A DNA stretch of 63,000 bases, filler included, from Candidatus Hydrogenedentota bacterium (lineage in GTDB: Bacteria; JBFMHD01), in the NCBI GenBank assembly GCA_040752395.1. It is 14 parts of 14 records of this genome, joined end to end, with 100 filler letters (N's around TTAATTAATTAA, not from the genome) between each part and the next. Parts side by side here need not be neighbours in the genome. Positions count along the whole stretch, not along the records: positions 1 to 18,111 come from JBFMHD010000026.1; positions 18,212 to 21,637 come from JBFMHD010000261.1; positions 21,738 to 25,149 come from JBFMHD010000262.1; positions 25,250 to 28,656 come from JBFMHD010000263.1; positions 28,757 to 32,150 come from JBFMHD010000264.1; positions 32,251 to 35,641 come from JBFMHD010000265.1; positions 35,742 to 39,109 come from JBFMHD010000266.1; positions 39,210 to 42,575 come from JBFMHD010000267.1; 6 more parts are not named here. One strand, written 5' to 3'. Positions 1 through 63,000 of this stretch are shown one piece after another. The translations under genes and the position numbers were made by a program. The notes under the pieces were generated by a model. It was not told where the DNA came from. It searched no databases and saw only the letters and a program-made list of their open reading frames with translations. Position 1 is the first letter of the stretch. Each line of letters opens with the position of its first letter.

Positions 1-2
1 TT

Positions 3-647
3 GCCTCTGTTTTTGCTTTTATATTCGACCATTCGGGAAATAGTTCACATAAAGTTAATAGATTATGGGCAAAAATTATTATGTGGTTCAGTGGGTGCAG
101 GGTTGAGGTCATCGATAAAGAAAATTTAATAAGTGATAGTGGACAGATACTTGTGGCAAATCATCAAAGCGGGTTTGATATTTTTGTTTTGACCGCATAT
201 ATCCCTCTACAGATTCGGTGGCTTGCAAAAGAATCGTTGTTTAGAATACCTTTTATGGGTTGGGCAATGTTCGCTGCACGATATATAAGCATTGACCGCC
301 AGAACGCAAGAAAAGCAATCGTAAGCCTTAAACAAGCAATAGATACGGTCGCGAAAGGGGCATCTGTTGTAGTATTTCCAGAAGGGACAAGAACTCTAAC
401 AGGAAAACTCCAGGGCTTTAAAAAGGGTACGCTTTATATAGCTACAAAAGGCAGATTCCCGATTGTACCGATTACTATAATCGGAACTTATGATATAATG
501 AAAAAGGGGAGTTTCAGACTATTCCCACAACCAATTAAAATAATTATAGATAAACCAATCCTTTATTCTGAGATAGAAAATAAAAATGAAGATTATGTAC
601 TTGAAACATTAAGAAATCTCATTTTATCTAATCTAAGCAGTCAGTGA
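3..647 (+). CDS. plsC: 1-acyl-sn-glycerol-3-phosphate acyltransferase (5' end beyond the window)
   Basis: NHQSGFD (HX4D) and VFPEGTR motifs; the frame is open back to position 3. Confidence 0.9.
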   Translation, partial: ASVFAFIFDHSGNSSHKVNRLWAKIIMWFSGCRVEVIDKENLISDSGQILVANHQSGFDIFVLTAYIPLQIRWLAKESLFRIPFMGWAMFAARYISIDRQNARKAIVSLKQAIDTVAKGASVVVFPEGTRTLTGKLQGFKKGTLYIATKGRFPIVPITIIGTYDIMKKGSFRLFPQPIKIIIDKPILYSEIENKNEDYVLETLRNLILSNLSSQ

Positions 648-1366
648 GTTTTGTCTTCTGTGTCCAAAAAAATAATTTTTAGGAGATCAATAAATAGCGA
701 GACAGGTGTTTTTAGAGGGTGGAGTTTGGAACCCGGGACATCGGTAAAGGGTACATCTATCTGTGCAAATTTTAATCTCTTCTTTCTTATTTTTTTTAAT
801 ATCTCAAGATCGAAACCAAATTTTTGAAGTTTTAAGCAGAAAAAAAGAGCGACAACCACGCTCTTACGAAAAATTTTAAAAGGACATTGAGTATCATCGA
901 ACTGGGGTAATATTAATTTTGTTAAAAGATGAAAAATAAGACCCGTGAATTGACGGTACCACTTACGTTTTGATATCTCTTTTTTTCGTCTGCCCAATAT
1001 AACATCGGTCTTACTATTTTCGAATTCTTTAATAATATCTAGTGTTTTAAGTGGGATAGGGATATCCACATCAGTGAACATTACCCAATTACCTGAGGCA
1101 GCAAGCATACCATCACGCACCACAGCGCCTTTACCCCGATTTCTGGGATGATTTAATATTTTTATTATTACTCTATCAGAAAAAAGCTCTTTAAAGGTTT
1201 CAAGTAAGAAAGCTGTTTTATCAGTTGAACCATCATTAGAGAAGATTAATTCAATAGGGTAATCTGAAGTTGTAATGAATTCACTGATTGTGATGAGACT
1301 TTTCTTTAATCTCGATTCTTCGTTATAGACTGGGAAGACTATACTTAGATATGGGTTATCTTTCAT
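641..1366 (-). CDS. GT2 glycosyltransferase, polyprenyl-phosphate glycosyltransferase-like
   Basis: LSIVFPVYNE, NDGSTD, NRGKG, FTDVD, DTQCPFK and FGFDLEIL motifs; ATG at 1366. Confidence 0.85.
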   Translation of the reverse strand: MKDNPYLSIVFPVYNEESRLKKSLITISEFITTSDYPIELIFSNDGSTDKTAFLLETFKELFSDRVIIKILNHPRNRGKGAVVRDGMLAASGNWVMFTDVDIPIPLKTLDIIKEFENSKTDVILGRRKKEISKRKWYRQFTGLIFHLLTKLILPQFDDTQCPFKIFRKSVVVALFFCLKLQKFGFDLEILKKIRKKRLKFAQIDVPFTDVPGSKLHPLKTPVSLFIDLLKIIFLDTEDKTH

Positions 1367-1370
1367 ATAA

Positions 1371-3410
1371 TCAATCCGCTGGTAACTCAATTTTTTTTAT
1401 TCGAACAAGCTCGAGAGATGTATGCGCTCTTATACGTGTTGCGATATAGCCGCAGTAATCGAGAAAATTATCAGATTTTAGTCTTTGAAATTTCTCTTTT
1501 GGAAAATTTGGATTCTTGGATGGTTTGCAGGTAGCTGCTGAGGGATGGCCACCATCCTCCGACGAACCTATAACTGACATCAATACACCGAGATCAAGCG
1601 CAGTATCCATCTCATTTACTTTCCTTGTGGTCATTAAACTCGAACCATAAGTATAAAAAAAGTAATCCATATCGAGCTTCTCTTTAAGATAATTTATGGC
1701 TGAAGCTATGTTAATACGTGATTCCTTGCCAGACTGATAGGGTGATAGAGATATATAAATTTTATGAGTATTTGTTCTATCGGACCTGTAAAGAAATTTA
1801 GAGATGTCAATTGTATTGAATGAAATTTTATTTACTAACCGAGAAAGAAATTTTCTAATGCCACTCAACCTGTCTAAATAATTACCATCTTTAACAGGTG
1901 TGCGGAACTCTATCAAAACAAGATTTTTAAGTATCTTCTTACAATATTGTTGTAATTCGCGTTCGTATTTGATAACCTCAAGTCTCCAGCCAGTAGTATT
2001 GAGAATATTATCTATTTCATCTTTAGATTTTATATGCATTAATCTCTGAACCATCTCGATTTTCGAATGTCTTGAACCTATCAATTTTGATATATCAATA
2101 GCATTCCTATCTTCAATAATATGGAGGTCTTGAACATGCGCAAGCCGGGTTAATTCTTCTATTCCTGAATTATTGATCTCTGTATCTTTTATCAAAGATT
2201 CATATATCATATCAGTTCCACATTTCTGTTCCTCTTTTGTCTGTGATTCTCCTTTTTTAGGGCCTGATAAAGCAAAATGTTCAATAACATTTTCTTCTTT
2301 TAATCTGACAAGAGTATTAAGTATTTCATTGGTCCAGGGGTGATGGTCATCAAAACGTTTGTATATACTTCCAACTTTTAACAGGGCTCGAGCCGATTCT
2401 TCAAGATCAGGTATAGCATCGAATGGGAAGTCAGGGATGTATATATCGCAGTTTTGATGTCGGGTAAGATGCATAAAACTTTCCTGATAATTTACGAAAT
2501 CAAACTGGTAATCTAAACCATAAACAGGCTCCTTTTTGAACTCCTTCATGAAATTATGTAAGAACCAGGCACCATAAAGAGAATTCGACCCTATGGTATC
2601 GAGGTCTCCGCCTTGCTCAAAGATTCGCTGTATCTCAATAAGACCTGCAACCACTTCTTCTCCAGAACCAGACTGTTTATCAATGTAATCTTTTATGAGT
2701 TTTTTTGCCTCGGACTCAAGTAGTTTTCTGTCTTTCTCAAGGTCACCTATGATCTTTTTTAAATTGTGTGCGATGGTGTGATGGTCAGGAGCATCCATAC
2801 CAAAAAGTGAAGAAAGAATTGAAAGGGATTCTTTATAAACTGTTTCCGCAAGCTCGTTACCTGATAAATCAGGTTTTTCTGTACTTATAAAATTAAGCTT
2901 CTCATTGATTTTGAACTGACTTAATTGAGTAAGATCAGATTCATTACCTATATCATATTGATAAAATGGAGCGATAAGAAGCTTTGAGATGTAAAGTTTA
3001 TCAAGACTTGATAATAGTTTATTTTTATGCATCTCACTTGGTTCATATATAAGATAACGGATTAACCTTAAATTCTGTGAGTGTGTATAATAATTACCCT
3101 CATTATAATATATTTTGGTCTCTAATAAAGAGATAACAAAACGTAATGCACCGATTAATCTTATGCCGCGACCATGAATTATAAATATTTTTTTTCTATG
3201 CGAAACTGAAGCAAGAGCAGAATCACTTGTTTCAGCATATTGTTGGTCATAATTAGTCAGGGTATTAAGTTCAGGAATATCAGAAACAAAAACCCAGGAG
3301 TCACTGCCTTCGGGACAAACCTGTGTCTGTTGGGTTATCCCCATATTCTGCAGTTCAGAAACATTACAAGGTCCCTGAACCTCATTATCAATATATATCC
3401 AATACCTCAT
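1371..3410 (-). CDS. Protein with N-terminal GYF_2/DUF4339-like domain and C-terminal DHH/DHHA1-like phosphoesterase region
   Basis: N-terminal YWIY..VQGP..EL..GIT..TQVCPEG...W; later FDDHHPW and GGHPSAA motifs. Confidence 0.55.
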   Translation of the reverse strand: MRYWIYIDNEVQGPCNVSELQNMGITQQTQVCPEGSDSWVFVSDIPELNTLTNYDQQYAETSDSALASVSHRKKIFIIHGRGIRLIGALRFVISLLETKIYYNEGNYYTHSQNLRLIRYLIYEPSEMHKNKLLSSLDKLYISKLLIAPFYQYDIGNESDLTQLSQFKINEKLNFISTEKPDLSGNELAETVYKESLSILSSLFGMDAPDHHTIAHNLKKIIGDLEKDRKLLESEAKKLIKDYIDKQSGSGEEVVAGLIEIQRIFEQGGDLDTIGSNSLYGAWFLHNFMKEFKKEPVYGLDYQFDFVNYQESFMHLTRHQNCDIYIPDFPFDAIPDLEESARALLKVGSIYKRFDDHHPWTNEILNTLVRLKEENVIEHFALSGPKKGESQTKEEQKCGTDMIYESLIKDTEINNSGIEELTRLAHVQDLHIIEDRNAIDISKLIGSRHSKIEMVQRLMHIKSKDEIDNILNTTGWRLEVIKYERELQQYCKKILKNLVLIEFRTPVKDGNYLDRLSGIRKFLSRLVNKISFNTIDISKFLYRSDRTNTHKIYISLSPYQSGKESRINIASAINYLKEKLDMDYFFYTYGSSLMTTRKVNEMDTALDLGVLMSVIGSSEDGGHPSAATCKPSKNPNFPKEKFQRLKSDNFLDYCGYIATRIRAHTSLELVRIKKIELPAD

Positions 3411-3752
3411 ATATTTTAAGTCTAAATTATAGCTTATTTTAAGTCAAATAAAACTCTCTTGTCTCTGAAAAAGTCATTTTTAGATGTTCTATACGTCTTT
3501 GTGCCTTTGTGCCTCTCCATCGCAAATTGAAAATTGCAAATTTATTCGTCTTCTGAAAACCAGTGTCTAAATTACAAGAAGATGATACAAATATCTTGAC
3601 TGAATAGCTGAAAAACAAAGAAAAAAAGTTCTCGTTGAAAGAAAAAAATCATCATTACTCAATTTCGTAAAACTTGGAATTAAATAGTGGCAGATAATGT
3701 ATAGAACAAAATGAGATTTGTTTACAAATTTACGCAGGAAATTATTTTATTT

Positions 3753-3927
3753 TTATAAAAGTTCCCCAAAATCGTTAATATCGAGCCGAGCTTGTTTGAG
3801 AATATGTGATAATGTTGACCTTTTAACTGGTTTATGAGCAGGAAAATTCATCAGGCAGACGTTTTTGTAACCGAATATGTAAAGCATTTATTATTTTTAT
3901 ATAGTCAAGCGATGGAATCTTTGTCAT
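3753..3927 (-). pseudogene. hicA: HicA-family toxin pseudogene (internal deletions and a frameshift)
   Basis: ATG overlaps the hicB stop (ATGA). Reads MTKIPSLDYIKIINAL-HIRLQKRLPDE then stops at 3832; PAHKPVKRSTLSHILKQARLDINDFGELL* is in another frame (3842-3753). Confidence 0.75.
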
Positions 3928-4127
3928 ACGGCAAGTTCTAAAATTTCTAAACCCTCAGTACCTGCTAAATCATCTTCAACAGGCTCGAGATACAATTCTA
4001 TAGCCTCTTTTATATTTTTTAAAGCTTCTTCTTTAGTATCTCCCTCGCTTATGCAACCGGGCAAAGATGGTACGTATACTGTATATCCCCCTTCATTACT
4101 TGGTTCGAAAACTACTTTTAATTTCAC
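3924..4127 (-). CDS. hicB: HicB-family antitoxin
   Basis: EGGYTVYVPSLPGCISEGDTKEEALKNIKEAIELYLE; GTG start at 4127 after GAGGAGG (the longer ORF-track N-terminus is repeat sequence). Confidence 0.85.
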   Translation of the reverse strand: MKLKVVFEPSNEGGYTVYVPSLPGCISEGDTKEEALKNIKEAIELYLEPVEDDLAGTEGLEILELAV

Positions 4128-4130
4128 TAC

Positions 4131-4222
4131 CTTTCCTCCTCTGAAAAACATTGTAACTCTAATGATATCAAGTAGAAGCAAGAAGCAAGATTACGGAATC
4201 CCACTGAAGACTGAGGGGATAC
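4131..4222 (-). repeat. Mosaic intergenic repeat copy (terminal SD module)
   Basis: Minus strand: TCTTGCTTCTTGCTTCTACTTGATATCATTAGAGTTACAATGTTTTTCAGAGGAGG. Confidence 0.9.
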
Positions 4223-4306
4223 CATTATTTTTTCAAAACGATTGACATTTACTTGTGTATCTTAATAATTAAGCAGAGCGATAATTTATAAACTGGATTA
4301 ATTTAA

Positions 4307-6814
4307 ATGAGAAACGAGAAAATAAAAATACTTTTTTGCTACATTATTACAGTGGCTATATTATATTACCCCGTTGTATTTATGGGACGTTCGCTTATAC
4401 CTTCACTCTATTATCCCTCACCTGTGATGGACTTAAATGATTTAAAAATGAGAAAAGTTTTATATGGTACCTTTTTAGTAGATTTACCTACACCTGTATA
4501 TTATGAAGAACCGACAAATAAAATAGTTGGTGATATGATAAAAAATGGTAAGGTACCGTTATGGGATCCCTATACAGGGTTGGGAGTACCTCTTGCTGCT
4601 CAATACAGTTCAAGAGCATTTTTTCCATATCAGATACTTGAGAATATCTCGCCTTACTTCTTATGGGATTACTTTATACTGTTTCGACTGGTTATCGCAG
4701 GTTTTTTTACTTATTTATTTTTAAGAAGACTCAATATCAATATTTTACCTGCTTTTATAACTGGTGTTATCTATCAATTTTCAGGTTCATTTACGTGGTT
4801 TATAAATCTTGAACAATTAGTAAATGTTGGGATGCTGGTCCCTGTTTTTCTTTTTACGATCCAGAGGTTATTACAGAAAAATACCATTAAAAATCAATTT
4901 ATACTCTCGTTTGTAATTGCTATGGTATTATACGCAGGTCAGCCAGAAACAGCTTTATATGTTTTGACACTTGGGTTTTTATATACAGGGTTTGGTTTAT
5001 GGCAAAGAAGTGGAGAAACAGGGATAGAAAAATGTATTTTAGGCCACGTATTATCATGGTTAATAGGTTTTATGTTTGCCTCTCCGCTTCTATTACCATT
5101 TTTAGAACTCGCTTTTGATTCACATCATCTTCATTTTTTTAAAGAAAAATTAGGATTACAGCATCTATCAGGATTCACTTATTTATTACATATATTATTA
5201 CCCGGGGTTAGTGTTGATTCAGGTTATTGCCTTTTATTCCCTTGTGCCATGGTCTGGGATTTCACTGGCAGTTATGTAAGTATTGCGGTATGGATTTTAA
5301 TCTTTGCTACTATATTTAAAAAGAATATTCTATACAAAAAAGAGTTAATTTTTTTTGTTGTTTGTGGTTTTATAATACTTTTTCAGAGACTTGGTATCCC
5401 ACCATTCAGATATATAGGGAATCTTCTGCTTTTCGACCTTGTTTTTGTTCCCAGATGGACATCTCCTGTATGGAGTCTTTGTTTTGCGCTTGGTGCTGGT
5501 TTGTGTCTTCATAATATTTCAGTTATATCCTTAAAAGATATTTTAGTTTCACTTTTAATATTTATTTTATTATTTATATCTTTGAATATTTATTTATCTA
5601 CTACTATTTTTGATGTTATTTGTGGATATCCTTTATATAAATATTCCTATCTTCAGAGTATAATTGTATTTTTATTTTTTATTTTTATGTTATTGTTGAT
5701 TTTTAAAAAAATTAACGACGTTAAAACCAGGCTTGTTTCCATCTTATTACTTATCCTTTTTGAACTATGGTTCTATATACCAAAGGGTTATGAGATGAAA
5801 TGGAATTATATTTTATTCATCCCGCTTATACTCGGATGGTCTACTCTGTTTATTATAGAAAATAGAAAAAAACAGCTATTTTTAATCCTGTCTGCTATAT
5901 TGAGTTATATTATTATCGAGTTAATTTCTCCTACTGGTTTACCACTAAGAAGGGACCCGTTCCCAATCTTAGCAAGTATAAATAAGATTAAAGAACTAGG
6001 ATATAGTAGAATTGTTGGGCTGGATAGAAGATTTATGCCAAATTATGCAGGAGCGTATCAATTATTTGATGTAAGATATATAAATGCCTTATCACCGATT
6101 GAATATCATAATTTCGCTAATTATAATCTTCTATCAAAGCCGTTAACTAAATATAATATTCTATGGTTTATAGGTGTTTCAGATTCAGATGTATCATTCT
6201 ATGAAGACTTTATAAAGAGGAAAAATATTTATTCCTGGCTTGGGGTAAAATATGTATTTTCATCCCCTTACTATAAATTTGACCTGCCTCTGATCTATAA
6301 AGACCCGTATACAATTATATATGAAAATAAAGAATATCATCCCAGGACTTACATTGTATTCGATACAGAAAAAGCTAATAATATCTACGAGGCACAGTTA
6401 AAAATTAATAATGACTTTGATTTTAGGAATAAAGCTATAGTTGAAAAAAATATAAAAATCAAGCCAGATGATAAGAAAGAAAGAAGATGGGAAGCAAATA
6501 TATTAAAATATGAACCCAACACCATTGAGATAGAAACTTTTTCATCTATCGATGGTCTTCTTGTGCTTACAGATTCATATTATAAAGGTTGGAAGGTTTT
6601 TGTAGATGGTAAAGAGAACGAGTTATTACGAGTTAATGGTCTGGTAAGGGGTGTGGTAGTGGCTGCGGGCAGACATAATGTAATTTTCAGATACATGCCA
6701 TTAACATTTAAAGCAGGGTGTGGGTTGCTGTTTGTTGGTTTATTGTTTTATACCGGCTGTTCTCTCACTTACAGAGAAAAAAAGTGGCAAGGAGCAAGAA
6801 ATGGCACAAATTAA
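4307..6814 (+). CDS. YfhO-like multi-TM protein (GT-C glycosyltransferase-like)
   Basis: PLWDPY..LGVP, many TM helices, C-terminal LVLTDSYYKGWKVFVDG...G.HNV.FRY.P. Confidence 0.75.
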   Translation: MRNEKIKILFCYIITVAILYYPVVFMGRSLIPSLYYPSPVMDLNDLKMRKVLYGTFLVDLPTPVYYEEPTNKIVGDMIKNGKVPLWDPYTGLGVPLAAQYSSRAFFPYQILENISPYFLWDYFILFRLVIAGFFTYLFLRRLNINILPAFITGVIYQFSGSFTWFINLEQLVNVGMLVPVFLFTIQRLLQKNTIKNQFILSFVIAMVLYAGQPETALYVLTLGFLYTGFGLWQRSGETGIEKCILGHVLSWLIGFMFASPLLLPFLELAFDSHHLHFFKEKLGLQHLSGFTYLLHILLPGVSVDSGYCLLFPCAMVWDFTGSYVSIAVWILIFATIFKKNILYKKELIFFVVCGFIILFQRLGIPPFRYIGNLLLFDLVFVPRWTSPVWSLCFALGAGLCLHNISVISLKDILVSLLIFILLFISLNIYLSTTIFDVICGYPLYKYSYLQSIIVFLFFIFMLLLIFKKINDVKTRLVSILLLILFELWFYIPKGYEMKWNYILFIPLILGWSTLFIIENRKKQLFLILSAILSYIIIELISPTGLPLRRDPFPILASINKIKELGYSRIVGLDRRFMPNYAGAYQLFDVRYINALSPIEYHNFANYNLLSKPLTKYNILWFIGVSDSDVSFYEDFIKRKNIYSWLGVKYVFSSPYYKFDLPLIYKDPYTIIYENKEYHPRTYIVFDTEKANNIYEAQLKINNDFDFRNKAIVEKNIKIKPDDKKERRWEANILKYEPNTIEIETFSSIDGLLVLTDSYYKGWKVFVDGKENELLRVNGLVRGVVVAAGRHNVIFRYMPLTFKAGCGLLFVGLLFYTGCSLTYREKKWQGARNGTN

Positions 6815-8390
6815 GTGGCAAGCCTTAAGAAATAGTTTTTTAACGGAATTTATACTGATCCTTTCGATACTTTTATGTTTCACGTTTATTTATTTGTTCC
6901 CGGTATTATCAAATATTTCTGATAATTTACCCAGGGAGAGATATAAAGGTGATATACCTTTTCACATCTGGAATTATGAGTGGATAATAGATAATATCAA
7001 ATATTTCCCCGCTGAAAGATTTTTTAATGCAAATATTTTTTATCCTCACAACTACACCCTTGCATATTCAGACCTCGAAATTACGAATTCTCTACAATAC
7101 TTTATTTTTAAACTCATTACAGATAATAAAATAGCATCTTATAACCTCTTGGCCATTTTAAACTTTATTTTAACAGGTTTAGCCTTCTATCTTTTTTTAA
7201 GAATCCTATCACTTAAAATATCAACAAGTATAATAATGTCTGCTGTTTTTACCTTTCTTCCCAGTAGAACAATGGACTTCTGTAGTTTACCTGTCTTAAG
7301 TTTACAATGGTTTATTTTATCTATTATGTTTTTCTATCTATTTCTTATAAATAAACGTTTGGTCTATTTAATATTAACATCAATCTTTTTTATATTTCAG
7401 ATTCTCACAAGTTTATATTTAAGTTTATTTCTTCTTATTATTTATATAATTTTTGTTTTAATCAATCTTTTATTTAAAAGTATAAGATTGTCTAAAAAAG
7501 AATTTAAATATATATTTTTTATATTGATTGTTACTTTGATTATATCTTATCTATTTTTATGGCCATATTTTAAAATACGAACAGATAGAGAAATCTATCC
7601 AAGAGAATTAAAAAACTATCTAATATTAAAAGATATTTTTACATCATCAGGTCATTATTATCCGTGTACCTTAACATTTATTTTTTTTATCTATTTCTGG
7701 ATGTTAAGAATAAAACAGAGAGATAAATATGATTATTTATTCGCTGCCTCGATAGTCTCGATAATTTTGTTTTTACTTATTGGTACAGTATTTTCACCAT
7801 TTTTGAAATTACCAATCTTTAAAGACTTAAAAGAGCTCCATAGATGTGGGATACCGGTGATCTTGTTTCTTTTTATCTTATCAGCTATCGGATTAGATAA
7901 ATTTATTTCAAGATTAACTAAATGGAAGTATTTATCGATTTTATTAATCATTATGCTAAATTTTAGCGAGAGTTATAAGTATATCAGAACAGAAAAGAAC
8001 GACTTTCTAAAAACAAGACCCGCAATTTATAGCCATATTAAAAGTTTAGATATTATTATAGAGTATCCATTACCTGTTTTTACATTACCCCATTCGTATT
8101 GTTGGGAACAACTTTATATGTATTATTCTATTGATAGATGGTATAAACTCTTTAATGGCTACAGCAGTTTCATACCAATAGATTTTTTCAAAAAGTACTC
8201 AATCTTAAAGACTTTTCCATCACAGCAAGCAATTGATTTATTAAAGGAGATGGGTATAGAATATATTATTATTCATACCTCTGTGTATGATAAAAGCTAT
8301 ATAGATGAGGTATTCAGTTTTATAGACCAGAATAGACAAAAACTAAGTTTTGTTGTAAAAGAGAATAACGATATATTAATCAGATTATAA
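6801..8390 (+). CDS. Multi-TM GT-C glycosyltransferase-like protein
   Basis: GD.PFHIWN..W, FNANIFYPH..TLAYSD and NGYSSF.P motifs; ATG 6801 preceded by AGGAG. Confidence 0.7.
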   Translation: MAQIKWQALRNSFLTEFILILSILLCFTFIYLFPVLSNISDNLPRERYKGDIPFHIWNYEWIIDNIKYFPAERFFNANIFYPHNYTLAYSDLEITNSLQYFIFKLITDNKIASYNLLAILNFILTGLAFYLFLRILSLKISTSIIMSAVFTFLPSRTMDFCSLPVLSLQWFILSIMFFYLFLINKRLVYLILTSIFFIFQILTSLYLSLFLLIIYIIFVLINLLFKSIRLSKKEFKYIFFILIVTLIISYLFLWPYFKIRTDREIYPRELKNYLILKDIFTSSGHYYPCTLTFIFFIYFWMLRIKQRDKYDYLFAASIVSIILFLLIGTVFSPFLKLPIFKDLKELHRCGIPVILFLFILSAIGLDKFISRLTKWKYLSILLIIMLNFSESYKYIRTEKNDFLKTRPAIYSHIKSLDIIIEYPLPVFTLPHSYCWEQLYMYYSIDRWYKLFNGYSSFIPIDFFKKYSILKTFPSQQAIDLLKEMGIEYIIIHTSVYDKSYIDEVFSFIDQNRQKLSFVVKENNDILIRL

Positions 8391-8627
8391 TCTACCCAAT
8401 TCTATTTTTAAGTCGTCCAGTGTTTTACCTGCACCTTTAAGAATTGCTTTTAATGTCCCACGCCTTAGAATTGTCTTCTTGTGTCTTGGAACAGATATTA
8501 TTCTTTTTTCTGCCAGATTTTTATAAATCGCATGGCTCGTCCCGCTTTGTCGTATAAATTCAAATCCCCATTATTTTATTACTTTGATAAGTTCTTCACT
8601 GGTAATTGCAGGAAATCTATCACTCAT
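8385..8627 (-). pseudogene. hicA: HicA-family toxin with an in-frame premature stop
   Basis: MSDRFPAITSEELIKVIK*WGFEFIRQSGTSHAIY...SVPRHKKTILRRGTLKAILKGAG; TAA at 8573-8571. Confidence 0.8.
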
Positions 8628-8664
8628 AATAAAATTACTACATATCCTTTGATTGATTGCATAA

Positions 8665-8899
8665 CTACACTGCTACCCTTATATTTGTTATTGCCAAATC
8701 TTCTTTTGGTAGTTCAATTGCATCTTTGATATACTCTTGAATAAAATCCTTCACTACCTCTCTTATTTCTTTCAACGCTTCATCATAAGTTTTCATTTGA
8801 ACGACACAACCATCAAAGGCAGGGACAGTAGCAATATAATCCCCTGAATTTATGTCCCTTTCAATTATCACGGTAATAATTAAATTCTTTATGTATCAT
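8665..8899 (-). pseudogene. hicB: HicB-family antitoxin, frameshifted near its start
   Basis: The AGGAG-led ATG at 8899 (MIHKEFNY) is one base out of frame with TVIIERD..YIATVPAFDGC...EAL; the in-frame GTG at 8871 has no SD. Confidence 0.65.
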
Positions 8900-9022
8900 A
8901 GTTTTTATCTCCTAAAATAGCTTTTATCTATTTTGTTTCAAAAGTCAATTAACAATTTAAAAACTTTAAGCTTGATTTTTAAATAATAATTCTTATAATG
9001 AAAAATTTGTGAGAGGTAAAAA

Positions 9023-9484
9023 ATGGATAAAGTAAAGATTGAGTTTAAAGTAAATAACAAAGAGGTTATTATAGAGACGTATCCCTGGAAAACACTGCTT
9101 GGGGTCTTAAGAGATGAGCTGGGATTAACAGGTACCAAAGAAGGCTGTGGTAAAGGTGAGTGTGGTGCCTGCACCGTGATATTGAATGGTAGAGCTGTTA
9201 ATTCCTGTCTTGTACTCGCTGTTAATTTAGAAGGATGCGAGGTGTTAACTATTGAGGGAATCTCGCAAAAAAACAAACTCCATCCCATACAAGAAAGTTT
9301 TGTTAAGAAGGGAGCTATACAATGTGGGTTCTGTACTCCCGGGATGGTTATGTCTGCTTATGCTTTACTGCAAAAAAATAAAAATCCATCAATAGAAGAG
9401 ATCAAAGAAGCCATAGCTGGTAATCTATGCAGATGCACAGGATACACAAAGATTATTGAAGCGATCAAAGAGGCTGCAAAATGA
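9023..9484 (+). CDS. (2Fe-2S)-binding small subunit, xanthine/CO dehydrogenase family
   Basis: GTKEGCGKGECGACTV, QCGFCTPG and GNLCRCTGY. Confidence 0.92.
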   Translation: MDKVKIEFKVNNKEVIIETYPWKTLLGVLRDELGLTGTKEGCGKGECGACTVILNGRAVNSCLVLAVNLEGCEVLTIEGISQKNKLHPIQESFVKKGAIQCGFCTPGMVMSAYALLQKNKNPSIEEIKEAIAGNLCRCTGYTKIIEAIKEAAK

Positions 9485-10338
9485 AGAGGTTTAATGTTAT
9501 TGTTCCTTTAACTCTAAAAGAATTACTCAAACTTAAATCAAGATATAAAGACAAAGCCAGAATCATTGCTGGTGGTACTGATAATTTAGTTCGCTGGAAA
9601 GATAATATTGGGGTACCTGATACTGCTATCTCGATTATGAAAATCAAAGAATTAAAAGCGATAAACAAGAAAGGTAATACCATCTCAATTGGTGCAACGT
9701 GTACTTTTACTGATATAATAGAGTCAAAGATTGTTAATAAGTATGGGAGTGTTTTAGTTCAGGCTTGTAGAGAGATAGGTGCGGTCCAGATAAGGAATGT
9801 TGGTACTATAGGTGGGAATATAGCCAATGCTTCACCTGCTGGAGATACGATCCCTCCTCTGATGGTTTTAAATGCCAAGATTAAAGTTATAAGTTTAAAA
9901 AGAAGTCGTGAAATACCGATAACAGAATTTTTTACAGGACCGGGTAAAACCGTATTAAAATCTGATGAAATTATAGAGGGTATATATTTTCAAAAAATGG
10001 AAAAAGATGATAAATCTTTTTTTCTAAAAATTGGGCCGCGTCGGGCACAGGCTATATCAAAAGTTTCAAGCTGCGGGATTGTGAGATTGGATAGGAATAA
10101 AAGAGTAAAAAAGGTGTGGCTTGCATTAGGAGCCGTAGCACCAACTGTTATCAGACTTAATAAATTAGAGGATTATTTACAAAATAAAGTCATTACAGAT
10201 GCTATCTTACAACAAACTCAAAAACAAGCATCTTTATTATCAATCCCTATCTCTGATATAAGATCAACCGCAGAATACAGAAAACATATCGCAGGGGTAC
10301 TGATACGCAGGGGGCTTGAAATGATAGGAAAAGCTTAA
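9481..10338 (+). CDS. FAD-binding medium subunit, xanthine/CO dehydrogenase family
   Basis: IAGGTD, QIRNVGTIGGNIANASPAGD and SDIRSTAEYR. Confidence 0.92.
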   Translation: MKRFNVIVPLTLKELLKLKSRYKDKARIIAGGTDNLVRWKDNIGVPDTAISIMKIKELKAINKKGNTISIGATCTFTDIIESKIVNKYGSVLVQACREIGAVQIRNVGTIGGNIANASPAGDTIPPLMVLNAKIKVISLKRSREIPITEFFTGPGKTVLKSDEIIEGIYFQKMEKDDKSFFLKIGPRRAQAISKVSSCGIVRLDRNKRVKKVWLALGAVAPTVIRLNKLEDYLQNKVITDAILQQTQKQASLLSIPISDIRSTAEYRKHIAGVLIRRGLEMIGKA

Positions 10339-10430
10339 TTTTTAAAAGATGACTGGCATTAAAAAAGCTAGTTTTATAAAATTTTTAAACAAATATTTTT
10401 AAAAGAGACCTGGTAAAGTGATGAGGAGAG

Positions 10431-12050
10431 GTGACCTTTTTGAATTATAAAGAATTAATAAAAGAAAAAGAGAGAAGAGAAAATTTTAAAACCACATCAG
10501 GTATAGAACTTGATAGAATCTATCTACCCGATAAAAAATATGATTATCTTTCGAAACTTGGATTTCCAGGTGAGTATCCTTTTACCCGTGGCATACAACC
10601 AACAATGTATCGTGGAAAACTCTGGACAATGAGACAGTATGCAGGTTTCGGGACAGCAAGAGAATCGAATAAACGATATAAATTCCTTTTAGAAACAGGC
10701 CAGACAGGGGTATCTGTTGCATTTGATTTACCCACACAGATTGGTTATGATTCTGACCATCCTTTAAGCAGAGGCGAGGTGGGGAAAGTTGGGGTAGCTA
10801 TAGATTCATTAAATGATATGGAAATTTTATTTGATAATATACCACTTGATAAAGTTTCGACTTCTATGACAATAAATGCGCCGGCTTGTATATTGCTTGC
10901 AATGTATATTTGTGTTGGAAGAAAGCAGGGAGTAGATGAGAAAAAGTTGCAGGGTACCATACAGAACGATATATTAAAAGAGTATATCGCACGTGGTACA
11001 TATATATTTCCACCAAAACCATCAATGAGAATTATAACAGATATTTTTAAATACTCTTCTATTAATTTACCTTTGTTTAATACTATCTCGATCAGTGGTT
11101 ATCATATAAGAGAAGCAGGCTCAAATGCTGTTCAGGAGCTTGCGTTTACAATCGCTAACGGCATAACGTATGTTCAAGCAGCGATTGATGCAGACCTTGA
11201 TGTGGATGATTTTGCCCCGCGTTTATCTTTTTTCTTTAATGCTCATAACAATTTTTTAGAAGAGATAGCTAAATTTAGAGCAGCACGCAGAATCTGGGCT
11301 AAGATTATGAAAGAGAAATTTAAGGCTAAAAAACCGCGTTCGATGATGTTAAGGTTTCATACCCAAACTGCGGGTTCCACACTTACCGCTTCACAGCCTG
11401 ATAATAATATTATACGTATAACACTACAGGCTTTAGCTGCTGTTCTTGGTGGTACGCAGAGTTTACATACCAACTCAAAGGATGAGGCACTCTCATTACC
11501 TACAGAAGAATCAGTTAGAATAGCTTTGAGAACCCAGCAGATAATAGCCTATGAGAGCGGAGTAACTGATACGATTGATCCATTAGCAGGCGCCTATGCT
11601 CTCGAATACCTCACTGATGAAATAGAAAACAGAGTTTTTGAATATCTTAAAAAGATAGATTCAATGGGCGGTATGATAGAAGCTATTAAATCAGGCTATA
11701 TACAATCAGAGATCGCTGAATCTGCATATCGATACCAGAAAAGTATAGAGTCGAATGAGAAAAAAGTTGTTTCTGTGAATATCTTTACTGAAAAAGAAAA
11801 ACAAAAAACAGAAGTTTTAAAAGTCGATGAAAGTATAGAAAGAGAACAGATCAATAATCTAAAAAAGCTAAAAAAGAAACGAGATAATGCTCTTGTTAGA
11901 AACAGATTAAAAGCTCTTGAAAATATCGGCTCAAGTGATAATATAATGCCATTTATTATTGATGCTGTAAGTTCCTATGCTACAATAGGTGAGATATGTG
12001 ATGTTTTAAGAAAAGTTTTTGGAGAATATAAAGAAAGTATCAGGATATAA
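10431..12050 (+). CDS. Methylmalonyl-CoA mutase family, catalytic (large) subunit
   Basis: [42 protein letters not shown] and RFHTQT. Confidence 0.95.
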
Positions 12051-12057
12051 AAGAGAT

Positions 12058-12175
12058 AGGAGTCAACATAGACTTCAGATTGCAGACTACAGGCTCTTCA
12101 GGCTCCAGCCGGCTGTAGTCCGTAGCCTGTAGCCTGTACCCCGAATTATTAAAGTTGCGAAGTTTTTCAAAGGAG
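12058..12175 (+). repeat. Mosaic intergenic repeat copy bounded by AGGAG at both ends
   Basis: AGGAG-tcaac...GGCTCCAGCCGGCTGTAGTCCGTAGCCTGTAGCC...GTTTTTCAAAGGAG. Confidence 0.9.
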
Positions 12176-12180
12176 CTGTT

Positions 12181-12816
12181 ATGAAGAGATTTTGTTCGAT
12201 ACTATTATTAATATTATGTATTAGTTGTGTAGAAGAAGAAACCATAAAAAAAGAAGAGATTGGGCTTGAGAGATTTGTTAGCTATTTAGTTGACAATTAT
12301 AAAAACAGGAATGCCGAGGGTTTCTTAAAAGTTGTATCCCGTGATTTTTGCGGCGGTTTTAATGAATTTGAAAAAGATATAAGAGTGGATTTAGGACGTG
12401 TTGACCAGATTGAGATTGTTTATAATATAGATTCAGTGGAGTATTCTGGAAATGAGACACGATTGGAACTACGATGGCGAAAAAAATATCTTGAACGGAC
12501 TGATAGGGATTTTGATGGTATGCCTGATTTATGGGAGAGATACAATGGTTTAGATGAGAACGACCCGGCTGATGCATATAAAGATACAGATGGTGACGGT
12601 TTTACAAGTAGAGAGGAATTTCTATCTAATTCTGATCCGCTTGACCCAACAAGTGTGCCTGCAGGCACTGTTAATACAATACCTTCTCCTGTTAAACGTG
12701 AGTTTGCAGGGACGTCTTTTTTAATATTAATTAAAGAAGATAATGAGTATCAGCTTATAGCGCAGGAAGGCGATGTATTATTTGGTAATTCTGATAAACT
12801 TGAAGAAGGATTCTAA
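12181..12816 (+). CDS. Putative lipoprotein with Asp-rich (TSP3-like) Ca-binding loops
   Basis: Signal peptide ending CISC; DRDFDGMPDLWE and DTDGDGFTSREEF..SDPLDP. Confidence 0.6.
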   Translation: MKRFCSILLLILCISCVEEETIKKEEIGLERFVSYLVDNYKNRNAEGFLKVVSRDFCGGFNEFEKDIRVDLGRVDQIEIVYNIDSVEYSGNETRLELRWRKKYLERTDRDFDGMPDLWERYNGLDENDPADAYKDTDGDGFTSREEFLSNSDPLDPTSVPAGTVNTIPSPVKREFAGTSFLILIKEDNEYQLIAQEGDVLFGNSDKLEEGF

Positions 12817-12837
12817 AAAGAAGGTTAAATCCAAAAG

Positions 12838-13236
12838 ATGCAAAAGAGAAGAAAGAAGATTGTGATTGCGAAACCCGGATTAGATGGCCATGACCGTGGA
12901 GCAAAGGTCATAGCACGTGCTTTAAGAGACAAAGGTTATGATGTTTTGTATACAGGTATAAGAAAGGCGCCTGAAGAAATAATAAGAATTGTTATAGATG
13001 AAGATGCTGATTGTCTCGGCTTATCTTGTTTATCTGGTGCACATAAAGAATTATTTAAAAGGGTTATGGATATTCTTAAAAAAGAGAGAGTAAAGATACC
13101 AGTATTTGCAGGAGGCATTATACCAGAGGAGGATATAGAATATTTAAAAAGTATAGGTATAAACAGAGTGTTTGGACCAGGAACGAAAACAGATGATATT
13201 ATCTTATATGTGGATAAGTTATGGAAAAAGGCATAA
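12838..13236 (+). CDS. Cobalamin-binding (small) subunit of acyl-CoA mutase
   Basis: KPGLDGHDRGAK (DxHxxG), GLSCLSGAH and GGIIP. Confidence 0.93.
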   Translation: MQKRRKKIVIAKPGLDGHDRGAKVIARALRDKGYDVLYTGIRKAPEEIIRIVIDEDADCLGLSCLSGAHKELFKRVMDILKKERVKIPVFAGGIIPEEDIEYLKSIGINRVFGPGTKTDDIILYVDKLWKKA

Positions 13237-14087
13237 TAAAAAGATTAAAAAAGGGTGACAGAAAAGCGCTTGCAAAAATAATAACAGAGATCGAAAAAGA
13301 TTATAATAAGATACCTGAGATTTTTAAGAATGAAAAGTATGAATACCCTCTTATTTTAGGTATAACAGGGCCACCTGGCTCGGGTAAGAGCACTTTAATT
13401 GGTAAAATAATTAAACATTTAAAAGATATTAAAATAGCGATGTTTTTAATAGACCCATCAAGCAAGCTAAAACGCGGTGCTATTTTAGGTGATAGACTAA
13501 GGATAGAAGAGAAACCAGGGGATACGATTTATATCAGAAGTTTTTCAACAGGTAATACTACAAGCGGCTTATCATTTGTTCTGCCTGCGGTTTCTCGTTT
13601 GGTTAAATTGGCGGGTTATGATTTAATATTTATTGAGACTGTTGGCGCAGGCCAGATAGAAGATATAATATGCGATTTTGCTGATAAAACATATCTTGTA
13701 ATTCAGCCAGCAAGTGGTGATGAAATACAGGCTATTAAATCCGGCATAATCGAGAGAATAGAGGGTATTATTATTAATAAGAGTGATTTGAGTGGCGCTA
13801 TGAGTATGTATAATATTTTTAAAATGATATATAGTGATAAGTTCATTATTAACACAAGTGCAGAAAAAGAAGAAGGTATAGATAAATTTGCTTTGCAGAT
13901 TAGGAATGATTTAAAAGACAGGGTTAAATTAAAGAACAGAAAACAAAGAAAGTTATTTGAATTAAAATTTTATATAAGAGAAATGTTATTCCGCGAGATT
14001 GATAAAAAAATAAACATAAATTTAGTAGAAGACGATACGGATCCTCTAATAACAGCAAAAAAAATCGCCAAACATATGTTGCAGTGA
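13221..14087 (+). CDS. meaB: MeaB/ArgK-family GTPase metallochaperone
   Basis: GPPGSGKST, DPSS...GAILGDR.R, IETVGAGQ and INKSD; located next to mutase genes. Confidence 0.85.
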   Translation: MEKGIIKRLKKGDRKALAKIITEIEKDYNKIPEIFKNEKYEYPLILGITGPPGSGKSTLIGKIIKHLKDIKIAMFLIDPSSKLKRGAILGDRLRIEEKPGDTIYIRSFSTGNTTSGLSFVLPAVSRLVKLAGYDLIFIETVGAGQIEDIICDFADKTYLVIQPASGDEIQAIKSGIIERIEGIIINKSDLSGAMSMYNIFKMIYSDKFIINTSAEKEEGIDKFALQIRNDLKDRVKLKNRKQRKLFELKFYIREMLFREIDKKININLVEDDTDPLITAKKIAKHMLQ

Positions 14088-14088
14088 T

Positions 14089-14116
14089 TAAAGTTAATAT
14101 ATATTTATGTCGAATA
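14089..14116 (+). promoter_or_regulatory. Possible sigma28-type promoter
   Basis: TAAA-N16-GTCGAATA compared with consensus TAAA-N15/16-GCCGATAA. Confidence 0.35.
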
Positions 14117-14261
14117 ATTATATAGTATGTCTGCGATAGTTAAAAAGTTAAAGAGGATACAGGAAAAGCAGGAAAAAGACCTTCTTTGGTTACGGAAATA
14201 CCGCAAAAAAGAAAAATAAATATTAATTGACGAAAAAATAAAATAATGTAGAAATAGAAAA

Positions 14262-14315
14262 ACCTTTCTGCTTGTTATGAAATATGAGCAAGCTGATTGA
14301 ATCCATAGAAAGGAG
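14262..14315 (+). promoter_or_regulatory. Possible rpsF (S6:S18) leader hairpin sequestering the SD
   Basis: CCTTTCT...AGAAAGG outer stem overlaps the SD; GCTTG/CAAGC inner stem; directly upstream of rpsF. Confidence 0.4.
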
Positions 14316-14323
14316 AGACGAAG

Positions 14324-14743
14324 ATGAATTTAAATTCTTATGAGGCAGTCCTGGTATTCCCCATTGATATTACAGATGAGGAAAAAAATAATATTGTTGA
14401 GATTATAAGAAAGAATATAACACCAGCAGGTGGTAATATTACATCTGAAAATACGCTGTATAAAAGGACTCTTACTTACAAAGTAAAAAAGAAACAGGAA
14501 GGGATATATTATCTTATTGAATTTGCATCTGCTGGCGATGCTATATCACAGATTGATTCACAGTTAAGGATACAGGAAAAACTATTAACATTTATCATTG
14601 TGAGGAAAGAAAAACATAAATTAAGAAAGAAACCAAAAGAGCCCAAAAGAACAAAACCAGCTAAAAAGAAGACAGCTAAAAAAGATAGCACAATACCGGC
14701 AAAAGAGGATAGCGGAGAACATATTACAAGTGAAAAAGTGTGA
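14324..14743 (+). CDS. rpsF: 30S ribosomal protein S6 with a Lys-rich C-terminal extension
   Basis: YEAVLVF...RTLTYKVKK..EGIYYLIEF; position in the rpsF-ssb-rpsR order. Confidence 0.88.
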   Translation: MNLNSYEAVLVFPIDITDEEKNNIVEIIRKNITPAGGNITSENTLYKRTLTYKVKKKQEGIYYLIEFASAGDAISQIDSQLRIQEKLLTFIIVRKEKHKLRKKPKEPKRTKPAKKKTAKKDSTIPAKEDSGEHITSEKV

Positions 14744-14760
14744 TCAGGTTTTAGCTGGAG

Positions 14761-14868
14761 AGGAGTTGTCATAAGCACGGTTTGCGCTCTACACTATTGG
14801 GTTATTGGGTTATCTTGCTTCTTGCTTCTTGCTGGGATTATTATACTTACAATGTTTTTCAAGGGAGG
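14761..14868 (+). repeat. Mosaic intergenic repeat copy between rpsF and ssb
   Basis: AGGAG...GCGCTCTACACTATTGGGTTATTGGGTTATCTTGCTTCTTGCTTC...AATGTTTTTCAAGGGAGG. Confidence 0.9.
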
Positions 14869-14874
14869 AAAGTG

Positions 14875-15330
14875 ATGGCAAGGTTAGAATTAAACAGAGT
14901 AATTTTAGCAGGAAATCTTACTTATCCACCAGAATTAAAGTTTACAAAGAGCGGGTTACCAGTTACGACTTTTTCGATCGCGTTAAACAAGACATTTAAA
15001 AATCAGGCAGGCGAGACTAAAAAAAGTACTGATTTTGTTCGCGTTGTTGTCTGGGGGAAAACTGCTGAAAATTGTAAGTCTTATTTAGTAAAGGGGCAGC
15101 AGGTGCTCGTCGAAGGGAGCATTCGCTCAAGACAATGGGAAACCAAAGATGGTAAAAAAGCTTCTACAATTGAAATAGTGGCAAGCAGGGTTCATTTTCT
15201 TGATAAGCCGCGTAGTGATAAACAAGTTGAGATAGCAAAGGATGAGACCAAAGTTGAGGAAGAGGTATTTGCTGATGAAGAGGAGGCAGATATCCTTATA
15301 TCTGAATCTGAAGAAGAGGTCCCATTTTGA
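14875..15330 (+). CDS. ssb: Single-stranded DNA-binding protein
   Basis: LNRVILAGNLT..PELK.T, VWGK.AE, KGQQVLVEG and an acidic tail ending EEVPF; ATG at 14875. Confidence 0.97.
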   Translation: MARLELNRVILAGNLTYPPELKFTKSGLPVTTFSIALNKTFKNQAGETKKSTDFVRVVVWGKTAENCKSYLVKGQQVLVEGSIRSRQWETKDGKKASTIEIVASRVHFLDKPRSDKQVEIAKDETKVEEEVFADEEEADILISESEEEVPF

Positions 15331-15501
15331 AAAACTAAAGATGATATGAAAAGAGTCACAAGTCGCAAGTCGTGAGTCAAAACAGGACTCAAGACTCAAG
15401 ACTTTTCAGCAGGCTCCGGGCTTTTTGCTCCAGCCGGCTGTAGTCCGTAGCCCGTAGCCTGTACCCCGAATTATTAGAGTTACAGCGTTTTTCAGAGGAG
15501 G
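15328..15501 (+). repeat. Mosaic intergenic repeat copy between ssb and rpsR
   Basis: TGAAAAACTAAAGATGATATG, GAGTC/GACTC arms, GGCT/AGCC arms, terminal TTTTTCAGAGGAGG. Confidence 0.95.
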
Positions 15502-15508
15502 ATACCTA

Positions 15509-15727
15509 ATGGCTGTCATAAAAAAGAAAAAGAAGGTCTGTTATTTCTGTAGAGAGGATAAAGAGCCAGATTATAAAGATATTTCTATATTAGAACGTTT
15601 TATATCTGACAGGGGGAGGATTGTACCTCGAAGAATTAATGGTGTCTGTGCAAGACACCAAAGAAAACTCACAAGGGCAGTAAAACGTGCGAGATGTATA
15701 GCCCTGGCTCCATTTACAACAGTATGA
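15509..15727 (+). CDS. rpsR: 30S ribosomal protein S18 (Cys-containing form)
   Basis: CYFC...DYKD...[32 protein letters not shown]. Confidence 0.97.
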
Positions 15728-15830
15728 AGTATATCCACATACCTATGCATAGATGTAGGGGTTTATCCTCATTTCAAGGAGCGTGGCATTAGAGGATGTT
15801 GGGGTAAAACGTTGGCGCAACTGTTCCTTT

Positions 15831-16946
15831 ATGAATAAAACAGGGAATAATACTTATCTTCTAAAAAATGTATTGATTGGATTAAGATATAATATTTATT
15901 TACCTGTTTTTGCTTATATTATTTATCTTATATTTGTAGAAAGTGGTATCAGACATTTAAATAATGACTTATCACTTGAGAGTATTAATAAGATAGAGGT
16001 AATTTCGTTTTTAAGGATTGTTCAGATTTTTTATGGATTATTCCTATTTTTTATAGGAATGTGTCTTTCTATTGTAGGTTTTACATTATTTCGGATAAAG
16101 ACCAGCAGGAATATTTATTTAATCACGCTTATCATAATATCTTTTATACTTTTTTATCAAACATCTTTTTCTTCAGCCCTGGTTTTTATTTTGTTTATAC
16201 CTGTTATATCTTCTGTTATTGTTTATGGTATTAGAAAAAAGATGAGCTTTTTCAAGATATTCGCTCTTTTATTGCTGTCTTCTTCTGGTATAAGCACAAT
16301 TATCTTTATTTTGATATTTTTACTATTAAATGACTTACCCTTTATATATAAGGTCAACTATGATATTATTGAATCTAATAAAAATATAATAGAATTTTAT
16401 TTAAAGGGTGAGAATACAGGATTAAGTGATGAGCTAAAAGAAGATGTGAGGGTCTCATTACAGAGGTATATAAGAGATTCCACTATACTTATACCGCGGA
16501 ATACTATAATTTTTACATCTTTTATAATTTTTATGAGTTTGTATATAATAAGAATTATATTATTTAGATTTAAGTTAAGGGTAATACCAGGGACAGGAGA
16601 CATATCTTATATCAATTTACCTGAAGTTTTTGGCTGGTTTTACATCGCGGGTTGGTTATTATTTTTTACAGGATTTTATACCAGAAATCTTTTTATTGAG
16701 GCTCTGGGTCTCAACTTACGTGATATACTTGAATATTTTTTCTGGTTTCAAGGTTTAGGGGTTGCATATTTTTATTTTACAAAGTGGGGTGTTAAGAATA
16801 AATTTATTTTGACATTATTGTTTATTCTGTCAGGCTATATAATTTATAAAGCCCATATAGGACCTTTTGATGTATTTCTTGATTTTAGAAAGATAAGGTC
16901 GTTACCAGGGGAAAAAGATAAATTTAAAGATGAGAATAATTATTGA
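15831..16946 (+). CDS. Membrane protein, DUF2232/YybS-like
   Basis: Multi-TM, FQGLGV motif, C-terminal DVFLDFRK; usual position between rpsR and rplI. Confidence 0.65.
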   Translation: MNKTGNNTYLLKNVLIGLRYNIYLPVFAYIIYLIFVESGIRHLNNDLSLESINKIEVISFLRIVQIFYGLFLFFIGMCLSIVGFTLFRIKTSRNIYLITLIIISFILFYQTSFSSALVFILFIPVISSVIVYGIRKKMSFFKIFALLLLSSSGISTIIFILIFLLLNDLPFIYKVNYDIIESNKNIIEFYLKGENTGLSDELKEDVRVSLQRYIRDSTILIPRNTIIFTSFIIFMSLYIIRIILFRFKLRVIPGTGDISYINLPEVFGWFYIAGWLLFFTGFYTRNLFIEALGLNLRDILEYFFWFQGLGVAYFYFTKWGVKNKFILTLLFILSGYIIYKAHIGPFDVFLDFRKIRSLPGEKDKFKDENNY

Positions 16947-17004
16947 CTATAAAAAACTGAATTATAAAATTATAGAAGGTACAAAATTTTTTTATATGGG
17001 TTTT

Positions 17005-17246
17005 ATGAGCGTGGTTTGCGCTCTACACTATTGGGTTCTTGGGTTCTTGCGTTTTTGCGCTCTACACAAAGGATGAAAAACTAAAGATGATATAAAAAGA
17101 GTCGTGAGTCACAAGTCGCAAGTCGTGAGTCAAAACAGGACTCAAGACTCAAGACTTTTCAGCAGGCTTTTGGCTTTTGGCTCCAGCCGGCTGTAGTCCG
17201 TAGCCTGTAGCCCAAATTATTAGGGTTGCGAAGTTTTTCAGAGGAG
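17005..17246 (+). repeat. Mosaic intergenic repeat copy upstream of rplI
   Basis: Full module series ending GTTGCGAAGTTTTTCAGAGGAG. Confidence 0.95.
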
Positions 17247-17255
17247 ATGACTTGA

Positions 17256-17813
17256 ATGCAGGTTCTGCTAATTAAAGATTATTCTAATTTAGGGAGAGCT
17301 GGTGAAAGTTTGAAAGTGAAAGACGGGTATGCAAGAAATTTTCTCATACCAAGAAAAATAGCTGTTCCAGCTACAAAATCAAACATTAGAAAATATGAAG
17401 CTTTTATTAAAAAGATGGAAAAGATAAGGCAAAAAGAGATAAAGAGTTCAGAGGATTTAAAAACAAGGTTAGAGGGAATGAAGTTGTATTTTAAGGAGAA
17501 GGCTTCAGAAGAAGGGAGATTATTCGGGTCTGTAGGTGTGGCGCAGGTTGTTAGCCGCCTGAAAGAAGAGGGTATTGAACTCGATAAATATCAGGTTATA
17601 ATACCTGTTCATATAAAAGAAGCAGGTACGTATGCAGCAAGGATACGGCTTTATCATAATATCGAAGCCAATATCGAGATTGTTGTTGAAACAGAAAAAG
17701 AAGAAGCACCGCCTGAAGAACTTGCCTTTAAGCCAGAAACACCACAGATAAAAGAAGAACCACAACAACCTAAAGTTGATGATATGCAAAAGTATGAAAA
17801 AGATAGGAGTTAG
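17256..17813 (+). CDS. rplI: 50S ribosomal protein L9 with a C-terminal extension
   Basis: MQVLLIKD..NLG..GE...VKDGYARNFLIP and GRLFGSV. Confidence 0.97.
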   Translation: MQVLLIKDYSNLGRAGESLKVKDGYARNFLIPRKIAVPATKSNIRKYEAFIKKMEKIRQKEIKSSEDLKTRLEGMKLYFKEKASEEGRLFGSVGVAQVVSRLKEEGIELDKYQVIIPVHIKEAGTYAARIRLYHNIEANIEIVVETEKEEAPPEELAFKPETPQIKEEPQQPKVDDMQKYEKDRS

Positions 17814-18111
17814 GAGTTCGTAATAATAGATACGAGCTCCGAGCTCCGAACTCCGAACTTTTTCGAAGGAGTCAACATGAGCGCGGGTTGCGCTCTACAC
17901 TATTGGGTTCTTGGGTTATTGCGTTTTTGCGCTCTACACAACGTATGAAAAACTGAAGATGATATGAAAAGAGTCGTGAGTCAAAACAGGACTCGAGACT
18001 CAAGACTCAAGACTCAAGACTTTTCAGCAGGCTTTTGGCTTTTTGCTCCAGCCGGCTGTAGTCCGTAGCCTGTAGCCTGTAGCCCGTCCTGACACCTCTC
18101 ACTTCTTCCGT
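17793..18111 (+). repeat. Mosaic intergenic repeat copy, truncated by contig end
   Basis: GGAGTT/AACTCC arms, GAAGGAG-tcaacATGAGCGCG module, GAGTC/GACTC arms, GGCT/AGCC arms. Confidence 0.95.
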
Positions 18112-18211
18112 NNNNNNNNNNNNNNNNNNNNNNNNNNNNNNNNNNNNNNNNNNNNTTAATTAATTAANNNNNNNNNNNNNNNNNNNNNNNNNNNNNNNNN
18201 NNNNNNNNNNN
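18112..18211. other. Artificial contig linker (first of 13)
   Basis: N-run/TTAATTAATTAA/N-run of 100 nt. Others start at 21638, 25150, 28657, 32151, 35642, 39110, 42576, 46032, 49460, 52865, 56269 and 59658; intervening contig sizes fall monotonically from 3426 to 3289. Confidence 0.98.
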
Positions 18212-19294
18212 AAACCCATCAAGAAATATCTGTAATGAAGCAACTTCAAGATAATATCCTGGGTTTTTAATCTCTATAGTTCCATCACCTTCTCTTGTAA
18301 CAAAATGAATAATCTGGGTATCTCTGTTTTTTTTAGTTTGGTCACTGTTTTTGCACCACTCTGCTTGAGCTTTAGATAGAAGCTTTTTATAATCAACATT
18401 AAAAACTACACGATGGATGGGTTCAAACTTTAATCCTTCATCATACAAATTTATTACTTCAACCATTGCAAACCTGGCTGGGTGGTCTTTTCTTTGTTCT
18501 TTATTTAAGTCCTTTTTTATGTTTTCCCAGTGCACTTTAGCTGTTGCTAATGAATGGTTACCATCACCAACAGCAAAAAGAAATATCCCACTGTTTTTTG
18601 GATCAACATCGTATTTTGATTTGATTAAGGAAGGCGAAGCAAGCCTTTCCAGAGACTGAAAAATCGTATGAATATCTTGTGGTTTATCAATAATGTATCC
18701 TTTCAAGTGACCACCACCCATCATTAATTCGAAATCATATAAAGGTCTTAGAATAGCAACCTTTTTGAATATCGGTTCAATAACAGTTCTATCCGGGTCA
18801 TCAATTAATAAGAGTGTATGAGAGAGTTCAAGAGGAGCATTTTTTCTGATCATAAGACGCGGGGGTATCCTTTCAATAACAGTCTGCTCAGTAGAACGGA
18901 TGAGCGATTTAGAGCCTTTGCTAAAATCATATTTTTCAAGGTCGATAGTGATGATGAGTCCTTTACGTGATTCGTTATATTTTGTCTTTCTATCTACTAA
19001 TATAAAAGCTTCTTTATTTAAAACAAGTGTCTTATTATGAAGATATTTCCACATTGTTCTGTTAATATTATTAATTCTTTGTTCTTTTCCCTTTTTGTTA
19101 AGTGAGAGATATACTTCAGGGTATATGAGGTGTAGAGTTGATGGATTATTTTTTATTAATTTGTTTACTTTATCCCAGTATTCTGGCTGCGATGTAAACT
19201 GGTCACAGGCTATAACAGACCACTTGTTTAAATCTACATTTTTATCTGGTAATAAGAATTGCGGAACCTTTACTCCAATCTTTTCGTTATACAT
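18212..19294 (-). CDS. DUF1015 family protein (3' truncated by contig end)
   Basis: WSVIACDQFTSQPEYW, RSTEQTVIERIPPR, AVGDGNHSLATAK and FEPIHRV. Confidence 0.85.
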
Positions 19295-19300
19295 AATTGT

Positions 19301-20626
19301 TTATCCGGCGCTGTTTTGTGCCATCTGTAAATCAGAGTGCCGCGGGATAATGCCCCATAATTTATCATATTCATAAGATATGATTCTTACTTTTTGTAAA
19401 GTGTTTAATATTTTATCAGGTGTCGCTACGTGTGAATCAGGGTGGTGCGGGTTTATATAAACACGGAGATAGTTAGACGTAAGACCACTTACTTTTTCAT
19501 TGTTATGTCTGTTTTCTATTAGAATGGTAGCCTCTCTATTGATAAATCCTTTTTTATATTGCTCAATAATCTTTTTTGTAAAATCTCTGGTGATTTTACT
19601 CCGTAATTTGATTAATTTTTTAGGAACCTTATCATTTAATTTATAAGAATCGGTTTCTGCTCTATCTGAATAACTGAAGATATGTAGATAAGCAAAGTTA
19701 TTTTTTTCAATAAATTGCAGAGTTTTATTCCAGTCATAATCGGTCTCAGAAGGGAACCCAACCATAACATCAGCACCGATACCTACATCTTTGATATTTG
19801 CAAATATATTTTGTAATACTTCATTATACTTCTCTATCGTATATCTTCTTTTCATTAATTTAAGTATTTTATTACTTGCGCTTTGCAGCGGTAAATGGAG
19901 ATGTTTACAAATTCTCTCGTTGTTTTTTACTATTTTTATCAGATCAGAGGTAACATCGCAAATATCAATCGAGCTCAATCGAACCCTGGAAATCGTACTC
20001 TTATCAAGTATTATTTCTAAAAGTTGTGGCAAGTTAATATTATTGTGGTTATAAAGACCGATATTCATCCCACATAATACAACTTCTTTAGTGCCAAGAG
20101 AAACGAGATTGTTTATCTCTTTTATTATATTATCAACGGGTTTTGATTCGCTTTTCCACCTTGCTATTCTTGCTTTACAATAGGAGCAATTAAAGTTACA
20201 CCCATCCTGAATTTTTATGAATGCTCGTGTTGTAAAAAACGAATTTTTTATATTAACATCTGTCCAGCGGTGATCCTGTTTATAGTGAGCAGGTAGCTCT
20301 AAATATCGCAATATATTAAATTTATTCTTATGGCCGATGTTTATAATACGCTTACCATTTATTTTGAAATCATCAGGGTTTGTTTCAGCATAACAGCCAG
20401 CAACAAATATCAGCGCGTTACTATTTTTTTTAATAGCTTGATTAACTGCTCGGCGGGAAGAGACATCACCTTCTTTAGTGACGGTGCAGGTATTTATAAT
20501 GTAGATATCTGCTAATGAATCGAATGGTACTATTTTGTAATTATTGTCTGATAAGATATTGGCTATAATCTCTGTATCAGATTGGTTTAATTTACAGCCA
20601 AGCGATTTTAGACCTACTTTTTTCAT
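19301..20626 (-). CDS. mtaB: tRNA methylthiotransferase, MtaB-like radical SAM enzyme
   Basis: LGCKLNQ, INTCTVT, GCYA, IQDGCNFNCSYC and RVRLSSI. Confidence 0.88.
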   Translation of the reverse strand: MKKVGLKSLGCKLNQSDTEIIANILSDNNYKIVPFDSLADIYIINTCTVTKEGDVSSRRAVNQAIKKNSNALIFVAGCYAETNPDDFKINGKRIINIGHKNKFNILRYLELPAHYKQDHRWTDVNIKNSFFTTRAFIKIQDGCNFNCSYCKARIARWKSESKPVDNIIKEINNLVSLGTKEVVLCGMNIGLYNHNNINLPQLLEIILDKSTISRVRLSSIDICDVTSDLIKIVKNNERICKHLHLPLQSASNKILKLMKRRYTIEKYNEVLQNIFANIKDVGIGADVMVGFPSETDYDWNKTLQFIEKNNFAYLHIFSYSDRAETDSYKLNDKVPKKLIKLRSKITRDFTKKIIEQYKKGFINREATILIENRHNNEKVSGLTSNYLRVYINPHHPDSHVATPDKILNTLQKVRIISYEYDKLWGIIPRHSDLQMAQNSAG

Positions 20627-21522
20627 TTTTTTGCGAACTCGATTACAATATCCGTGGCTTCGTTACCTGCGCGGAGCTGACCTTCTTCTGCTGACGCACC
20701 TAAATGCGGTGTTGCTATGACATTTGGATGTTTTGCAAGCTCATAATTTAGCGGTGGTTCTTTCTCATAAACATCCACGCCAGCTTTAGCAACCTTATCT
20801 TCATTCAAGGCTTTAAGTAGTGCGGATTCAGAAACAACGCCACCTCTCGAACAATTGATAATTATCACACCTTTCTTCATTTTTGATAGTGTTTCATCAT
20901 TTATCATATTTTTAGTTTCGTCAGTTAATGGTACATGGAGAGAAATAAAATCAGATTTTGATAAAAGTTCATCAAACGAGACTAACTTAACGTCGCTCCC
21001 TTGAGGAAGGTATGGGTCGTAAGCTATGACATTCATCCCAAAAGCTCTGGCCCGTTTACTAACTTCCTGACCGATCCTGCCGATACCGATAATCCCGAGC
21101 GTTTTCCCATAGAGTTCAGTACCTTCAAATGCTTTTTTCTCCCATTCGCCTTTTTTCATCGAGGCATCAGCTCTTGGTATAAATCTTACGCAAGCGAGCA
21201 TAAGCCCCAGGGTAAGTTCAGCCACTGAGATCGAGGTTGCTGTCGGGGTATTTCTCACCTGGATTTTTTTTGATTTCGCATATTCTACATCAACGTTATC
21301 GAGTCCGACTCCTGCACGAACGATGAGCTTTAAATTTTTAGCCGCATCAATAATATTTTTTGTAACCTTTGTTGCGCTTCGTATGATAATAACGTCAAAC
21401 TGACCAATAGCTGATTCTAATTCTTGTGGTGTCATCCCGGTTTTAACCGTAACATCTAATCCGGCTTTTTTCATTTTTTCTACAGGTTCGCTCGGGAACT
21501 TATCACTTACTAATACTCGCAT
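20623..21522 (-). CDS. serA: D-3-phosphoglycerate dehydrogenase-like (short form, no ACT domain)
   Basis: IRSATKV, RAGVGLDNVD, GIIGIGRIG, NCSRGG and TPHLGAS; true ATG at 21522 (upstream ORF extension is repeat). Confidence 0.8.
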   Translation of the reverse strand: MRVLVSDKFPSEPVEKMKKAGLDVTVKTGMTPQELESAIGQFDVIIIRSATKVTKNIIDAAKNLKLIVRAGVGLDNVDVEYAKSKKIQVRNTPTATSISVAELTLGLMLACVRFIPRADASMKKGEWEKKAFEGTELYGKTLGIIGIGRIGQEVSKRARAFGMNVIAYDPYLPQGSDVKLVSFDELLSKSDFISLHVPLTDETKNMINDETLSKMKKGVIIINCSRGGVVSESALLKALNEDKVAKAGVDVYEKEPPLNYELAKHPNVIATPHLGASAEEGQLRAGNEATDIVIEFAKK

Positions 21523-21528
21523 AATGTA

Positions 21529-21637
21529 TCCTCCTCTGAAAAACATTGTAACTATAATAATATCAAGTAGAAGCAAGAGGCAAGAAGCAAGATAACGGAA
21601 AGAAAGATAACGAAAGAAGCAAGAGGCAAGAAGCAAG
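21529..21637 (-). repeat. Mosaic repeat copy upstream of serA, at contig end
   Basis: CTTCTTG-type 7-mers ending ATGTTTTTCAGAGGAGG on the minus strand. Confidence 0.93.
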
Positions 21638-21745
21638 NNNNNNNNNNNNNNNNNNNNNNNNNNNNNNNNNNNNNNNNNNNNTTAATTAATTAANNNNNNN
21701 NNNNNNNNNNNNNNNNNNNNNNNNNNNNNNNNNNNNNATTATATA

Positions 21746-21969
21746 ATCCTCCTCTGAAAAACATTGTAACTATAATAATATCAAGTAGAAGCAAGAGGCA
21801 AGAAGCAAGAAGCAAGATAACGGAAGAAGTGAGAGGTATCAGAACAGGCTACAGGCTACAGGCTACGGACTACAGCCGGCTGGAGCCCGAAGCACGTAGT
21901 CTGTAGCCTGCTGAAAAGTCTTGAGTCTTGGGTTCTGTTTTGACTCACGACTCTTTTCATATTATCTCC

Positions 21970-21971
<2 letters not shown>
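21746..21971 (-). repeat. Mosaic repeat copy downstream of pyrG
   Basis: Minus strand: AAGGAG-ataatATGAAAAGAGTC...TTTTTCAGAGGAGG; the contig ends just where the next gene should start. Confidence 0.93.
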
Positions 21972-24393
<2,422 letters not shown>

Positions 24394-24394
<1 letters not shown>

Positions 24395-24855
24395 CAGCCG
24401 TACCTCTGCAAAATTGCTGTTGTAGAATGTCCTTTTTTGAGAGCCACTATCACTACTTTGCCACCTAGCTTTTTCACAATCTCTCTTCCAACTACATTGT
24501 CTTCTCTGTAATCACCACCTTTTACTATAATATCAGGCTGTATCTCTTTTATAAGGTTATAAGGCGTTAATTCAGAAAAACAAACTACATAATCAACATA
24601 CTTTATCGAGTCAATAATACAGCTTCGAGCTCTGAAATTCTGTAGCGGTCTTTTTTCCCCTTTCTTTAATTTTTTTACAGATGAATCACTATTTAATCCA
24701 ACAATTAGACAATCACCCAATTTTTTAGCTTCACTTAATACCTTTATATGTCCGGGATGTATAATATCAAAACACCCATTTGTAAATACTATGCTTTTCC
24801 CCCTGTTCTTTAACTTTTTTACAATTTTTCTAATATTATTTCTGCTAACTATCAA
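24394..24855 (-). CDS. rfaE2: D-glycero-beta-D-manno-heptose 1-phosphate adenylyltransferase (RfaE domain II)
   Basis: VFTNGCFDIIHPGH, VGLNSDSSV and KGGDY. Confidence 0.92.
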
Positions 24856-25149
24856 ATTTTTATTTTTTCTCCATAATCAATCAGTTCTTTTTGTGTAACA
24901 ACAGCTGTTCCTCGTTTACCAACAACCACCCCCGCCCCAAGATTAGCTAAGTAAGCTGATATCTCCAAGTCATAATTCAAACTCAAACATAAGGTTAAAA
25001 TAGCTATCACAGTATCACCTGCGCCTGTGACATCATAAACCTCTCTTGCCAGTGTTGGTATATGTTTATATTTGCCATCTTTATAAAATATTGTCATTCC
25101 TTCTTCACCACGCGTAACTATAAAATATTTGGAATTTAATCTTTTCATA
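24852..25149 (-). CDS. rfaE1: Heptose-7-phosphate kinase (RfaE domain I), 3' fragment
   Basis: VTRGEEGM, EVYDVTGAGDTVIA and VVGKRGTA; cut by contig end. Confidence 0.88.
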
Positions 25150-25250
25150 NNNNNNNNNNNNNNNNNNNNNNNNNNNNNNNNNNNNNNNNNNNNTTAATTA
25201 ATTAANNNNNNNNNNNNNNNNNNNNNNNNNNNNNNNNNNNNNNNNNNNNG

Positions 25251-25292
25251 GGTAGATTCGTTAAAAGAAAACCATTTGGTGAAATAAGATAA
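25251..25292 (+). CDS. 3' end of a gene, possibly dihydropyrimidinase
   Basis: GRFVKRKPFGEIR* resembles a hydantoinase C-terminus; aminotransferase and ssnA nearby; only 13 codons visible. Confidence 0.35.
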   Translation, partial: GRFVKRKPFGEIR

Positions 25293-25302
25293 GATTTCTT
25301 CG

Positions 25303-25573
25303 AAAGATTGAAAGATTCAAAGATTCAAAGGAAAGGCACAGAGGCACAAAGGCACAAAGGCACAAAGTATGAAAAGAGTCGTGAGTCGCAAGTCGTGAGT
25401 CAAAACAGGACTCAAGACTCAAGACTCAAGACTTTTCAGCAGGCTTTTGGCTTTTTGCTCCAGCCGGCTGTAGTCCGTAGCCTGTAGCCTGTCCTGATAC
25501 CTCTCACTTCTTCCGTTATCTTGCTTCTTGCTTCTACTTGATATTATTATAATTACAATGTTTTTCAGAGGAG
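25303..25573 (+). repeat. Mosaic intergenic repeat copy
   Basis: GATTCAAA and GGCACAAA 8-mers, then GAGTC/GACTC, GGCT/AGCC and CTTCTTG modules, terminal TTTTTCAGAGGAG. Confidence 0.95.
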
Positions 25574-25581
25574 TTTAAAAA

Positions 25582-26904
25582 ATGAATGAAAAATATTTGA
25601 CAGAAGAACAGATTCTACAGATGAGAGAAGAATATTTATTACCCTGTGTGATGAAGTATTTTTCCAAACCCCTACACATTGTAAGAGGAGAGATGCAGTA
25701 TGTTTATGATGTAGATGGCAAAAGATATCTCGATGCTTTTAGTGCCGTAGTGACTATTAGCGTGGGGTACTGTCATCCTGATGTGATAAAAAAGACTATA
25801 GAACAGAATCAAAAACTTCAACATATAACTACACTTTATCTTACAGAATCTGTTGTTAAATACGCAAAAAAATTACATAAAAAAGCTCCACCTTCATTAA
25901 AAAGATGTTTCTTTACTAATTCAGGAACCGAAGCAAATGAGATGGCTGCAATGCTTGCTAAAAATTATACCAAATCACAGGAATTTATTGCACTCCAACA
26001 TTCTTTTCACGGTCGAACACTGATGTCTATGTCTTTTACAGGTCAATCTATCTGGCGACATAGTTTACCATATGTTTTTGGTGTGACTCAGGCACCTGCT
26101 GCTTATTGTTATAGGTGTCCATTCAAGACAACGTATCCACGATGCGGTTGCGCCTGCGCTGAATATATTGAAGATATTATTAAATACAACACCTCAGGCA
26201 GGATCGCTGGTTTTATTCATGAACCTATCCACGGCTTTGGCGGAGTTATAGAACCTCCAAAAGAATATTTTAAAATAGCTTATGATATTATTAAAAAGTA
26301 TGGTGGAATTAATATCTCTGATGAGGTACAGACAGGGTTTGGGAGAACTGGTAGAAAATTTTTTGGGATCGAAAACTGGGGTGTGGTACCTGATATAATT
26401 ACTATGGCTAAAGGTATGGGAAACGGCATCCCTATTGGCGGTGTTATAGCTTCGGATGAAGTCGCTGAAGCGATACGCGGTAAAATACATTTTTCAACTT
26501 ATGGTGGTAACCCTGTATCCATGGTTCAGGGGCTTGAGGTGATAAATGTTATTGAGAGATACAAATATCAGGAAAACATAGAAAGGCTCGGTAAATTTTT
26601 AAAATCTCAATTCAAAAGATTAATGGATAAACATCCTATAATTGGGGATGTTCGTGGGTTTGGGTTTATGCTCGGTATAGAACTTGTAAAGAATCGAAAG
26701 ACCAAAGAGCCTGCAGCTGAAGAGCTCCTTTTTGTGATGGAGCTTTGCAAAGACAGGGGGCTTTTCATAGGTAAAGGAGCTATGGCAGGGAATGTTATTC
26801 GAATCAAACCACCATTCTGTATAACCAAACAAGATGCGGAATTTATTGTTAATACACTTGACGAAACCCTGAAAATAGCTGAGAAAAAATACAATATTAA
26901 ATAA
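25582..26904 (+). CDS. Class III PLP aminotransferase (AGXT2-like)
   Basis: NSGTEANE, SFHGRT, DEVQTGFGRTG, TMAKGMGNG and STYGGNP. Confidence 0.92.
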   Translation: MNEKYLTEEQILQMREEYLLPCVMKYFSKPLHIVRGEMQYVYDVDGKRYLDAFSAVVTISVGYCHPDVIKKTIEQNQKLQHITTLYLTESVVKYAKKLHKKAPPSLKRCFFTNSGTEANEMAAMLAKNYTKSQEFIALQHSFHGRTLMSMSFTGQSIWRHSLPYVFGVTQAPAAYCYRCPFKTTYPRCGCACAEYIEDIIKYNTSGRIAGFIHEPIHGFGGVIEPPKEYFKIAYDIIKKYGGINISDEVQTGFGRTGRKFFGIENWGVVPDIITMAKGMGNGIPIGGVIASDEVAEAIRGKIHFSTYGGNPVSMVQGLEVINVIERYKYQENIERLGKFLKSQFKRLMDKHPIIGDVRGFGFMLGIELVKNRKTKEPAAEELLFVMELCKDRGLFIGKGAMAGNVIRIKPPFCITKQDAEFIVNTLDETLKIAEKKYNIK

Positions 26905-27000
26905 GTGGTTATGCGTTTTTCGTTATCTTGCGTCTTGTTTCTTAATTCTACCTATTCTTAGTACCTTACAGATGAAATCTTGACATTTTTAGCAAAAATA

Positions 27001-27087
27001 TTTACCACGGAGACACTGAATTATAGAGACACGGAAAAATATATAAAAAATTCCGTGTTTCTGTTTTTCCGATTATTCCGTGGTAAA
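27001..27087. repeat. Nested inverted repeat (palindromic element)
   Basis: TTTACCACGGA...TCCGTGGTAAA outer arms; AGAGACACGGAA...TTCCGTGTTTCT inner arms. Confidence 0.8.
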
Positions 27088-27136
27088 ATTTCTTTTCCGA
27101 TTTATTCGGCTTAGGTTGACCAAAGTTGATTATATT

Positions 27137-27221
27137 GCCGAAGTGGCGGAAGTGGAAGACGCGCATGATTCAGGGTCATGTAAGCTTCGTGCTTGTGGGA
27201 GTTCAAGTCTCCCCTTCGGCA
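27137..27221 (+). tRNA. tRNA-Leu (CAG), CCA not encoded
   Basis: GCCGAAG/CTTCGGC acceptor stem, CATGA-TTCAGGG-TCATG anticodon arm, long variable arm, GTTCAAGTC T-loop. Confidence 0.95.
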
Positions 27222-27222
27222 T

Positions 27223-28548
27223 TTAACCAAACTTTTCCTCCAGCCGTTTCCACATCTTTGGTGATAGATTTCTGCACTGCTTCATAATATCTTCAAGATC
27301 AAGGGTTTTAATTTTTTTATTTTCCATTAGGACTTTACCGTTACAGATGGTAGTATCGACAGTTGCATCAACAATCCCAAAGATAAGGTGCCCTAGAAAA
27401 TTATTTACTGATAGAGGTGTAGGTGGATTATAATCAATGATTATCAGATCAGCGGGTTTGCCTTCTTCTATCACACCAACATCTATACCGGAAACACGTT
27501 TCACGATTTCGCGATTGTTCTCGAAAAGCAATTTTGGTGCCTCGCAGAACGCAACACGTGGGTCCATATTATCAAGCCGATGTAATAGATACGCACAACG
27601 CATCTGTGCTAACATATCAGATGACATACCATCTGTCCCTAAACCAACAAGAATACCACGCTCCAGCATCTTAAGAACTTTTGAGACACCCACCGCATTG
27701 TTCATATTTGATTCAGGATTATGTATAACAATTGTATCTGTCTCTTTTATAATATCCATCTCTTCGTCATCTATCCAGATACAATGTGAGAAAATGCTTT
27801 TACTGCCAGTGATACCGAGTTTATGCAGTCGTTTAACCACAGGGACGCTATAATTTTTAATCGAGTGTTCTCTATCGGCCTTATCTTCAGCAACGTGTAT
27901 ATGACAACCCACCCCAAACTCTTTTGCGATCCGCTCGCATTCTTTTACAGTATCATCTGAAACAGTGAAACTCGCATGTAAACCAACCATACCCGAAACA
28001 AGTTTAGACCGCTTTTTTGAAAGTGATTGAAGAAATCTTCTGTTTTCATTTATTCCACCACCTTTGATGTTCCTATCCGAGACTTCGTAACATAAGTTTG
28101 CTCTGATGCCAGCTTGTTCAACCGCAGAACGAAGAATATCTAAACTGCCATCACGATACGATGGTGATGCATGGTGGTCAATAATCGTGGTTGTCCCATT
28201 TCTTATACATTCATATAACGGAACCAGAGCACTTAATAAAATATCTTGTTTATTAAGGGAGTAATCCAGTCGCCACCACAATCGCTCAAGTATCTCAACA
28301 AAATTCGACGCAGACTCTCCAGGGATAGCCATACCACGTGCCATCGTAGAATATAAATGATGATGTGTACAGATAAGCCCGGGCATCACAAGTTTGTTTT
28401 TTGCCTCGATGATTTTGCATTTTGCAGGGGCTTTGATGTTAGTACCGATGGCTTGAATAATTTTATCTTTAATAAGAACTGAACCAGAGTTTAATACATT
28501 GCCTGTTAATGTAACAACTATACCGTTCTTAATTAAAATAGAGTCCAT
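27223..28548 (-). CDS. ssnA: SsnA-like amidohydrolase
   Basis: MPGLICTHHHLYS, DHHAS, GLHASFT, HIHVAE, HNPESNMNNAVG and LGTDG. Confidence 0.9.
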   Translation of the reverse strand: MDSILIKNGIVVTLTGNVLNSGSVLIKDKIIQAIGTNIKAPAKCKIIEAKNKLVMPGLICTHHHLYSTMARGMAIPGESASNFVEILERLWWRLDYSLNKQDILLSALVPLYECIRNGTTTIIDHHASPSYRDGSLDILRSAVEQAGIRANLCYEVSDRNIKGGGINENRRFLQSLSKKRSKLVSGMVGLHASFTVSDDTVKECERIAKEFGVGCHIHVAEDKADREHSIKNYSVPVVKRLHKLGITGSKSIFSHCIWIDDEEMDIIKETDTIVIHNPESNMNNAVGVSKVLKMLERGILVGLGTDGMSSDMLAQMRCAYLLHRLDNMDPRVAFCEAPKLLFENNREIVKRVSGIDVGVIEEGKPADLIIIDYNPPTPLSVNNFLGHLIFGIVDATVDTTICNGKVLMENKKIKTLDLEDIMKQCRNLSPKMWKRLEEKFG

Positions 28549-28551
28549 AAA

Positions 28552-28656
28552 TCCTCCTCTGAAAAACTTCGCAACTCTAATAATTCGGGCTACAGGCTAC
28601 GGACTACAGCCGGCTGGAGCAAAAAGCCAAAAGCCTGCTGAAAAGTCTTGAGTCTT
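28552..28656 (-). repeat. Mosaic repeat copy upstream of ssnA, at contig end
   Basis: Minus strand ends ATTATTAGAGTTGCGAAGTTTTTCAGAGGAGG-attt-ATG. Confidence 0.93.
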
Positions 28657-28756
28657 NNNNNNNNNNNNNNNNNNNNNNNNNNNNNNNNNNNNNNNNNNNN
28701 TTAATTAATTAANNNNNNNNNNNNNNNNNNNNNNNNNNNNNNNNNNNNNNNNNNNN

Positions 28757-28980
28757 ACAGCCGGCTGGAGTCAAAAGCCAAAAGCCTGCTGAAAAGTCTT
28801 GAGTCTTGAGTCTCGAGTCTCGAGTCCTGTTTTGACTCACGACTTGCGACTCACGACTCTTTTCATATCATCTTTAGTTTTTCATACTTTGTGTAGAGCG
28901 CAAAAACTCAATAACCCAATAACCCAATAACCCAAGAACCCAATAGTGTAGAGCGCAAACGCGCTCATGATGACTCTCGA
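28757..28980 (-). repeat. Mosaic repeat copy downstream of mdh, at contig start
   Basis: GAGCGC/GCGCTC hairpin, TATTGGGT-type 8-mers, GAGTC/GACTC arms, GGCT/AGCC arms. Confidence 0.93.
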
Positions 28981-29064
28981 CTCTTTAACTTCATAAACTG
29001 ATTTCATTTTGCAATTTCCAATTTCCAATCTTCAATTTACTTTAACTGATGGGTTACTAACTGA

Positions 29065-29988
29065 TTAATATCCTAATGATTTACTTGTATTACGATAGAA
29101 TTCAGCAGATTTCTGCAAAGCTTTTAAATCAGTCTCAGATAATTTGATTTCAATGATTTTTTCAACACCGTCTTTACCAAGTATTACAGGGACACCAATA
29201 AAAGTGTCATTTATTCCATACTGGCCTTCAAGTAAAGTTGAAACAGGTAACACTCGTTTCTTGTCTTTAAGAATAGCCTCAACCATACTTACAGTAGAGG
29301 CAGCTGGTGCGTAATAGGCGCTCCCGGTCTTTAGATAACCAACGATCTCTTCTCCACCCTTTATAGTCCGTTTTACAATACCCTGCAATTTATCCTCTTG
29401 TATAAGATGCTTAACAGGGATACCTGAAACAGTAGTATATTCAATAAGTGGAACCATAGTATCACCGTGACCGCCAAGAACCATTGTTGATACATCTTCA
29501 ATAGAAACACCGAGCTCCATCGCAATAAAAGTTTTCAATCTTGCAGAATCAAGAACACCTGCCTGACCCATAACCCGATTTTTAGGAAAACCAGAGATTT
29601 TATAAGCAAGATATGTCATTACATCAAGAGGATTGGTAACCATAAGAATAATAGATTCCGGGGCATATTTCTTGATATTTTCAACCACACTTTTTACTAT
29701 ATCAGCATTGATTTTCAATAGGTCTTCACGACTCATCCCGGGCTTCCTTGCAATACCTGCTGTAACAACAACAATGTCAGAATTTTGTAATTTAGAAAAA
29801 TCATTTGTCCCCTCAACATAACTATCAAACATTTCAAGTGGACCGGTTTGTAACATATCAAGTCCTTTACCCTGCGGGATGCCTTCAAGGACATCGATAA
29901 GAACAGCGTCACCGAGTTCTTTTTGTACTACAAGTAAAGCAGTCGAAGCACCGACATTACCTGCACCTACAATTGTTATTTTACACAT
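29065..29988 (-). CDS. mdh: Malate dehydrogenase (LDH-like)
   Basis: [33 protein letters not shown] and GGHGD; true ATG at 29988. Confidence 0.95.
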
Positions 29989-29994
29989 ATAAAA

Positions 29995-30140
29995 ACCTCC
30001 TCTGAAAAACATTGTAACTCTAATGATATCAAGTAGAGGCAAGAGGCAAGAAACAAGAAGTCTGACTCCTGACTCCTAACTTCTAATTTTTAATTTTTAA
30101 TTTAACTTTCTGCCTTTGTGCCTTCTCCTTCTGTCTTCTG
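29995..30140 (-). repeat. Mosaic repeat copy between rpsA and mdh
   Basis: Terminal SD module plus CTGACTC 7-mers and TTTGTGCC 8-mers. Confidence 0.88.
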
Positions 30141-32081
30141 TTAAGATGTAGCTGCATCTTTGATCAAATTATCAAGTTTATCTTTAAGGATATCACCAAG
30201 GCTAAATCCCTGAGTACCTTTCATATATTGTTTCATTTCTTCGAGTTCTTTGACTTTTAAATACTCTTTAACACTCAGGGTTATTTTTCGTTCAGCGGCA
30301 TAGATTTTTATTACTTTTGTTTTAATCATCTCACCAATTCTGATATTTTTTATTGCAATATCAGGTTTTTCTTCTGCGATATGGTTTAAAGGTATAAAGC
30401 CATCAATATTTTCACTGATGGATAGAAAGACCCCATTATTAATAACTCTTACAACCTTTCCTTCAATAATGCTTCCTTCAGGATAATTTTTTATAAGTAT
30501 ATTAAATGGGTCTTCTTTTAACTGTTTAATACCAAGTTTAATCTTTTTCTCTTTAGGATCAATAGTTAAGACGCATGTTTCTATAATCTGGCCGATATGA
30601 TATTTTTTTAATACATTGCGTGAGGCATCTGTCCAGGATATTTCTTCCACAGGCACAAGCCCTTCTACATCATTTTCTATTTCAACAAACATCCCGAAAT
30701 TCGTTATCCCGGTTATTCTCCCTTTTACAACGCTGCCCACAGGATAATTTTCAGCTACTATAATCCAGGGGTCTATTGATACGTGTTTCAGACTCAGGGA
30801 TATCTTTTTTTCTTCTTCTTTAAGTTCGAGTACTCGTACTTCAATAATCTGGTTTTCTTTGATTATATCTTTTATTTTAGGTATTTTTTTACTCCATGAT
30901 AAATCACTAATGTGAATGAGTCCCTCAACCCCGGGCTCAAGTTCCACAAACGCACCAAAATCCGTGATATTAAGGACTCTGCCTTTTACTACGGATTGTG
31001 GCGGATATTTTTGTTTAATATTTAACCATGGGTCAGGTGTTAATTGTTTGATACCTAATTTTACTTTTTTACTTTCTTTTTCTATATTTAAGATAACAGT
31101 CTTGATTTTGTTTCCCAAAGAGAGAGATTTAATATCTTTTTCAGGATTGGATCGCCAGCTGATATCGTTTCTTTGCACCAGGCCATCGAAGTAAGGTGTC
31201 AATTCAATAAAAACACCAAAATTCGTAATATTTTTAATCTTTCCTTCAATAATATCTCCGACCTGTTTTTCCTTTAAAAATTTTTCAAAAGCTTTATCTC
31301 TTTCATTATCAAGATAGGCTCTATGACTCAGGGTTAATTTATTTTTCGATTGTTGATACTCGATCACCATAAATTTTAGTTTCTTATTTAATAAGCTTTT
31401 TAGGTCAATTTTACCACTTGCAGAGAATTGAGTTTTATGACAGAATCCTTTTATACCATCGACATCAATGATAGAACCTTCTTTAATTACTTCTTCGACC
31501 ACACCCTCTATATAATCTTTTGATAGGGATGCTTTTTTAATTTTAGAAGAAGCGAGTATCTTTTTAGCTTTAATTCTTGACAGAACGGGTTCGGCGCCAT
31601 CAAATCTTCTTCTTTCTATAAAGACCTCTATTTTATCACCTTTATGATATTTATCCATTTCGCGGGTGAATTTTAATTCATCTACAGATAATAACCCTTC
31701 TGCTTTATCGCCGATATCAATCAGCAGATTTTGTCCTAAAATATCAACGATTACACCCTCAACAATTGCTCCTTCTCTCTTTTCTGGAATAATATCTTCG
31801 ATAATTTCTTCCATCTGGTTATCTTTGGGTATTGTTGTTTTATCAAGGGTTTCATCAGCTGTTAAATAATTATCAAATGGAGTTATCTCGCCTATGACTG
31901 TGCCTTCGATATTAGTGATGGGGGTAGCGGATTTTAATTCTTCTTTGTTTTTTGATAACAGTTCTTCACGGATGTCGCCAATGATATTTTGTAATGAACT
32001 ATCATTATTTTTTGGAGCGTGTGAAGAAAGAATACTTCCCTCAATCTTCCCCTCAACTTCCTTTATATTTTTATCTTCCAT
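30141..32081 (-). CDS. rpsA: 30S ribosomal protein S1 with an N-terminal extension
   Basis: Six S1-type repeats (e.g. ITDFGAFVELEPGVEGLIHISDLSW); C-terminal FSLGDIL. Confidence 0.93.
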   Translation of the reverse strand: MEDKNIKEVEGKIEGSILSSHAPKNNDSSLQNIIGDIREELLSKNKEELKSATPITNIEGTVIGEITPFDNYLTADETLDKTTIPKDNQMEEIIEDIIPEKREGAIVEGVIVDILGQNLLIDIGDKAEGLLSVDELKFTREMDKYHKGDKIEVFIERRRFDGAEPVLSRIKAKKILASSKIKKASLSKDYIEGVVEEVIKEGSIIDVDGIKGFCHKTQFSASGKIDLKSLLNKKLKFMVIEYQQSKNKLTLSHRAYLDNERDKAFEKFLKEKQVGDIIEGKIKNITNFGVFIELTPYFDGLVQRNDISWRSNPEKDIKSLSLGNKIKTVILNIEKESKKVKLGIKQLTPDPWLNIKQKYPPQSVVKGRVLNITDFGAFVELEPGVEGLIHISDLSWSKKIPKIKDIIKENQIIEVRVLELKEEEKKISLSLKHVSIDPWIIVAENYPVGSVVKGRITGITNFGMFVEIENDVEGLVPVEEISWTDASRNVLKKYHIGQIIETCVLTIDPKEKKIKLGIKQLKEDPFNILIKNYPEGSIIEGKVVRVINNGVFLSISENIDGFIPLNHIAEEKPDIAIKNIRIGEMIKTKVIKIYAAERKITLSVKEYLKVKELEEMKQYMKGTQGFSLGDILKDKLDNLIKDAATS

Positions 32082-32250
32082 TTTTTATCAAACCTCGGAA
32101 ATTTTAATTTTTCTTGTATATTATAGAATAAAAAGTACAATAAAGAAATANNNNNNNNNNNNNNNNNNNNNNNNNNNNNNNNNNNNNNNNNNNNTTAATT
32201 AATTAANNNNNNNNNNNNNNNNNNNNNNNNNNNNNNNNNNNNNNNNNNNN

Positions 32251-32510
32251 GCAAGATAACGGAAAGAAAGATAACGAAAGAGGCAAGAAGCAAGAGGCAA
32301 GAAAACGTCTGAATCTGGTTTTTCAGGCTTTGTGTAGCGGTGCAACGCACCGCATGATGACTCCTCTGAAAAACATTGTAACTATAATAATTCGGGCTAC
32401 AGGCTACGGACTACAGCCGTCTGGAGCCAAAAGCCCAAAGCCTGAAGCCAACATATCATCTTTAGTTTTTCATACTTTGTGCCTTTGTGCCTCTGTGCCT
32501 CTTGCTTCTA
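32251..32510 (-). repeat. Mosaic repeat copy overlapping the 3' end of a membrane-protein gene
   Basis: GGCACAAA arms, GGCT/AGCC arms, internal TTTTTCAGAGGAG-tcatcATG, GCGGTGC/GCACCGC hairpin. Confidence 0.9.
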
Positions 32511-33777
32511 TATTATATATCCCAAAAACAAAACTTACAAGCATAAAAATTCTTATAGGCATATAATATCGTGGCACTGGATGGAATGGTAAATGAAAGA
32601 TTGCAAAATATAGATACAATATCAATATCATTACAGAAATTTTTTGTATGTTGTTTCCCAATTCTACACTTCTTAATCCAATAAATACGCCATAGACCGA
32701 AAATACTACTATTATTACCTGATAAAACCTTAATAAAAAATCAAAGATTTTATTAAATGGTAAAGTTTTTATATAAAGTTCGCTGCCTGGATAATCCATC
32801 CAGAACCAGAAATTAAGCTTAAAGAATCTATATAAAACTATAAATGGATGTTTTATTGTATAATCAATCGCATATTTTAGATATGCGTCTTCTTTCTCTT
32901 CAAATGTATTATATTTACTATTTATTTCACTCAATACAGGCGAGATATCTTTTTTATAAGAGATATCATATTCTGAAAACCTGCCATCACCATCCCATAA
33001 AACAGATTCAAGTATCAAACTTTTGTTAGAGGTTTTTCTTAAAATAAAGGCACCTGTGTCTGAATAAATAGCAAGAAGATATAATCCGAGAAATAAATAA
33101 GATAAAATAATATAAAAAACTTTTTTATCTTTATAGAAGATATAATAGAAAAAAACAAAAAAAAGGGGAAAAATTGCCATAACAGGTGCTGTGATTAGGC
33201 ACATACCGAGCAAAGAAATAGAAGCAAGAAGCAAAAGGCAAGAAGCAAGATAAGTTCTTTGTTCTGTTTTGGGGATTAAAAGAAAGAAATATACAAATAA
33301 GCCTAGATAAATCATAAGACCACTCTCTTTAAATAAATTCACAGCAAACATAATATTAAAAGGATCTATTGAACAGATTATACCAGCAGGTAAAATAAAT
33401 TTATGAGGTAAAAGAGAGATTAATAAAACCACCAAAAGGCTTTGTAAAATAGCTTGATAAATAAAAACCGCAATGGCTCTCCAATTATAAATAGCATAAT
33501 TACTCAGATTTTCGCCTTTCATATTATTCGTTATTTTAACTATATCAGCATTAATAAACATAGGGATTAAAAATATAGGGTAACCTGGCATCTGAGAATA
33601 GTAAGGTTCCTGAGAGATTAGGTCTTTTAGTCCTTTTAAGTTTGCTAATGACATAGCAGCAACCGTATAACTTGAACCATCTGTTATGACTCTAAGGTTT
33701 AAAGTAAATGGGATAAATATAACCCTTAATATTAAAGCTAAAACAAAGATTAATAATAATTTCTTTTTTTTATCCAT
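32470..33777 (-). CDS. ArnT/PMT-like multi-TM glycosyltransferase
   Basis: LALILR...DGSSY...A.SL...MPGYP.FL N-terminus; C-terminal PRYYMP. Confidence 0.65.
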   Translation of the reverse strand: MDKKKKLLLIFVLALILRVIFIPFTLNLRVITDGSSYTVAAMSLANLKGLKDLISQEPYYSQMPGYPIFLIPMFINADIVKITNNMKGENLSNYAIYNWRAIAVFIYQAILQSLLVVLLISLLPHKFILPAGIICSIDPFNIMFAVNLFKESGLMIYLGLFVYFFLLIPKTEQRTYLASCLLLLASISLLGMCLITAPVMAIFPLFFVFFYYIFYKDKKVFYIILSYLFLGLYLLAIYSDTGAFILRKTSNKSLILESVLWDGDGRFSEYDISYKKDISPVLSEINSKYNTFEEKEDAYLKYAIDYTIKHPFIVLYRFFKLNFWFWMDYPGSELYIKTLPFNKIFDFLLRFYQVIIVVFSVYGVFIGLRSVELGNNIQKISVMILILYLYFAIFHLPFHPVPRYYMPIRIFMLVSFVFGIYNIEARGTEAQRHKV

Positions 33778-33805
33778 TCACTTGCCCCAGTAATCCACCA
33801 GTTAT

Positions 33806-34138
33806 AGAAAGATAACGAAAGAAGCAAGAAGTAGTGAGGGTCTTTAGACCCGTAGTAGACTGAGGGGATATCAAGAAGCAAGAAGCAAGATAACGGAAGA
33901 AGTGAGAGGTGTCAGGACGGGCTACAGGCTACGGGCTACGGACTACAGCCAGCTGGAGCCAAAAGCCCAGAGCCTGAAGCCAACATATCATCCTTAGTTT
34001 TTCATATATTGTGTAGAGCGCAAACCGCGCTCATGAGTACTCCTCGGAAAAAGTTCGGAGTTCGGAGCTCGGAGCTCGTATCTATTATTACGAACTCCTA
34101 ACTCCTATCTTTCCCCTACTTTGTGCCTTTGTGCCTTT
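33806..34138 (-). repeat. Mosaic repeat copy
   Basis: GGCACAAA, GGAGTT/AACTCC, GAGCGC hairpin, GGCT/AGCC and CTTCTTG modules. Confidence 0.93.
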
Positions 34139-34145
34139 CTATCGT

Positions 34146-35057
34146 CTATTGTAATGCTTTTATATGGAAGAGAGCTGACTCACACAAGACTTCTATATCG
34201 TAACCGCCCTCAAGACAGGAGATAGCAGGGTGGGTTGGTGCTGCCCAGTCAATAATTGTTTCTGTCAAATTTTTATATGTAGAGCTTTCAAAAACAGTGG
34301 CACTTAATGGGTCCATTCTATGAGCATCAAACCCTGCTGAAAAAATTAATAACTCTGTTTTATAATCACTGATAAAGTCTTTGAATGGATTAAGTTTACT
34401 AAATGCTTCTTCTTCACCACTTAATGTTTCAAGCGGGATATTTATATTAAACCCTTCACCTTCACCTTCACCAATTCGATATGAGTGCCCTGTTCCTGGA
34501 TAATGAGGGTGCTGATGAATTGAGATATATAAAACAGCTGGAGTATCATAAAAAATTTTCTCTGTGCCGTTACCATGATGTACATCGAAATCAAAGATTA
34601 AAATTTTTTTAATATTATATTTTTCCATCGCAAGTTTAGCAGCATAAGCAACATTGTTAAAGATACAAAAGCCCATCCCTTTATCAGCTTCAGCATGATG
34701 ACCTGGTGGTCTCGTTAACGCAAAAGAAGATTCTTTATTATTAAGAGACAATTCTACGGATTTTGCCGCGCATCCGAGAGCATCTAATGCGGCCTCAAGA
34801 CTCCCATTGACAAAATATGTGTCAGGATCAAGATATTGTAAAGGCGATTCGTGAATTCGGTCTACAAGGTCAAATACTTTTTGGACATACGATGGTGTAT
34901 GAACTTTATTTAATATATCGTAATCCACTCCAGTCGGGGATGTAAATTCATATCCTGATTTTTCAAAATAATCTTTTAAAGCTTCAACCCGCTTGGGCGA
35001 TTCTGGATGTCCTGTTATATGATGTTTACGATGTTTATCAGAATATATTATCTTCAT
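34146..35057 (-). CDS. Histone deacetylase-family (AcuC/AphA) amidohydrolase
   Basis: GHPESPKR, RPPGHHA, GFCIFNN, DFDVHHGNGT, SAGFDAH and LEGGY. Confidence 0.93.
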   Translation of the reverse strand: MKIIYSDKHRKHHITGHPESPKRVEALKDYFEKSGYEFTSPTGVDYDILNKVHTPSYVQKVFDLVDRIHESPLQYLDPDTYFVNGSLEAALDALGCAAKSVELSLNNKESSFALTRPPGHHAEADKGMGFCIFNNVAYAAKLAMEKYNIKKILIFDFDVHHGNGTEKIFYDTPAVLYISIHQHPHYPGTGHSYRIGEGEGEGFNINIPLETLSGEEEAFSKLNPFKDFISDYKTELLIFSAGFDAHRMDPLSATVFESSTYKNLTETIIDWAAPTHPAISCLEGGYDIEVLCESALFHIKALQ

Positions 35058-35090
35058 ATTTTAAGGCACAAAGGCACAAGGTTTTTTTCG

Positions 35091-35393
35091 TTATCTTGTA
35101 ATGTCCAGCAAATTTCCTCTGTGCGGGTCCTTTGGTTTTGTCTCTTTTCCTTGTTCTTTTTCTTCTTTCCCCCAGAATTTTCCACCGCTTGCACCTGAAC
35201 CGCCACCATCTTCATTGAGTTTAGTTGATTGATCCATAGTATTCACCTGGTCAGCTTTTCTAAGTGATTCTTCTCTTAAAACTCTATCAGTATTTGTCTG
35301 TTGAGCTGCCATAGCGCCCTGTAAATCAGATGCAGTTTTACTTAATTCAAGCGCTGTATTTATGTTTACCTGAAGATGGATACCTTCAACCAT
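35091..35393 (-). CDS. Hypothetical protein with a C-terminal DPxxGxxxDI motif
   Basis: AGGAG SD before ATG 35393; ends KDPHRGNLLDITR. Confidence 0.6.
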   Translation of the reverse strand: MVEGIHLQVNINTALELSKTASDLQGAMAAQQTNTDRVLREESLRKADQVNTMDQSTKLNEDGGGSGASGGKFWGKEEKEQGKETKPKDPHRGNLLDITR

Positions 35394-35741
35394 TATAGAC
35401 TCCTGAACCAATCAACCTCTTGCTTCTTTCGTTATCTTGCTTCTATATATAATTATATCCCAAAAAATCAAAAAGTCAATTGTAAAACTATTATTAAATG
35501 TAATCCACCAATTTTAGGCACAAAGGTACAAAGGCACAAAGTAGTGATGGTCTTTAAACTGATGGGGATACTTATTAAATTATCGGTATTTATTGTTTAT
35601 TTTATAAATAATTAATGAATTCATCAAATAATCGAACATATNNNNNNNNNNNNNNNNNNNNNNNNNNNNNNNNNNNNNNNNNNNNTTAATTAATTAANNN
35701 NNNNNNNNNNNNNNNNNNNNNNNNNNNNNNNNNNNNNNNNN

Positions 35742-35946
35742 ATCAGAGCCCTCGGTTATAAATGGTCCTGTGGAATGTTTTATACGAAAAATTCAGAAAT
35801 TATTCAGAATACATATACTTTTAAAGATTGAGCCTCGACAATATGAAGATGTAATCAAACAGATAGAGGAAGCATTAACGAAGAAATCAAAAAGGCCAAC
35901 TGATATAAAAGTTGACATAGATATTGACCCTATTTCGTTTTTATAA
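35742..35946 (+). CDS. priA: Primosomal protein N', 3' fragment
   Basis: GPVECFIRKIQKLFRIHILLK...VDIDIDPISFL*. Confidence 0.75.
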
Positions 35947-35952
35947 TAAAGT

Positions 35953-35980
35953 TAAAGATACTATGAATAGATGTCGAAAA
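35953..35980 (+). promoter_or_regulatory. Possible sigma28-type promoter
   Basis: TAAA-N16-GTCGAAAA about 40 nt upstream of GGAGG-ATG. Confidence 0.35.
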
Positions 35981-36021
35981 TTATTATTAGATAGTTAACA
36001 TAATACCGGAGGAGACTATAT

Positions 36022-36861
36022 ATGTTTTGGTTAAGAATAATAGGAGTTATATTAATGTTGGCTTTTTTAGTAGGGTGTGGTGAATTCGGCACGCATTTAA
36101 AAACAGGATATGATTATCTTGACGCGGGTAAATATGAAGATGCAAATGCTGAGTTTCAAAAAGCCCTGGAGTTGAAACCCGATAACGAGAAGGCACTACG
36201 TGGTAAAACACTGACAACCTCTTTTTTAAATGAGAAGAAAAGAGCAGAGAAAGCAGAGCTTAAAGCAAGCGCCGCAGAGACCGAATTAAAACTTGTAAAA
36301 CAAACATCAAACGAAGAGATAGCTCAACTAAATCAAAAGATTAATAAAGTTAAAGAAGAAAAGGATAAAGCCGAACAGCAGTTTAACAAAGAAAAAGCAG
36401 AATTGAATGCTGATCTCTCGGAAAAGAGTAAAGAGATAGCTACATTAAAAGAGAGATTAAATTCCATCCAGAATGAAATCACAGAGCTTAAAAAACAGCT
36501 CGCAGATGCAAAAAGTGAGATCTCAAAAGCCAGCCAGGAGTTAGCAAGAGCTGTTGCAATCGAGGATGAATATAAAAAGAGAGAGGAAGAATACAAAAAG
36601 GAACTCGAAGAAGCTAAACAGATCCCTCTTGATGAAATAACAAAATTAAGAGCTGAAAACCAGGAACTGAAAAAGGAACTCGAGAAGATTGAGGTGAGAA
36701 TACTTGCACTGAAGAAGGGTAGGGTACTTGAGAGGGGTGCTGAATTAGGTCAGGTGCAGCCGTTAGCTGAGATCGATAGGATATTTGATAATGCGATGGC
36801 ACGTTTGAACCAGCTCGAAGTCGAAGCTATAGATGTAGAAATTAAAGCTAAAACAGAATAA
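36022..36861 (+). CDS. Lipoprotein with a TPR and a long coiled coil
   Basis: LVGC lipobox; GKYEDANAEFQKALELKPDN TPR; E/K/L heptads. Confidence 0.75.
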   Translation: MFWLRIIGVILMLAFLVGCGEFGTHLKTGYDYLDAGKYEDANAEFQKALELKPDNEKALRGKTLTTSFLNEKKRAEKAELKASAAETELKLVKQTSNEEIAQLNQKINKVKEEKDKAEQQFNKEKAELNADLSEKSKEIATLKERLNSIQNEITELKKQLADAKSEISKASQELARAVAIEDEYKKREEEYKKELEEAKQIPLDEITKLRAENQELKKELEKIEVRILALKKGRVLERGAELGQVQPLAEIDRIFDNAMARLNQLEVEAIDVEIKAKTE

Positions 36862-37030
36862 AGCTCGACCCTTTATCTAATCCTTGCAAATTTTCTAAAA
36901 TATGCTTAATAATATAGTTGTAATTGATAAAAAATTGAATATAGACGTGATCAACTTGCAAAAAATATAAAAACAGCCAAAAAAAAACTGCAATTCAGAC
37001 AGTAGACTGTAGACATCAGCAGTATATGAT

Positions 37031-38365
37031 TTACTTAATCAGGAATTGCCAATACCGGTTCTTAAAAAAGTCTAAGAGTTTTATCTCTGTTTTAATACGT
37101 AGTTCCTTAAATCTTTTGAAAAAATAGATTAAAACAAGTAATCGTGCTACACTGCTAATAAAAAATAATGGTCTGAGATTATATCCGCCAAATATTTTCT
37201 TTAAGAAAAATTCCGGGGTAGTCTCAATATAATCAGCGATAATCCCCCCAATCGATGCCCCGCCTAAATATGTTAAACCTATTAAAAACAGCAATAACGA
37301 AAACCCGAGGGTTCTTTCCTTTGGCGTAAGTGAATCGAAAATATAATTTGTTGAGCATAAACTAAAACCGGCCCAGCATATACCAGCAAAAATCTGGATA
37401 GAAATAATGAACCATAATGCGCCGCTTATTGTCCATAAAAAAGGAACAAAAATTATTCCGATACCTGAAGAAATAATGATAAAACGATTGCCGAGTTTGT
37501 CGCTTAACTTACCCCACGTGGCTACTGTTAAAAACTGAGAAACCATAACTGATATATTTGCCAGGGTAAATTCAATGTAATTATAGTGTAATTCCTTAAG
37601 CATATATACAGAAAAATATGGTCCTGCAATAAAAACTGCTAAATATGTCAGAGTAAAAAACAGGATAAAATTGAGATAATTCCTATTAGCCGGATTTTTT
37701 ATCAATTGATAAAAATTAATTTTTAGTTCGTCTTTGTTGTTATTTATTGGACCGGTGTCTATCATTTTATTCAAAAACCTTGAAGAAGTCATTCTTGCTA
37801 TAAAGCCTATAAAAAATAATAGAGCAAACCCGTATTTTTCATAATCTAATTTTTTTGATATAAATAATAGTACTCCTGCAAGCGTTGTTGCACAGAATGT
37901 ATAAATCCCGATCATCCTGTTCCTTTTACCCAAATATGTGCCTCGAATAGATTCAGGGATAATATCTCCCATCATAGCAAACCATGGCGGAGCGATAGAG
38001 GTACCGCATAAGAAATAGATAATAAATGAGAGGAGAAGAAAACCAAAAGAAATATTATCAGTGAAAACAGAGGCACCTGCAAGTGGTAGTAAAGCAATTG
38101 CCTGGCTTGTTACTCCAAAGACTATCCACTCTTTTCGCTTACTTGATTGACCAAGAAAAATTGAGGTTATAATCTGGATAGTATTACCTATGAATTGAGG
38201 CAGAGACATTAAAAATCCGATCTGTTGCGATGACATCTTGCAAAATACTGCGAAAGGAGGGAAGGAGTATTCACTGGCACCAAACATTATAGAATATGCT
38301 CTGCCATCATTATCAGAATTTTTTAAGTTCTGTTTAGTTAAGATATCAAAATCTTCCTGGTTCAT
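37031..38365 (-). CDS. MFS transporter
   Basis: About 12 TM helices; WGKLSDKLGNR and MGDIIP...RG motifs. Confidence 0.85.
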   Translation of the reverse strand: MNQEDFDILTKQNLKNSDNDGRAYSIMFGASEYSFPPFAVFCKMSSQQIGFLMSLPQFIGNTIQIITSIFLGQSSKRKEWIVFGVTSQAIALLPLAGASVFTDNISFGFLLLSFIIYFLCGTSIAPPWFAMMGDIIPESIRGTYLGKRNRMIGIYTFCATTLAGVLLFISKKLDYEKYGFALLFFIGFIARMTSSRFLNKMIDTGPINNNKDELKINFYQLIKNPANRNYLNFILFFTLTYLAVFIAGPYFSVYMLKELHYNYIEFTLANISVMVSQFLTVATWGKLSDKLGNRFIIISSGIGIIFVPFLWTISGALWFIISIQIFAGICWAGFSLCSTNYIFDSLTPKERTLGFSLLLFLIGLTYLGGASIGGIIADYIETTPEFFLKKIFGGYNLRPLFFISSVARLLVLIYFFKRFKELRIKTEIKLLDFFKNRYWQFLIK

Positions 38366-38490
38366 AAATTATCAAGAATATCAAATGTATTCCCTCAGAA
38401 CCTGTGAAATAATCTATCTACCACCAACAAAAAAACAAAAATGTTCGTCTGCTAATCCATACATAAAACATTCATTCTAACTTTATCATT

Positions 38491-38679
38491 TTAACCAGCT
38501 GATAATCGCAATTTCGGTATCCAAATCAGTCTTATCCATTGCTCTATATTATATGCTAATGCTGCTATTGTTATTTCATTCTTTACTTTTTCAAGACCAC
38601 GTAACATAAATTGCCTTAATTTGAATTTACATTTTATCCATAGGTTGGGAAACTCTGCTATCTCACCGCGATTTTTATA
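38491..38679 (-). pseudogene. IS1182-like transposase C-terminal fragment
   Basis: YKNRGEIAEFPNLWIK.KF.LRQF.LRGLEKV..E....ALAYNI.QWIRL; no start codon. Confidence 0.72.
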
Positions 38680-38857
38680 TATCTCTTTTCTTTTTCCTTT
38701 TCAGTCTTATTTCATATTTGTTCTCTATAACCCATTCGATATCTTCGCTTTTCTCTATCTCTAATGCTTCTGCTATGACCCTGGGGCACATTATATAATA
38801 TTGTTTATTCCCGTTCGCTCTACAAATAACCTGTATTTTATTTCTGTATCCCATCAT
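38675..38857 (-). CDS. Small AbrB/MazE-like DNA-binding protein inside the IS remnant
   Basis: QYYIMCPRVIAEALEIEKSEDIEWVIE; AAGGAGG SD. Confidence 0.55.
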   Translation of the reverse strand: MMGYRNKIQVICRANGNKQYYIMCPRVIAEALEIEKSEDIEWVIENKYEIRLKRKKKRDI

Positions 38858-38974
38858 AAATACCTCCTTTTTTCGATATACTATGTTATATCATAGTATT
38901 TAATTTTTGTCAAGTCTTTTTTGAGGATATTTTTTCACAGGTTCTCAGTTATAGGGGGAATGAAGAAGCATGAG

Positions 38975-39109
38975 ACAGATAACGGAAAAGAAAGATAACG
39001 AAAGAGGCACAAAGGCACAAAGATTGAAAGATTAAAAAATTGAAAGATACGGCAAGGAAGTGTATATTTTCGCTTTCTTTACTTTTAACTTTTGACTTTT
39101 TACTTTTAA
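38975..39109 (+). repeat. Short-period repeat cluster at contig end
   Basis: AGATAACG, GGCACAAA, GATTGAAA and CTTTTAA/CTTTTGA units. Confidence 0.8.
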
Positions 39110-39209
39110 NNNNNNNNNNNNNNNNNNNNNNNNNNNNNNNNNNNNNNNNNNNNTTAATTAATTAANNNNNNNNNNNNNNNNNNNNNNNNNNNNNNNNNNN
39201 NNNNNNNNN

Positions 39210-39417
39210 GATATGAAAAGAGTCACAAGTCGCAAGTCGTGAGTCAAAACAGGACTCGAGACTCAAGACTCAAGACTTTTCAGCAGGCTTTGGGCTTTTG
39301 GCTCCAGCCGGCTGTAGTCCGTAGCCTGTAGCCTGTCCTGATACCTCTCACTTCTTCCGTTATCTTGCTTCTTGCTTCTACTTGATATTATTATAGTTAC
39401 AATGTTTTTCAGAGGAG
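39210..39417 (+). repeat. Mosaic repeat copy upstream of leuD, at contig start
   Basis: GAGTC/GACTC, GGCT/AGCC and CTTCTTG modules; terminal TTTTTCAGAGGAG. Confidence 0.95.
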
Positions 39418-39423
39418 TGAATT

Positions 39424-39924
39424 ATGATATTACGCGGTCGTGTACATAAATTCAGGGATGATGTAAATACTGATGAGATTCTTCCGGCACGTTACTTAAA
39501 TACATTATCTGAAAAAGAGCTTGCTTTACATTGCATGGAGGATATAGACCAAGAATTCACCAAAAAGGTTAAACCCGGAGACATTATTTTAGCAGGTAAA
39601 AATTTTGGATGTGGCTCTTCGCGCGAGCATGCACCACTCGCAATCAAAGCCTCCAGAGTATCCTGTGTGATAGCCAAATCGTTTGCAAGAATATTTTATC
39701 GAAATAGTTTTAATATAGGGCTACCTATATTTGAGTCCGAAGAAGCAGCGGATGAAGTAAATAGCGATGATATTATTGAAGTAGATACAGAGAAAGGAAT
39801 TATATTAAACATAACTACGGGTAAAATATATAAAGTTCCTTCAATACCGAAATTTATGCAGGATTTGATAGAGTATGGTGGTTTGATAGAATACACTAAA
39901 AAAATGACTGCAATTTGGAGGTAA
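39424..39924 (+). CDS. leuD: 3-isopropylmalate dehydratase small subunit
   Basis: [25 protein letters not shown] and SFARIFYRN. Confidence 0.92.
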
Positions 39925-39927
39925 GCA

Positions 39928-40254
39928 ATGACCGAAGAATTAAACTTAAATGAAGAAAATTTTAAATCCGAGGTATTAGAGTCAGATATACCTGTACTTG
40001 TTGATTTCTGGGCGCCGTGGTGCAGTCCCTGCAGAATGTTAGCGCCACTTATTGAGAAAATTTCTGAAAAATATTTAGCAAAGATTAAAGTAAGAAAGAT
40101 TAATGTTGATGATAATTCTTCTCTTGCATCTCAATTTAGCATTCGTGGTATCCCTACGTTAGTTGTATTTAAATCCGGTAAAGAAGTAGACAGGATTGTT
40201 GGTCTTGTTTCTTTGAGAGAGCTCGAAGATAAATTAGATAGAGTATTAGTATAG
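39928..40254 (+). CDS. trxA: Thioredoxin
   Basis: VDFWAPWCSPC and IRGIPTL. Confidence 0.93.
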   Translation: MTEELNLNEENFKSEVLESDIPVLVDFWAPWCSPCRMLAPLIEKISEKYLAKIKVRKINVDDNSSLASQFSIRGIPTLVVFKSGKEVDRIVGLVSLRELEDKLDRVLV

Positions 40255-40260
40255 AAGGTT

Positions 40261-40333
40261 GGGGGTATAGCTCAGTTGGGAGAGCGCGTGAATGGCATTC
40301 ACGAGGCCAGGGGTTCGACCCCCCTTACCTCCA
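40261..40333 (+). tRNA. tRNA-Ala (GGC), CCA not encoded
   Basis: GGGGGTA/TACCTCC acceptor stem with G3:U70; CGTGA-ATGGCAT-TCACG anticodon arm; GTTCGA T-loop. Confidence 0.95.
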
Positions 40334-40464
40334 GAATATTTAGTCTGGGTCAAACGGGTGATTTTCGTCTATTAATTTTCAACATAATTATTGACATAAC
40401 ATATACATTATCTTCGCAAATAAAAAATTGACTAATATTGAAATAAATAGTATATTTTTTATGT

Positions 40465-40881
40465 ATGAAGATAGAGCCATCACTTAGAAAATTGGTTAAA
40501 GAAGATTTGAAAAAGATTTTTATACTCGAAGATGATGAGAATGTATGCGAGTTATTAAAAAATTTTCTTGAAGATGGTTATAACCTGGTATTTGAAAAAA
40601 ATGGGAGTAAAGCATTATCTGAAATACAGATAGAAAGACCTGATTTAATATTACTTGATATAAGGATACCAGAGCAAAGCGGCATAGAAGTTTTAAAGTT
40701 ATTAAAACTTTATTCTTCTACAAAAAATATCCCAGTGGTGATGTTAACAGCTTTAGCAGATAAACCAACTGTGATAGAATGTTTAAAATTAGGGGCTAAT
40801 GATTATATTGTAAAACCATTTGATATTAAAATATTAAAGGATAAAATTAGTTCTTTAATTACAACAGAGCAAAGGAGGTGA
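40465..40881 (+). CDS. Single-domain response regulator (receiver)
   Basis: ILEDD, PDLILLDI, VVMLTA and GANDYIVKPF. Confidence 0.9.
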   Translation: MKIEPSLRKLVKEDLKKIFILEDDENVCELLKNFLEDGYNLVFEKNGSKALSEIQIERPDLILLDIRIPEQSGIEVLKLLKLYSSTKNIPVVMLTALADKPTVIECLKLGANDYIVKPFDIKILKDKISSLITTEQRR

Positions 40882-40884
40882 TAG

Positions 40885-41239
40885 GTAGAAGCAAGAAACA
40901 AGATGCAAGAGGCAAGATATTGTTTCTTATCAGAGGAGTACTCAAGAGCGCGGTTTGCGCTCTACACTATTGGGTTATTGCGTTCTCGCACTCTACACAA
41001 CGTATGAAAAACCAGATGTTTGTTTATCTTGCTTGCCTCTTGCTTCTACTTGATATTATTATAGTTACAATGTTTTTCAGAGGAGTCAACATGAGCGCGT
41101 TTGCGCTCTACACAATATATGAAAAACTAAAGATGATATGTTGGCTTCAGGCTCCGGGCTTCGGGCTCCAGCCGGCTGTAGTCCGTAGCCTGTAGCCTGT
41201 AGCCCAAATTATTAGGGTTGCGAAGTTTTTCAGAGGAGG
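40885..41239 (+). repeat. Composite (nested and tandem) mosaic repeat copy
   Basis: GTAGAAGCAAGA...TCTTGCTTCTAC IR enclosing another module; three CAGAGGAG junctions. Confidence 0.95.
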
Positions 41240-41248
41240 TAATATATT

Positions 41249-41548
41249 ATGGAAAAAGGGATTAAAAGTATTATTATTGAGTCTTTGGTAAGAGCTTTGA
41301 CATGGGGTATAACACTTGCTGTAATATCTTTGATTACACTAAACATTATGCTTGGTATGATTAACCAGAGGGTAAAGAATGCAATAGATTTTTCTCAAAA
41401 GAACGCTATAAGAAATGTACAAACCGCTCTTCTTAATGCTGAAATTTTTCCAAAAATTAAACAGAATGTAAAAGAAGCTATTGAATATTCTGCTCAAACA
41501 ACCGATAGGGTAATAGTCAGCAAATATTTAACAGAGAAAAAGAAATAA
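41249..41548 (+). CDS. Hypothetical single-TM protein
   Basis: 99-aa ORF with repeat-derived GAGGAGG SD. Confidence 0.6.
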   Translation: MEKGIKSIIIESLVRALTWGITLAVISLITLNIMLGMINQRVKNAIDFSQKNAIRNVQTALLNAEIFPKIKQNVKEAIEYSAQTTDRVIVSKYLTEKKK

Positions 41549-41567
41549 AAAAAATTAAAAAAAGTTC

Positions 41568-41594
41568 TAAAGTATATAAAAAATCTGTCGATTG
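41568..41594 (+). promoter_or_regulatory. Sigma28 (FliA)-type promoter
   Basis: TAAA-N15-GTCGATTG upstream of an FlgM-like gene. Confidence 0.5.
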
Positions 41595-41645
41595 TAGAAG
41601 TAAGGTGAAATAAAGTCAGTCGGGAGGACATGGAGGTGACCCGAA

Positions 41646-41981
41646 ATGAATGCAGAGATATTAACTCCAAATTTTTCTCTAAGGAATATTGTACTACCAG
41701 AGATCGCAGATAATGTAGCGCCAGTTAAAGTTAACACCACGAGTCAGAATACTGTATCGGTTTCCATGGATGGAATGATAGATGCAGTTGATATAACAAA
41801 TCTTGCTCGTGAGATGGAGATTGCCCATCAAGGTGTTAAAGATAGCGACATTATAGACACAAAGTTTATTGATGTTCTCAGAGAAAAACTCGATAATCTG
41901 CCTACTGTTTCAGAGATAATGGCAGATGTGATAGCTGAAAAGATTATAAAAGGCTATACAGAATCTATTTTGGCCTTATAA
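41646..41981 (+). CDS. FlgM-like anti-sigma28 factor (tentative)
   Basis: DAVDITNLARE...IDVLREKL...IAEKII pattern, size, and sigma28-like promoter. Confidence 0.45.
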   Translation: MNAEILTPNFSLRNIVLPEIADNVAPVKVNTTSQNTVSVSMDGMIDAVDITNLAREMEIAHQGVKDSDIIDTKFIDVLREKLDNLPTVSEIMADVIAEKIIKGYTESILAL

Positions 41982-42024
41982 TATCATACTTATCTGTTAT
42001 AAGCCTTAAAAGACTATACGGCCG

Positions 42025-42072
42025 TGGGCAGGATGATTCTGATAAAAGAGTGTCCTGCCCATCTTTTATTTT
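42025..42072 (+). terminator. Possible intrinsic terminator
   Basis: TGGGCAGGA...TCCTGCCCA stem with a large loop, followed by a T-rich tract. Confidence 0.45.
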
Positions 42073-42164
42073 AAAATCCTTGATTTTTTTATCTTAAATA
42101 TTTATCTTTTGCAAAATCTCAGTCTTTGGTGGAGTTCTTTAAGCTGGGTGTTTAGTTTTCGGTT

Positions 42165-42575
42165 AAAAAACCGAAAAACCGGGAAAACCGGAAAACCAGG
42201 AAAACCGGGACGGTTCTGGTTTTTCTTGTTTCTGCATTTCGCATTCTTACTGATACTTCTCACTTCCCACTTCTTACTTCTTACTTTTTCGAAGGAGTAC
42301 TCATGAGCGCGGGTTGCGCTATACACTATTGGGTTCTTGGGTTCTTGCGTTTTTGCGCTTTACACAATATATGAAAAACTAAAGATGATATGAAAAGAGT
42401 CGTGAGTCAAAACAAGACTCAAGACTTTTTAGCAGGCTTTGGGCTTCGGGCTCCAGCCGGCTGTAGTCCGTAGCCTGTAGCCTGTAGCCCGTCCTGATAC
42501 CTCTCACTTCTTCCGTTATCTTGCTTCTTGCTTCTACTTGATATCATTAGAGTTACAATGTTTTTCAGAGGAGGA
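42165..42575 (+). repeat. Long mosaic repeat copy, at contig end
   Basis: AAAACCGG units, CTTCTTA 7-mers, GAAGGAG-tactcATG module, all core modules, ends CAGAGGAGGA. Confidence 0.95.
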
Positions 42576-42675
42576 NNNNNNNNNNNNNNNNNNNNNNNNN
42601 NNNNNNNNNNNNNNNNNNNTTAATTAATTAANNNNNNNNNNNNNNNNNNNNNNNNNNNNNNNNNNNNNNNNNNNN

Positions 42676-42948
42676 AGAAGAAACTATATCTTAAAGCAAA
42701 GTCACAACCGAACTTTCGCTTCTATGCATTATACGACAAGATTTACCGAATGGATGTACTGCAAAAGGCTTGGCGGAACTTGAATAAACAAGGAGCGTCA
42801 GGAATAGACAGACAAAGTATCAAAGAGAAAGTGGATAAAATAGTAAAAGATTTAACCACTGTAATAAACAGTATGAATGTTAAGTGCTTAACTGGTCGCT
42901 TGCGACGTATCACTAACAATATCCTACTGCGCCAGCGCTCTACTCTAC
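42676..42948 (+). mobile_element. Group II intron remnant (RT/maturase N-terminus plus putative intron 3' end)
   Basis: KKLYLKAKSQPNFRFYALYDKIYRMDVLQKAW...GASGIDRQSI; 3'-end-like GCGCCAGCGCTCTACTCTAC. Confidence 0.7.
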
Positions 42949-43868
42949 AGATTCAAAAAATTCAAAGATTATTTACTTTATATCTTTGTGCCTTTGTGCC
43001 TCTGTGCCTTTACACTTCACTTTATGCTGGTAATGAGAACAAAGCAGGTGCTGCTTTCCTTAAGATAGGGGTAGGAGCAGAACCGACTGCGCTTGGTGGT
43101 GGGTATACAGCATTAGCAGATGATGTGCATAGTTTGTACTGGAATCCTGCTGGCTTAGGAGACGTCAAAACAAGAGAAGTATTATTTATGCATAATGAAT
43201 GGTTTGAGGGTATAAATTACGAGTATTTAGGGTTTGTAATGCCCTGGCACAGAGCCGCGGTCGGATTTACAGTAAGTTATCTTGATTATGGTGATATGAA
43301 TCGGTATTTAATAAGTGCGACGCAGACGCCGGTACCTACCGGGACCTTCAGTGCAGATGATTTAGCACTCGGATTGGGGTATGGGTTTGAATTTACTGAG
43401 CAGGTAAAACTTGGTATAGTGGGGAAATATATCTGTGAGGAGATAGACGATGCAGATGCGAGTACATTGGCCATAGATGTGGGAATAAAGTACCGGATGG
43501 GATATGAAGGGTTAGAATTTGGGATAGCGGTAAAGGACATAGGAGATAAGCTGAGATTTGACAGAGATAAATATAGTTTGCCGTTAACAGTGCGGCTTGG
43601 TTTGGGATACACATATAGTCATTGGAGGATAGGTATAGACGGCGTAAAGCCACGGGATGATACCTGGGGAATAAACACAGGGATAGAGTATAGTTTCAGT
43701 GATTATTTATTTTTGCGGGTGGGATATGATTCGTTATACGATGCAGGTAGCGGGTTCACAGCTGGAGTAGGGTTCAAGATGGATTCATTCTGCGTAGATT
43801 ATGCGTATGGTGATTCAAAAAATCTGGACAACACTCACAGGTTTTCATTGAGATACAGTTTTAAGTGA
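42949..43868 (+). CDS. PorV/UPF0164-like outer-membrane beta-barrel protein (start unclear)
   Basis: GAAFLKIGVGA...ALGG.YTALADD..SLYWNPAGL; C-terminal THRFSLRYSF. Confidence 0.8.
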
Positions 43869-44004
43869 CCCTGGAAGCCGCAATCCAGATGAGGTCTCTT
43901 TTTATGAAAGATCAGACATAATTGAGAAAGTAATAAATGGAATAAATTATTGGACATATACCTCAATTTTACCCTCATTTTATTATAATTACAATTTTAA
44001 ACTG

Positions 44005-45702
44005 TCAAATTTTGTAAACTTTAATTTCTTCGCTTGAATAAAATTTTTCAAGTTTAAGAACATTCTCAAAAAGGATATTATAAATCTCCCTGGTCTTTGC
44101 GTGAAAATACATTTCGTGGAATATAATATATTTTATCTTGTTCTGTTTCATTATCTCTATACCTTTTAAATAATAAGAGAGATCTTTTTCTTCAGTAATC
44201 AATGTGGGATTATATAGCTCAAGCAAAAGAGGAGTATTGAAAATAAATTTGTAGGATTCTGGATTTATGTATGTTATCATTCCTGCAAGAATCGGTTTTT
44301 TATGTATACTTTGGTAGTATTGAAGAGGCTCGGGCCATTCGGTAATCGGCACTTCACAGACCGCAAAATCCTCTTTTTCAGAGGCTAACCTGTCATAAAA
44401 CTCATCGTATTTCAAATCTACAAAAGCTAAAGGTTTAGGCGTATAATCATTACTTATAAAAATGAGGATGAAAATATATAGAACCCAGAATCTGCCCGTC
44501 CTGCATAATAAATATTTTATTCCATAAGCTGATAATATTGATAGTACTAAATAGTCTATCAATATAAATCTGATGGGCACTCTTCCTGAACTTAAAAACG
44601 GTATTTGTTTTAAAATGAGATAGGGAAGCGGAATCGAAAGTACGTTGCCATTTACGTGAAGATAAGGTCCTAAAGCCAGCATTGTAAATAAAAGAAAGAT
44701 GGATAAGAAGAGTTTCTTAAATCTATTCTCTTTTAACCCAAAGAATGACAGAATCAGTGTGGTATATCCGAGATATGCGCATTTCTCAGTTCCTGTAAAA
44801 TTGTTATATATCTTTGCCGTAAAAGTGCCGAACATACTGTTAAAATATGGCGGAACAAAAAATGATAAAATGTCTGCTGAATTAGCGATGTATATTTTGT
44901 CAGGAGATTTCATGTAATCAAACTTCAGCGACTCTGAAATAATGGGAATTACAACAGGCAAAACCGATATTAAAACGAATAAGATAAAGATAAGCATAAG
45001 GTTAACCAGCTGTTTTGAATAACTAAAAAATGAGACTAATAAAATAACTGAGAGTATTGAGACAGTTACAGATGCGTAAAGGTCAGTGTAAAAAATTATT
45101 ATAAAAAATACGATTGAAAAAACGAGGTATTTATATCTTCTCTCCTTGACTGCTCTGATAAAAGTGTAAACAAAAACAGGTACCCACTGGATGGACATAT
45201 GTTCGAGATGATAAACGTGCTCAAAATGATAAGGAGACATCATATAAATTATTCCTGCAGTGACTGAAGGTAAAGTATCCTCCGTAAAATAGTAAGCCAG
45301 TTTATACATAAAGAAACCTGACAGAATAAATGATAGTAGGAACATTGTATTGTAAGCACCCTGAAGATTGAACGCATATTGAAAAGGTATAGAGATAATG
45401 CCCCCGGCTAAATTTAGACTATGTAAATATAGATGTGTACCCTGGGGATGAAAAAAAAGGTTTGTGAAATATGGGTTTGTTTTTAAATATAAAAGCGAAT
45501 GTTTAATCCACCATAAGTTCCATAAGTGCAGCCAGACATCGGAAGATTGGGCCTTAAAGATTAGAGCTTTATTTGAACTTGGAAATTCAAAATCATAGGG
45601 TATAGATTCTGTAAAATTAAATATTAAAGGTGATGTTACAATGATAGAAAATACGATAAAAAAGAGTAGCACAAAAGCATTTTTTTTATACATATAATTC
45701 AA
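44005..45702 (-). CDS. Multi-TM GT-C glycosyltransferase-like protein
   Basis: D.WLHLWNLWW, NPYFT...FHPQG, SADILSFFVP, YLGY, LGP and RVPIRF. Confidence 0.7.
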   Translation of the reverse strand: MNYMYKKNAFVLLFFIVFSIIVTSPLIFNFTESIPYDFEFPSSNKALIFKAQSSDVWLHLWNLWWIKHSLLYLKTNPYFTNLFFHPQGTHLYLHSLNLAGGIISIPFQYAFNLQGAYNTMFLLSFILSGFFMYKLAYYFTEDTLPSVTAGIIYMMSPYHFEHVYHLEHMSIQWVPVFVYTFIRAVKERRYKYLVFSIVFFIIIFYTDLYASVTVSILSVILLVSFFSYSKQLVNLMLIFILFVLISVLPVVIPIISESLKFDYMKSPDKIYIANSADILSFFVPPYFNSMFGTFTAKIYNNFTGTEKCAYLGYTTLILSFFGLKENRFKKLFLSIFLLFTMLALGPYLHVNGNVLSIPLPYLILKQIPFLSSGRVPIRFILIDYLVLSILSAYGIKYLLCRTGRFWVLYIFILIFISNDYTPKPLAFVDLKYDEFYDRLASEKEDFAVCEVPITEWPEPLQYYQSIHKKPILAGMITYINPESYKFIFNTPLLLELYNPTLITEEKDLSYYLKGIEIMKQNKIKYIIFHEMYFHAKTREIYNILFENVLKLEKFYSSEEIKVYKI

Positions 45703-46131
45703 GATTATATTTAGAATTTACAATTTGACAAATGAGCCCGTCGCACAAGTCATTAATAAACAAATTTTGTAAAAAAATCAAGAGAATTCTTATTGAAGTC
45801 GTAATGCCCCAGTTATTGGTGCAGTAGAACTTAAACATAATGTATGAAAAAGAGTGGGGATTGACAATAAAAAGCAGCAATTCAGACTGGAACACGGAAC
45901 AAACATCATAACCACCTTTGATAAAACTGAAAGTAATGGGAGCGGCGAAAAAATGGAAGTTTTTGAAGAGTGTCTGATGGTGGTTTAAAAGAGAGATGGG
46001 ATATTTGTAATTTAATAATTGAATTCGAAGGNNNNNNNNNNNNNNNNNNNNNNNNNNNNNNNNNNNNNNNNNNNNTTAATTAATTAANNNNNNNNNNNNN
46101 NNNNNNNNNNNNNNNNNNNNNNNNNNNNNNN

Positions 46132-47450
46132 GTATAATAAGGGCCTGTAAAGAGATGGGGATAAAGACAGTCGCGATATTTTCTGAAGCTGATGAAGACT
46201 GTCTGCATACTACAATGGCTGATGAATCGGTCTGTGTTGGACCTGCAAATGCCGCTTCGAGTTATCTTAATATCGCAAATATATTAAGTGCAGCTGAAGT
46301 GTATGGTTGTGATGCCATTCATCCAGGGTATGGTTTCCTTTCTGAATCTGAGCGATTTGCAAGTTTATGTAAAGAGTGCAATATTACATTTATAGGACCC
46401 TCACTTGAGATGATCCAGAAGATGGGAAACAAAGATGAGGCAAGAAAAAGTGTTAAAGAAGCAGGGGTAGTTGTTGTTCCTGGCAGCGCGGGTATTGTTG
46501 AGACTTATGAAATAGCGTTAAAAGAAGCTATTCGTCTCGGGTTTCCTGTCCTTATAAAAGCTGCTGCTGGCGGTGGCGGCAAAGGGATGAGAATAATTTA
46601 TCAGGAAAAAGAGATGAAAGAAGCGTTTGAGTTGGCTCGAAGTGAAGCTCTATCTGCTTTTGGGTCCCCCGATGTGTATATAGAAAAATATATAACGCCG
46701 GTAAGACATATTGAGATACAGGTATTAGGCGATAAAAAGGGAAATATAGTTTGTTTCCCTGAGAGAGACTGCAGCCTTCAACGCAGAAATCAAAAATTAA
46801 TAGAAGAAACGCCATCTCCATTTATCTGGCAGCGATTGAGAAAAAAACTAATGAACGCTGCTTATAAAGCAGCACATTCTTGCAGATATGAAAGCGCAGG
46901 TACTGTAGAATTTATTGTTAATGAAAAGGGCGATTTTTATTTTCTTGAAATGAATACTAGAATACAGGTCGAACATCCGGTTACTGAAATTCTTACAGGT
47001 GTAGATATTGTTAAAGAACAGATAAAAGTTGCAGCTTCACAAGAACTTGATATCGAGACATCAGATTTTTATGAACCTGAAGGTTGTGCGATGGAATTTA
47101 GAATCAATGCTGAAGATTATAAGAAAGATTTTATGCCTTCACCAGGAGAAATAAAGTTCTGTTTTTTTCCAGGCGGACCCGGAGTAAGAGTTGATACACA
47201 TATATATTCAGGTTATACAGTGCCTCGAAATTATGATTCTTTGCTTGCTAAAATTATAGTTTATGAAAAAGATAGAGATGGTCTCTTAAAAAGAGCCCGA
47301 CGTGTTCTTGAAGAGATAAGGATTGAAGGCGTGCCTACAACAAAGGATTTTTATCTTAAAATACTTGATTATCACGAGTTGGCTCAAGGAAAAATAACCA
47401 CTGATTCTATAACAAGAATTTTTGAATGGTTAGAAGAAAAGAAGTTGTAA
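46132..47450 (+). CDS. accC: Biotin carboxylase (5' truncated)
   Basis: AIHPGYGFLSE, KAAAGGGGKGMR, ERDCSLQRRNQKL and EMNTRIQVEHPVTE. Confidence 0.95.
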
Positions 47451-47462
47451 AAGGAGGTCATT

Positions 47463-47810
47463 ATGAATATTGAAAACTTAGGCAATGTATCAGTATCAAG
47501 TGAGGTCATAGCAAAGATTGCCGGGTTGGCAGCACTTGAGATAGAGGGTGTTAGTGGTCTAAAGGAAACTATAGCATCAGGCATCGCTAAACTTATTGGT
47601 AAAGAAGTTGCTTCAGGCGGTGTCGTTGTATCTTTAGAGAATGACCAGGTGAACATTGAGATGAATATTATTGTTAAATATGGAGCACCTATACCTGAGG
47701 TCTCATTCAGGGTCCAGCAAAACGTTAAGAATCAGGTCGAAAAGATGACTGGCAAATCTGTTGTCTCGGTTAATGTTAATATCTCAGACGTTCAGCTGCC
47801 TAAAGATTAA
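47463..47810 (+). CDS. Asp23/Gls24 family protein
   Basis: G.V.VS.EVIAKIAGLAALEIEGV...VQQNVK..VE.MTG..V..VNVNI; follows accC. Confidence 0.9.
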   Translation: MNIENLGNVSVSSEVIAKIAGLAALEIEGVSGLKETIASGIAKLIGKEVASGGVVVSLENDQVNIEMNIIVKYGAPIPEVSFRVQQNVKNQVEKMTGKSVVSVNVNISDVQLPKD

Positions 47811-47933
47811 ATTAGACAACATTCTTTTGAATGTCGACAAGTATCCACGTTGTTTCTATCTTCCTTTAAATAAAAAATGAGAATTAAGAAAGGGGGAATA
47901 GAAGTGTGGTGCCGAAAAGAAACAAGGTCCACA

Positions 47934-48350
47934 ATGCAAAAAACAGGCTTAAATAAGATTTATCGCATTATCGATGCTAATTATAACAGAACAACCGAAG
48001 GGTTACGGGTACTTGAAGATATATCGAGATTTATACTTGATGATAAAAGACTGCAACAACAAATAAAAAAAATAAGACACACTATAAAAAATATTATTGC
48101 AGGACAATTTGGGAATAGAATTCTTATACAAAATAGAAACTCACAAAAAGATGTTGGCAGATGTTTTACTATAAAAGATGAGAAGAAAAGAAAAAATTTT
48201 TCCGATATCATCTATGCTAATGCCAAAAGAATAACAGAATCTTTACGCGTAATTGAAGAAATAATGAAACTAATTACAAAAAAAAATAATATCAAAAAAT
48301 TAAGATATCAGGTCTATTCCATAGAAAAAAAGATTATCTCTAAATTATGA
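47934..48350 (+). CDS. ThiD2-like protein
   Basis: RIIDANYNRTTEGLRVLED..RF and AN.KR..ESLRV.EE; upstream of thiE. Confidence 0.8.
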   Translation: MQKTGLNKIYRIIDANYNRTTEGLRVLEDISRFILDDKRLQQQIKKIRHTIKNIIAGQFGNRILIQNRNSQKDVGRCFTIKDEKKRKNFSDIIYANAKRITESLRVIEEIMKLITKKNNIKKLRYQVYSIEKKIISKL

Positions 48351-49003
48351 ATATCAGAGAAAGATTAAGTAAGTCAAAATTATATGTTATTACAGATTCT
48401 CAAATGATTGGTAATAGAGATATTTTTAATATTGTTGAAGATGTAGCAAAAAACGGGGCAGATATTATACAGTATAGAGAAAAGAATAAAAGCTTCAATG
48501 AGATGGTCTCTGAAGCAAAAGAAATTATGAAGATAGTTCATAAATATAATAAGATTTTCATTATCAACGATTATCCTCTGTTGATGAAAGCTACTAATGC
48601 TGATGGTCTACATCTTGGTCAGGATGATATCTTAAGGCACAGAGGCATAGATGCTGGGAGAAAACTCATTGGAGATAAAATCCTCGGGTTATCAACTCAT
48701 AATCTTAAACAGGCTAAAGATGCTCAAAGACTTGGAGCAGATTATATCGGCATCGGACCTGTGTTTTTTACTGATACAAAAGAAGGGGTGTGTAAACCCA
48801 TAGGACTTGAAATGATGAAAAAAATGATTGGTTCAGTTAATATACCGTATTTTGTTATAGGTGGTATTCATTTAAATAATATTAAAGAAGTATTAAAAAA
48901 AGGAGCTAAAAGAATTGCAGTAGTATCCGAAGTTATGAAATCACATAATCCCGGTAAATCCATTATTCAATTACAAGAGTTGTTAAATGAAAAATCTAAT
49001 TGA
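48347..49003 (+). CDS. thiE: Thiamine-phosphate synthase
   Basis: LYVITD, QYREK, IIND, GLHLGQDD, GLSTH, GPVF.T.TK and IGGI. Confidence 0.93.
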   Translation: MNIRERLSKSKLYVITDSQMIGNRDIFNIVEDVAKNGADIIQYREKNKSFNEMVSEAKEIMKIVHKYNKIFIINDYPLLMKATNADGLHLGQDDILRHRGIDAGRKLIGDKILGLSTHNLKQAKDAQRLGADYIGIGPVFFTDTKEGVCKPIGLEMMKKMIGSVNIPYFVIGGIHLNNIKEVLKKGAKRIAVVSEVMKSHNPGKSIIQLQELLNEKSN

Positions 49004-49459
49004 GTTTATAAAGTCTATATTCGCTTATTCTCCGGAAGAACAACATAGAACAAGAAGATATCCAACCTTGAGATATAAAATAGCCAACCCTTTATATAAA
49101 ATCGATACGTATAAACTTATAAAACTCATAAAAAATAAAAGATTTGAAGATATAAAAAACAATCTAAAAACTTTACCATTAGGAGTATTTAGTTTTATTG
49201 ATTATAATAAATTGTATAATATTTATGAAACAGGAATCAAAGATTTTCAGGCTATAGCAAATAGAGATATCGATTCACTCTCAAAAATATTCAGCTTTTT
49301 AAATAGAAAAGAATTAATTAGAATAAAACGAATCTGTGATGACTTACTTAAAAGTAATAATCATATCAAAAGAAGAAGAATATTTAATAAAGAACAGGCT
49401 AAAATACTCGCCTCGCAAACCTCAAGATATGTAGAGATGAATTTTGAAAAATTGTTTGC
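48987..49459 (+). CDS. Hypothetical protein (3' truncated)
   Basis: Frame open to contig end; start overlaps the thiE end. Confidence 0.5.
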
Positions 49460-49733
49460 NNNNNNNNNNNNNNNNNNNNNNNNNNNNNNNNNNNNNNNNN
49501 NNNTTAATTAATTAANNNNNNNNNNNNNNNNNNNNNNNNNNNNNNNNNNNNNNNNNNNNATTTTATCTCAGGAATTCGGATTCGTTATTAGTATTTTAGT
49601 TATATTATGCTGGTATGGTTTTTTAGGTGGGCTTATAGATATATTTTTAAAAGACTATCTTTATACCCAGTTTTAGCCTATAAAAATTTAGCAATCCCAT
49701 CTTACTTCCCGCTTCTTCTCCACCTATAACTGA

Positions 49734-49822
49734 GAACGTGTGAAATAATCAACATTAATACCTGCTAACTTTTTTATTATCAGTCCCCATTTTCTAAAAA
49801 AGTCTAATTTTTTCACACGTTC
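49734..49822. mobile_element. 89-bp MITE with IS1182-like ends
   Basis: IR GAACGTGTGAAA/TTTCACACGTTC; TGA direct repeats; interior similar to 53172-53240. Confidence 0.75.
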
Positions 49823-49947
49823 TGAGGGAATACAGAAGTATCAAATTTTTCCTTGACCTCCTCCTTTATTTTCTTTATCTTATGCTTAACTATAACAAAT
49901 CAAGTTTTCCAGGGGTTAGGAGTAAGGGGTTAAGGGAGGGATCCAAG

Positions 49948-51180
49948 ATGCGAGAAGAAGAAGCTAATGCAATTGCTCTAATGGAATTAAAACTAAAGCT
50001 TGAGGAGGCATTGGCCCAGTTAAAAACATCACGTGAGAAAATATCGCAGCAGGAACATCTGAGATCCCTCGGTCAGATGGCAAGCGGTATAGTACATGAT
50101 TTTAATAATGCATTAACTACAATTATGGGTTTTACTGAACTTTTATTAATAAATCCAAATGATAGAGAAAATAGAAAGAATCTTAAAAAATATCTAAAAA
50201 TTATATACACAGCAGCTACCGATGCTGCAAATATAGTAAACCGCTTAAAAGAATTCTATCGCACAAAACGTGACAAAGACGAGATTATTGAACCACTGGA
50301 CATTAATCAAATAATAAAAGATACCATATTCATAAGTAAACCTCGATGGAAAGAGGAGGTAGAGGCAAAGGGGATAACCATAACAATTAAAACAAAATTA
50401 GATAAAATACCCATAATTTATGGTGATATATCAGAGATGCGCGAGGTATTTATTAACTTGATTTTTAATGCTGTTGATGCCATGCCATCAGGGGGTAAGA
50501 TATTCATCACTACTACTGCATGCAAAAAAGATAATACTATTACAATAAGTGTAAGGGATACCGGTATTGGTATGAGCAAAGAAGTTTGTGACCACTGTTT
50601 TGATCCGTTCTTTACTACTAAAAGTGATAAGGGTTCTGGACTTGGGTTATCTGTGGTTTTTGGTATTATAACAAGATACAATGGCAGAATCGAGGTTGAG
50701 AGTGAAAAGGGTAAAGGCACAACTTTTTTGATTAAGCTACCTGTTATTTCTAAAGAGGTATATGAGTCCCCAGATAAAGAATTAAAAGATATAATGACCC
50801 CTATGAATATTCTTGTTATAGACGATAACCCGGGCGTACGTAAAATAATAACAAAATATCTTAAAATCATGGGGCATAGTGTTGATGATATGAATAACGG
50901 ATACTCTGCACTGCAACACTTTAAAATCAAAAAATATGATCTTGTTATAACAGACAGGGCTATGCCTAAAATGAGTGGTGACCAGTTAGCAGGAAAAATC
51001 AAAAGGTTATCACCCACAACACCGATTATACTTTTAACCGGTTTCGGCGAGATAATGAAAGCTGAAGACGATCTTCCATCAAACGTGGATTACATTCTTG
51101 GTAAGCCAATAACCTCAAGTACGTTAAGAAAATCGATACTTAAAGTTATTAATGACATAATAATCCGTAACCAATCTTAA
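49948..51180 (+). CDS. Hybrid histidine kinase/receiver with no evident sensor domain
   Basis: H-box SGIVHDFNN, NLIFNA, DTGIGM, FFTTK..GSGLGL and a C-terminal receiver; ATG 49948 after GGGAGG. Confidence 0.88.
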   Translation: MREEEANAIALMELKLKLEEALAQLKTSREKISQQEHLRSLGQMASGIVHDFNNALTTIMGFTELLLINPNDRENRKNLKKYLKIIYTAATDAANIVNRLKEFYRTKRDKDEIIEPLDINQIIKDTIFISKPRWKEEVEAKGITITIKTKLDKIPIIYGDISEMREVFINLIFNAVDAMPSGGKIFITTTACKKDNTITISVRDTGIGMSKEVCDHCFDPFFTTKSDKGSGLGLSVVFGIITRYNGRIEVESEKGKGTTFLIKLPVISKEVYESPDKELKDIMTPMNILVIDDNPGVRKIITKYLKIMGHSVDDMNNGYSALQHFKIKKYDLVITDRAMPKMSGDQLAGKIKRLSPTTPIILLTGFGEIMKAEDDLPSNVDYILGKPITSSTLRKSILKVINDIIIRNQS

Positions 51181-51196
51181 ATATACTTTTTCTCAG

Positions 51197-52552
51197 TTAT
51201 TCAATTTTATATCTCTGTAATTTTCTATACAATGTAGCTAATCCTATACCTAAAATCTCTGCTGTTAGTCTCTTATCTTTCTTACACTGGTTATATACCT
51301 TATAGATATATTCTTTTTCAAGGTTTTCAAGCGATAAATATTTTTCTATATTGTTATTTTCTTTAGTTTGTATCTTTTTTTTATCTTTCCTCTCTTTTAT
51401 CTCTGAGGGCAGATGTTTGAGCTCTATATCACCATCCGCTGATATAAGGATCATTCTTTCAAGAACGTTTTCCAACTCACGCACATTCCCCGGCCAATCA
51501 TACCACTTAAGCACCTCAACTGTCTCCTTAGATATCTTTTTATTTGTTATACTTTTCTTTTTTATATAATTGTTAATAAGTAATGGTATATCTTCTCTTC
51601 TTTCTCTGATTGGCGGGATATGGATTATAAATGTAGCTAACCTATAATAGAGGTCTTCCTTGAACCTCTTTTTATTAATTTCTTGTTCAATATCTCTATT
51701 AGTTGCGCTTATAACCCTTATATCAATCTCGATCTCTTCAGTTCCACCGACACGGCGTATCATCTTTGTTTCTATGGCTCTTAAAATTTTTGATTGAAGT
51801 TCAGGTGGCATTTCAGCTATCTCATCAAGAAATAGAGTACCTTTATTAGCTATCTCAAAAAGTCCATATTTTCTGGAAAGCGCACCGGAAAACGCACCTT
51901 TCTCATACCCAAAAAACTCGCTCTCTAATAACTCTTTGGGTACAGCAGCACAGTTAATAGGTATAAATGGCTCGTTTCTTCGGTTACTCAAATCATGTAT
52001 AGCACGCGATACAAGTTCTTTACCTGTACCGCTTTCACCAGTGATTAATACTGCTACATTCGAGGCTGCTACTGTCCTTATCTCTTCCAACACCTTCTTT
52101 ATAGTATTACTTGATCCTATTATCTCAGGCCTCTCGTACCTGAGAATAACCTGTTTTAACTGTTCAGTACGCTCATGTAAATTCTTGGTTTTATATATCC
52201 TCTCTACGAGTTTTAACACCTCAACTCTATTTAGAGGTTTTGTTAGATAATCGTCAGCCCCAAGTTTCATTGCTTCTACAGCACTTTCTATCGAAGAAAA
52301 CCCGGTAACTAAAATAACATTTGTATTAGGTGAAATTATTTTGATTTTTTTAAGTAGCTCCATACCGCTCATACCAGGCATCGAAATATCAGTAAAAACC
52401 AGATCATGTCTTATGGCTTCAAATATCCTTAATGCTTCTTTCCCATCACAAGCTTGCTGAACATTATATCCCTCTTTCTTGAATAGTAATTTAAAATATT
52501 CCCTTATGGCTATCTCGTCATCTACAATCAGAATGTTAAAATTAGATTTCAT
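51197..52552 (-). CDS. NtrC-family sigma54-dependent response regulator
   Basis: Receiver, GESGTGKE, GAFSGA, LFLDEI, WPGNVREL and Fis-type HTH. Confidence 0.93.
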   Translation of the reverse strand: MKSNFNILIVDDEIAIREYFKLLFKKEGYNVQQACDGKEALRIFEAIRHDLVFTDISMPGMSGMELLKKIKIISPNTNVILVTGFSSIESAVEAMKLGADDYLTKPLNRVEVLKLVERIYKTKNLHERTEQLKQVILRYERPEIIGSSNTIKKVLEEIRTVAASNVAVLITGESGTGKELVSRAIHDLSNRRNEPFIPINCAAVPKELLESEFFGYEKGAFSGALSRKYGLFEIANKGTLFLDEIAEMPPELQSKILRAIETKMIRRVGGTEEIEIDIRVISATNRDIEQEINKKRFKEDLYYRLATFIIHIPPIRERREDIPLLINNYIKKKSITNKKISKETVEVLKWYDWPGNVRELENVLERMILISADGDIELKHLPSEIKERKDKKKIQTKENNNIEKYLSLENLEKEYIYKVYNQCKKDKRLTAEILGIGLATLYRKLQRYKIE

Positions 52553-52964
52553 CTTGACCCCCATTATTAAAATAGTTTAATTAATATACACTATACTTTC
52601 GCACATTTTACCTTGAAAAAATAAAAAGCCCCCGTATAATATTGACTACAATTAAATAATCAACACTATACCGAGGAAACTTCAATGTTTACTACACAGC
52701 AAAGTATACAACCACCAAAGAATTTTGACAAGTATTCAAATCACTAATTAATTTTTGATAGTTTATATCACTTCCCTGTGAACCATAAAAAATTAGAATC
52801 ATTATTTAATACCTTGAAAATGGCTGCTTAAATGAAATCCATTGACTTATTTTCTGCTAAAGTANNNNNNNNNNNNNNNNNNNNNNNNNNNNNNNNNNNN
52901 NNNNNNNNTTAATTAATTAANNNNNNNNNNNNNNNNNNNNNNNNNNNNNNNNNNNNNNNNNNNN

Positions 52965-53240
52965 TTATGTTTCTACCTTTAAACGGGGCTGGCAGTTTGC
53001 TTGAGATTGACGAGCAGTTACGGTTACCATGGGTACAGAAATATTTTGGTGGTAGAGTATCAGATACGCATATGGTGCGAGTATTAAGTGGGCTCAAAGC
53101 CAATGGGATTCGTGGTATGAATTACCGGATGTGTATAGCAGGCAATTACACCTATCAACTTGGGAATAAACATTAATACCGAGCAACTCTTTTATTATCA
53201 GCCCCTGTTTTCTGAAAAAGTCTAATTTTTTCACACCTTC
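52965..53240 (+). mobile_element. Degenerate IS remnant (transposase-like fragment plus right end)
   Basis: SLLEIDEQLR...SDTHMVRVL resembles DDE transposase N-terminal regions; ends TTTCACACCTTC-TGA-GGGAATAC like the MITE at 49734. Confidence 0.55.
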
Positions 53241-53250
53241 TGAGGGAATA

Positions 53251-56200
53251 CTAATTTATCTCAATCTCTGCAGGTAACTTATCAAACGACACTTCACTCT
53301 CTGAAAAATTTTTCCATTCCCTGTTATTAATTTTTACTTTATTGATTTTCTTTTTTAAAAAAGGTGATTTTAATACAAAACCCTTATCAGGTTTTGCATC
53401 ACCTGTTATAATAATTTTTAATTTTTCATCCTCTTTTGTAACAGAATAACTTATCTTTCCAAAATAGGTTGGCATATTCTTTACTGAAACACCTTCTTTT
53501 CTCTCAAGCCATTCTTCATCAATCCCAGCACCTAAAATTAATGACTCATCTTTTTCAAATACAAACAAACTTATCGCAGTGTTTATGTATCCAGAACCAA
53601 CCCAGGTATGAGGCATATCACCGATATAACAGCCTTGTCTGGGAGGACTATAAACTACTTCTGCCCAATGGTTCCAGTTCGTGGGTCTCCGACAGCTTAA
53701 AAGAAACTTTATTAACTTTAATGCTTTTTCCTTCTGGTTCATAAAAAGAAAAGCCTGGACAGAGCGGATCTCATAAGGAGTAAAACCTCCTTTCCAGTCA
53801 GGCTCTAATCTCTTTAATACATCATCAAAATATTTATCAAATGTCCTTTTAAGTTGAACTTGTGGTAAATATTCAAGTTCACCACAACACATAACTGCTA
53901 TAGCAGTTGATGTCGCATCAAAATCGCCAAGCTCAGCACAACCAGGGATATAATCAATTTTTTTATTCTTCATTACATATTTTATTGAATTATATACAGA
54001 TTCCCTCAGTTCCTGCTCTTCCTTATTTATCCAATCCAATAAATCATCCCTACCCAAAATTTCAGCAATTTGTCTTGCATCCTTCCAGCCTTTTAACGCC
54101 CAAAAATCGTCCCAGTAAGAATGCTTACCCGGTTCTGGATAATAACCCTCATGACTTACTGAGTTGGGCAATATTCCATAAAGTTCCGGGTTATTTTTAT
54201 ATTCATCTGTTAGTCGCATATCCCTTAAATATTCAAGATATTTTAATACCTGAATTACAACAGGTAATTTCTCTTCTAGGAAATTTTTATCTTTTGTAAA
54301 GTAATAGTAATTAAGAATAGCAAATATAAGTTGGCCCTGACTATCATACTCTTTAACAGGATTTATTTCGTTATTACGGTTAATAATAACAATAGCAGGG
54401 ACTCTACCATCTTTATAAAGAAATTTGGAATACCAGTCAATATATTCCTTAATTTCTTTTGTAAAACCCATTCTTAAAAGAGCCAGAGCAGTCATAGTTC
54501 CATCTCTCATCCAGGCTGCCTCATAACATCTTGAGCCAGGTTGGATTGCCGGTCCATCTTTGTTAATTAAAATATAGGCAAGATTTGCTTTTAATGTATT
54601 CACTATATCAGTATCCGGAATATTTATTTCAATCTTATTTAATTTTGTTTCCCAGAACTTTATAGTTTCGTTCAGCATCTTATTTATCTGGGAAAAATCT
54701 TTTATCACAGATGAATTTTCATATAAAGGAATGGCAACAAAAAAATCTTTCTTTGCATCTGGATTTAATTCATATTTATATTCCAATGTACCTGAGGCAT
54801 ATCCATTTTTATCCTGCATACTCTTTTTTTCTGGTAGATTGCCTTTTTCTATACTATAAACTATATCACGATCTTTAAAATTGCAACAACCAAATTCAAA
54901 TCCTTCAGTTAAAGGATATATTTTAAATTTATCAACTTCTATAATATTTTTTTCTGTATATTTGATATTATAAATCTTATGTAATCCACCCCATTGCCAT
55001 GGAGGATTTATTTCAAATGGACGAACTGTTAAAAAAAGTTTACCTTTAATACTTTTTTTACTTTTATTTTCAATTTTATACAATATATATATAGTTGATT
55101 CACCAGGCTTCCCATAAGCAAACGGTTTGATGTTCATAATAATATCTTTATATTTCCACTGAACAGTAGGAACTGGTATATAATCTTTCTCAAGTGATTG
55201 AGATAACTCTACATCTGCCCAGGTAATAAGTTTATTGTCTATATACAAAAATGGAATTATAGAAAAACTTTTATAAGGTTCCAGAGAGCCGTCCTCACAA
55301 AAAAGGCTTTCTTTAAAATCTTCATCCATACCAACAACAGTCCAGAAGCCCTGCTCTTTATACACCCATCGTGGAAAATAACCTTTTGGAGATTCAATAG
55401 CGGAAGTTTCATAATATTTCTGGGTTGTTAAAAATTCATCTGGGCCTTTAAGAGTAATCTCTTTTAGTCCATATCCTTTTTTATTTGCACTTTCTTTCAA
55501 TTCAATTTTAATAAATTGAACGGGTATTTTATCAATATATATCATATCGCATTCGCCATTTCCATTTGATATGGAATAAACTTTGCTCCATTCTTTTCTA
55601 TTGTTTGATGCCCATATCTCATAAGTCCTGGCAAAACTTTCGTTCCAGTATAAAAACAAGCCCCCGATTTCTTTTATCTTCCGCAAATCAACTTCTATCC
55701 ATTGAATCTCTTCTGGTTTGGTTATCCATTCTGTTTTCATATCTCCATCAAATATATTCTCTGGCTTATTGTCTTCTAAAAATGAAGAAGCGCTTATAAC
55801 AGGTTGCTCTTCTGGATATTTCAAAACTACTTCCCATAATGAATAACCCCAGCCTGTGCCTCTCTCTTTTCCATATATTTTTATATACCTCGCCTTTCTT
55901 TTTTTAAAATAAATATCATCTGTGCAACCATCACCGTCTGTTGTACTATAAACTGTTTCCCAATTTTTGCCATCACTGGAAAGTGAAATCTCATAAGATT
56001 TTCCATAAGCAGTTTCCCAGAATAAGGTTAAACCTATCATTTCTTTTATTTCACCAAAATCAATTTCAAGCCACTGGTCATCAGAAAATTGACTGGACCA
56101 TCTTGTTTGCTTATTATTATCGACTGCGTACTCTGCTTTATGTGCTTCTTCCTGAATAGAAGATGCTTTAGCTGTTATTTTAAAACCGGCAGCTACTTCT

Positions 56201-56268
56201 TTTTCAGATAAAGTATGTAACTCTAATTCATCTATATAAACTTTTCCCGTGCCGCCGGAGCCCTTTGA
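53251..56268 (-). CDS. Discoidin (F5/8C, CBM32-like) domain glycoside hydrolase-like protein, 5' truncated
   Basis: Two F5/8C-like domains (QWLEIDFG, QWIEVDL) and an (alpha/alpha)6-type region AWMRDG...SHEGY...HSYWDDFW; frame open to 56268. Confidence 0.75.
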   Translation of the reverse strand, partial: SKGSGGTGKVYIDELELHTLSEKEVAAGFKITAKASSIQEEAHKAEYAVDNNKQTRWSSQFSDDQWLEIDFGEIKEMIGLTLFWETAYGKSYEISLSSDGKNWETVYSTTDGDGCTDDIYFKKRKARYIKIYGKERGTGWGYSLWEVVLKYPEEQPVISASSFLEDNKPENIFDGDMKTEWITKPEEIQWIEVDLRKIKEIGGLFLYWNESFARTYEIWASNNRKEWSKVYSISNGNGECDMIYIDKIPVQFIKIELKESANKKGYGLKEITLKGPDEFLTTQKYYETSAIESPKGYFPRWVYKEQGFWTVVGMDEDFKESLFCEDGSLEPYKSFSIIPFLYIDNKLITWADVELSQSLEKDYIPVPTVQWKYKDIIMNIKPFAYGKPGESTIYILYKIENKSKKSIKGKLFLTVRPFEINPPWQWGGLHKIYNIKYTEKNIIEVDKFKIYPLTEGFEFGCCNFKDRDIVYSIEKGNLPEKKSMQDKNGYASGTLEYKYELNPDAKKDFFVAIPLYENSSVIKDFSQINKMLNETIKFWETKLNKIEINIPDTDIVNTLKANLAYILINKDGPAIQPGSRCYEAAWMRDGTMTALALLRMGFTKEIKEYIDWYSKFLYKDGRVPAIVIINRNNEINPVKEYDSQGQLIFAILNYYYFTKDKNFLEEKLPVVIQVLKYLEYLRDMRLTDEYKNNPELYGILPNSVSHEGYYPEPGKHSYWDDFWALKGWKDARQIAEILGRDDLLDWINKEEQELRESVYNSIKYVMKNKKIDYIPGCAELGDFDATSTAIAVMCCGELEYLPQVQLKRTFDKYFDDVLKRLEPDWKGGFTPYEIRSVQAFLFMNQKEKALKLIKFLLSCRRPTNWNHWAEVVYSPPRQGCYIGDMPHTWVGSGYINTAISLFVFEKDESLILGAGIDEEWLERKEGVSVKNMPTYFGKISYSVTKEDEKLKIIITGDAKPDKGFVLKSPFLKKKINKVKINNREWKNFSESEVSFDKLPAEIEIN

Positions 56269-56402
56269 NNNNNNNNNNNNNNNNNNNNNNNNNNNNNNNN
56301 NNNNNNNNNNNNTTAATTAATTAANNNNNNNNNNNNNNNNNNNNNNNNNNNNNNNNNNNNNNNNNNNNATATAAAAAAAATCAGCTTACGGAGGTAAAAC
56401 CT

Positions 56403-57047
56403 ATGATTTTTGCCAAGAAAGAAAAGGAAGTTAATGTTCTTTTACAGCAACATTATGACAAGGTAATGGAATGTCTGCAAGAATTTAAAAAAGAAATAGA
56501 CGATTTTCTTAAAAATGCTGGGGAACACTGTCATGAGCTTTCGTTCGCTACCCATCTTAAAGAACACGAAGCAGACGAGATACGTCGAAAGATACAGATT
56601 AAATTAAATGAAGGGGCATTCCTTCCATTTTATCGTGGTGATTTTATCCAATTAGCAGACATGGTAGATAAGATTGCAAACCGGGCTAAAAATGTGGCTC
56701 AGGAGTTGGCTCTTGAATGTCCAAACGTACCGGACAATATAAAAGGGCATATGAGATCTCTATGTGATACTGTAATAAACTGTTTTAAAGAATTAGAAGT
56801 AGTAATAGATAATATTCTGCAAAACAAAAAGATTGTTATGGATGGTGCTGCAAATGTCTCGAAACTTGAGCAGGAAGCGGATTCGATCGAGTGGAAAGCG
56901 AAACGTTTGATTTTTGCTAATAAGGAACTTGATCTCTCTCAAAAGCGGCAGCTCAAAAATTTTTTTACTGAAATATCGGGTGTAGCAGACCAAATCGAGA
57001 ATTGTGCAGATCGCTGTATGCTAATTATTACCAAGCAGGTCGTATGA
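56403..57047 (+). CDS. DUF47/PhoU-like phosphate transport regulator
   Basis: EHEADEIRR...FLPFYRGD and EQEADSIE; upstream of pit. Confidence 0.85.
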   Translation: MIFAKKEKEVNVLLQQHYDKVMECLQEFKKEIDDFLKNAGEHCHELSFATHLKEHEADEIRRKIQIKLNEGAFLPFYRGDFIQLADMVDKIANRAKNVAQELALECPNVPDNIKGHMRSLCDTVINCFKELEVVIDNILQNKKIVMDGAANVSKLEQEADSIEWKAKRLIFANKELDLSQKRQLKNFFTEISGVADQIENCADRCMLIITKQVV

Positions 57048-57246
57048 CCATTTGCAAGATTAGTAATATTTAAATTGAGTATGCGAAAAAACTGTTTCCC
57101 ACTCTTAATAGAGCAATTTACCATCTATGTATGACGTTTTAATCTTGCACAAATTGGATTTCGATTCTAAAAGAAACGATGCGGTTATAACTTATGTAAA
57201 AGATAGAATTACGATGATTAAAAATTACAAATGTTGAGGAGTAATT

Positions 57247-58413
57247 ATGGATATATTGATAACTATAATATTGGTGATTGCCGGTTTCTATGTTGGGTGG
57301 AACATCGGTGCAAATGATGCAGCTAATTGCATTGGTACTTCCGTAGGAGGTGGGATTATTAGCTACAAAAAGGCAATAATCTTGATGGCAATATTTGTAT
57401 TTATTGGTTCCGTGCTACAGGGACACTATGTAATGAAAACAATCGGAAAAGGGATTATCATTAGTGATCCTAAATCCTACGTATCAGGGGATAAATGGAA
57501 AAAACTTAAAAACCTTGAGACCGAGCTTGAAAAATGTACGGATAAAAATTCCGAAGAATACAATACTTTAGTTCAAAAAACAGAATCACTTAGGAAAACG
57601 ATATACTCGGAATTAGAAAAGAAAAAACCGAAAGACCATGAGAAATATTTCCCGAAAGGGAAACTTCCGGACCTTGCCATATTTGTGGCACTTCTATCTG
57701 CCGGGTTCTTTGTTACTTTAGCAACCTTCTTTAGTTTACCAGTTTCTACGTCACAGTCGATTGTAGGTGGAGTAGCAGGTGTAGGGCTGGGAATAGTCGG
57801 ATTTCAAACACAATATTTTAAAATCAATGTGTTAACAAAGATACTTGGGTGTTGGGTGTTATGTCCGATACTTACTATGATTTTATCTATGATAATATGC
57901 TTTTTGATGCTAACCCTACTACGTAGATATGGAAACATTTACTGGCAGAAGACAGTCGCGTTTTTAGTTATCCTCTCTGCTTGTTATGTTGCGTATTCAC
58001 TTGGAGCTAATGACGTGGGGAACGCTATTGGACCACTTTTAAACAAATACCCGGAAAAAGGATTGGCACTTGCAACTATGGGGGGAATTGCACTTGCCGT
58101 AGGTGGGCTAACATTCGGTAAACGGGTTACGGAAACAGTTGGTAAAAATATTACGCCACTTGATTTACCTACTGCATTTTCTGCACAGATGGCAGCAGCA
58201 TTCGGAGTACATCTATTTTCCATTATAGGGGTACCGGTCTCTACATCTCAATCTATTGTAGGTGCTGTAATCGGTGTTGGGCTATATAAAGGAATAAAAA
58301 CCGTTAGTGCGAAAAAAATAATGATTATTCTAATTGGCTGGGTTGCGGCTCCTTCTTTTGCCGCTTTTTTTGCTGCCATAGTTTATCGTATTTTATATTC
58401 GTTTTTTGCTTAA
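57247..58413 (+). CDS. pit: PiT-family inorganic phosphate transporter
   Basis: Two GANDxxN motifs and two PVSTSQ motifs. Confidence 0.92.
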   Translation: MDILITIILVIAGFYVGWNIGANDAANCIGTSVGGGIISYKKAIILMAIFVFIGSVLQGHYVMKTIGKGIIISDPKSYVSGDKWKKLKNLETELEKCTDKNSEEYNTLVQKTESLRKTIYSELEKKKPKDHEKYFPKGKLPDLAIFVALLSAGFFVTLATFFSLPVSTSQSIVGGVAGVGLGIVGFQTQYFKINVLTKILGCWVLCPILTMILSMIICFLMLTLLRRYGNIYWQKTVAFLVILSACYVAYSLGANDVGNAIGPLLNKYPEKGLALATMGGIALAVGGLTFGKRVTETVGKNITPLDLPTAFSAQMAAAFGVHLFSIIGVPVSTSQSIVGAVIGVGLYKGIKTVSAKKIMIILIGWVAAPSFAAFFAAIVYRILYSFFA

Positions 58414-58657
58414 ATAAATCTCGTTAGAGAACTAACACTCACACGGAGTATTAGTCCCCGGTAAATACTCAGTGAAAACCGTTATGTTATAATAAAATAA
58501 TAAAAGATGTAGTTAAGGGTGCTTTCTAATTATGTAATTTTTGGGTCTTTCGTAATTAAGTTGCAATTTAAATTAATAAATTGTATGGGAGGCGGCCGAT
58601 TGTAATTATACTATTATTCCAAGGCTCTTTTACCAACTTTTTTACGAATGAACCTAA

Positions 58658-58745
58658 TTTTTTATTTACAAGAAAAACAAGGATGCAGTTGTAATAAGTG
58701 CCAGAGATATGGCTAAAAAAGAAAGGAGGCTCTATGAAAAAAATA
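58658..58745 (+). pseudogene. BrnT-like toxin 3' remnant
   Basis: FFIYKKNKDAVVISARDMAKKERRLYEK; 5' part missing (in-frame TAA at 58655). Confidence 0.6.
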
Positions 58746-59005
58746 AAAGAATTGTTCCTATTCCTGAACATTTTACAAACATAAAAGAATCTTCTGAATT
58801 TTGGGATACTTATGATGCCGGTGATCACGAAAAGTATTTGCGGCCGATTCAAGAAGATATTAAAGTATCGAAAAAATTACCACAGGCGGTATTAGTAAAA
58901 CCTTCTTTATTAGAAAAACTTAAAAAAATTGCCAAGCAAAAAGGAATTTCTTTAGAAACATTGATTAATTTATGGTTAAACGAAAAAGTTTTATCTGGCA
59001 TATAA
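58709..59005 (+). CDS. CopG/BrnA-like antitoxin; natural start is frameshifted
   Basis: IPEHF..IKESSEFWDT.D and LKKIAKQKGISLETLINLWL; the AGGAGG-led ATG at 58734 is out of frame at an A7 run. Confidence 0.65.
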   Translation: MAKKERRLYEKNKRIVPIPEHFTNIKESSEFWDTYDAGDHEKYLRPIQEDIKVSKKLPQAVLVKPSLLEKLKKIAKQKGISLETLINLWLNEKVLSGI

Positions 59006-59015
59006 AATTGAAAAT

Positions 59016-59264
59016 TTGAAAGATTTAAAGATTCACAAACATCAGAAAGGTATTACACTATTAGAACTATTAATACCCATCACTATACTTGGAATGTTTT
59101 TTGTTGGAGCCTTTGCATTAAAAAATACCATTAAATCACTTTTTATAAAAAATAATGATTTGATTATAGCATATGATCTCGGTCGCGACCTCAGGGAAGA
59201 GATAATTACGAGTTATATCGATGGTTATTCTTTTCCGACCCATTCTCATCTAAAATCTCTGTAA
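59016..59264 (+). pseudogene. Prepilin-type N-terminal fragment
   Basis: QKG|ITLLELL class III signal motif plus hydrophobic helix; short and overlapping an RHS fragment. Confidence 0.55.
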
Positions 59265-59410
59265 TTGAATTTATCCCATCACAATAATAGTAATAATAAT
59301 TATTCCCATTTATTAATCCTATCCTTTCGTCTAAATTCTTTCCTAAAATGTATTTATTTACTAAATTGTTATTATTATCATACTCTGCCAAAACTGTAAA
59401 TCCTAACCAT
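59206..59410 (-). pseudogene. RHS/YD-repeat core fragment
   Basis: VLAEYD....LVNKYILG..LDERI.....YYYYCDGINSITEILDENG.....RY. Confidence 0.65.
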
Positions 59411-59420
59411 AAAAACTTTG

Positions 59421-59469
59421 TGGAAAGTATCCCGGACATCGTATACCCCTTAAAGAGGTATACGATGTC
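59421..59469. repeat. REP-like palindrome; 27-bp inverted copy at 62262-62288
   Basis: GACATCGTATACC-N9-GGTATACGATGTC, a perfect 13-bp stem. Confidence 0.75.
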
Positions 59470-59758
59470 TGTAAACTTCCCGTTTTAAAAAATATTTTTT
59501 CTTGACTATAAATATTTTTAAGTTTAAAATTATACTTTAGCAGAAAATAAGTCAATGGATTTCATTTAAGCAGCCATTTTCAAGGTATTAAATAATGATT
59601 CTAATTTTTTATGGTTCACAGGGAAGTGATATAAACTATCAAAAATTAATTAGTGATNNNNNNNNNNNNNNNNNNNNNNNNNNNNNNNNNNNNNNNNNNN
59701 NTTAATTAATTAANNNNNNNNNNNNNNNNNNNNNNNNNNNNNNNNNNNNNNNNNNNNT

Positions 59759-59908
59759 TATAGTGGTTATTTTTTTGGCAATATTCCTTTTGTAAAAAGA
59801 CATTTTAGTTTAGTTATTCTTATGATAGTTTTTATATCCATTCTGCCAGGTATTATAGAATATATCCGTCATCGCGGGTCGCGCTCTACACAACGTATGA
59901 AAAACTAA
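59759..59908 (+). CDS. dedA: DedA-family protein, 3' fragment
   Basis: GYFFGNIPFVKRHFSLVILMIVFISILPGIIEY; the last codons lie in the repeat. Confidence 0.75.
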   Translation, partial: YSGYFFGNIPFVKRHFSLVILMIVFISILPGIIEYIRHRGSRSTQRMKN

Positions 59909-60149
59909 AGATGATATGAAAAGAGTCGTGAGTCGCAAGTCGTGAGTCAAAACAGGACTCGAGACTCAAGACTCAAGACTTTTCAGCAGGCTCCGGGCTT
60001 CGGGCTCCAGCCGGCTGTAGTCCGTAGCCTGTAGCCCGTCCTGATACCTCTCACTTCCCACTTCTTACTTCTTACTTTTTTCGTTATCTTGCATCTTGCT
60101 TCTTGCTTCTACTTGATATTATTATAGTTACAGCGTTTTTCAGAGGAGG
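59874..60149 (+). repeat. Mosaic repeat copy upstream of nupC
   Basis: All core modules, ending TTACAGCGTTTTTCAGAGGAGG. Confidence 0.95.
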
Positions 60150-60154
60150 ACACT

Positions 60155-61456
60155 ATGGACATTCACAATTTAATCTCATTATTTGGTTTGGTTGTAATAA
60201 TATTTCTTGCATGGCTTATATCCTACGATAGACGGACGATACCGTGGAGGGTAATTATCTGGGGTGTGATACTACAGTTGTTCTTTGCATTTATTGTTCT
60301 TTACTGGTCTCCTGGTCGAAGGGTATTCGAGATACTCAATGACGCTATTGTAAAAGTACTTGATTTTACAGTTGAGGGTTCGGTATTTGTCTTTAATGCG
60401 CTTGGTGTTCCGCCAGGTCAGACCCGTTCTGGCACGCAAAGTTTAGGTTTCTTTTTTGCGTTCCAGGTATTAACTACGATTATATTTTTTTCGTCCTTAA
60501 TGTCAGTTTTGTATTATTTAGGAATAATGCAGAAAATAGTATTATTTTTTGCAAAGATAATGGCATACACTATGGGTACAAGTGGTGCTGAATCTCTTTC
60601 TGCTTCTGCAAACATTTTTGTTGGTCAAACAGAGGCACCGCTTGTCGTAAAACCTTATGTGGAAAAAATGACTGATTCTGAACTTTTATGTATTATGTCT
60701 GGCGGGTTCGCTACTGTTGCTGGTGGGGTTATGGGAGCTTATGTGATGATGTTAAAAGATTATTTCCCTAATATTGCAGGTCATCTTTTATCAGCATCTG
60801 TTCTATCTGCGCCTGCTGCTCTTGTGATGGCTAAAATAATCTTGCCTGAAAAAGAAGAACCACTGACCAAAGGTGAGGTCAAACTGCAATTAAAAATTAC
60901 TGATGTTAATATTATTGACGCTGCAGCAAATGGTGCATCCACAGGACTTACACTTGCTCTTAATGTAGCCTCGATGCTTATCGCATTCGTTGCTTTGATC
61001 GCTATGCTGAATTTTGGCGTAAATAAAATAGGAAATTTTTTCGGTTATGAAAATTTAACAATACAGCTGATCCTCGGCTGGATACACTGGCCTATAGCCT
61101 GGGTATTAGGTATCCCTACTGCAGATTGTTTTGAGATCGGTAAACTATTGGGTGAGAAACTTATCTTAACAGAATTTATTGCGTATCTTGATCTGGCAAA
61201 GGTTTTAGTTGACCCTGATATAACCCTTGATCCGCGTTCAATAGTTATTGCTACGTATTCATTATGTGGTTTCGCAAATTTTGCCTCTATAGCGATCCAG
61301 ATTGGTGGTATAGGTGGTATAGCTCCAAGCAGACGCAGCGATTTAGCACGGTTGGGGCTTAGAGGGATGTGGGCTGGATGTCTGGCTGCTTATATGACAG
61401 GAAATATCGCAGGTATCTTTTATACAGGTGAAACTATTCTAAAAGCAACACAGTAG
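60155..61456 (+). CDS. nupC: NupC/CNT nucleoside transporter
   Basis: GAESLSASANIFVGQTEAPL, LTEFIAY and LCGFANFASIAIQIGG. Confidence 0.93.
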   Translation: MDIHNLISLFGLVVIIFLAWLISYDRRTIPWRVIIWGVILQLFFAFIVLYWSPGRRVFEILNDAIVKVLDFTVEGSVFVFNALGVPPGQTRSGTQSLGFFFAFQVLTTIIFFSSLMSVLYYLGIMQKIVLFFAKIMAYTMGTSGAESLSASANIFVGQTEAPLVVKPYVEKMTDSELLCIMSGGFATVAGGVMGAYVMMLKDYFPNIAGHLLSASVLSAPAALVMAKIILPEKEEPLTKGEVKLQLKITDVNIIDAAANGASTGLTLALNVASMLIAFVALIAMLNFGVNKIGNFFGYENLTIQLILGWIHWPIAWVLGIPTADCFEIGKLLGEKLILTEFIAYLDLAKVLVDPDITLDPRSIVIATYSLCGFANFASIAIQIGGIGGIAPSRRSDLARLGLRGMWAGCLAAYMTGNIAGIFYTGETILKATQ

Positions 61457-61561
61457 GTAACTATTTAGTTATAGTTAGAAGCAAGAAACAAGATAACGAA
61501 AGAAGTGAGAAGTAAAAAAAGGAAATATCACAGTATATCACTAAAAGTATGTAGAAATGAA

Positions 61562-62071
61562 ATGAGTGAAATTAAATTTATCGTTGATGCGATGATGGGC
61601 CGGACTGCCCGCTTGTTAAGAGTCATCGGGATTGATACCCTCTTTTATCCTGAAATAGATGATGCGCGGCTTTTAGCTATCGCAAAGAAAGAAAACAGAA
61701 TAATCATTACCCGAGATACCGCATTTCTAATAAGAAAAAATCTGCCACCTTACTATTATGTTAAAGCCAATGAAACAAAAGACCAGTTCAAAGAGATTGT
61801 AAAATATTTCAATATAAAGTTTCAAAAAGATAATATTTTCACAAGATGTATTGTCTGTAATGGCAGCATAGATACAATTAATAAAGACAGAATAAAAGAT
61901 AAAGTACCTGAATATACATATCAAACAATAGATATATTTTACAAATGCAACGGCTGTGGAAAAATCTACTGGCAGGGTTCACACTATTCTAAAGCCATAG
62001 ATTTTATTGAGGGTCTCTTCAATGAATCAACAACCAGACCCAACCATACACCGTCTCCTCCTCCTTTTTGA
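61562..62071 (+). CDS. Mut7-C RNase domain protein
   Basis: FIVDAMMGRTARLLR.IG.DT, RIIITRD, TRC..CN and C..CGKIYWQGSH. Confidence 0.88.
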   Translation: MSEIKFIVDAMMGRTARLLRVIGIDTLFYPEIDDARLLAIAKKENRIIITRDTAFLIRKNLPPYYYVKANETKDQFKEIVKYFNIKFQKDNIFTRCIVCNGSIDTINKDRIKDKVPEYTYQTIDIFYKCNGCGKIYWQGSHYSKAIDFIEGLFNESTTRPNHTPSPPPF

Positions 62072-62377
62072 TACACTTTAATCTTTCTATCATCAGGCAC
62101 TAAAAAACGTATAAAAAAATATTATTAAAGGTGGTAATGGTCAAATGCTCGCTACAATTTTTTCATATGTTCTAAAGTGGCAAAGACACAAAAACACAAA
62201 CAAGAAAAGACGCTGGATCTTATATCAATAAACTTAATCATAGTCTTTATCAATTATTAGTGGTATACGATGTCCGGGATACTTTCCAAAAGTGGATTAA
62301 AATAATACTTGCAAAAATATAGAGTACTGTTTATGATATTATAAATAATACTATTAAGATGAGAGGGGTGATTTATA

Positions 62378-62635
62378 ATGAAAAATCTTATAGCCGCGAA
62401 TGAGTTAAAGACTAAAGGTGTTTCTCTTTTAAGTAAGGTAACTTCTGACGGCACTGAGGCTTTAATTACTGTGAGAGGCAAAACGGAATTTGTGGTACTG
62501 CCTATTAAAACTTATAATTATCTGAGAGAATGCGAATTAGAGGTGGCGCTATTAGAGTCTAAAAACGATATCTCTAAAGGTAGGTTTGTCGTGGAATCCG
62601 TGAAACAGCATATTAAGAGAATAACCCGTGTTTAA
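62378..62635 (+). CDS. Phd/YefM-family antitoxin
   Basis: IAANELKTKG...ALITVRGK.EFVVL....Y..L; overlaps the toxin start. Confidence 0.75.
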   Translation: MKNLIAANELKTKGVSLLSKVTSDGTEALITVRGKTEFVVLPIKTYNYLRECELEVALLESKNDISKGRFVVESVKQHIKRITRV

Positions 62636-62900
62636 GATAATATATACTAATAGCTATACAAGAAGAGCTAAAAATTTTATAAAACATCACCCGGATATTA
62701 CAAAGCAGTACGAGAAAACCTTGAAACTACTTGAAATAAACCCTTTCCATCCCTCACTAAGGCTCCATAAATTAAAAGGCAGACTTTCAGAATTATATTC
62801 TGTTTCAATAAACATATCGTACCGCATAAGCCTTGATTTTTTGATTAAAAAGAATAAAATCATACTTATTGATATAGGTTCGCATAATGAAATCTATTAA
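62628..62900 (+). CDS. RelE/YafQ-superfamily toxin
   Basis: NPFHPSLRLHKLKG.L..LYSVSIN.SYRI...IDIGSH.EIY. Confidence 0.8.
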   Translation: MFKIIYTNSYTRRAKNFIKHHPDITKQYEKTLKLLEINPFHPSLRLHKLKGRLSELYSVSINISYRISLDFLIKKNKIILIDIGSHNEIY

Positions 62901-62908
62901 TTAATAAT

Positions 62909-63000
62909 AATAGATATATTTTACAAATGCAACGGCTGTGGAAAAATCTACTGGCAGGGTTCACACTATTCTAAAGCCATAGATTTTATTGAGGGTCTCT
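62909..63000 (+). repeat. Direct repeat of 61927-62018 (3' part of the Mut7-C gene)
   Basis: 92 identical bases, running to the window end. Confidence 0.92.

What the first reader, a model, noticed from the sequence alone, without database searches (positions are those of the whole stretch)
4131..60149. Dispersed mosaic repeat family supplying the ribosome-binding site of 12 unrelated genes
Seen: about 20 intergenic loci share modules, and most end in a conserved cap of about 30 nt (ATTATTARRGTTRCRANGTTTTTCAGAGGAG). Its GGAG sits 4-10 nt before the start codon of hicB (4127), a lipoprotein (12181), ssb (14875), rpsR (15509), rplI (17256), serA (21522), an aminotransferase (25582), ssnA (28548), mdh (29988), leuD (39424), a hypothetical gene (41249) and nupC (60155). 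Two more caps are cut at contig ends (21746, 42575). At all 12 genes the cap points into the gene, on either strand. Inference: a non-autonomous mobile or gene-conversion element that lands at translation-initiation regions and stays harmless by bringing its own SD, or a portable structured 5' leader. It does not look like CRISPR, REP or a MITE with terminal IRs, and no candidate mobiliser is in this window.
Basis: partly seen in the sequence, partly recalled or inferred. Interest (0 to 1): 0.9.

Follow-up and report, generated by a model that had tools for sequence, protein, structure and literature searches.

The report
Mosaic intergenic repeats carrying ribosome-binding sites
An uncultured bacterium has filled many gaps between its genes with building-block repeats whose constant last piece supplies the ribosome-binding site of about a fifth of the genes seen, a denser and more modular version of a rare kind of repeat already known from Neisseria and mycobacteria.

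Summary
The window is 14 short contigs of a fragmented draft genome (GC 34%). It holds 16 copies of a 31-nt cap ending in GTTTTTCAGAGGAG; none is expected by chance. Twelve caps end 5-10 nt before the start codon of Pfam-supported, functionally unrelated genes, always pointing into the gene. Two lie at contig ends and two are internal. The caps close 70-350-nt arrays of 7-8-nt tandem units that form imperfect hairpins. The 18 arrays make up 6% of the DNA. Arrays run from the upstream gene's stop codon, sometimes supplying it, to the downstream gene's Shine-Dalgarno. They avoid convergent gaps. Copies are near-identical, none is decayed, and cap haplotypes are recombinant. I found no terminal inverted repeats around arrays, no transposase, no Rfam, plasmid or phage match, and no close relative. 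One mis-binned contig elsewhere carries the same array. My best reading is a recombination-spread, co-transcribed "stop-to-start" spacer repeat that carries a standard ribosome-binding site. Transcription and mobility are not shown. Precedents exist: Neisseria REP2, Borrelia IR, MIRU and TAACTGA heptamers. I rate it a new variant of a known kind.

The parts
4134..4221 (-). Short array (CU-rich heptamers) plus cap 4136-4166; 8 nt to the hicB GTG at 4127. The only array in a divergent gap.
12101..12175 (+). Array (M4 hairpin) plus cap 12145-12175; 5 nt to the lipoprotein ATG at 12181. Starts right after the mutase stop codon.
14778..14867 (+). Array (M1, heptamers) plus diverged cap 14837-14867; 7 nt to the ssb ATG at 14875.
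15328..15500 (+). Array M2-M3-M4 plus cap 15470-15500; 8 nt to the rpsR ATG at 15509. The ssb TGA stop (15328-15330) lies inside module M2.
17013..17246 (+). Array M1-M2-M3-M4 plus cap 17216-17246; 9 nt to the rplI ATG at 17256.
17793..18111 (+). Array M0-M1-M2-M3-M4-M5 cut by the contig end. The rplI TAG stop (17811-17813) lies inside module M0.
21531..21637 (-). Heptamer array plus cap 21531-21561; 8 nt to the 2-hydroxyacid dehydrogenase ATG at 21522. Runs to the contig end.
21745..21962 (-). Array M3-M4-M5 plus cap 21749-21779, 11 nt from the contig end. Begins at most 12 nt after the pyrG stop.
25303..25573 (+). Array (octamers, M3, M4, M5) plus cap 25543-25573; 8 nt to the aminotransferase ATG at 25582.
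28554..28656 (-). Array (M3 end, M4) plus cap 28554-28584; 5 nt to the amidohydrolase ATG at 28548. Cut by the contig end.
28757..28969 (-). Array M1-M2-M3-M4 downstream of mdh, same orientation, cut by the contig end.
29997..30124 (-). Array (octamers, M0-like, CU heptamers) plus cap 29997-30027; 8 nt to the mdh ATG at 29988. Starts about 8 nt after the S1 gene stop.
32251..32513 (-). Array with internal cap 32361-32391, followed by an M1-like module and heptamers up to the contig end. The TGA stop of the 435-aa ORF (32470-32472) lies inside M2.
33857..34138 (-). Array M0-M1-M2-M4-M5 without a cap, ending about 80 nt before the ATG at 33777.
39210..39417 (+). Array M3-M4-M5 (starts at the contig end) plus cap 39387-39417; 6 nt to the leuD ATG at 39424.
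40887..41238 (+). Double array: a sub-element with heptamer inverted arms (40885-40916 / 41032-41049), internal cap 41055-41085, then M1-M2-M4 plus cap 41208-41238; 10 nt to the ATG at 41249.
42258..42575 (+). Full array (heptamers, M1, M2, M3, M4, M5) plus cap 42543-42573, 2 nt from the contig end.
59881..60148 (+). Array M1-M2-M3-M4-M5 plus cap 60118-60148; 6 nt to the nupC ATG at 60155.

Best explanation
This is a very abundant family of non-coding, modular intergenic repeats that act as ready-made 'stop-to-start' spacers. Each array is a chain of modules built from 7- or 8-nt tandem units, and complementary runs of these units form imperfect hairpins with a 7-nt period. Arrays sit between genes in the orientation of the gene that follows. 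At their 5' edge they begin at, or a few bases after, the upstream stop codon. One module has stop codons in all three frames. At their 3' edge they end in an almost invariant AU/U-rich 31-nt cap whose GGAG(G) serves as the Shine-Dalgarno of the next gene. I infer that the arrays are transcribed as the 5' leader or intercistronic part of the mRNA. I also infer that the family has spread and is kept uniform by recombination or gene conversion between copies, plus slippage of the short units, rather than by cut-and-paste transposition. The SD (GGAGG) and the stop/T-rich edges would act as the anchors that selection tolerates. Shown: the sequences, positions, polarity, mosaicism and hairpin potential. 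Inferred: transcription, use of the cap as the RBS, and the mode of spread.
For: There are 16 caps, and 12 lie 5-10 nt before native starts of unrelated genes, all pointing into the gene. Arrays occupy 7 of 16 co-directional gaps of 60 nt or more, 1 of 1 divergent and 0 of 3 convergent. Three arrays lie inside the universally conserved rpsF-ssb-rpsR...rplI cluster (conservation of this cluster is recalled), so they must be intercistronic and the assembly across them is credible. The stop codons of ssb and of the 435-aa ORF lie inside module M2, which has stops in three frames, and the rplI stop lies inside M0. No frame stays open across an array, and indels shift the frame between copies, so arrays are not coding. 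Whole arrays fold better than shuffles on the gene strand (z -2.6 and -2.7) and not on the opposite strand (z -1.1). The M4 hairpin is more stable on the gene strand in 11 of 13 copies (mean -4.0 kcal/mol) through G-U pairs, and its variation is C-G to U-G on one side. Cap scores are bimodal with no decayed copies, and all four combinations of two variable cap sites occur, so copies recombine. Cap type is associated with the preceding module but not fixed to it. There are no terminal inverted repeats around whole arrays and no transposase in 58 ORFs. The same array plus cap, 9 nt before an ATG, occurs on an independently assembled contig (L001, 96% over 92 nt).
Against: There is no RNA evidence at all: no sequencing run was listed. 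No compensatory base changes occur in the M4 hairpin (0 of 23 pairs), so RNA-level selection rests only on the G-U asymmetry, which mutation bias or sense-strand DNA hairpins could also produce. M3 shows only a weak strand bias: 6 of 8 real copies, with small differences. No empty site was seen, so neither insertion nor conversion is demonstrated. Only 62 kb of the genome could be examined, and no mobiliser can be excluded elsewhere. One array upstream of a gene lacks a cap (33857-34138). The CU-rich and octamer units also occur in the opposite orientation next to starts (35411, 35057, 61505) and inside a CDS (33219-33253), so strict polarity holds only for cap-bearing arrays. Cap SDs are predicted to be more base-paired than other SDs (mean unpaired probability 0.28 against 0.57), which points to regulation rather than mere harmlessness.
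Confidence: 0.5

Rival explanations
1. The cap, or cap plus CU-rich heptamers, is a shared cis-regulatory leader. One trans-acting factor (an RNA-binding protein such as S1, CsrA or Csp, or an antisense sRNA), or temperature, controls translation of all capped genes as a regulon. This would resemble Neisseria REP2/CREN genes, which are co-regulated. In this reading the repeat is maintained by selection for co-regulation.
For: The last 14 nt are identical in 13 of 16 caps and abut the SD. Cap SDs are predicted to be more sequestered than SDs of 10 other genes (0.28 against 0.57, Mann-Whitney p 0.016, copies not independent). The pairing partner is often the upstream CU-rich heptamer run, whose copy number varies. 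REP2 provides the precedent (PMC3184786 section 11).
Against: The capped genes have no common function: ribosomal proteins, ssb, mdh, an antitoxin, a transporter and a lipoprotein. No anti-cap sequence or candidate regulator lies in the window. Two caps precede only another repeat module. The predicted SD pairing is weak (5-6 bp with G-U) and differs between copies.
Confidence: 0.2
2. The family is a classical non-autonomous transposon (MITE or IS-derived), moved in trans by a transposase encoded elsewhere in the genome. It would have a strong target preference for, or survival only at, the space just upstream of start codons, as proposed for MIRUs.
For: Copy number is high, copies are near-identical and none is decayed. 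One sub-element has 18-nt inverted arms (40885-40902 / 41032-41049). Module M1 starts with an SD-ATG, like the remnant of a transposase gene start. The MIRU precedent applies (PMC12548453 passage).
Against: There are no terminal inverted repeats or flanking direct repeats around whole arrays. The 5' ends and module content vary from copy to copy. Cap haplotypes are recombinant. No transposase is found in 58 ORFs, though only 62 kb were seen.
Confidence: 0.12
3. The arrays are portable terminator-promoter-RBS cassettes. M0 and M3 hairpins followed by T runs would end the upstream transcript. The cap's TACAAT would act as a -10 box, giving a very short leader with the SD.
For: M0 is a hairpin directly followed by TTTTT, and M3 has an A-tract, stem and TTTT layout. 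The common cap type carries TACAAT 14-15 nt before the GGAG. REP2 and Correia elements carry promoters (PMC3184786 passages).
Against: No acceptable -35 lies at 16-19 nt: at best 3 of 6 matches, at a spacer of 20 nt (my own reading of the cap and the 31 nt before it). The consensus scan found no promoter at any of the four caps in 12000-18111. Six of 16 caps have GCGAA or ACAGC in place of ACAAT, which destroys the -10. Arrays sit inside the rpsF-ssb-rpsR operon, where termination would be harmful.
Confidence: 0.08
4. The pattern is an assembly or binning artefact: repeats collapsed or contigs wrongly joined, so the apparent repeat-gene junctions are not real.
For: The genome is highly fragmented and 8 of 27 contig ends fall in arrays. 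No reads could be examined.
Against: Each cap-gene junction is only 31 nt plus unique sequence, well within one read. Seven arrays are flanked by unique sequence on both sides within contigs. Gene order across three arrays matches the conserved rpsF-ssb-rpsR-rplI order. An independent assembly has the same array-cap-ATG layout.
Confidence: 0.03

Closest known systems
Neisseria REP2 (CREN) repeats and the similar Borrelia plasmid IR sequences
   Same: Both are dispersed intergenic repeats without terminal inverted repeats and with internal stem-loops. Both lie immediately upstream of unrelated ORFs and supply their ribosome-binding site and 5' UTR (PMC3184786, sections 11-12 read).
   Different: REP2 is a single unit of 120-150 bp with about 26 copies per genome. 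It carries a promoter and the ATG itself, and its genes are co-regulated. Here the element is a variable mosaic of heptamer-hairpin modules and ends at the SD, so the start codon is gene-specific. No conserved promoter is evident. The density is about 16 caps per 62 kb, and the host lineage is unrelated. Sequence similarity was not tested.
Mycobacterial interspersed repetitive units (MIRU)
   Same: Both are intercistronic repeats inside operons, transcribed with the operon. Both sit at start codons in the gene's orientation and overlap the neighbouring genes' stop and start, so insertion disturbs expression little (PMC3184786 section 9; PMC12548453 passage).
   Different: MIRUs are tandem units of 40-100 bp that contain a small ORF coupled to the downstream gene by a 4-nt overlap. 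Here no ORF is conserved, and the link to the downstream gene is an SD, not coupling.
TAACTGA heptamer direct repeats of marine Beggiatoaceae, and cyanobacterial STRR heptamers
   Same: Both are tandem 7-nt units in intergenic DNA. In Beggiatoaceae most lie within a few nucleotides upstream of start codons of unrelated genes, including ribosomal protein genes, and a post-transcriptional role is proposed (PMC4679880 abstract and section 13). The STRR comparison is recalled, not read.
   Different: Those consist of one heptamer in simple direct arrays, usually replace a canonical SD, and form no hairpins. Here there are many different heptamers and octamers in complementary runs, plus a non-repetitive cap with a canonical SD.
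Pneumococcal BOX elements and E. coli BIMEs
   Same: Both have a modular build from a few box types with variable copy number. Both are intergenic, transcribed, form hairpins and affect neighbouring gene expression (PMC3184786 section 7 passages; BIME details recalled).
   Different: BOX and BIME show no fixed position relative to start codons and no SD. REP/BIME favour 3' ends and convergent gaps, which these arrays avoid (0 of 3).

Membership tests
REP2/CREN-type RBS-bearing leader repeat | Dispersed repeat immediately upstream of unrelated ORFs, in their orientation | tested here: met
   12 of 16 caps lie 5-10 nt before gene starts, and all point into the gene.
REP2/CREN-type RBS-bearing leader repeat | The repeat contains the ribosome-binding site | tested here: met
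   The cap ends in GGAG or GGAGG at SD distance. Function is not assayed.
REP2/CREN-type RBS-bearing leader repeat | The repeat contains the ATG fused to the ORF | tested here: not met
   Homology stops at GGAG(G). The 5-10 nt spacer and the start codon (ATG or GTG) are gene-specific.
REP2/CREN-type RBS-bearing leader repeat | The repeat contains a promoter | tested here: inconclusive
   TACAAT is present in 10 of 16 caps, but there is no -35 and no scan hit. No transcript data are available.
REP2/CREN-type RBS-bearing leader repeat | Sequence homology to Neisseria REP2 | not tested
   No REP2 sequence was available from a tool. Rfam gave no match.
MITE | Terminal inverted repeats at both ends of the element | tested here: not met
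   Only internal hairpins were found in 4 arrays. One internal sub-element has 18-nt arms.
MITE | Target-site duplications, and empty sites in relatives | not testable with these tools
   No close relative is available: best PyrG 68% and mutase 73%. No genome is held for the window.
REP/REPIN with RAYT | Short GC-rich palindromes, mostly at 3' ends, with a RAYT transposase in the genome | tested here: not met
   Arrays are polar, lie 5' of genes and are absent from 3 convergent gaps. No Y1 transposase is found in 58 ORFs, but the genome was not searchable.
MIRU | A small ORF in the repeat overlapping the stop and start of the flanking genes | tested here: not met
   Upstream stops do lie in modules M2 and M0. 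However, no open frame reaches the downstream start.
STRR / heptamer tandem repeats | Intergenic tandem arrays of 7-nt units | tested here: met
   TRF lists many period-7 and period-8 arrays inside the loci. This is a descriptive class, not a homologous family.
CRISPR | Identical repeats separated by unique spacers of constant length | tested here: not met
   Modules abut one another, and no regular repeat-spacer pattern exists.

The most novel reading that the evidence does not exclude
A whole genome may have standardised a large share of its intergenic space with one combinatorial kit. Heptad-periodic hairpin modules would supply the stop for the gene before and an invariant translation-initiation cap for the gene after. 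The kit would spread by gene conversion anchored on the SD, and a single trans-acting factor, or SD pairing with the copy-number-variable CU-rich heptamers, would read it out. Hundreds of unrelated genes, including ribosomal protein genes, would then share one tunable translational switch.
Probability: 0.15. Interest if true: 0.85.

Novelty: new variant of a known kind. Interest (0 to 1): 0.6.

Why it matters
If the picture holds genome-wide, about one gene in five in this uncultured, deep-branching bacterium (PyrG closest to Candidatus Omnitrophota at 58-60%) starts behind the same 14-nt translation-initiation sequence, delivered by a repeat. That would be by far the densest case of a repeat family taking over ribosome-binding sites. 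It would serve as a natural experiment on how interchangeable intergenic 'parts' (stop, hairpins, RBS) evolve and spread without a transposase. It would also explain in practice why such genomes assemble into 3-kb pieces. The heptamer hairpins and the cap are simple enough to test in reporter constructs.

Tried and rejected
**Whole genome and earlier findings**
- No whole genome is held for the window.

**Scans of public collections**
- That locus's genome, G001, has no other copy. Its S1 protein is 35% and its PyrG 56% identical to the window's.
- In the 24 other genomes of G001's phylum, 0 carry the cap 14-mer and PyrG is 53-56% identical. I conclude the contig is mis-binned, and no relative could be reached.
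- Metagenome contigs: cap pattern 0 hits, M4 core 0 hits.
- Viral contigs: M4 core 0 hits. The cap 22-mer gave 1 chance match inside a coding region.
- blastn of a full array against plasmids and phages gave no match.
- Rfam at gathering threshold on the window found only a tRNA. At the E-value threshold on one contig it found only sub-threshold miRNA-like noise.

**Sequencing runs**
- The tool was busy four times. It then answered that no run, and no RNA holder, was listed.

**Other tests**
- A protein search with an antisense array ORF, meant to catch arrays mis-called as genes elsewhere, gave no candidate.
- Coding reading: rejected, because stops occur in all frames and indels shift the frame.
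- Promoter reading: the scan found nothing at the caps.
- Covariation in M4: none.
- 'The cap keeps the SD free': not supported. Of the 12 comparison genes I picked, 10 could be scored.
- Regex search for M3: 2 of 10 hits (5339, 54741) were spurious and dropped.

**Literature**
- Searches found precedents but no description of this family.
- Supplements were not consulted.


Full report
**What the window is**

The 63,000 bases are not one stretch of chromosome. Twenty-six N runs form 13 spacers that join 14 contigs. The first is 18,111 bp, and the rest run from about 3.4 kb down to 3.2 kb. GC is 34%. No whole genome is held for the window.

The nearest relatives in the large protein collection are distant. 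Methylmalonyl-CoA mutase reaches 73%. PyrG reaches 68% to one unnamed contig and 58-60% to proteins named Candidatus Omnitrophota. The host is therefore an uncultured, deep-branching bacterium. The Omnitrophota label is only a lead.

The terminal 14-mer reveals one more diverged copy before ssb, and a similar motif at the end of another module. A profile built from the 16 caps finds exactly these 16 at 29-38 bits; the next hit scores 7 bits. The family has no decayed members in this DNA.

Twelve caps end 5-10 nt before a start codon. The lipoprotein has only a sub-threshold hit and ORF 41249 has none. Eight of these caps are on the + strand and four on the - strand, and all point into the gene. 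The chance of 12 or more of 16 randomly placed sites lying 5-10 nt before one of 54 starts is about 2e-28.

Each is followed after 5 nt by ATG, but that ATG opens another repeat module, not a gene.

**Anatomy**

The caps close arrays of 70-350 nt. I count 18 arrays totalling 3,731 nt. That is 6.0% of the non-N sequence, at 44% GC against 34% overall.

Read in the direction of the downstream gene, a full array has this order:
- Optional octamer runs (unit AAAGGCAC).
- M0, a hairpin of TAGGAGT and CGARCTC units followed by TTTTT and an SD-like GAAGGAG.
- M1, which begins with ATG and contains a 6-bp GC hairpin and TTGGGTT units.
- M2, a 23-nt AT-rich linker.
- M3, a hairpin of GAGTCGY against GACTCAA units.
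- M4, a hairpin of GGCTYYK against GTAGCCY units around a palindromic core.
- M5, a CU-rich run ending in CTTGCTT units.
- The cap.

Tandem Repeats Finder lists dozens of period-7 and period-8 runs at these loci. Arrays differ in which modules they hold and in how many units each module has. The cap follows M5 in 9 copies and an M5-like heptamer run before ssb in one more, and it follows M4 directly in 6. No reading frame stays open through an array on either strand, and indels change the frame between copies, so the arrays are not coding.

**Position rules**

Arrays occupy 7 of 16 co-directional gaps of 60 nt or more, the single divergent gap, and none of 3 convergent gaps of that size. Wherever both neighbours are visible, cap-bearing arrays are co-oriented with the downstream gene. 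Three arrays lie inside the rpsF-ssb-rpsR-(DUF2232)-rplI cluster, whose order is conserved across bacteria (recalled). This shows that arrays can be intercistronic, and it argues that the assembly across them is right.

At the 5' side, arrays often begin at the upstream stop codon:
- The TGA of ssb lies inside M2, just after an intact acidic ...PF tail, which is typical of SSB (recalled).
- The TGA of a 435-aa membrane protein also lies inside M2.
- The TAG of rplI lies inside M0.
- The arrays after the mutase gene and after pyrG start within 0-12 nt of the stop.

M2 carries stop codons in all three frames. Many arrays thus run exactly from stop to SD.

**Structure**

Two full arrays fold better than dinucleotide shuffles on the gene strand (z -2.63 and -2.66). 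The reverse strand of one of them does not (z -1.08). For M4, the gene strand is more stable in 11 of 13 copies, by 4.0 kcal/mol on average, because of G-U pairs. For M3 the bias is slight: 6 of 8 real copies, after 2 of 10 regex hits were dropped as spurious.

In an alignment of 14 M4 copies, 93% of cells pair, against 19-50% with slid partners. All variation is one-sided (C-G to U-G or to a mismatch), and no pair shows a compensatory change. The hairpins are real as inverted repeats. That they act as RNA is suggested only by the strand asymmetry.

**The cap**

The last 14 nt are identical in 13 of 16 copies. The first 17 nt are AU-rich and fall into a few haplotypes. Two variable sites show all four combinations (T or G at position 8 with ACAAT or ACAGC at 13-17), so copies have recombined within 31 nt.

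A promoter inside the cap is unlikely to be the common function. TACAAT is present in 10 of 16 caps but is replaced in 6. No -35 lies at a usable distance, and the consensus scan found nothing at the four caps it covered.

Cap SDs are predicted to be more base-paired than the SDs of other genes. The mean unpaired probability is 0.28 for 12 cap genes against 0.57 for the 10 of 12 comparison genes that could be scored, with 60 nt of leader. The partner is often the CU-rich heptamer run of M5. The copies are not independent and the helices are weak, so this is a lead towards regulation, not a result.

**Searches elsewhere**

One contig of another assembly (L001, 2,198 bp) carries M1-M2-M4-cap at 96% identity, and its cap ends 9 nt before an ATG. 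The genome it is binned with has no other copy and is unrelated, as is its whole phylum of 25 genomes. I conclude the contig is mis-binned.

JGI metagenome contigs, viral contigs, plasmids, phages and Rfam gave nothing. No sequencing run was listed. No transposase or other mobiliser appears among the 58 ORFs scanned. Whole arrays have no terminal inverted repeats. One internal sub-element does have 18-nt heptamer arms.

**Interpretation**

Recombinant haplotypes, mosaic module content, variable unit numbers, the lack of decayed copies and the lack of transposon ends favour spread and homogenisation by recombination or gene conversion and slippage. Edges would be tolerated only where a stop and an SD are restored.

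I put this at about 0.5. The rivals are:
- a shared regulatory leader (0.2);
- a transposase-driven element whose mobiliser lies outside the window (0.12);
- a terminator-promoter-RBS cassette (0.08);
- an assembly artefact (0.03).

Transcription, RBS use and mode of spread are all inferred.

**Comparison with what is known**

The idea is not new. Neisseria REP2 repeats and similar Borrelia plasmid sequences lack terminal inverted repeats, have internal stem-loops, sit immediately upstream of unrelated ORFs and bring a promoter, RBS and ATG (PMC3184786, sections 11-12 read). MIRUs sit at start codons inside operons and overlap the neighbouring genes' stop and start (PMC3184786 section 9; PMC12548453, one passage). 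TAACTGA heptamer repeats lie just upstream of start codons in Beggiatoaceae (PMC4679880, abstract and section 13). BOX elements are modular (PMC3184786 passages).

The present family differs from each of these. It is a mosaic of heptad-periodic hairpins, it ends at the SD rather than at the ATG, it also supplies stops, and it is far denser (16 caps in 62 kb). My literature searches found no description of it. I therefore rate it a new variant of a known kind, with interest 0.6.

Noticed in passing
window 33219-33253 and 32470-32513 (- strand ORF 32470-33777): A CU-rich heptamer run lies in frame inside a 435-aa polytopic membrane protein, where it reads ...LASCLLLLAS.... The protein's last ~13 residues plus its stop are encoded by array modules, so the repeats also reach into coding sequence.
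   Followed up: partly
window 35411, 35057, 61505 (gene starts): Purine-rich, reverse-oriented heptamers (AGAAGCA units) and octamers abut three further start codons, and at 35411 they give an AGAGG at SD distance. These units therefore occur in both orientations next to genes, unlike the cap.
   Followed up: partly
window 35981-36021: A cap-like but clearly diverged sequence (ATTATTAGAT...CCGGAGGAG) lies upstream of the TPR protein gene at 36022. The cap profile did not score it.
   Followed up: partly
window 52740-52864 and 59533-59657: Two contig ends share 125 nt as exact inverted copies. This is probably an assembly-graph overlap, meaning the two contigs are adjacent.
   Followed up: no
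window 61927-62018 and 62909-63000; 59421-59447 and 62262-62288: A 92-nt exact direct repeat copies the 3' part of a Mut7-C RNase gene to a site just after a Phd/YafQ-like toxin-antitoxin pair. A 27-nt inverted pair links this contig to the previous one.
   Followed up: no
window 49797-49834, 53215-53251, and upstream of 38365: A different repeated motif (...TTCTGAGGGAATACA), with an adjacent inverted partner at 49723-49758, occurs on contigs that lack the mosaic arrays.
   Followed up: no
window 12181-12816: A 211-aa lipoprotein-like gene preceded by an array sits between the methylmalonyl-CoA mutase large subunit gene and its B12-binding subunit and MeaB genes.
   Followed up: no
L001 108-290: On the mis-binned contig, the cap is followed by a 23-codon hydrophobic small ORF whose stop overlaps the ATG of an ORF of more than 661 aa.
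   Followed up: no
window 42167-42208: Five copies of the octamer AAAACCGG lie just upstream of the array at 42258. This unit type was not seen elsewhere in the window.
   Followed up: no
window 40261-40333: A tRNA gene lies between the thioredoxin gene and a response-regulator gene. It is the only Rfam match in the window.
   Followed up: no

Follow-up and report, generated by a model that had tools for sequence, protein, structure and literature searches.

In the rpsF-ssb-rpsR-DUF2232-rplI operon of a Candidatus Hydrogenedentota bacterium (assembly GCA_040752395.1), the spacers between the genes are filled by arrays of short tandem units, which form an ordered mosaic at 15328-18111 of the analysed window (63,000 nucleotides of joined contig parts). 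In other genomes, arrays of the same build stand as inverted arms on either side of small genes of two families. We hold with moderate confidence that the arms of the window are cargo-less ('empty') members of a compact cassette family bounded by inverted periodic arms. Each cassette would be bounded by two such arms, each a tandem run of 6-9-nt units, and a filled cassette would carry one small gene, encoding either a four-helix-bundle protein of the kind found in 23S rRNA intervening sequences (IVS; TIGR02436/PF05635) or a GxxExxY nuclease of the PD-(D/E)XK type (TIGR04256/PF13366). Cassettes would lie in the gap that separates an operon gene's stop codon from the following gene's ribosome-binding site, oriented with the coding strand, and the stacking or nesting of several cassettes would give rise to the mosaic.

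Periodic arrays and the operon mosaic

Tandem Repeats Finder locates 87 distinct arrays of period 7 or 8 in the window (rows by period: 6, 2; 7, 63; 8, 29; 9, 9), compared with a mean of 5.05 and a maximum of 9 in 20 random first-order Markov sequences. Most are intergenic, 70 of the 87 lying outside the ORF map (18.5% of bases), and many have a reverse-complement partner array. A preliminary description of this DNA had reported periodic modules with reverse-complement arms; these are present, and the excess over random sequence bears that account out. In being tandem 7-nt units in intergenic positions and above chance level, the arrays resemble heptamer simple-sequence repeats of the STRR kind. 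Further alphabets (AGAAGCA/TCTTGCT, GGCACAAA/TTTGTGCC, GATTCAAA, TACTTCT and AAAACCGG) are located elsewhere in the window, and 7 of its 26 contig ends fall inside the marked mosaic. At the Rfam gathering level the whole window contains one tRNA only and no rRNA, and the elements, unlike IVSs, are found between genes for proteins and outside rRNA helices. A known RNA family at 14700-18111 was rejected, as raising the Rfam limit to an E of 1 gave only two chance snoRNA-like matches.

The mosaic is found at 16 places in the window. The strand-specific marker clusters are each one-stranded, and all 21 of the 21 ORFs flanking them lie on the same strand as the cluster. Non-repeat linkers and module order are kept across the 16 places, indicating that whole mosaics were copied and did not grow in place. 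The hosts are core genes: besides rpsF, ssb, rpsR, DUF2232 and rplI, they include those for methylmalonyl-CoA mutase, CTP synthase, S1 and malate dehydrogenase. A portable promoter or terminator was considered and rejected, since the full copy at 25250-25650 contains 0 promoter-like and 0 terminator-like sites; there are likewise no consistent sites of either type in 11900-18111.

The modules are listed in Table 1. The left arm of H3 overlaps the rplI stop codon, and full copies of the GTCCTGA..CTTCTTCCGT module run on into (TCTTGCT)n and then a Shine-Dalgarno (SD) box. The window has 14 occurrences of the small hairpin followed by CTACAC, all of them on the element strand; one (32330-32365) has a different but still pairing stem. 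A coded 23-residue peptide (MSAGCALHYW..., frame at 17005..17076) was also considered. The copies at 40935 and 14769 lack the ATG, the short forms read differently, and the copy at 32330-32365 alters the peptide yet keeps the stem; from these sequences the 23-codon frame is judged incidental.

Table 1. Modules of the mosaic and related features, numbered along the whole window (z, stability relative to 200 dinucleotide shuffles)
Feature	Position	Strand	Details
rpsF-ssb spacer	14744..14874	+	just upstream of the 15328-18111 region
Decayed small-hairpin module, rpsF-ssb spacer	about 14769-14794	+	no ATG
(TATTGGGT)x2, rpsF-ssb spacer	14795-14810	+	
(TCTTGCT)x3, rpsF-ssb spacer	14813-14833	+	
SD box, rpsF-ssb spacer	14855-14867	+	
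Conserved linker (AAAACTAAAGATGATATGAAAA)	15331..15352	+	5' of H1 in most mosaic copies
H1 hairpin, copy 1 (GAGTCnn/GACTCnn type)	15353..15406	+	four GAGTCnn/AAGTCnn units, 7-nt loop, three GACTCAA/GACTT units; z -4.18
H2 hairpin, copy 1 (GGCTnnn/GTAGCCn)	15412..15467	+	GGCTnnn units, central palindrome CAGCCGGCTG, GTAGCCn units; z -2.89
Mosaic 3' box	15468..15508	+	terminates in TTTTTCAGAGGAGG, the rpsR ribosome-binding site
Small GC hairpin, CTACAC, three 8-nt units, second GCGCTCTACAC	17005..17076	+	z -0.70
TATTGGGT-type 8-mers	17029-17052 and 17901-17924	+	
H1 hairpin, copy 2	17099..17159	+	5 left / 3 right units; z -2.32
H2 hairpin, copy 2	17165..17213	+	z -1.79
3' box	17214..17255	+	with the rplI ribosome-binding site
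H3 hairpin	17803..17860	+	GGAGTTn x2, AT loop, CGAGCTC/CGAACTC x4; z -5.67
H3, second copy	about 34055-34107	minus	
SD box, ATG, small hairpin, CTACAC, 8-nt units (17901-17924), second CTACAC box	17859..17947	+	z -1.56
H1 hairpin, copy 3	17971..18024	+	2 left / 5 right units; z -2.14
H2 hairpin, copy 3	18030..18085	+	z -0.72
Start of GTCCTGA..CTTCTTCCGT module	18086..18111	+	ended by contig end; N linker from 18112
Nested example outside 15328-18111	40882..41085	+	outer (AGAAGCA)n and (TCTTGCT)n around small-hairpin module

Pairing of the arms was scored against 200 dinucleotide shuffles. H1 and H3 clearly outpair the shuffles, and of the H2 copies only the better ones do; the pairing proposed in the preliminary description therefore stands for H1, H3 and the better H2 copies and fails for the H2 copy with a z of -0.72. 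The outer AGAAGCA/TCTTGCT arms of the nested example form a 15-bp stem (z -3.39), with 0 of 200 shuffles as stable. An inverted-repeat stem bounding the element, as in IVSs, is thus present in the window in H1, H3, the better H2 copies and the AGAAGCA/TCTTGCT stem.

Unit number varies between copies, as had been noted before, with 2-5 units per H1 arm across 8 copies (left/right 4/3, 5/3, 2/5, 4/4, 4/5, 4/4, 2/2 and 4/4). The two arms of a pair are not kept equal in length, the left and right numbers being uncorrelated (r about 0.03, 8 copies), and the unmatched arm lengths leave effective stems of just 11-19 bp with internal loops. Regularly spaced 2-nt mismatches, contrary to the earlier proposal, are not the conserved property: 17 of 30 complementary arm pairs match at every consensus position, and mismatches in the window itself span 1 to 3 nt. 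The sense RNA is not marked as the selected strand, as wobble-type mismatches in the arm consensus units number 8 in sense and 8 in antisense and H1 is equally stable on both strands. In all 12 copies of H2, which are kin, the sense strand is the more stable. An alternative reason for the co-orientation with the host genes could be that the cargo depends on host transcription and that the empty copies have kept the orientation of filled ones.

Cargo genes and cassette turnover in other genomes

Of 25 genomes from one phylum, 22 have TIGR02436 four-helix-bundle genes and 19 have GxxExxY genes that score above the cut-off; among 14 control genomes the corresponding numbers are 1 and 0. Repeated 5-mers inverted across the gene were found at 24 of 29 four-helix-bundle loci, compared with 110 of 812 cross-locus pairs; this cross-locus control was used because a shuffle-based count fails for low-complexity arms. 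Consensus units are complementary in 30 of 32 arm pairs around cargo genes. The arms occur in many alphabets, and one pair, (AAGTCGT)x9 ... gene ... (GACTTAC)x5, has the alphabet and polarity of H1 in the window. Outside the phylum, genes are flanked by arms at 5 of 5 loci in 3 genomes, clearly inverted at 4. The link to TIGR02436 and GxxExxY genes, which the preliminary description had raised, therefore holds for both families in the genomes of this phylum and in the 3 others.

The arms differ with the cargo. Period 7 is found in 17 of 21 four-helix-bundle pairs and in 0 of 11 GxxExxY pairs (Fisher p 1e-5, the copies being partly kin); TIGR02436 arms consist mostly of 7-mers and GxxExxY arms only of 8/9-mers. 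Cargo genes are co-oriented with their neighbours in 44 of 49 and 26 of 29 cases. Among 30 arm pairs the upstream arm is richer in G in 21, equal in 7 and poorer in 2, and the same polarity is seen by eye in H1, H2, H3 and AGAAGCA/TCTTGCT of the window.

A PF05635/TIGR02436 ORF between the arms is present in other genomes (29 loci examined) and absent in the window, where a six-frame HMM search of the 63 kb found neither a four-helix-bundle or GxxExxY gene nor a remnant (best E 0.96). The filled sites that had been anticipated are therefore not in the window, and its arms are empty, although they may once have enclosed a gene. Filled cassettes come from genomes that are not closely related to the window organism (S18 45-59% and CTP synthase 44-58% identical), and none of 120 genomes is a close relative. 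A single contig (L008), which may be mis-binned, shares the mosaic of the window. A 17-mer query, too short for the purpose, was searched against genome contigs, and 11 of the 12 matches listed look like chance; a 23-mer junction searched in metagenome contigs gave 0 stretches.

Filled and empty states do occur at one orthologous site. A flagellar spacer compared in five genomes holds a filled cassette in 2, a decayed one in 1 and an empty one in 2, in five different alphabets. Arms and gene are exchanged together, as one unit, between genomes that share 90-93% identity in the flanks. Given these states and whole-cassette exchanges in other genomes, 'stacked empty cassette sites', as the arrays had been called, is a fair description. 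The GxxExxY element of G004/G006 has copies 95-97% identical, and at least 17 sites retain nothing of it but the two ends. Near-identical copies and end-only forms are MITE-like traits; the window has multi-copy mosaics without a parent. GxxExxY proteins are 81-87% identical between genomes in which S18 is 61-66% identical.

Relation to known elements and other explanations

The closest precedent is the 23S rRNA IVS with an S23p/PF05635 ORF (Leptospira, Coxiella and relatives of Xanthomonas), in which an inverted-repeat stem surrounds an ORF of the same four-helix-bundle family as in the filled cassettes. In the Coxiella IVS, tandem heptamers precede the S23p ORF; strains differ in how many they carry, and the first repeat is where RNase III cuts (PMC4990558). 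IVSs sit in rRNA helices, whereas the cassettes described here lie in mRNA spacers between protein genes, with long multi-unit arms in many alphabets and a second cargo family, GxxExxY, and the copies in the window have no ORF. A heptamer run also forms one arm of a long hairpin in the hmw1A 5'-UTR of Haemophilus influenzae; RNase III cuts the hmw hairpin, and transcription, the hairpin and this enzyme are all needed for the repeat number to change (PMC12721329). The hmw1A repeat occurs at one locus only, with a repeat arm on one side and a G-rich arm on the other, and serves adhesin phase variation; unlike the elements here, it is not dispersed, stacked or cargo-bearing.

In an IVS the insert is tolerated by its removal at the RNA level, and we propose the same here by analogy. 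The cassette would be transcribed through with its operon, consistent with the full copy devoid of promoter-like and terminator-like sites, and the arms would fold in the RNA as an imperfect stem. This stem is probably cut by RNase III, which is double-strand-specific, as in the rRNA; the flanking cistrons would still be expressed after the cut and the insert would be tolerated. Slippage would cause unit number to drift independently in each arm.

Intergenic tandem 7-nt units are also known as STRR in heterocystous cyanobacteria, GGGAATC in Xanthomonas and TAACTGA in Beggiatoaceae, Cyanobacteria and Bacteroidetes. From the text available, they are often found immediately 5' of start codons and within ribosomal-protein operons, some form inverted pairs, and contigs break in them; that text mostly deals with one alphabet each and does not connect the repeats with four-helix-bundle or PD-(D/E)XK genes lying between them or with the turnover of cassettes (PMC4679880, PMC4692102). 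Integron cassettes with attC sites resemble the present elements in being small, promoterless and co-oriented, with imperfect inverted repeats and strain differences at the same place. However, the cassettes here are scattered singly in core operons and not arrayed beside an integrase, their arms are tandem repeats and not attC core sites, and no integrase is found in the 39 window ORFs scanned. The REP/BIME elements of enterobacteria, the BOX elements of pneumococcus and MITEs are high-copy, modular intergenic palindrome mosaics with variable internal units that are co-transcribed. In these features they are like the mosaics here, and the end-only GxxExxY derivatives resemble MITEs derived from a coding parent; they differ in having no sequence relation, in that the arms here are periodic arrays, and in that no RAYT or transposase was seen in the window.

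It is unlikely that the hairpins serve the host as REP/BIME or BOX elements might, setting cistron stability or translation with unit number as a tuning or phase-variation knob. Such a role would suit the position in operon spacers on the sense strand, the 3' end at the next gene's ribosome-binding site, the unit numbers that differ between copies, and the small hairpin with CTACAC, which may resemble a REP-type palindrome. The hmw precedent also ties heptamer number and an RNase III-cut hairpin to expression level (PMC12721329). However, the downstream genes have no common function, and at orthologous spacers related genomes have arms in an entirely different alphabet, a selfish gene, or an insert of much reduced length, so that insert turnover fits better than a conserved regulator; at the RNA step, regulation also overlaps with the cassette model.

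We consider it quite unlikely that the arms act at the DNA level, extruding as hairpins or cruciforms for an integron-like recombinase, or for the PD-(D/E)XK cargo nuclease, that inserts, excises or exchanges cassettes, with the empty sites as scars or landing pads. Cassette-for-cassette replacement at fixed boundaries, a predicted nuclease as one cargo family, dispersed near-identical copies with end-only derivatives, the excess of GxxExxY over S18 identity and an arm period that follows the cargo family (in copies partly kin) would all agree with this. The structure-recognising recombinase envisaged in the preliminary description finds no support in the window, as the 39 ORFs scanned (with about 17 outside the scan) match no recombinase, transposase or integrase family. 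In addition, replacement could also result if transferred DNA recombined homologously within the flanking genes, and we know of no catalytic activity in the four-helix-bundle family. The candidate structure-recognising enzymes are RNase III, from the published precedents (PMC4990558, PMC12721329), and the PD-(D/E)XK cargo protein.

Plain slippage microsatellites of the kind found in cyanobacteria, Xanthomonas and Beggiatoaceae, with partner arrays from two-sided palindrome expansion and no cassette link, are very improbable: intergenic heptamer excess is a widespread trait (PMC4692102, PMC4679880), units vary as wholes and independently in the two arms, and the window lacks a cargo gene, but linkers and module order are conserved across the 16 places, the strand rule is strict (21/21), and arm pairs elsewhere enclose specific gene families and are exchanged together with them.

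Significance of the proposed cassette family

More tentatively, periodic-arm cassettes may form a distinct mobile class that homes to the gap between stop codon and ribosome-binding site, with the cargo protein setting the arm period, and this one class may have left as its footprints both the rRNA IVSs and the heptamer repeats found between genes in many bacteria; we regard this broader reading as possible but doubtful. The pentameric four-helix-bundle protein would specify a period of 7 nt and the PD-(D/E)XK nuclease one of 8-9 nt, and the protein would set it by binding the arm unit by unit or by a cut-and-repair cycle of its own that makes the arms.

To our knowledge, intergenic heptamer repeats, known since 1990, have never been explained; nor do we know of a function for the S23p ORF of rRNA IVSs or an explanation for TIGR02436 and GxxExxY, two large families of small proteins. 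These subjects, previously treated apart, are brought together here by a common anatomy, in which inverted periodic arms enclose a loop the size of a gene; the unit is placed sense-wise in the spacers of operons, is exchanged whole between close genomes and decays to empty hairpins. Full-text literature searches found no published statement of the link; database family notes may state it, and the repeat-table supplements of PMC4679880 and PMC4692102 might bear on its novelty. If the cassette model is true, both protein families could be tested for function by asking whether they bind or cut the arms around them, and the shattered draft assemblies of such organisms would be explained, as by the contig ends within the mosaic here. 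The cassettes would then also represent a natural system for placing foreign genes in essential operons without polar damage.

Periodic hairpins in the spacers of a core operon

The region at 15328-18111 comprises the spacers of the rpsF, ssb, rpsR, DUF2232, rplI operon, a core operon and not an accessory array. It contains three types of periodic-arm hairpin: H1, (GAGTCnn)n followed by a 7-nt loop and (GACTCAA)n; H2, (GGCTnnn)n followed by the palindrome CAGCCGGCTG and (GTAGCCn)n; and H3, with GGAGTTn and CGARCTC arms. Single 8-mer runs are also present. The spacers have a set module order (the mosaic) and are not loose repeat collections.

Genes of the core operon, with window positions, and ordered modules of the spacer mosaic
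Feature	Position	Description
rpsF	14324-14743	Core operon
ssb	14875-15330	Core operon
rpsR	15509-15727	Core operon
DUF2232 membrane protein	15783-16946	Core operon
rplI	17256-17813	Core operon
Mosaic module 1		SD-like box, ATG, small GC hairpin, CTACAC, 8-mers, second CTACAC box
Mosaic module 2		Conserved linker
Mosaic modules 3, 4		H1, then H2
Mosaic module 5 (optional)		Ends with (TCTTGCT)n
Mosaic module 6		TTTTTCAGAGGAGG, ribosome-binding site of the next gene

Folding as RNA against 200 dinucleotide shuffles gives z-scores of -4.18, -2.32 and -2.14 for H1, -2.89, -1.79 and -0.72 for H2, and -5.67 for H3, so that arm pairing is real in H1 and H3 and weaker in H2; the entire spacers give -3.17, -1.14 and -4.86. 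The left and right arms vary in unit number from copy to copy and independently of each other (for H1, left/right 4/3, 5/3, 2/5, 4/4, 4/5, 4/4, 2/2 and 4/4 in eight copies), and H2 stability ranges from -16.9 to -41.6 kcal/mol in 12 copies. At 40882-41085 the hairpins are nested, with outer (AGAAGCA)n and (TCTTGCT)n forming a 15-bp stem around the small-hairpin module (z -3.39). The 23-codon frame in this module was rejected as a coded peptide, since some copies lack the ATG and one copy with an altered, still pairing stem encodes another peptide; it is probably incidental.

Strand-specific mosaic markers form 16 clusters in the window, each confined to one strand, and all 21 flanking ORFs on the same contig (21/21) share the strand of their cluster. 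The genes next to the clusters are housekeeping genes. A full mosaic copy contains no promoter-like or terminator-like sites, and an Rfam search of the mosaic matched no known RNA family.

The window (34% G+C) is a pseudomolecule, in which 13 linkers of the form N44-TTAATTAATTAA-N44 (18112-59757) join contigs of ∼3.4 kb and slowly falling length. The marked mosaic contains seven of the 26 contig ends, a pattern to be expected where a dispersed repeat has interrupted the assembly. Tandem Repeats Finder returns 137 rows; periods 7 and 8 account for 63 and 29 of them, periods 6 and 9 for 2 and 9. Merging leaves 87 distinct period-7/8 arrays, compared with a mean of 5.05 and a maximum of 9 in 20 Markov-1 random sequences, and 70 of the 87 lie outside the ORFs (18.5% of bases), as counted on our own ORF map. 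The 7/8-nt periodic arrays paired with reverse-complement arrays, as reported in the preliminary description, are confirmed by these counts and by the H1, H2 and H3 pairs.

Several other features of the window were observed. Two contig ends (52701-52864 and 59541-59657) share an identical 117-nt block, reverse-complemented in one relative to the other, which probably reflects overlapping contigs or a repeat at both ends. A repeat of ∼64 nt without 7/8-nt periodicity (…TTATTATCAG.CCC..TTTTCT.AAAAAGTCTAATTTTTTCACAC.TTCTGAGGGAATA; ∼49782-49845 and 53183-53250) adjoins genes for a sensor kinase and a 929-aa F5/8-type-C protein. The genes for the two subunits of methylmalonyl-CoA mutase, catalytic and B12-binding, are separated by a 211-aa ORF (12181-12816) with an H2-type element upstream; this ORF has only weak, sub-cut-off matches (bacterial TSP3 repeat, Amuc_1099-family pilus-like protein) and may have been inserted. 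A gene at 61505-62071, 3' of a nucleoside transporter gene, encodes a protein with a Mut7-C RNase domain.

Association of periodic arms with two gene families

A short-pattern scan of genome contigs yielded, among the matches listed, a single real match, a 2.2-kb contig (L008) of the unclassified MAG G001. Its first 100 bases differ from window 41100-41200 at one position, and the gene downstream differs from that in the window. Across 120 genomes, identity to the window organism is 45-59% for S18 and 44-58% for CTP synthase. The 25 genomes of G001's phylum, used as the comparison set, are not close kin of the window organism, and for this reason the L008 contig may have been assigned to the wrong bin. 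Within the phylum, 11/25 genomes have (GA[GC]TCnn) arrays of four units, versus 4/95 outside it; the reversed control pattern is present in 0/25 and 3/95, respectively.

TIGR02436 four-helix-bundle genes (Pfam 23S_rRNA_IVP, with a weak bAvd-like match) occur in 22/25 genomes of the phylum, with 1-38 matches per genome, and in 1/14 well-known control genomes. GxxExxY genes (TIGR04256; Pfam PDDEXK_3) score above the cut-off in 19/25 genomes, with up to 75 matches, and in 0/14 controls. Thirty four-helix-bundle loci were selected and 29 retained, one on a 717-bp contig being dropped. Repeated inverted 5-mers are common to both 200-nt flanks at 24/29 of these loci versus 110/812 cross-locus pairs, and strong periodic runs are found on both flanks at 15/29 loci versus 5/194 background windows. 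In one example the gene lies between (AAGTCGT)x9 and (GACTTAC)x5; other arm pairs are GGGATTG/TCCCTAA, AAGACTA/GTCTTTA and TTAGTGG/CTAACCA, and some arrays run to 16-26 units. GxxExxY loci are bounded by arms of 8- or 9-nt units that read as terminal inverted repeats (e.g. TTCACCGCAGAGACGCAGAG ... CTCTGCGTCTCTGCGGTGAA).

Arms were analyzed jointly at 45 loci (29 four-helix-bundle and 16 GxxExxY, omitting L090-L093, which were weak or had no listed places). Runs of equal period occupy both flanks at 32/45 loci, with complementary consensus units in 30/32. The period is 7 nt in 17/21 four-helix-bundle pairs versus 0/11 GxxExxY pairs (Fisher p 1e-5, the copies being partly kin), the latter having periods of 8 nt (6/11) or 9 nt (5/11). 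The link suggested in the preliminary description, that periodic arms flank genes of these two families, thus holds, given the inverted 5-mers at 24/29 loci and the complementarity of 30/32 pairs. Outside the phylum, all five four-helix-bundle loci (5/5, three genomes) lie between heptamer arrays, four of them clearly inverted.

Read in the coding sense of the cargo, the upstream arm is the G-richer and the downstream arm the C-rich one in 21/30 pairs from the relatives (equal in 7, opposite in 2). By eye, H1, H2, H3 and AGAAGCA/TCTTGCT in the window show this polarity too when set against the genes that flank them. Co-orientation of cargo genes with their neighbours is seen in 44/49 and 26/29 cases (crude ORF calls). 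Many upstream arm units resemble ribosome-binding sites (GGAG, GAGG).

Short tandem runs with 7- or 8-nt units (GACTCAA, CCAGAACA, TTCTGGTGC and others) were also seen in genomes G019 and G014 (L039 6480-6870, L040 5380-5560, L041 3080-3280, L042 1840-2050 and L043 2370-2440). By eye these seem to be part of a long ORF for a membrane protein, whose reading frame their lengths would preserve; if so, periodic arrays would also be tolerated in coding loops.

Turnover, possible mobility and the empty state

Five genomes were compared at the spacer that precedes the gene for a flagellar rod protein (MMRSLW...). This spacer contains (AAGTCGT)9, a four-helix-bundle gene and (GACTTAC)5 in G006; a decayed GxxExxY-type element in G004, where the gene upstream shares 98% identity with its G006 counterpart; (TTAAAAA)n, another four-helix-bundle gene and (TTTTTAA)n in G005; and hairpins without a gene, in two further alphabets, in G003 and G002. 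In 5/5 genomes the insert occupies the whole interval between the stop codon and the ribosome-binding site that follows. At a second locus, the flanks in G006 and G004 are 90-93% identical while the arms and four-helix-bundle genes between them differ, with homology ending precisely at the ribosome-binding site to one side and where the neighbouring gene ends to the other.

A GxxExxY element of G006 has copies in G004 that are 95-97% identical. End-only derivatives of this element occur at at least 17 places by our count (same contig and strand), with left-end matches of ∼107-243 nt, right-end matches of 52-90 query nt and gaps of up to ∼115 nt; in two of them the ends abut. In a comparison of five genomes (L074-L084 versus L098-L111), identity is 81-87% for the best GxxExxY copies and 61-78% for S18 in 8/10 genome pairs, and GxxExxY copies at 81-87% come from genomes whose S18 identity is 61-66%; the greater similarity of GxxExxY hints at transfer between lineages. 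The differing inserts at the flagellar spacer, block replacement, near-identical copies, end-only derivatives and conservation are characteristic of a unit, composed of arms and cargo, that moves or can at least be exchanged.

How the cassettes move has competing readings. The PD-(D/E)XK cargo and the rule linking arm period to cargo family point to a DNA-level step by the cargo protein; cassette replacement could also be homologous exchange through the flanks.

Searched in all six frames with HMMs built from relatives' proteins, the window yields neither a gene nor a gene remnant of the four-helix-bundle or the GxxExxY family (best E 0.96), and its arms are therefore correctly described as empty. 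Orthologous filled and empty states in other genomes suggest that they were emptied, i.e. once filled. The earlier interpretation, which included stacked empty cassette sites, is supported in part: the arms are empty, the cargo-family link stands, and prior filling is suggested by comparison.

Relation to intervening sequences and proposed RNA-level handling

The closest relatives of the cassettes are rRNA intervening sequences, the hmw hairpin and intergenic heptamer repeats, the last reported for cyanobacteria, Xanthomonas and Beggiatoaceae (PMC4692102; PMC4679880); REP/BIME, BOX, MITEs and integron cassettes are alike by analogy only. In the Coxiella 23S intervening sequence, inverted repeats enclose an S23p ORF that belongs to the four-helix-bundle family; the 5' part of the sequence has two or three tandem heptamers, strain-variable in number, and RNase III cuts at the first of them (PMC4990558). 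In H. influenzae, RNase III cuts the hmw 5'-UTR, a hairpin of heptamer repeats whose changes in number depend on transcription, on the hairpin and on RNase III itself (PMC12721329). One paper mentions, without explanation, four-helix-bundle genes sitting among cas genes (PMC3936711), and PDDEXK_3 is listed as of unknown function in a survey (PMC3424549). Full-text literature searches returned no paper tying periodic inverted arms to both gene families and no description of cassette turnover in operon spacers.

Published precedent and the anatomy of the inserts (sense strand only, stop codon to ribosome-binding site, no promoter or terminator) suggest that the arms would be transcribed along with the operon, fold and be cut by RNase III. 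Counting against this RNA reading, arm consensus units have no sense-strand wobble bias (8 vs 8), H1 is equally stable on either strand and the stems in the window are short; H2 is more stable in the sense orientation in 12/12 copies, but these are kin. We rate the cassettes as IVS-like elements that reside in mRNA spacers, have a second cargo family and include derivatives that are empty and stacked. RNase III cutting would render such inserts harmless in essential operons.
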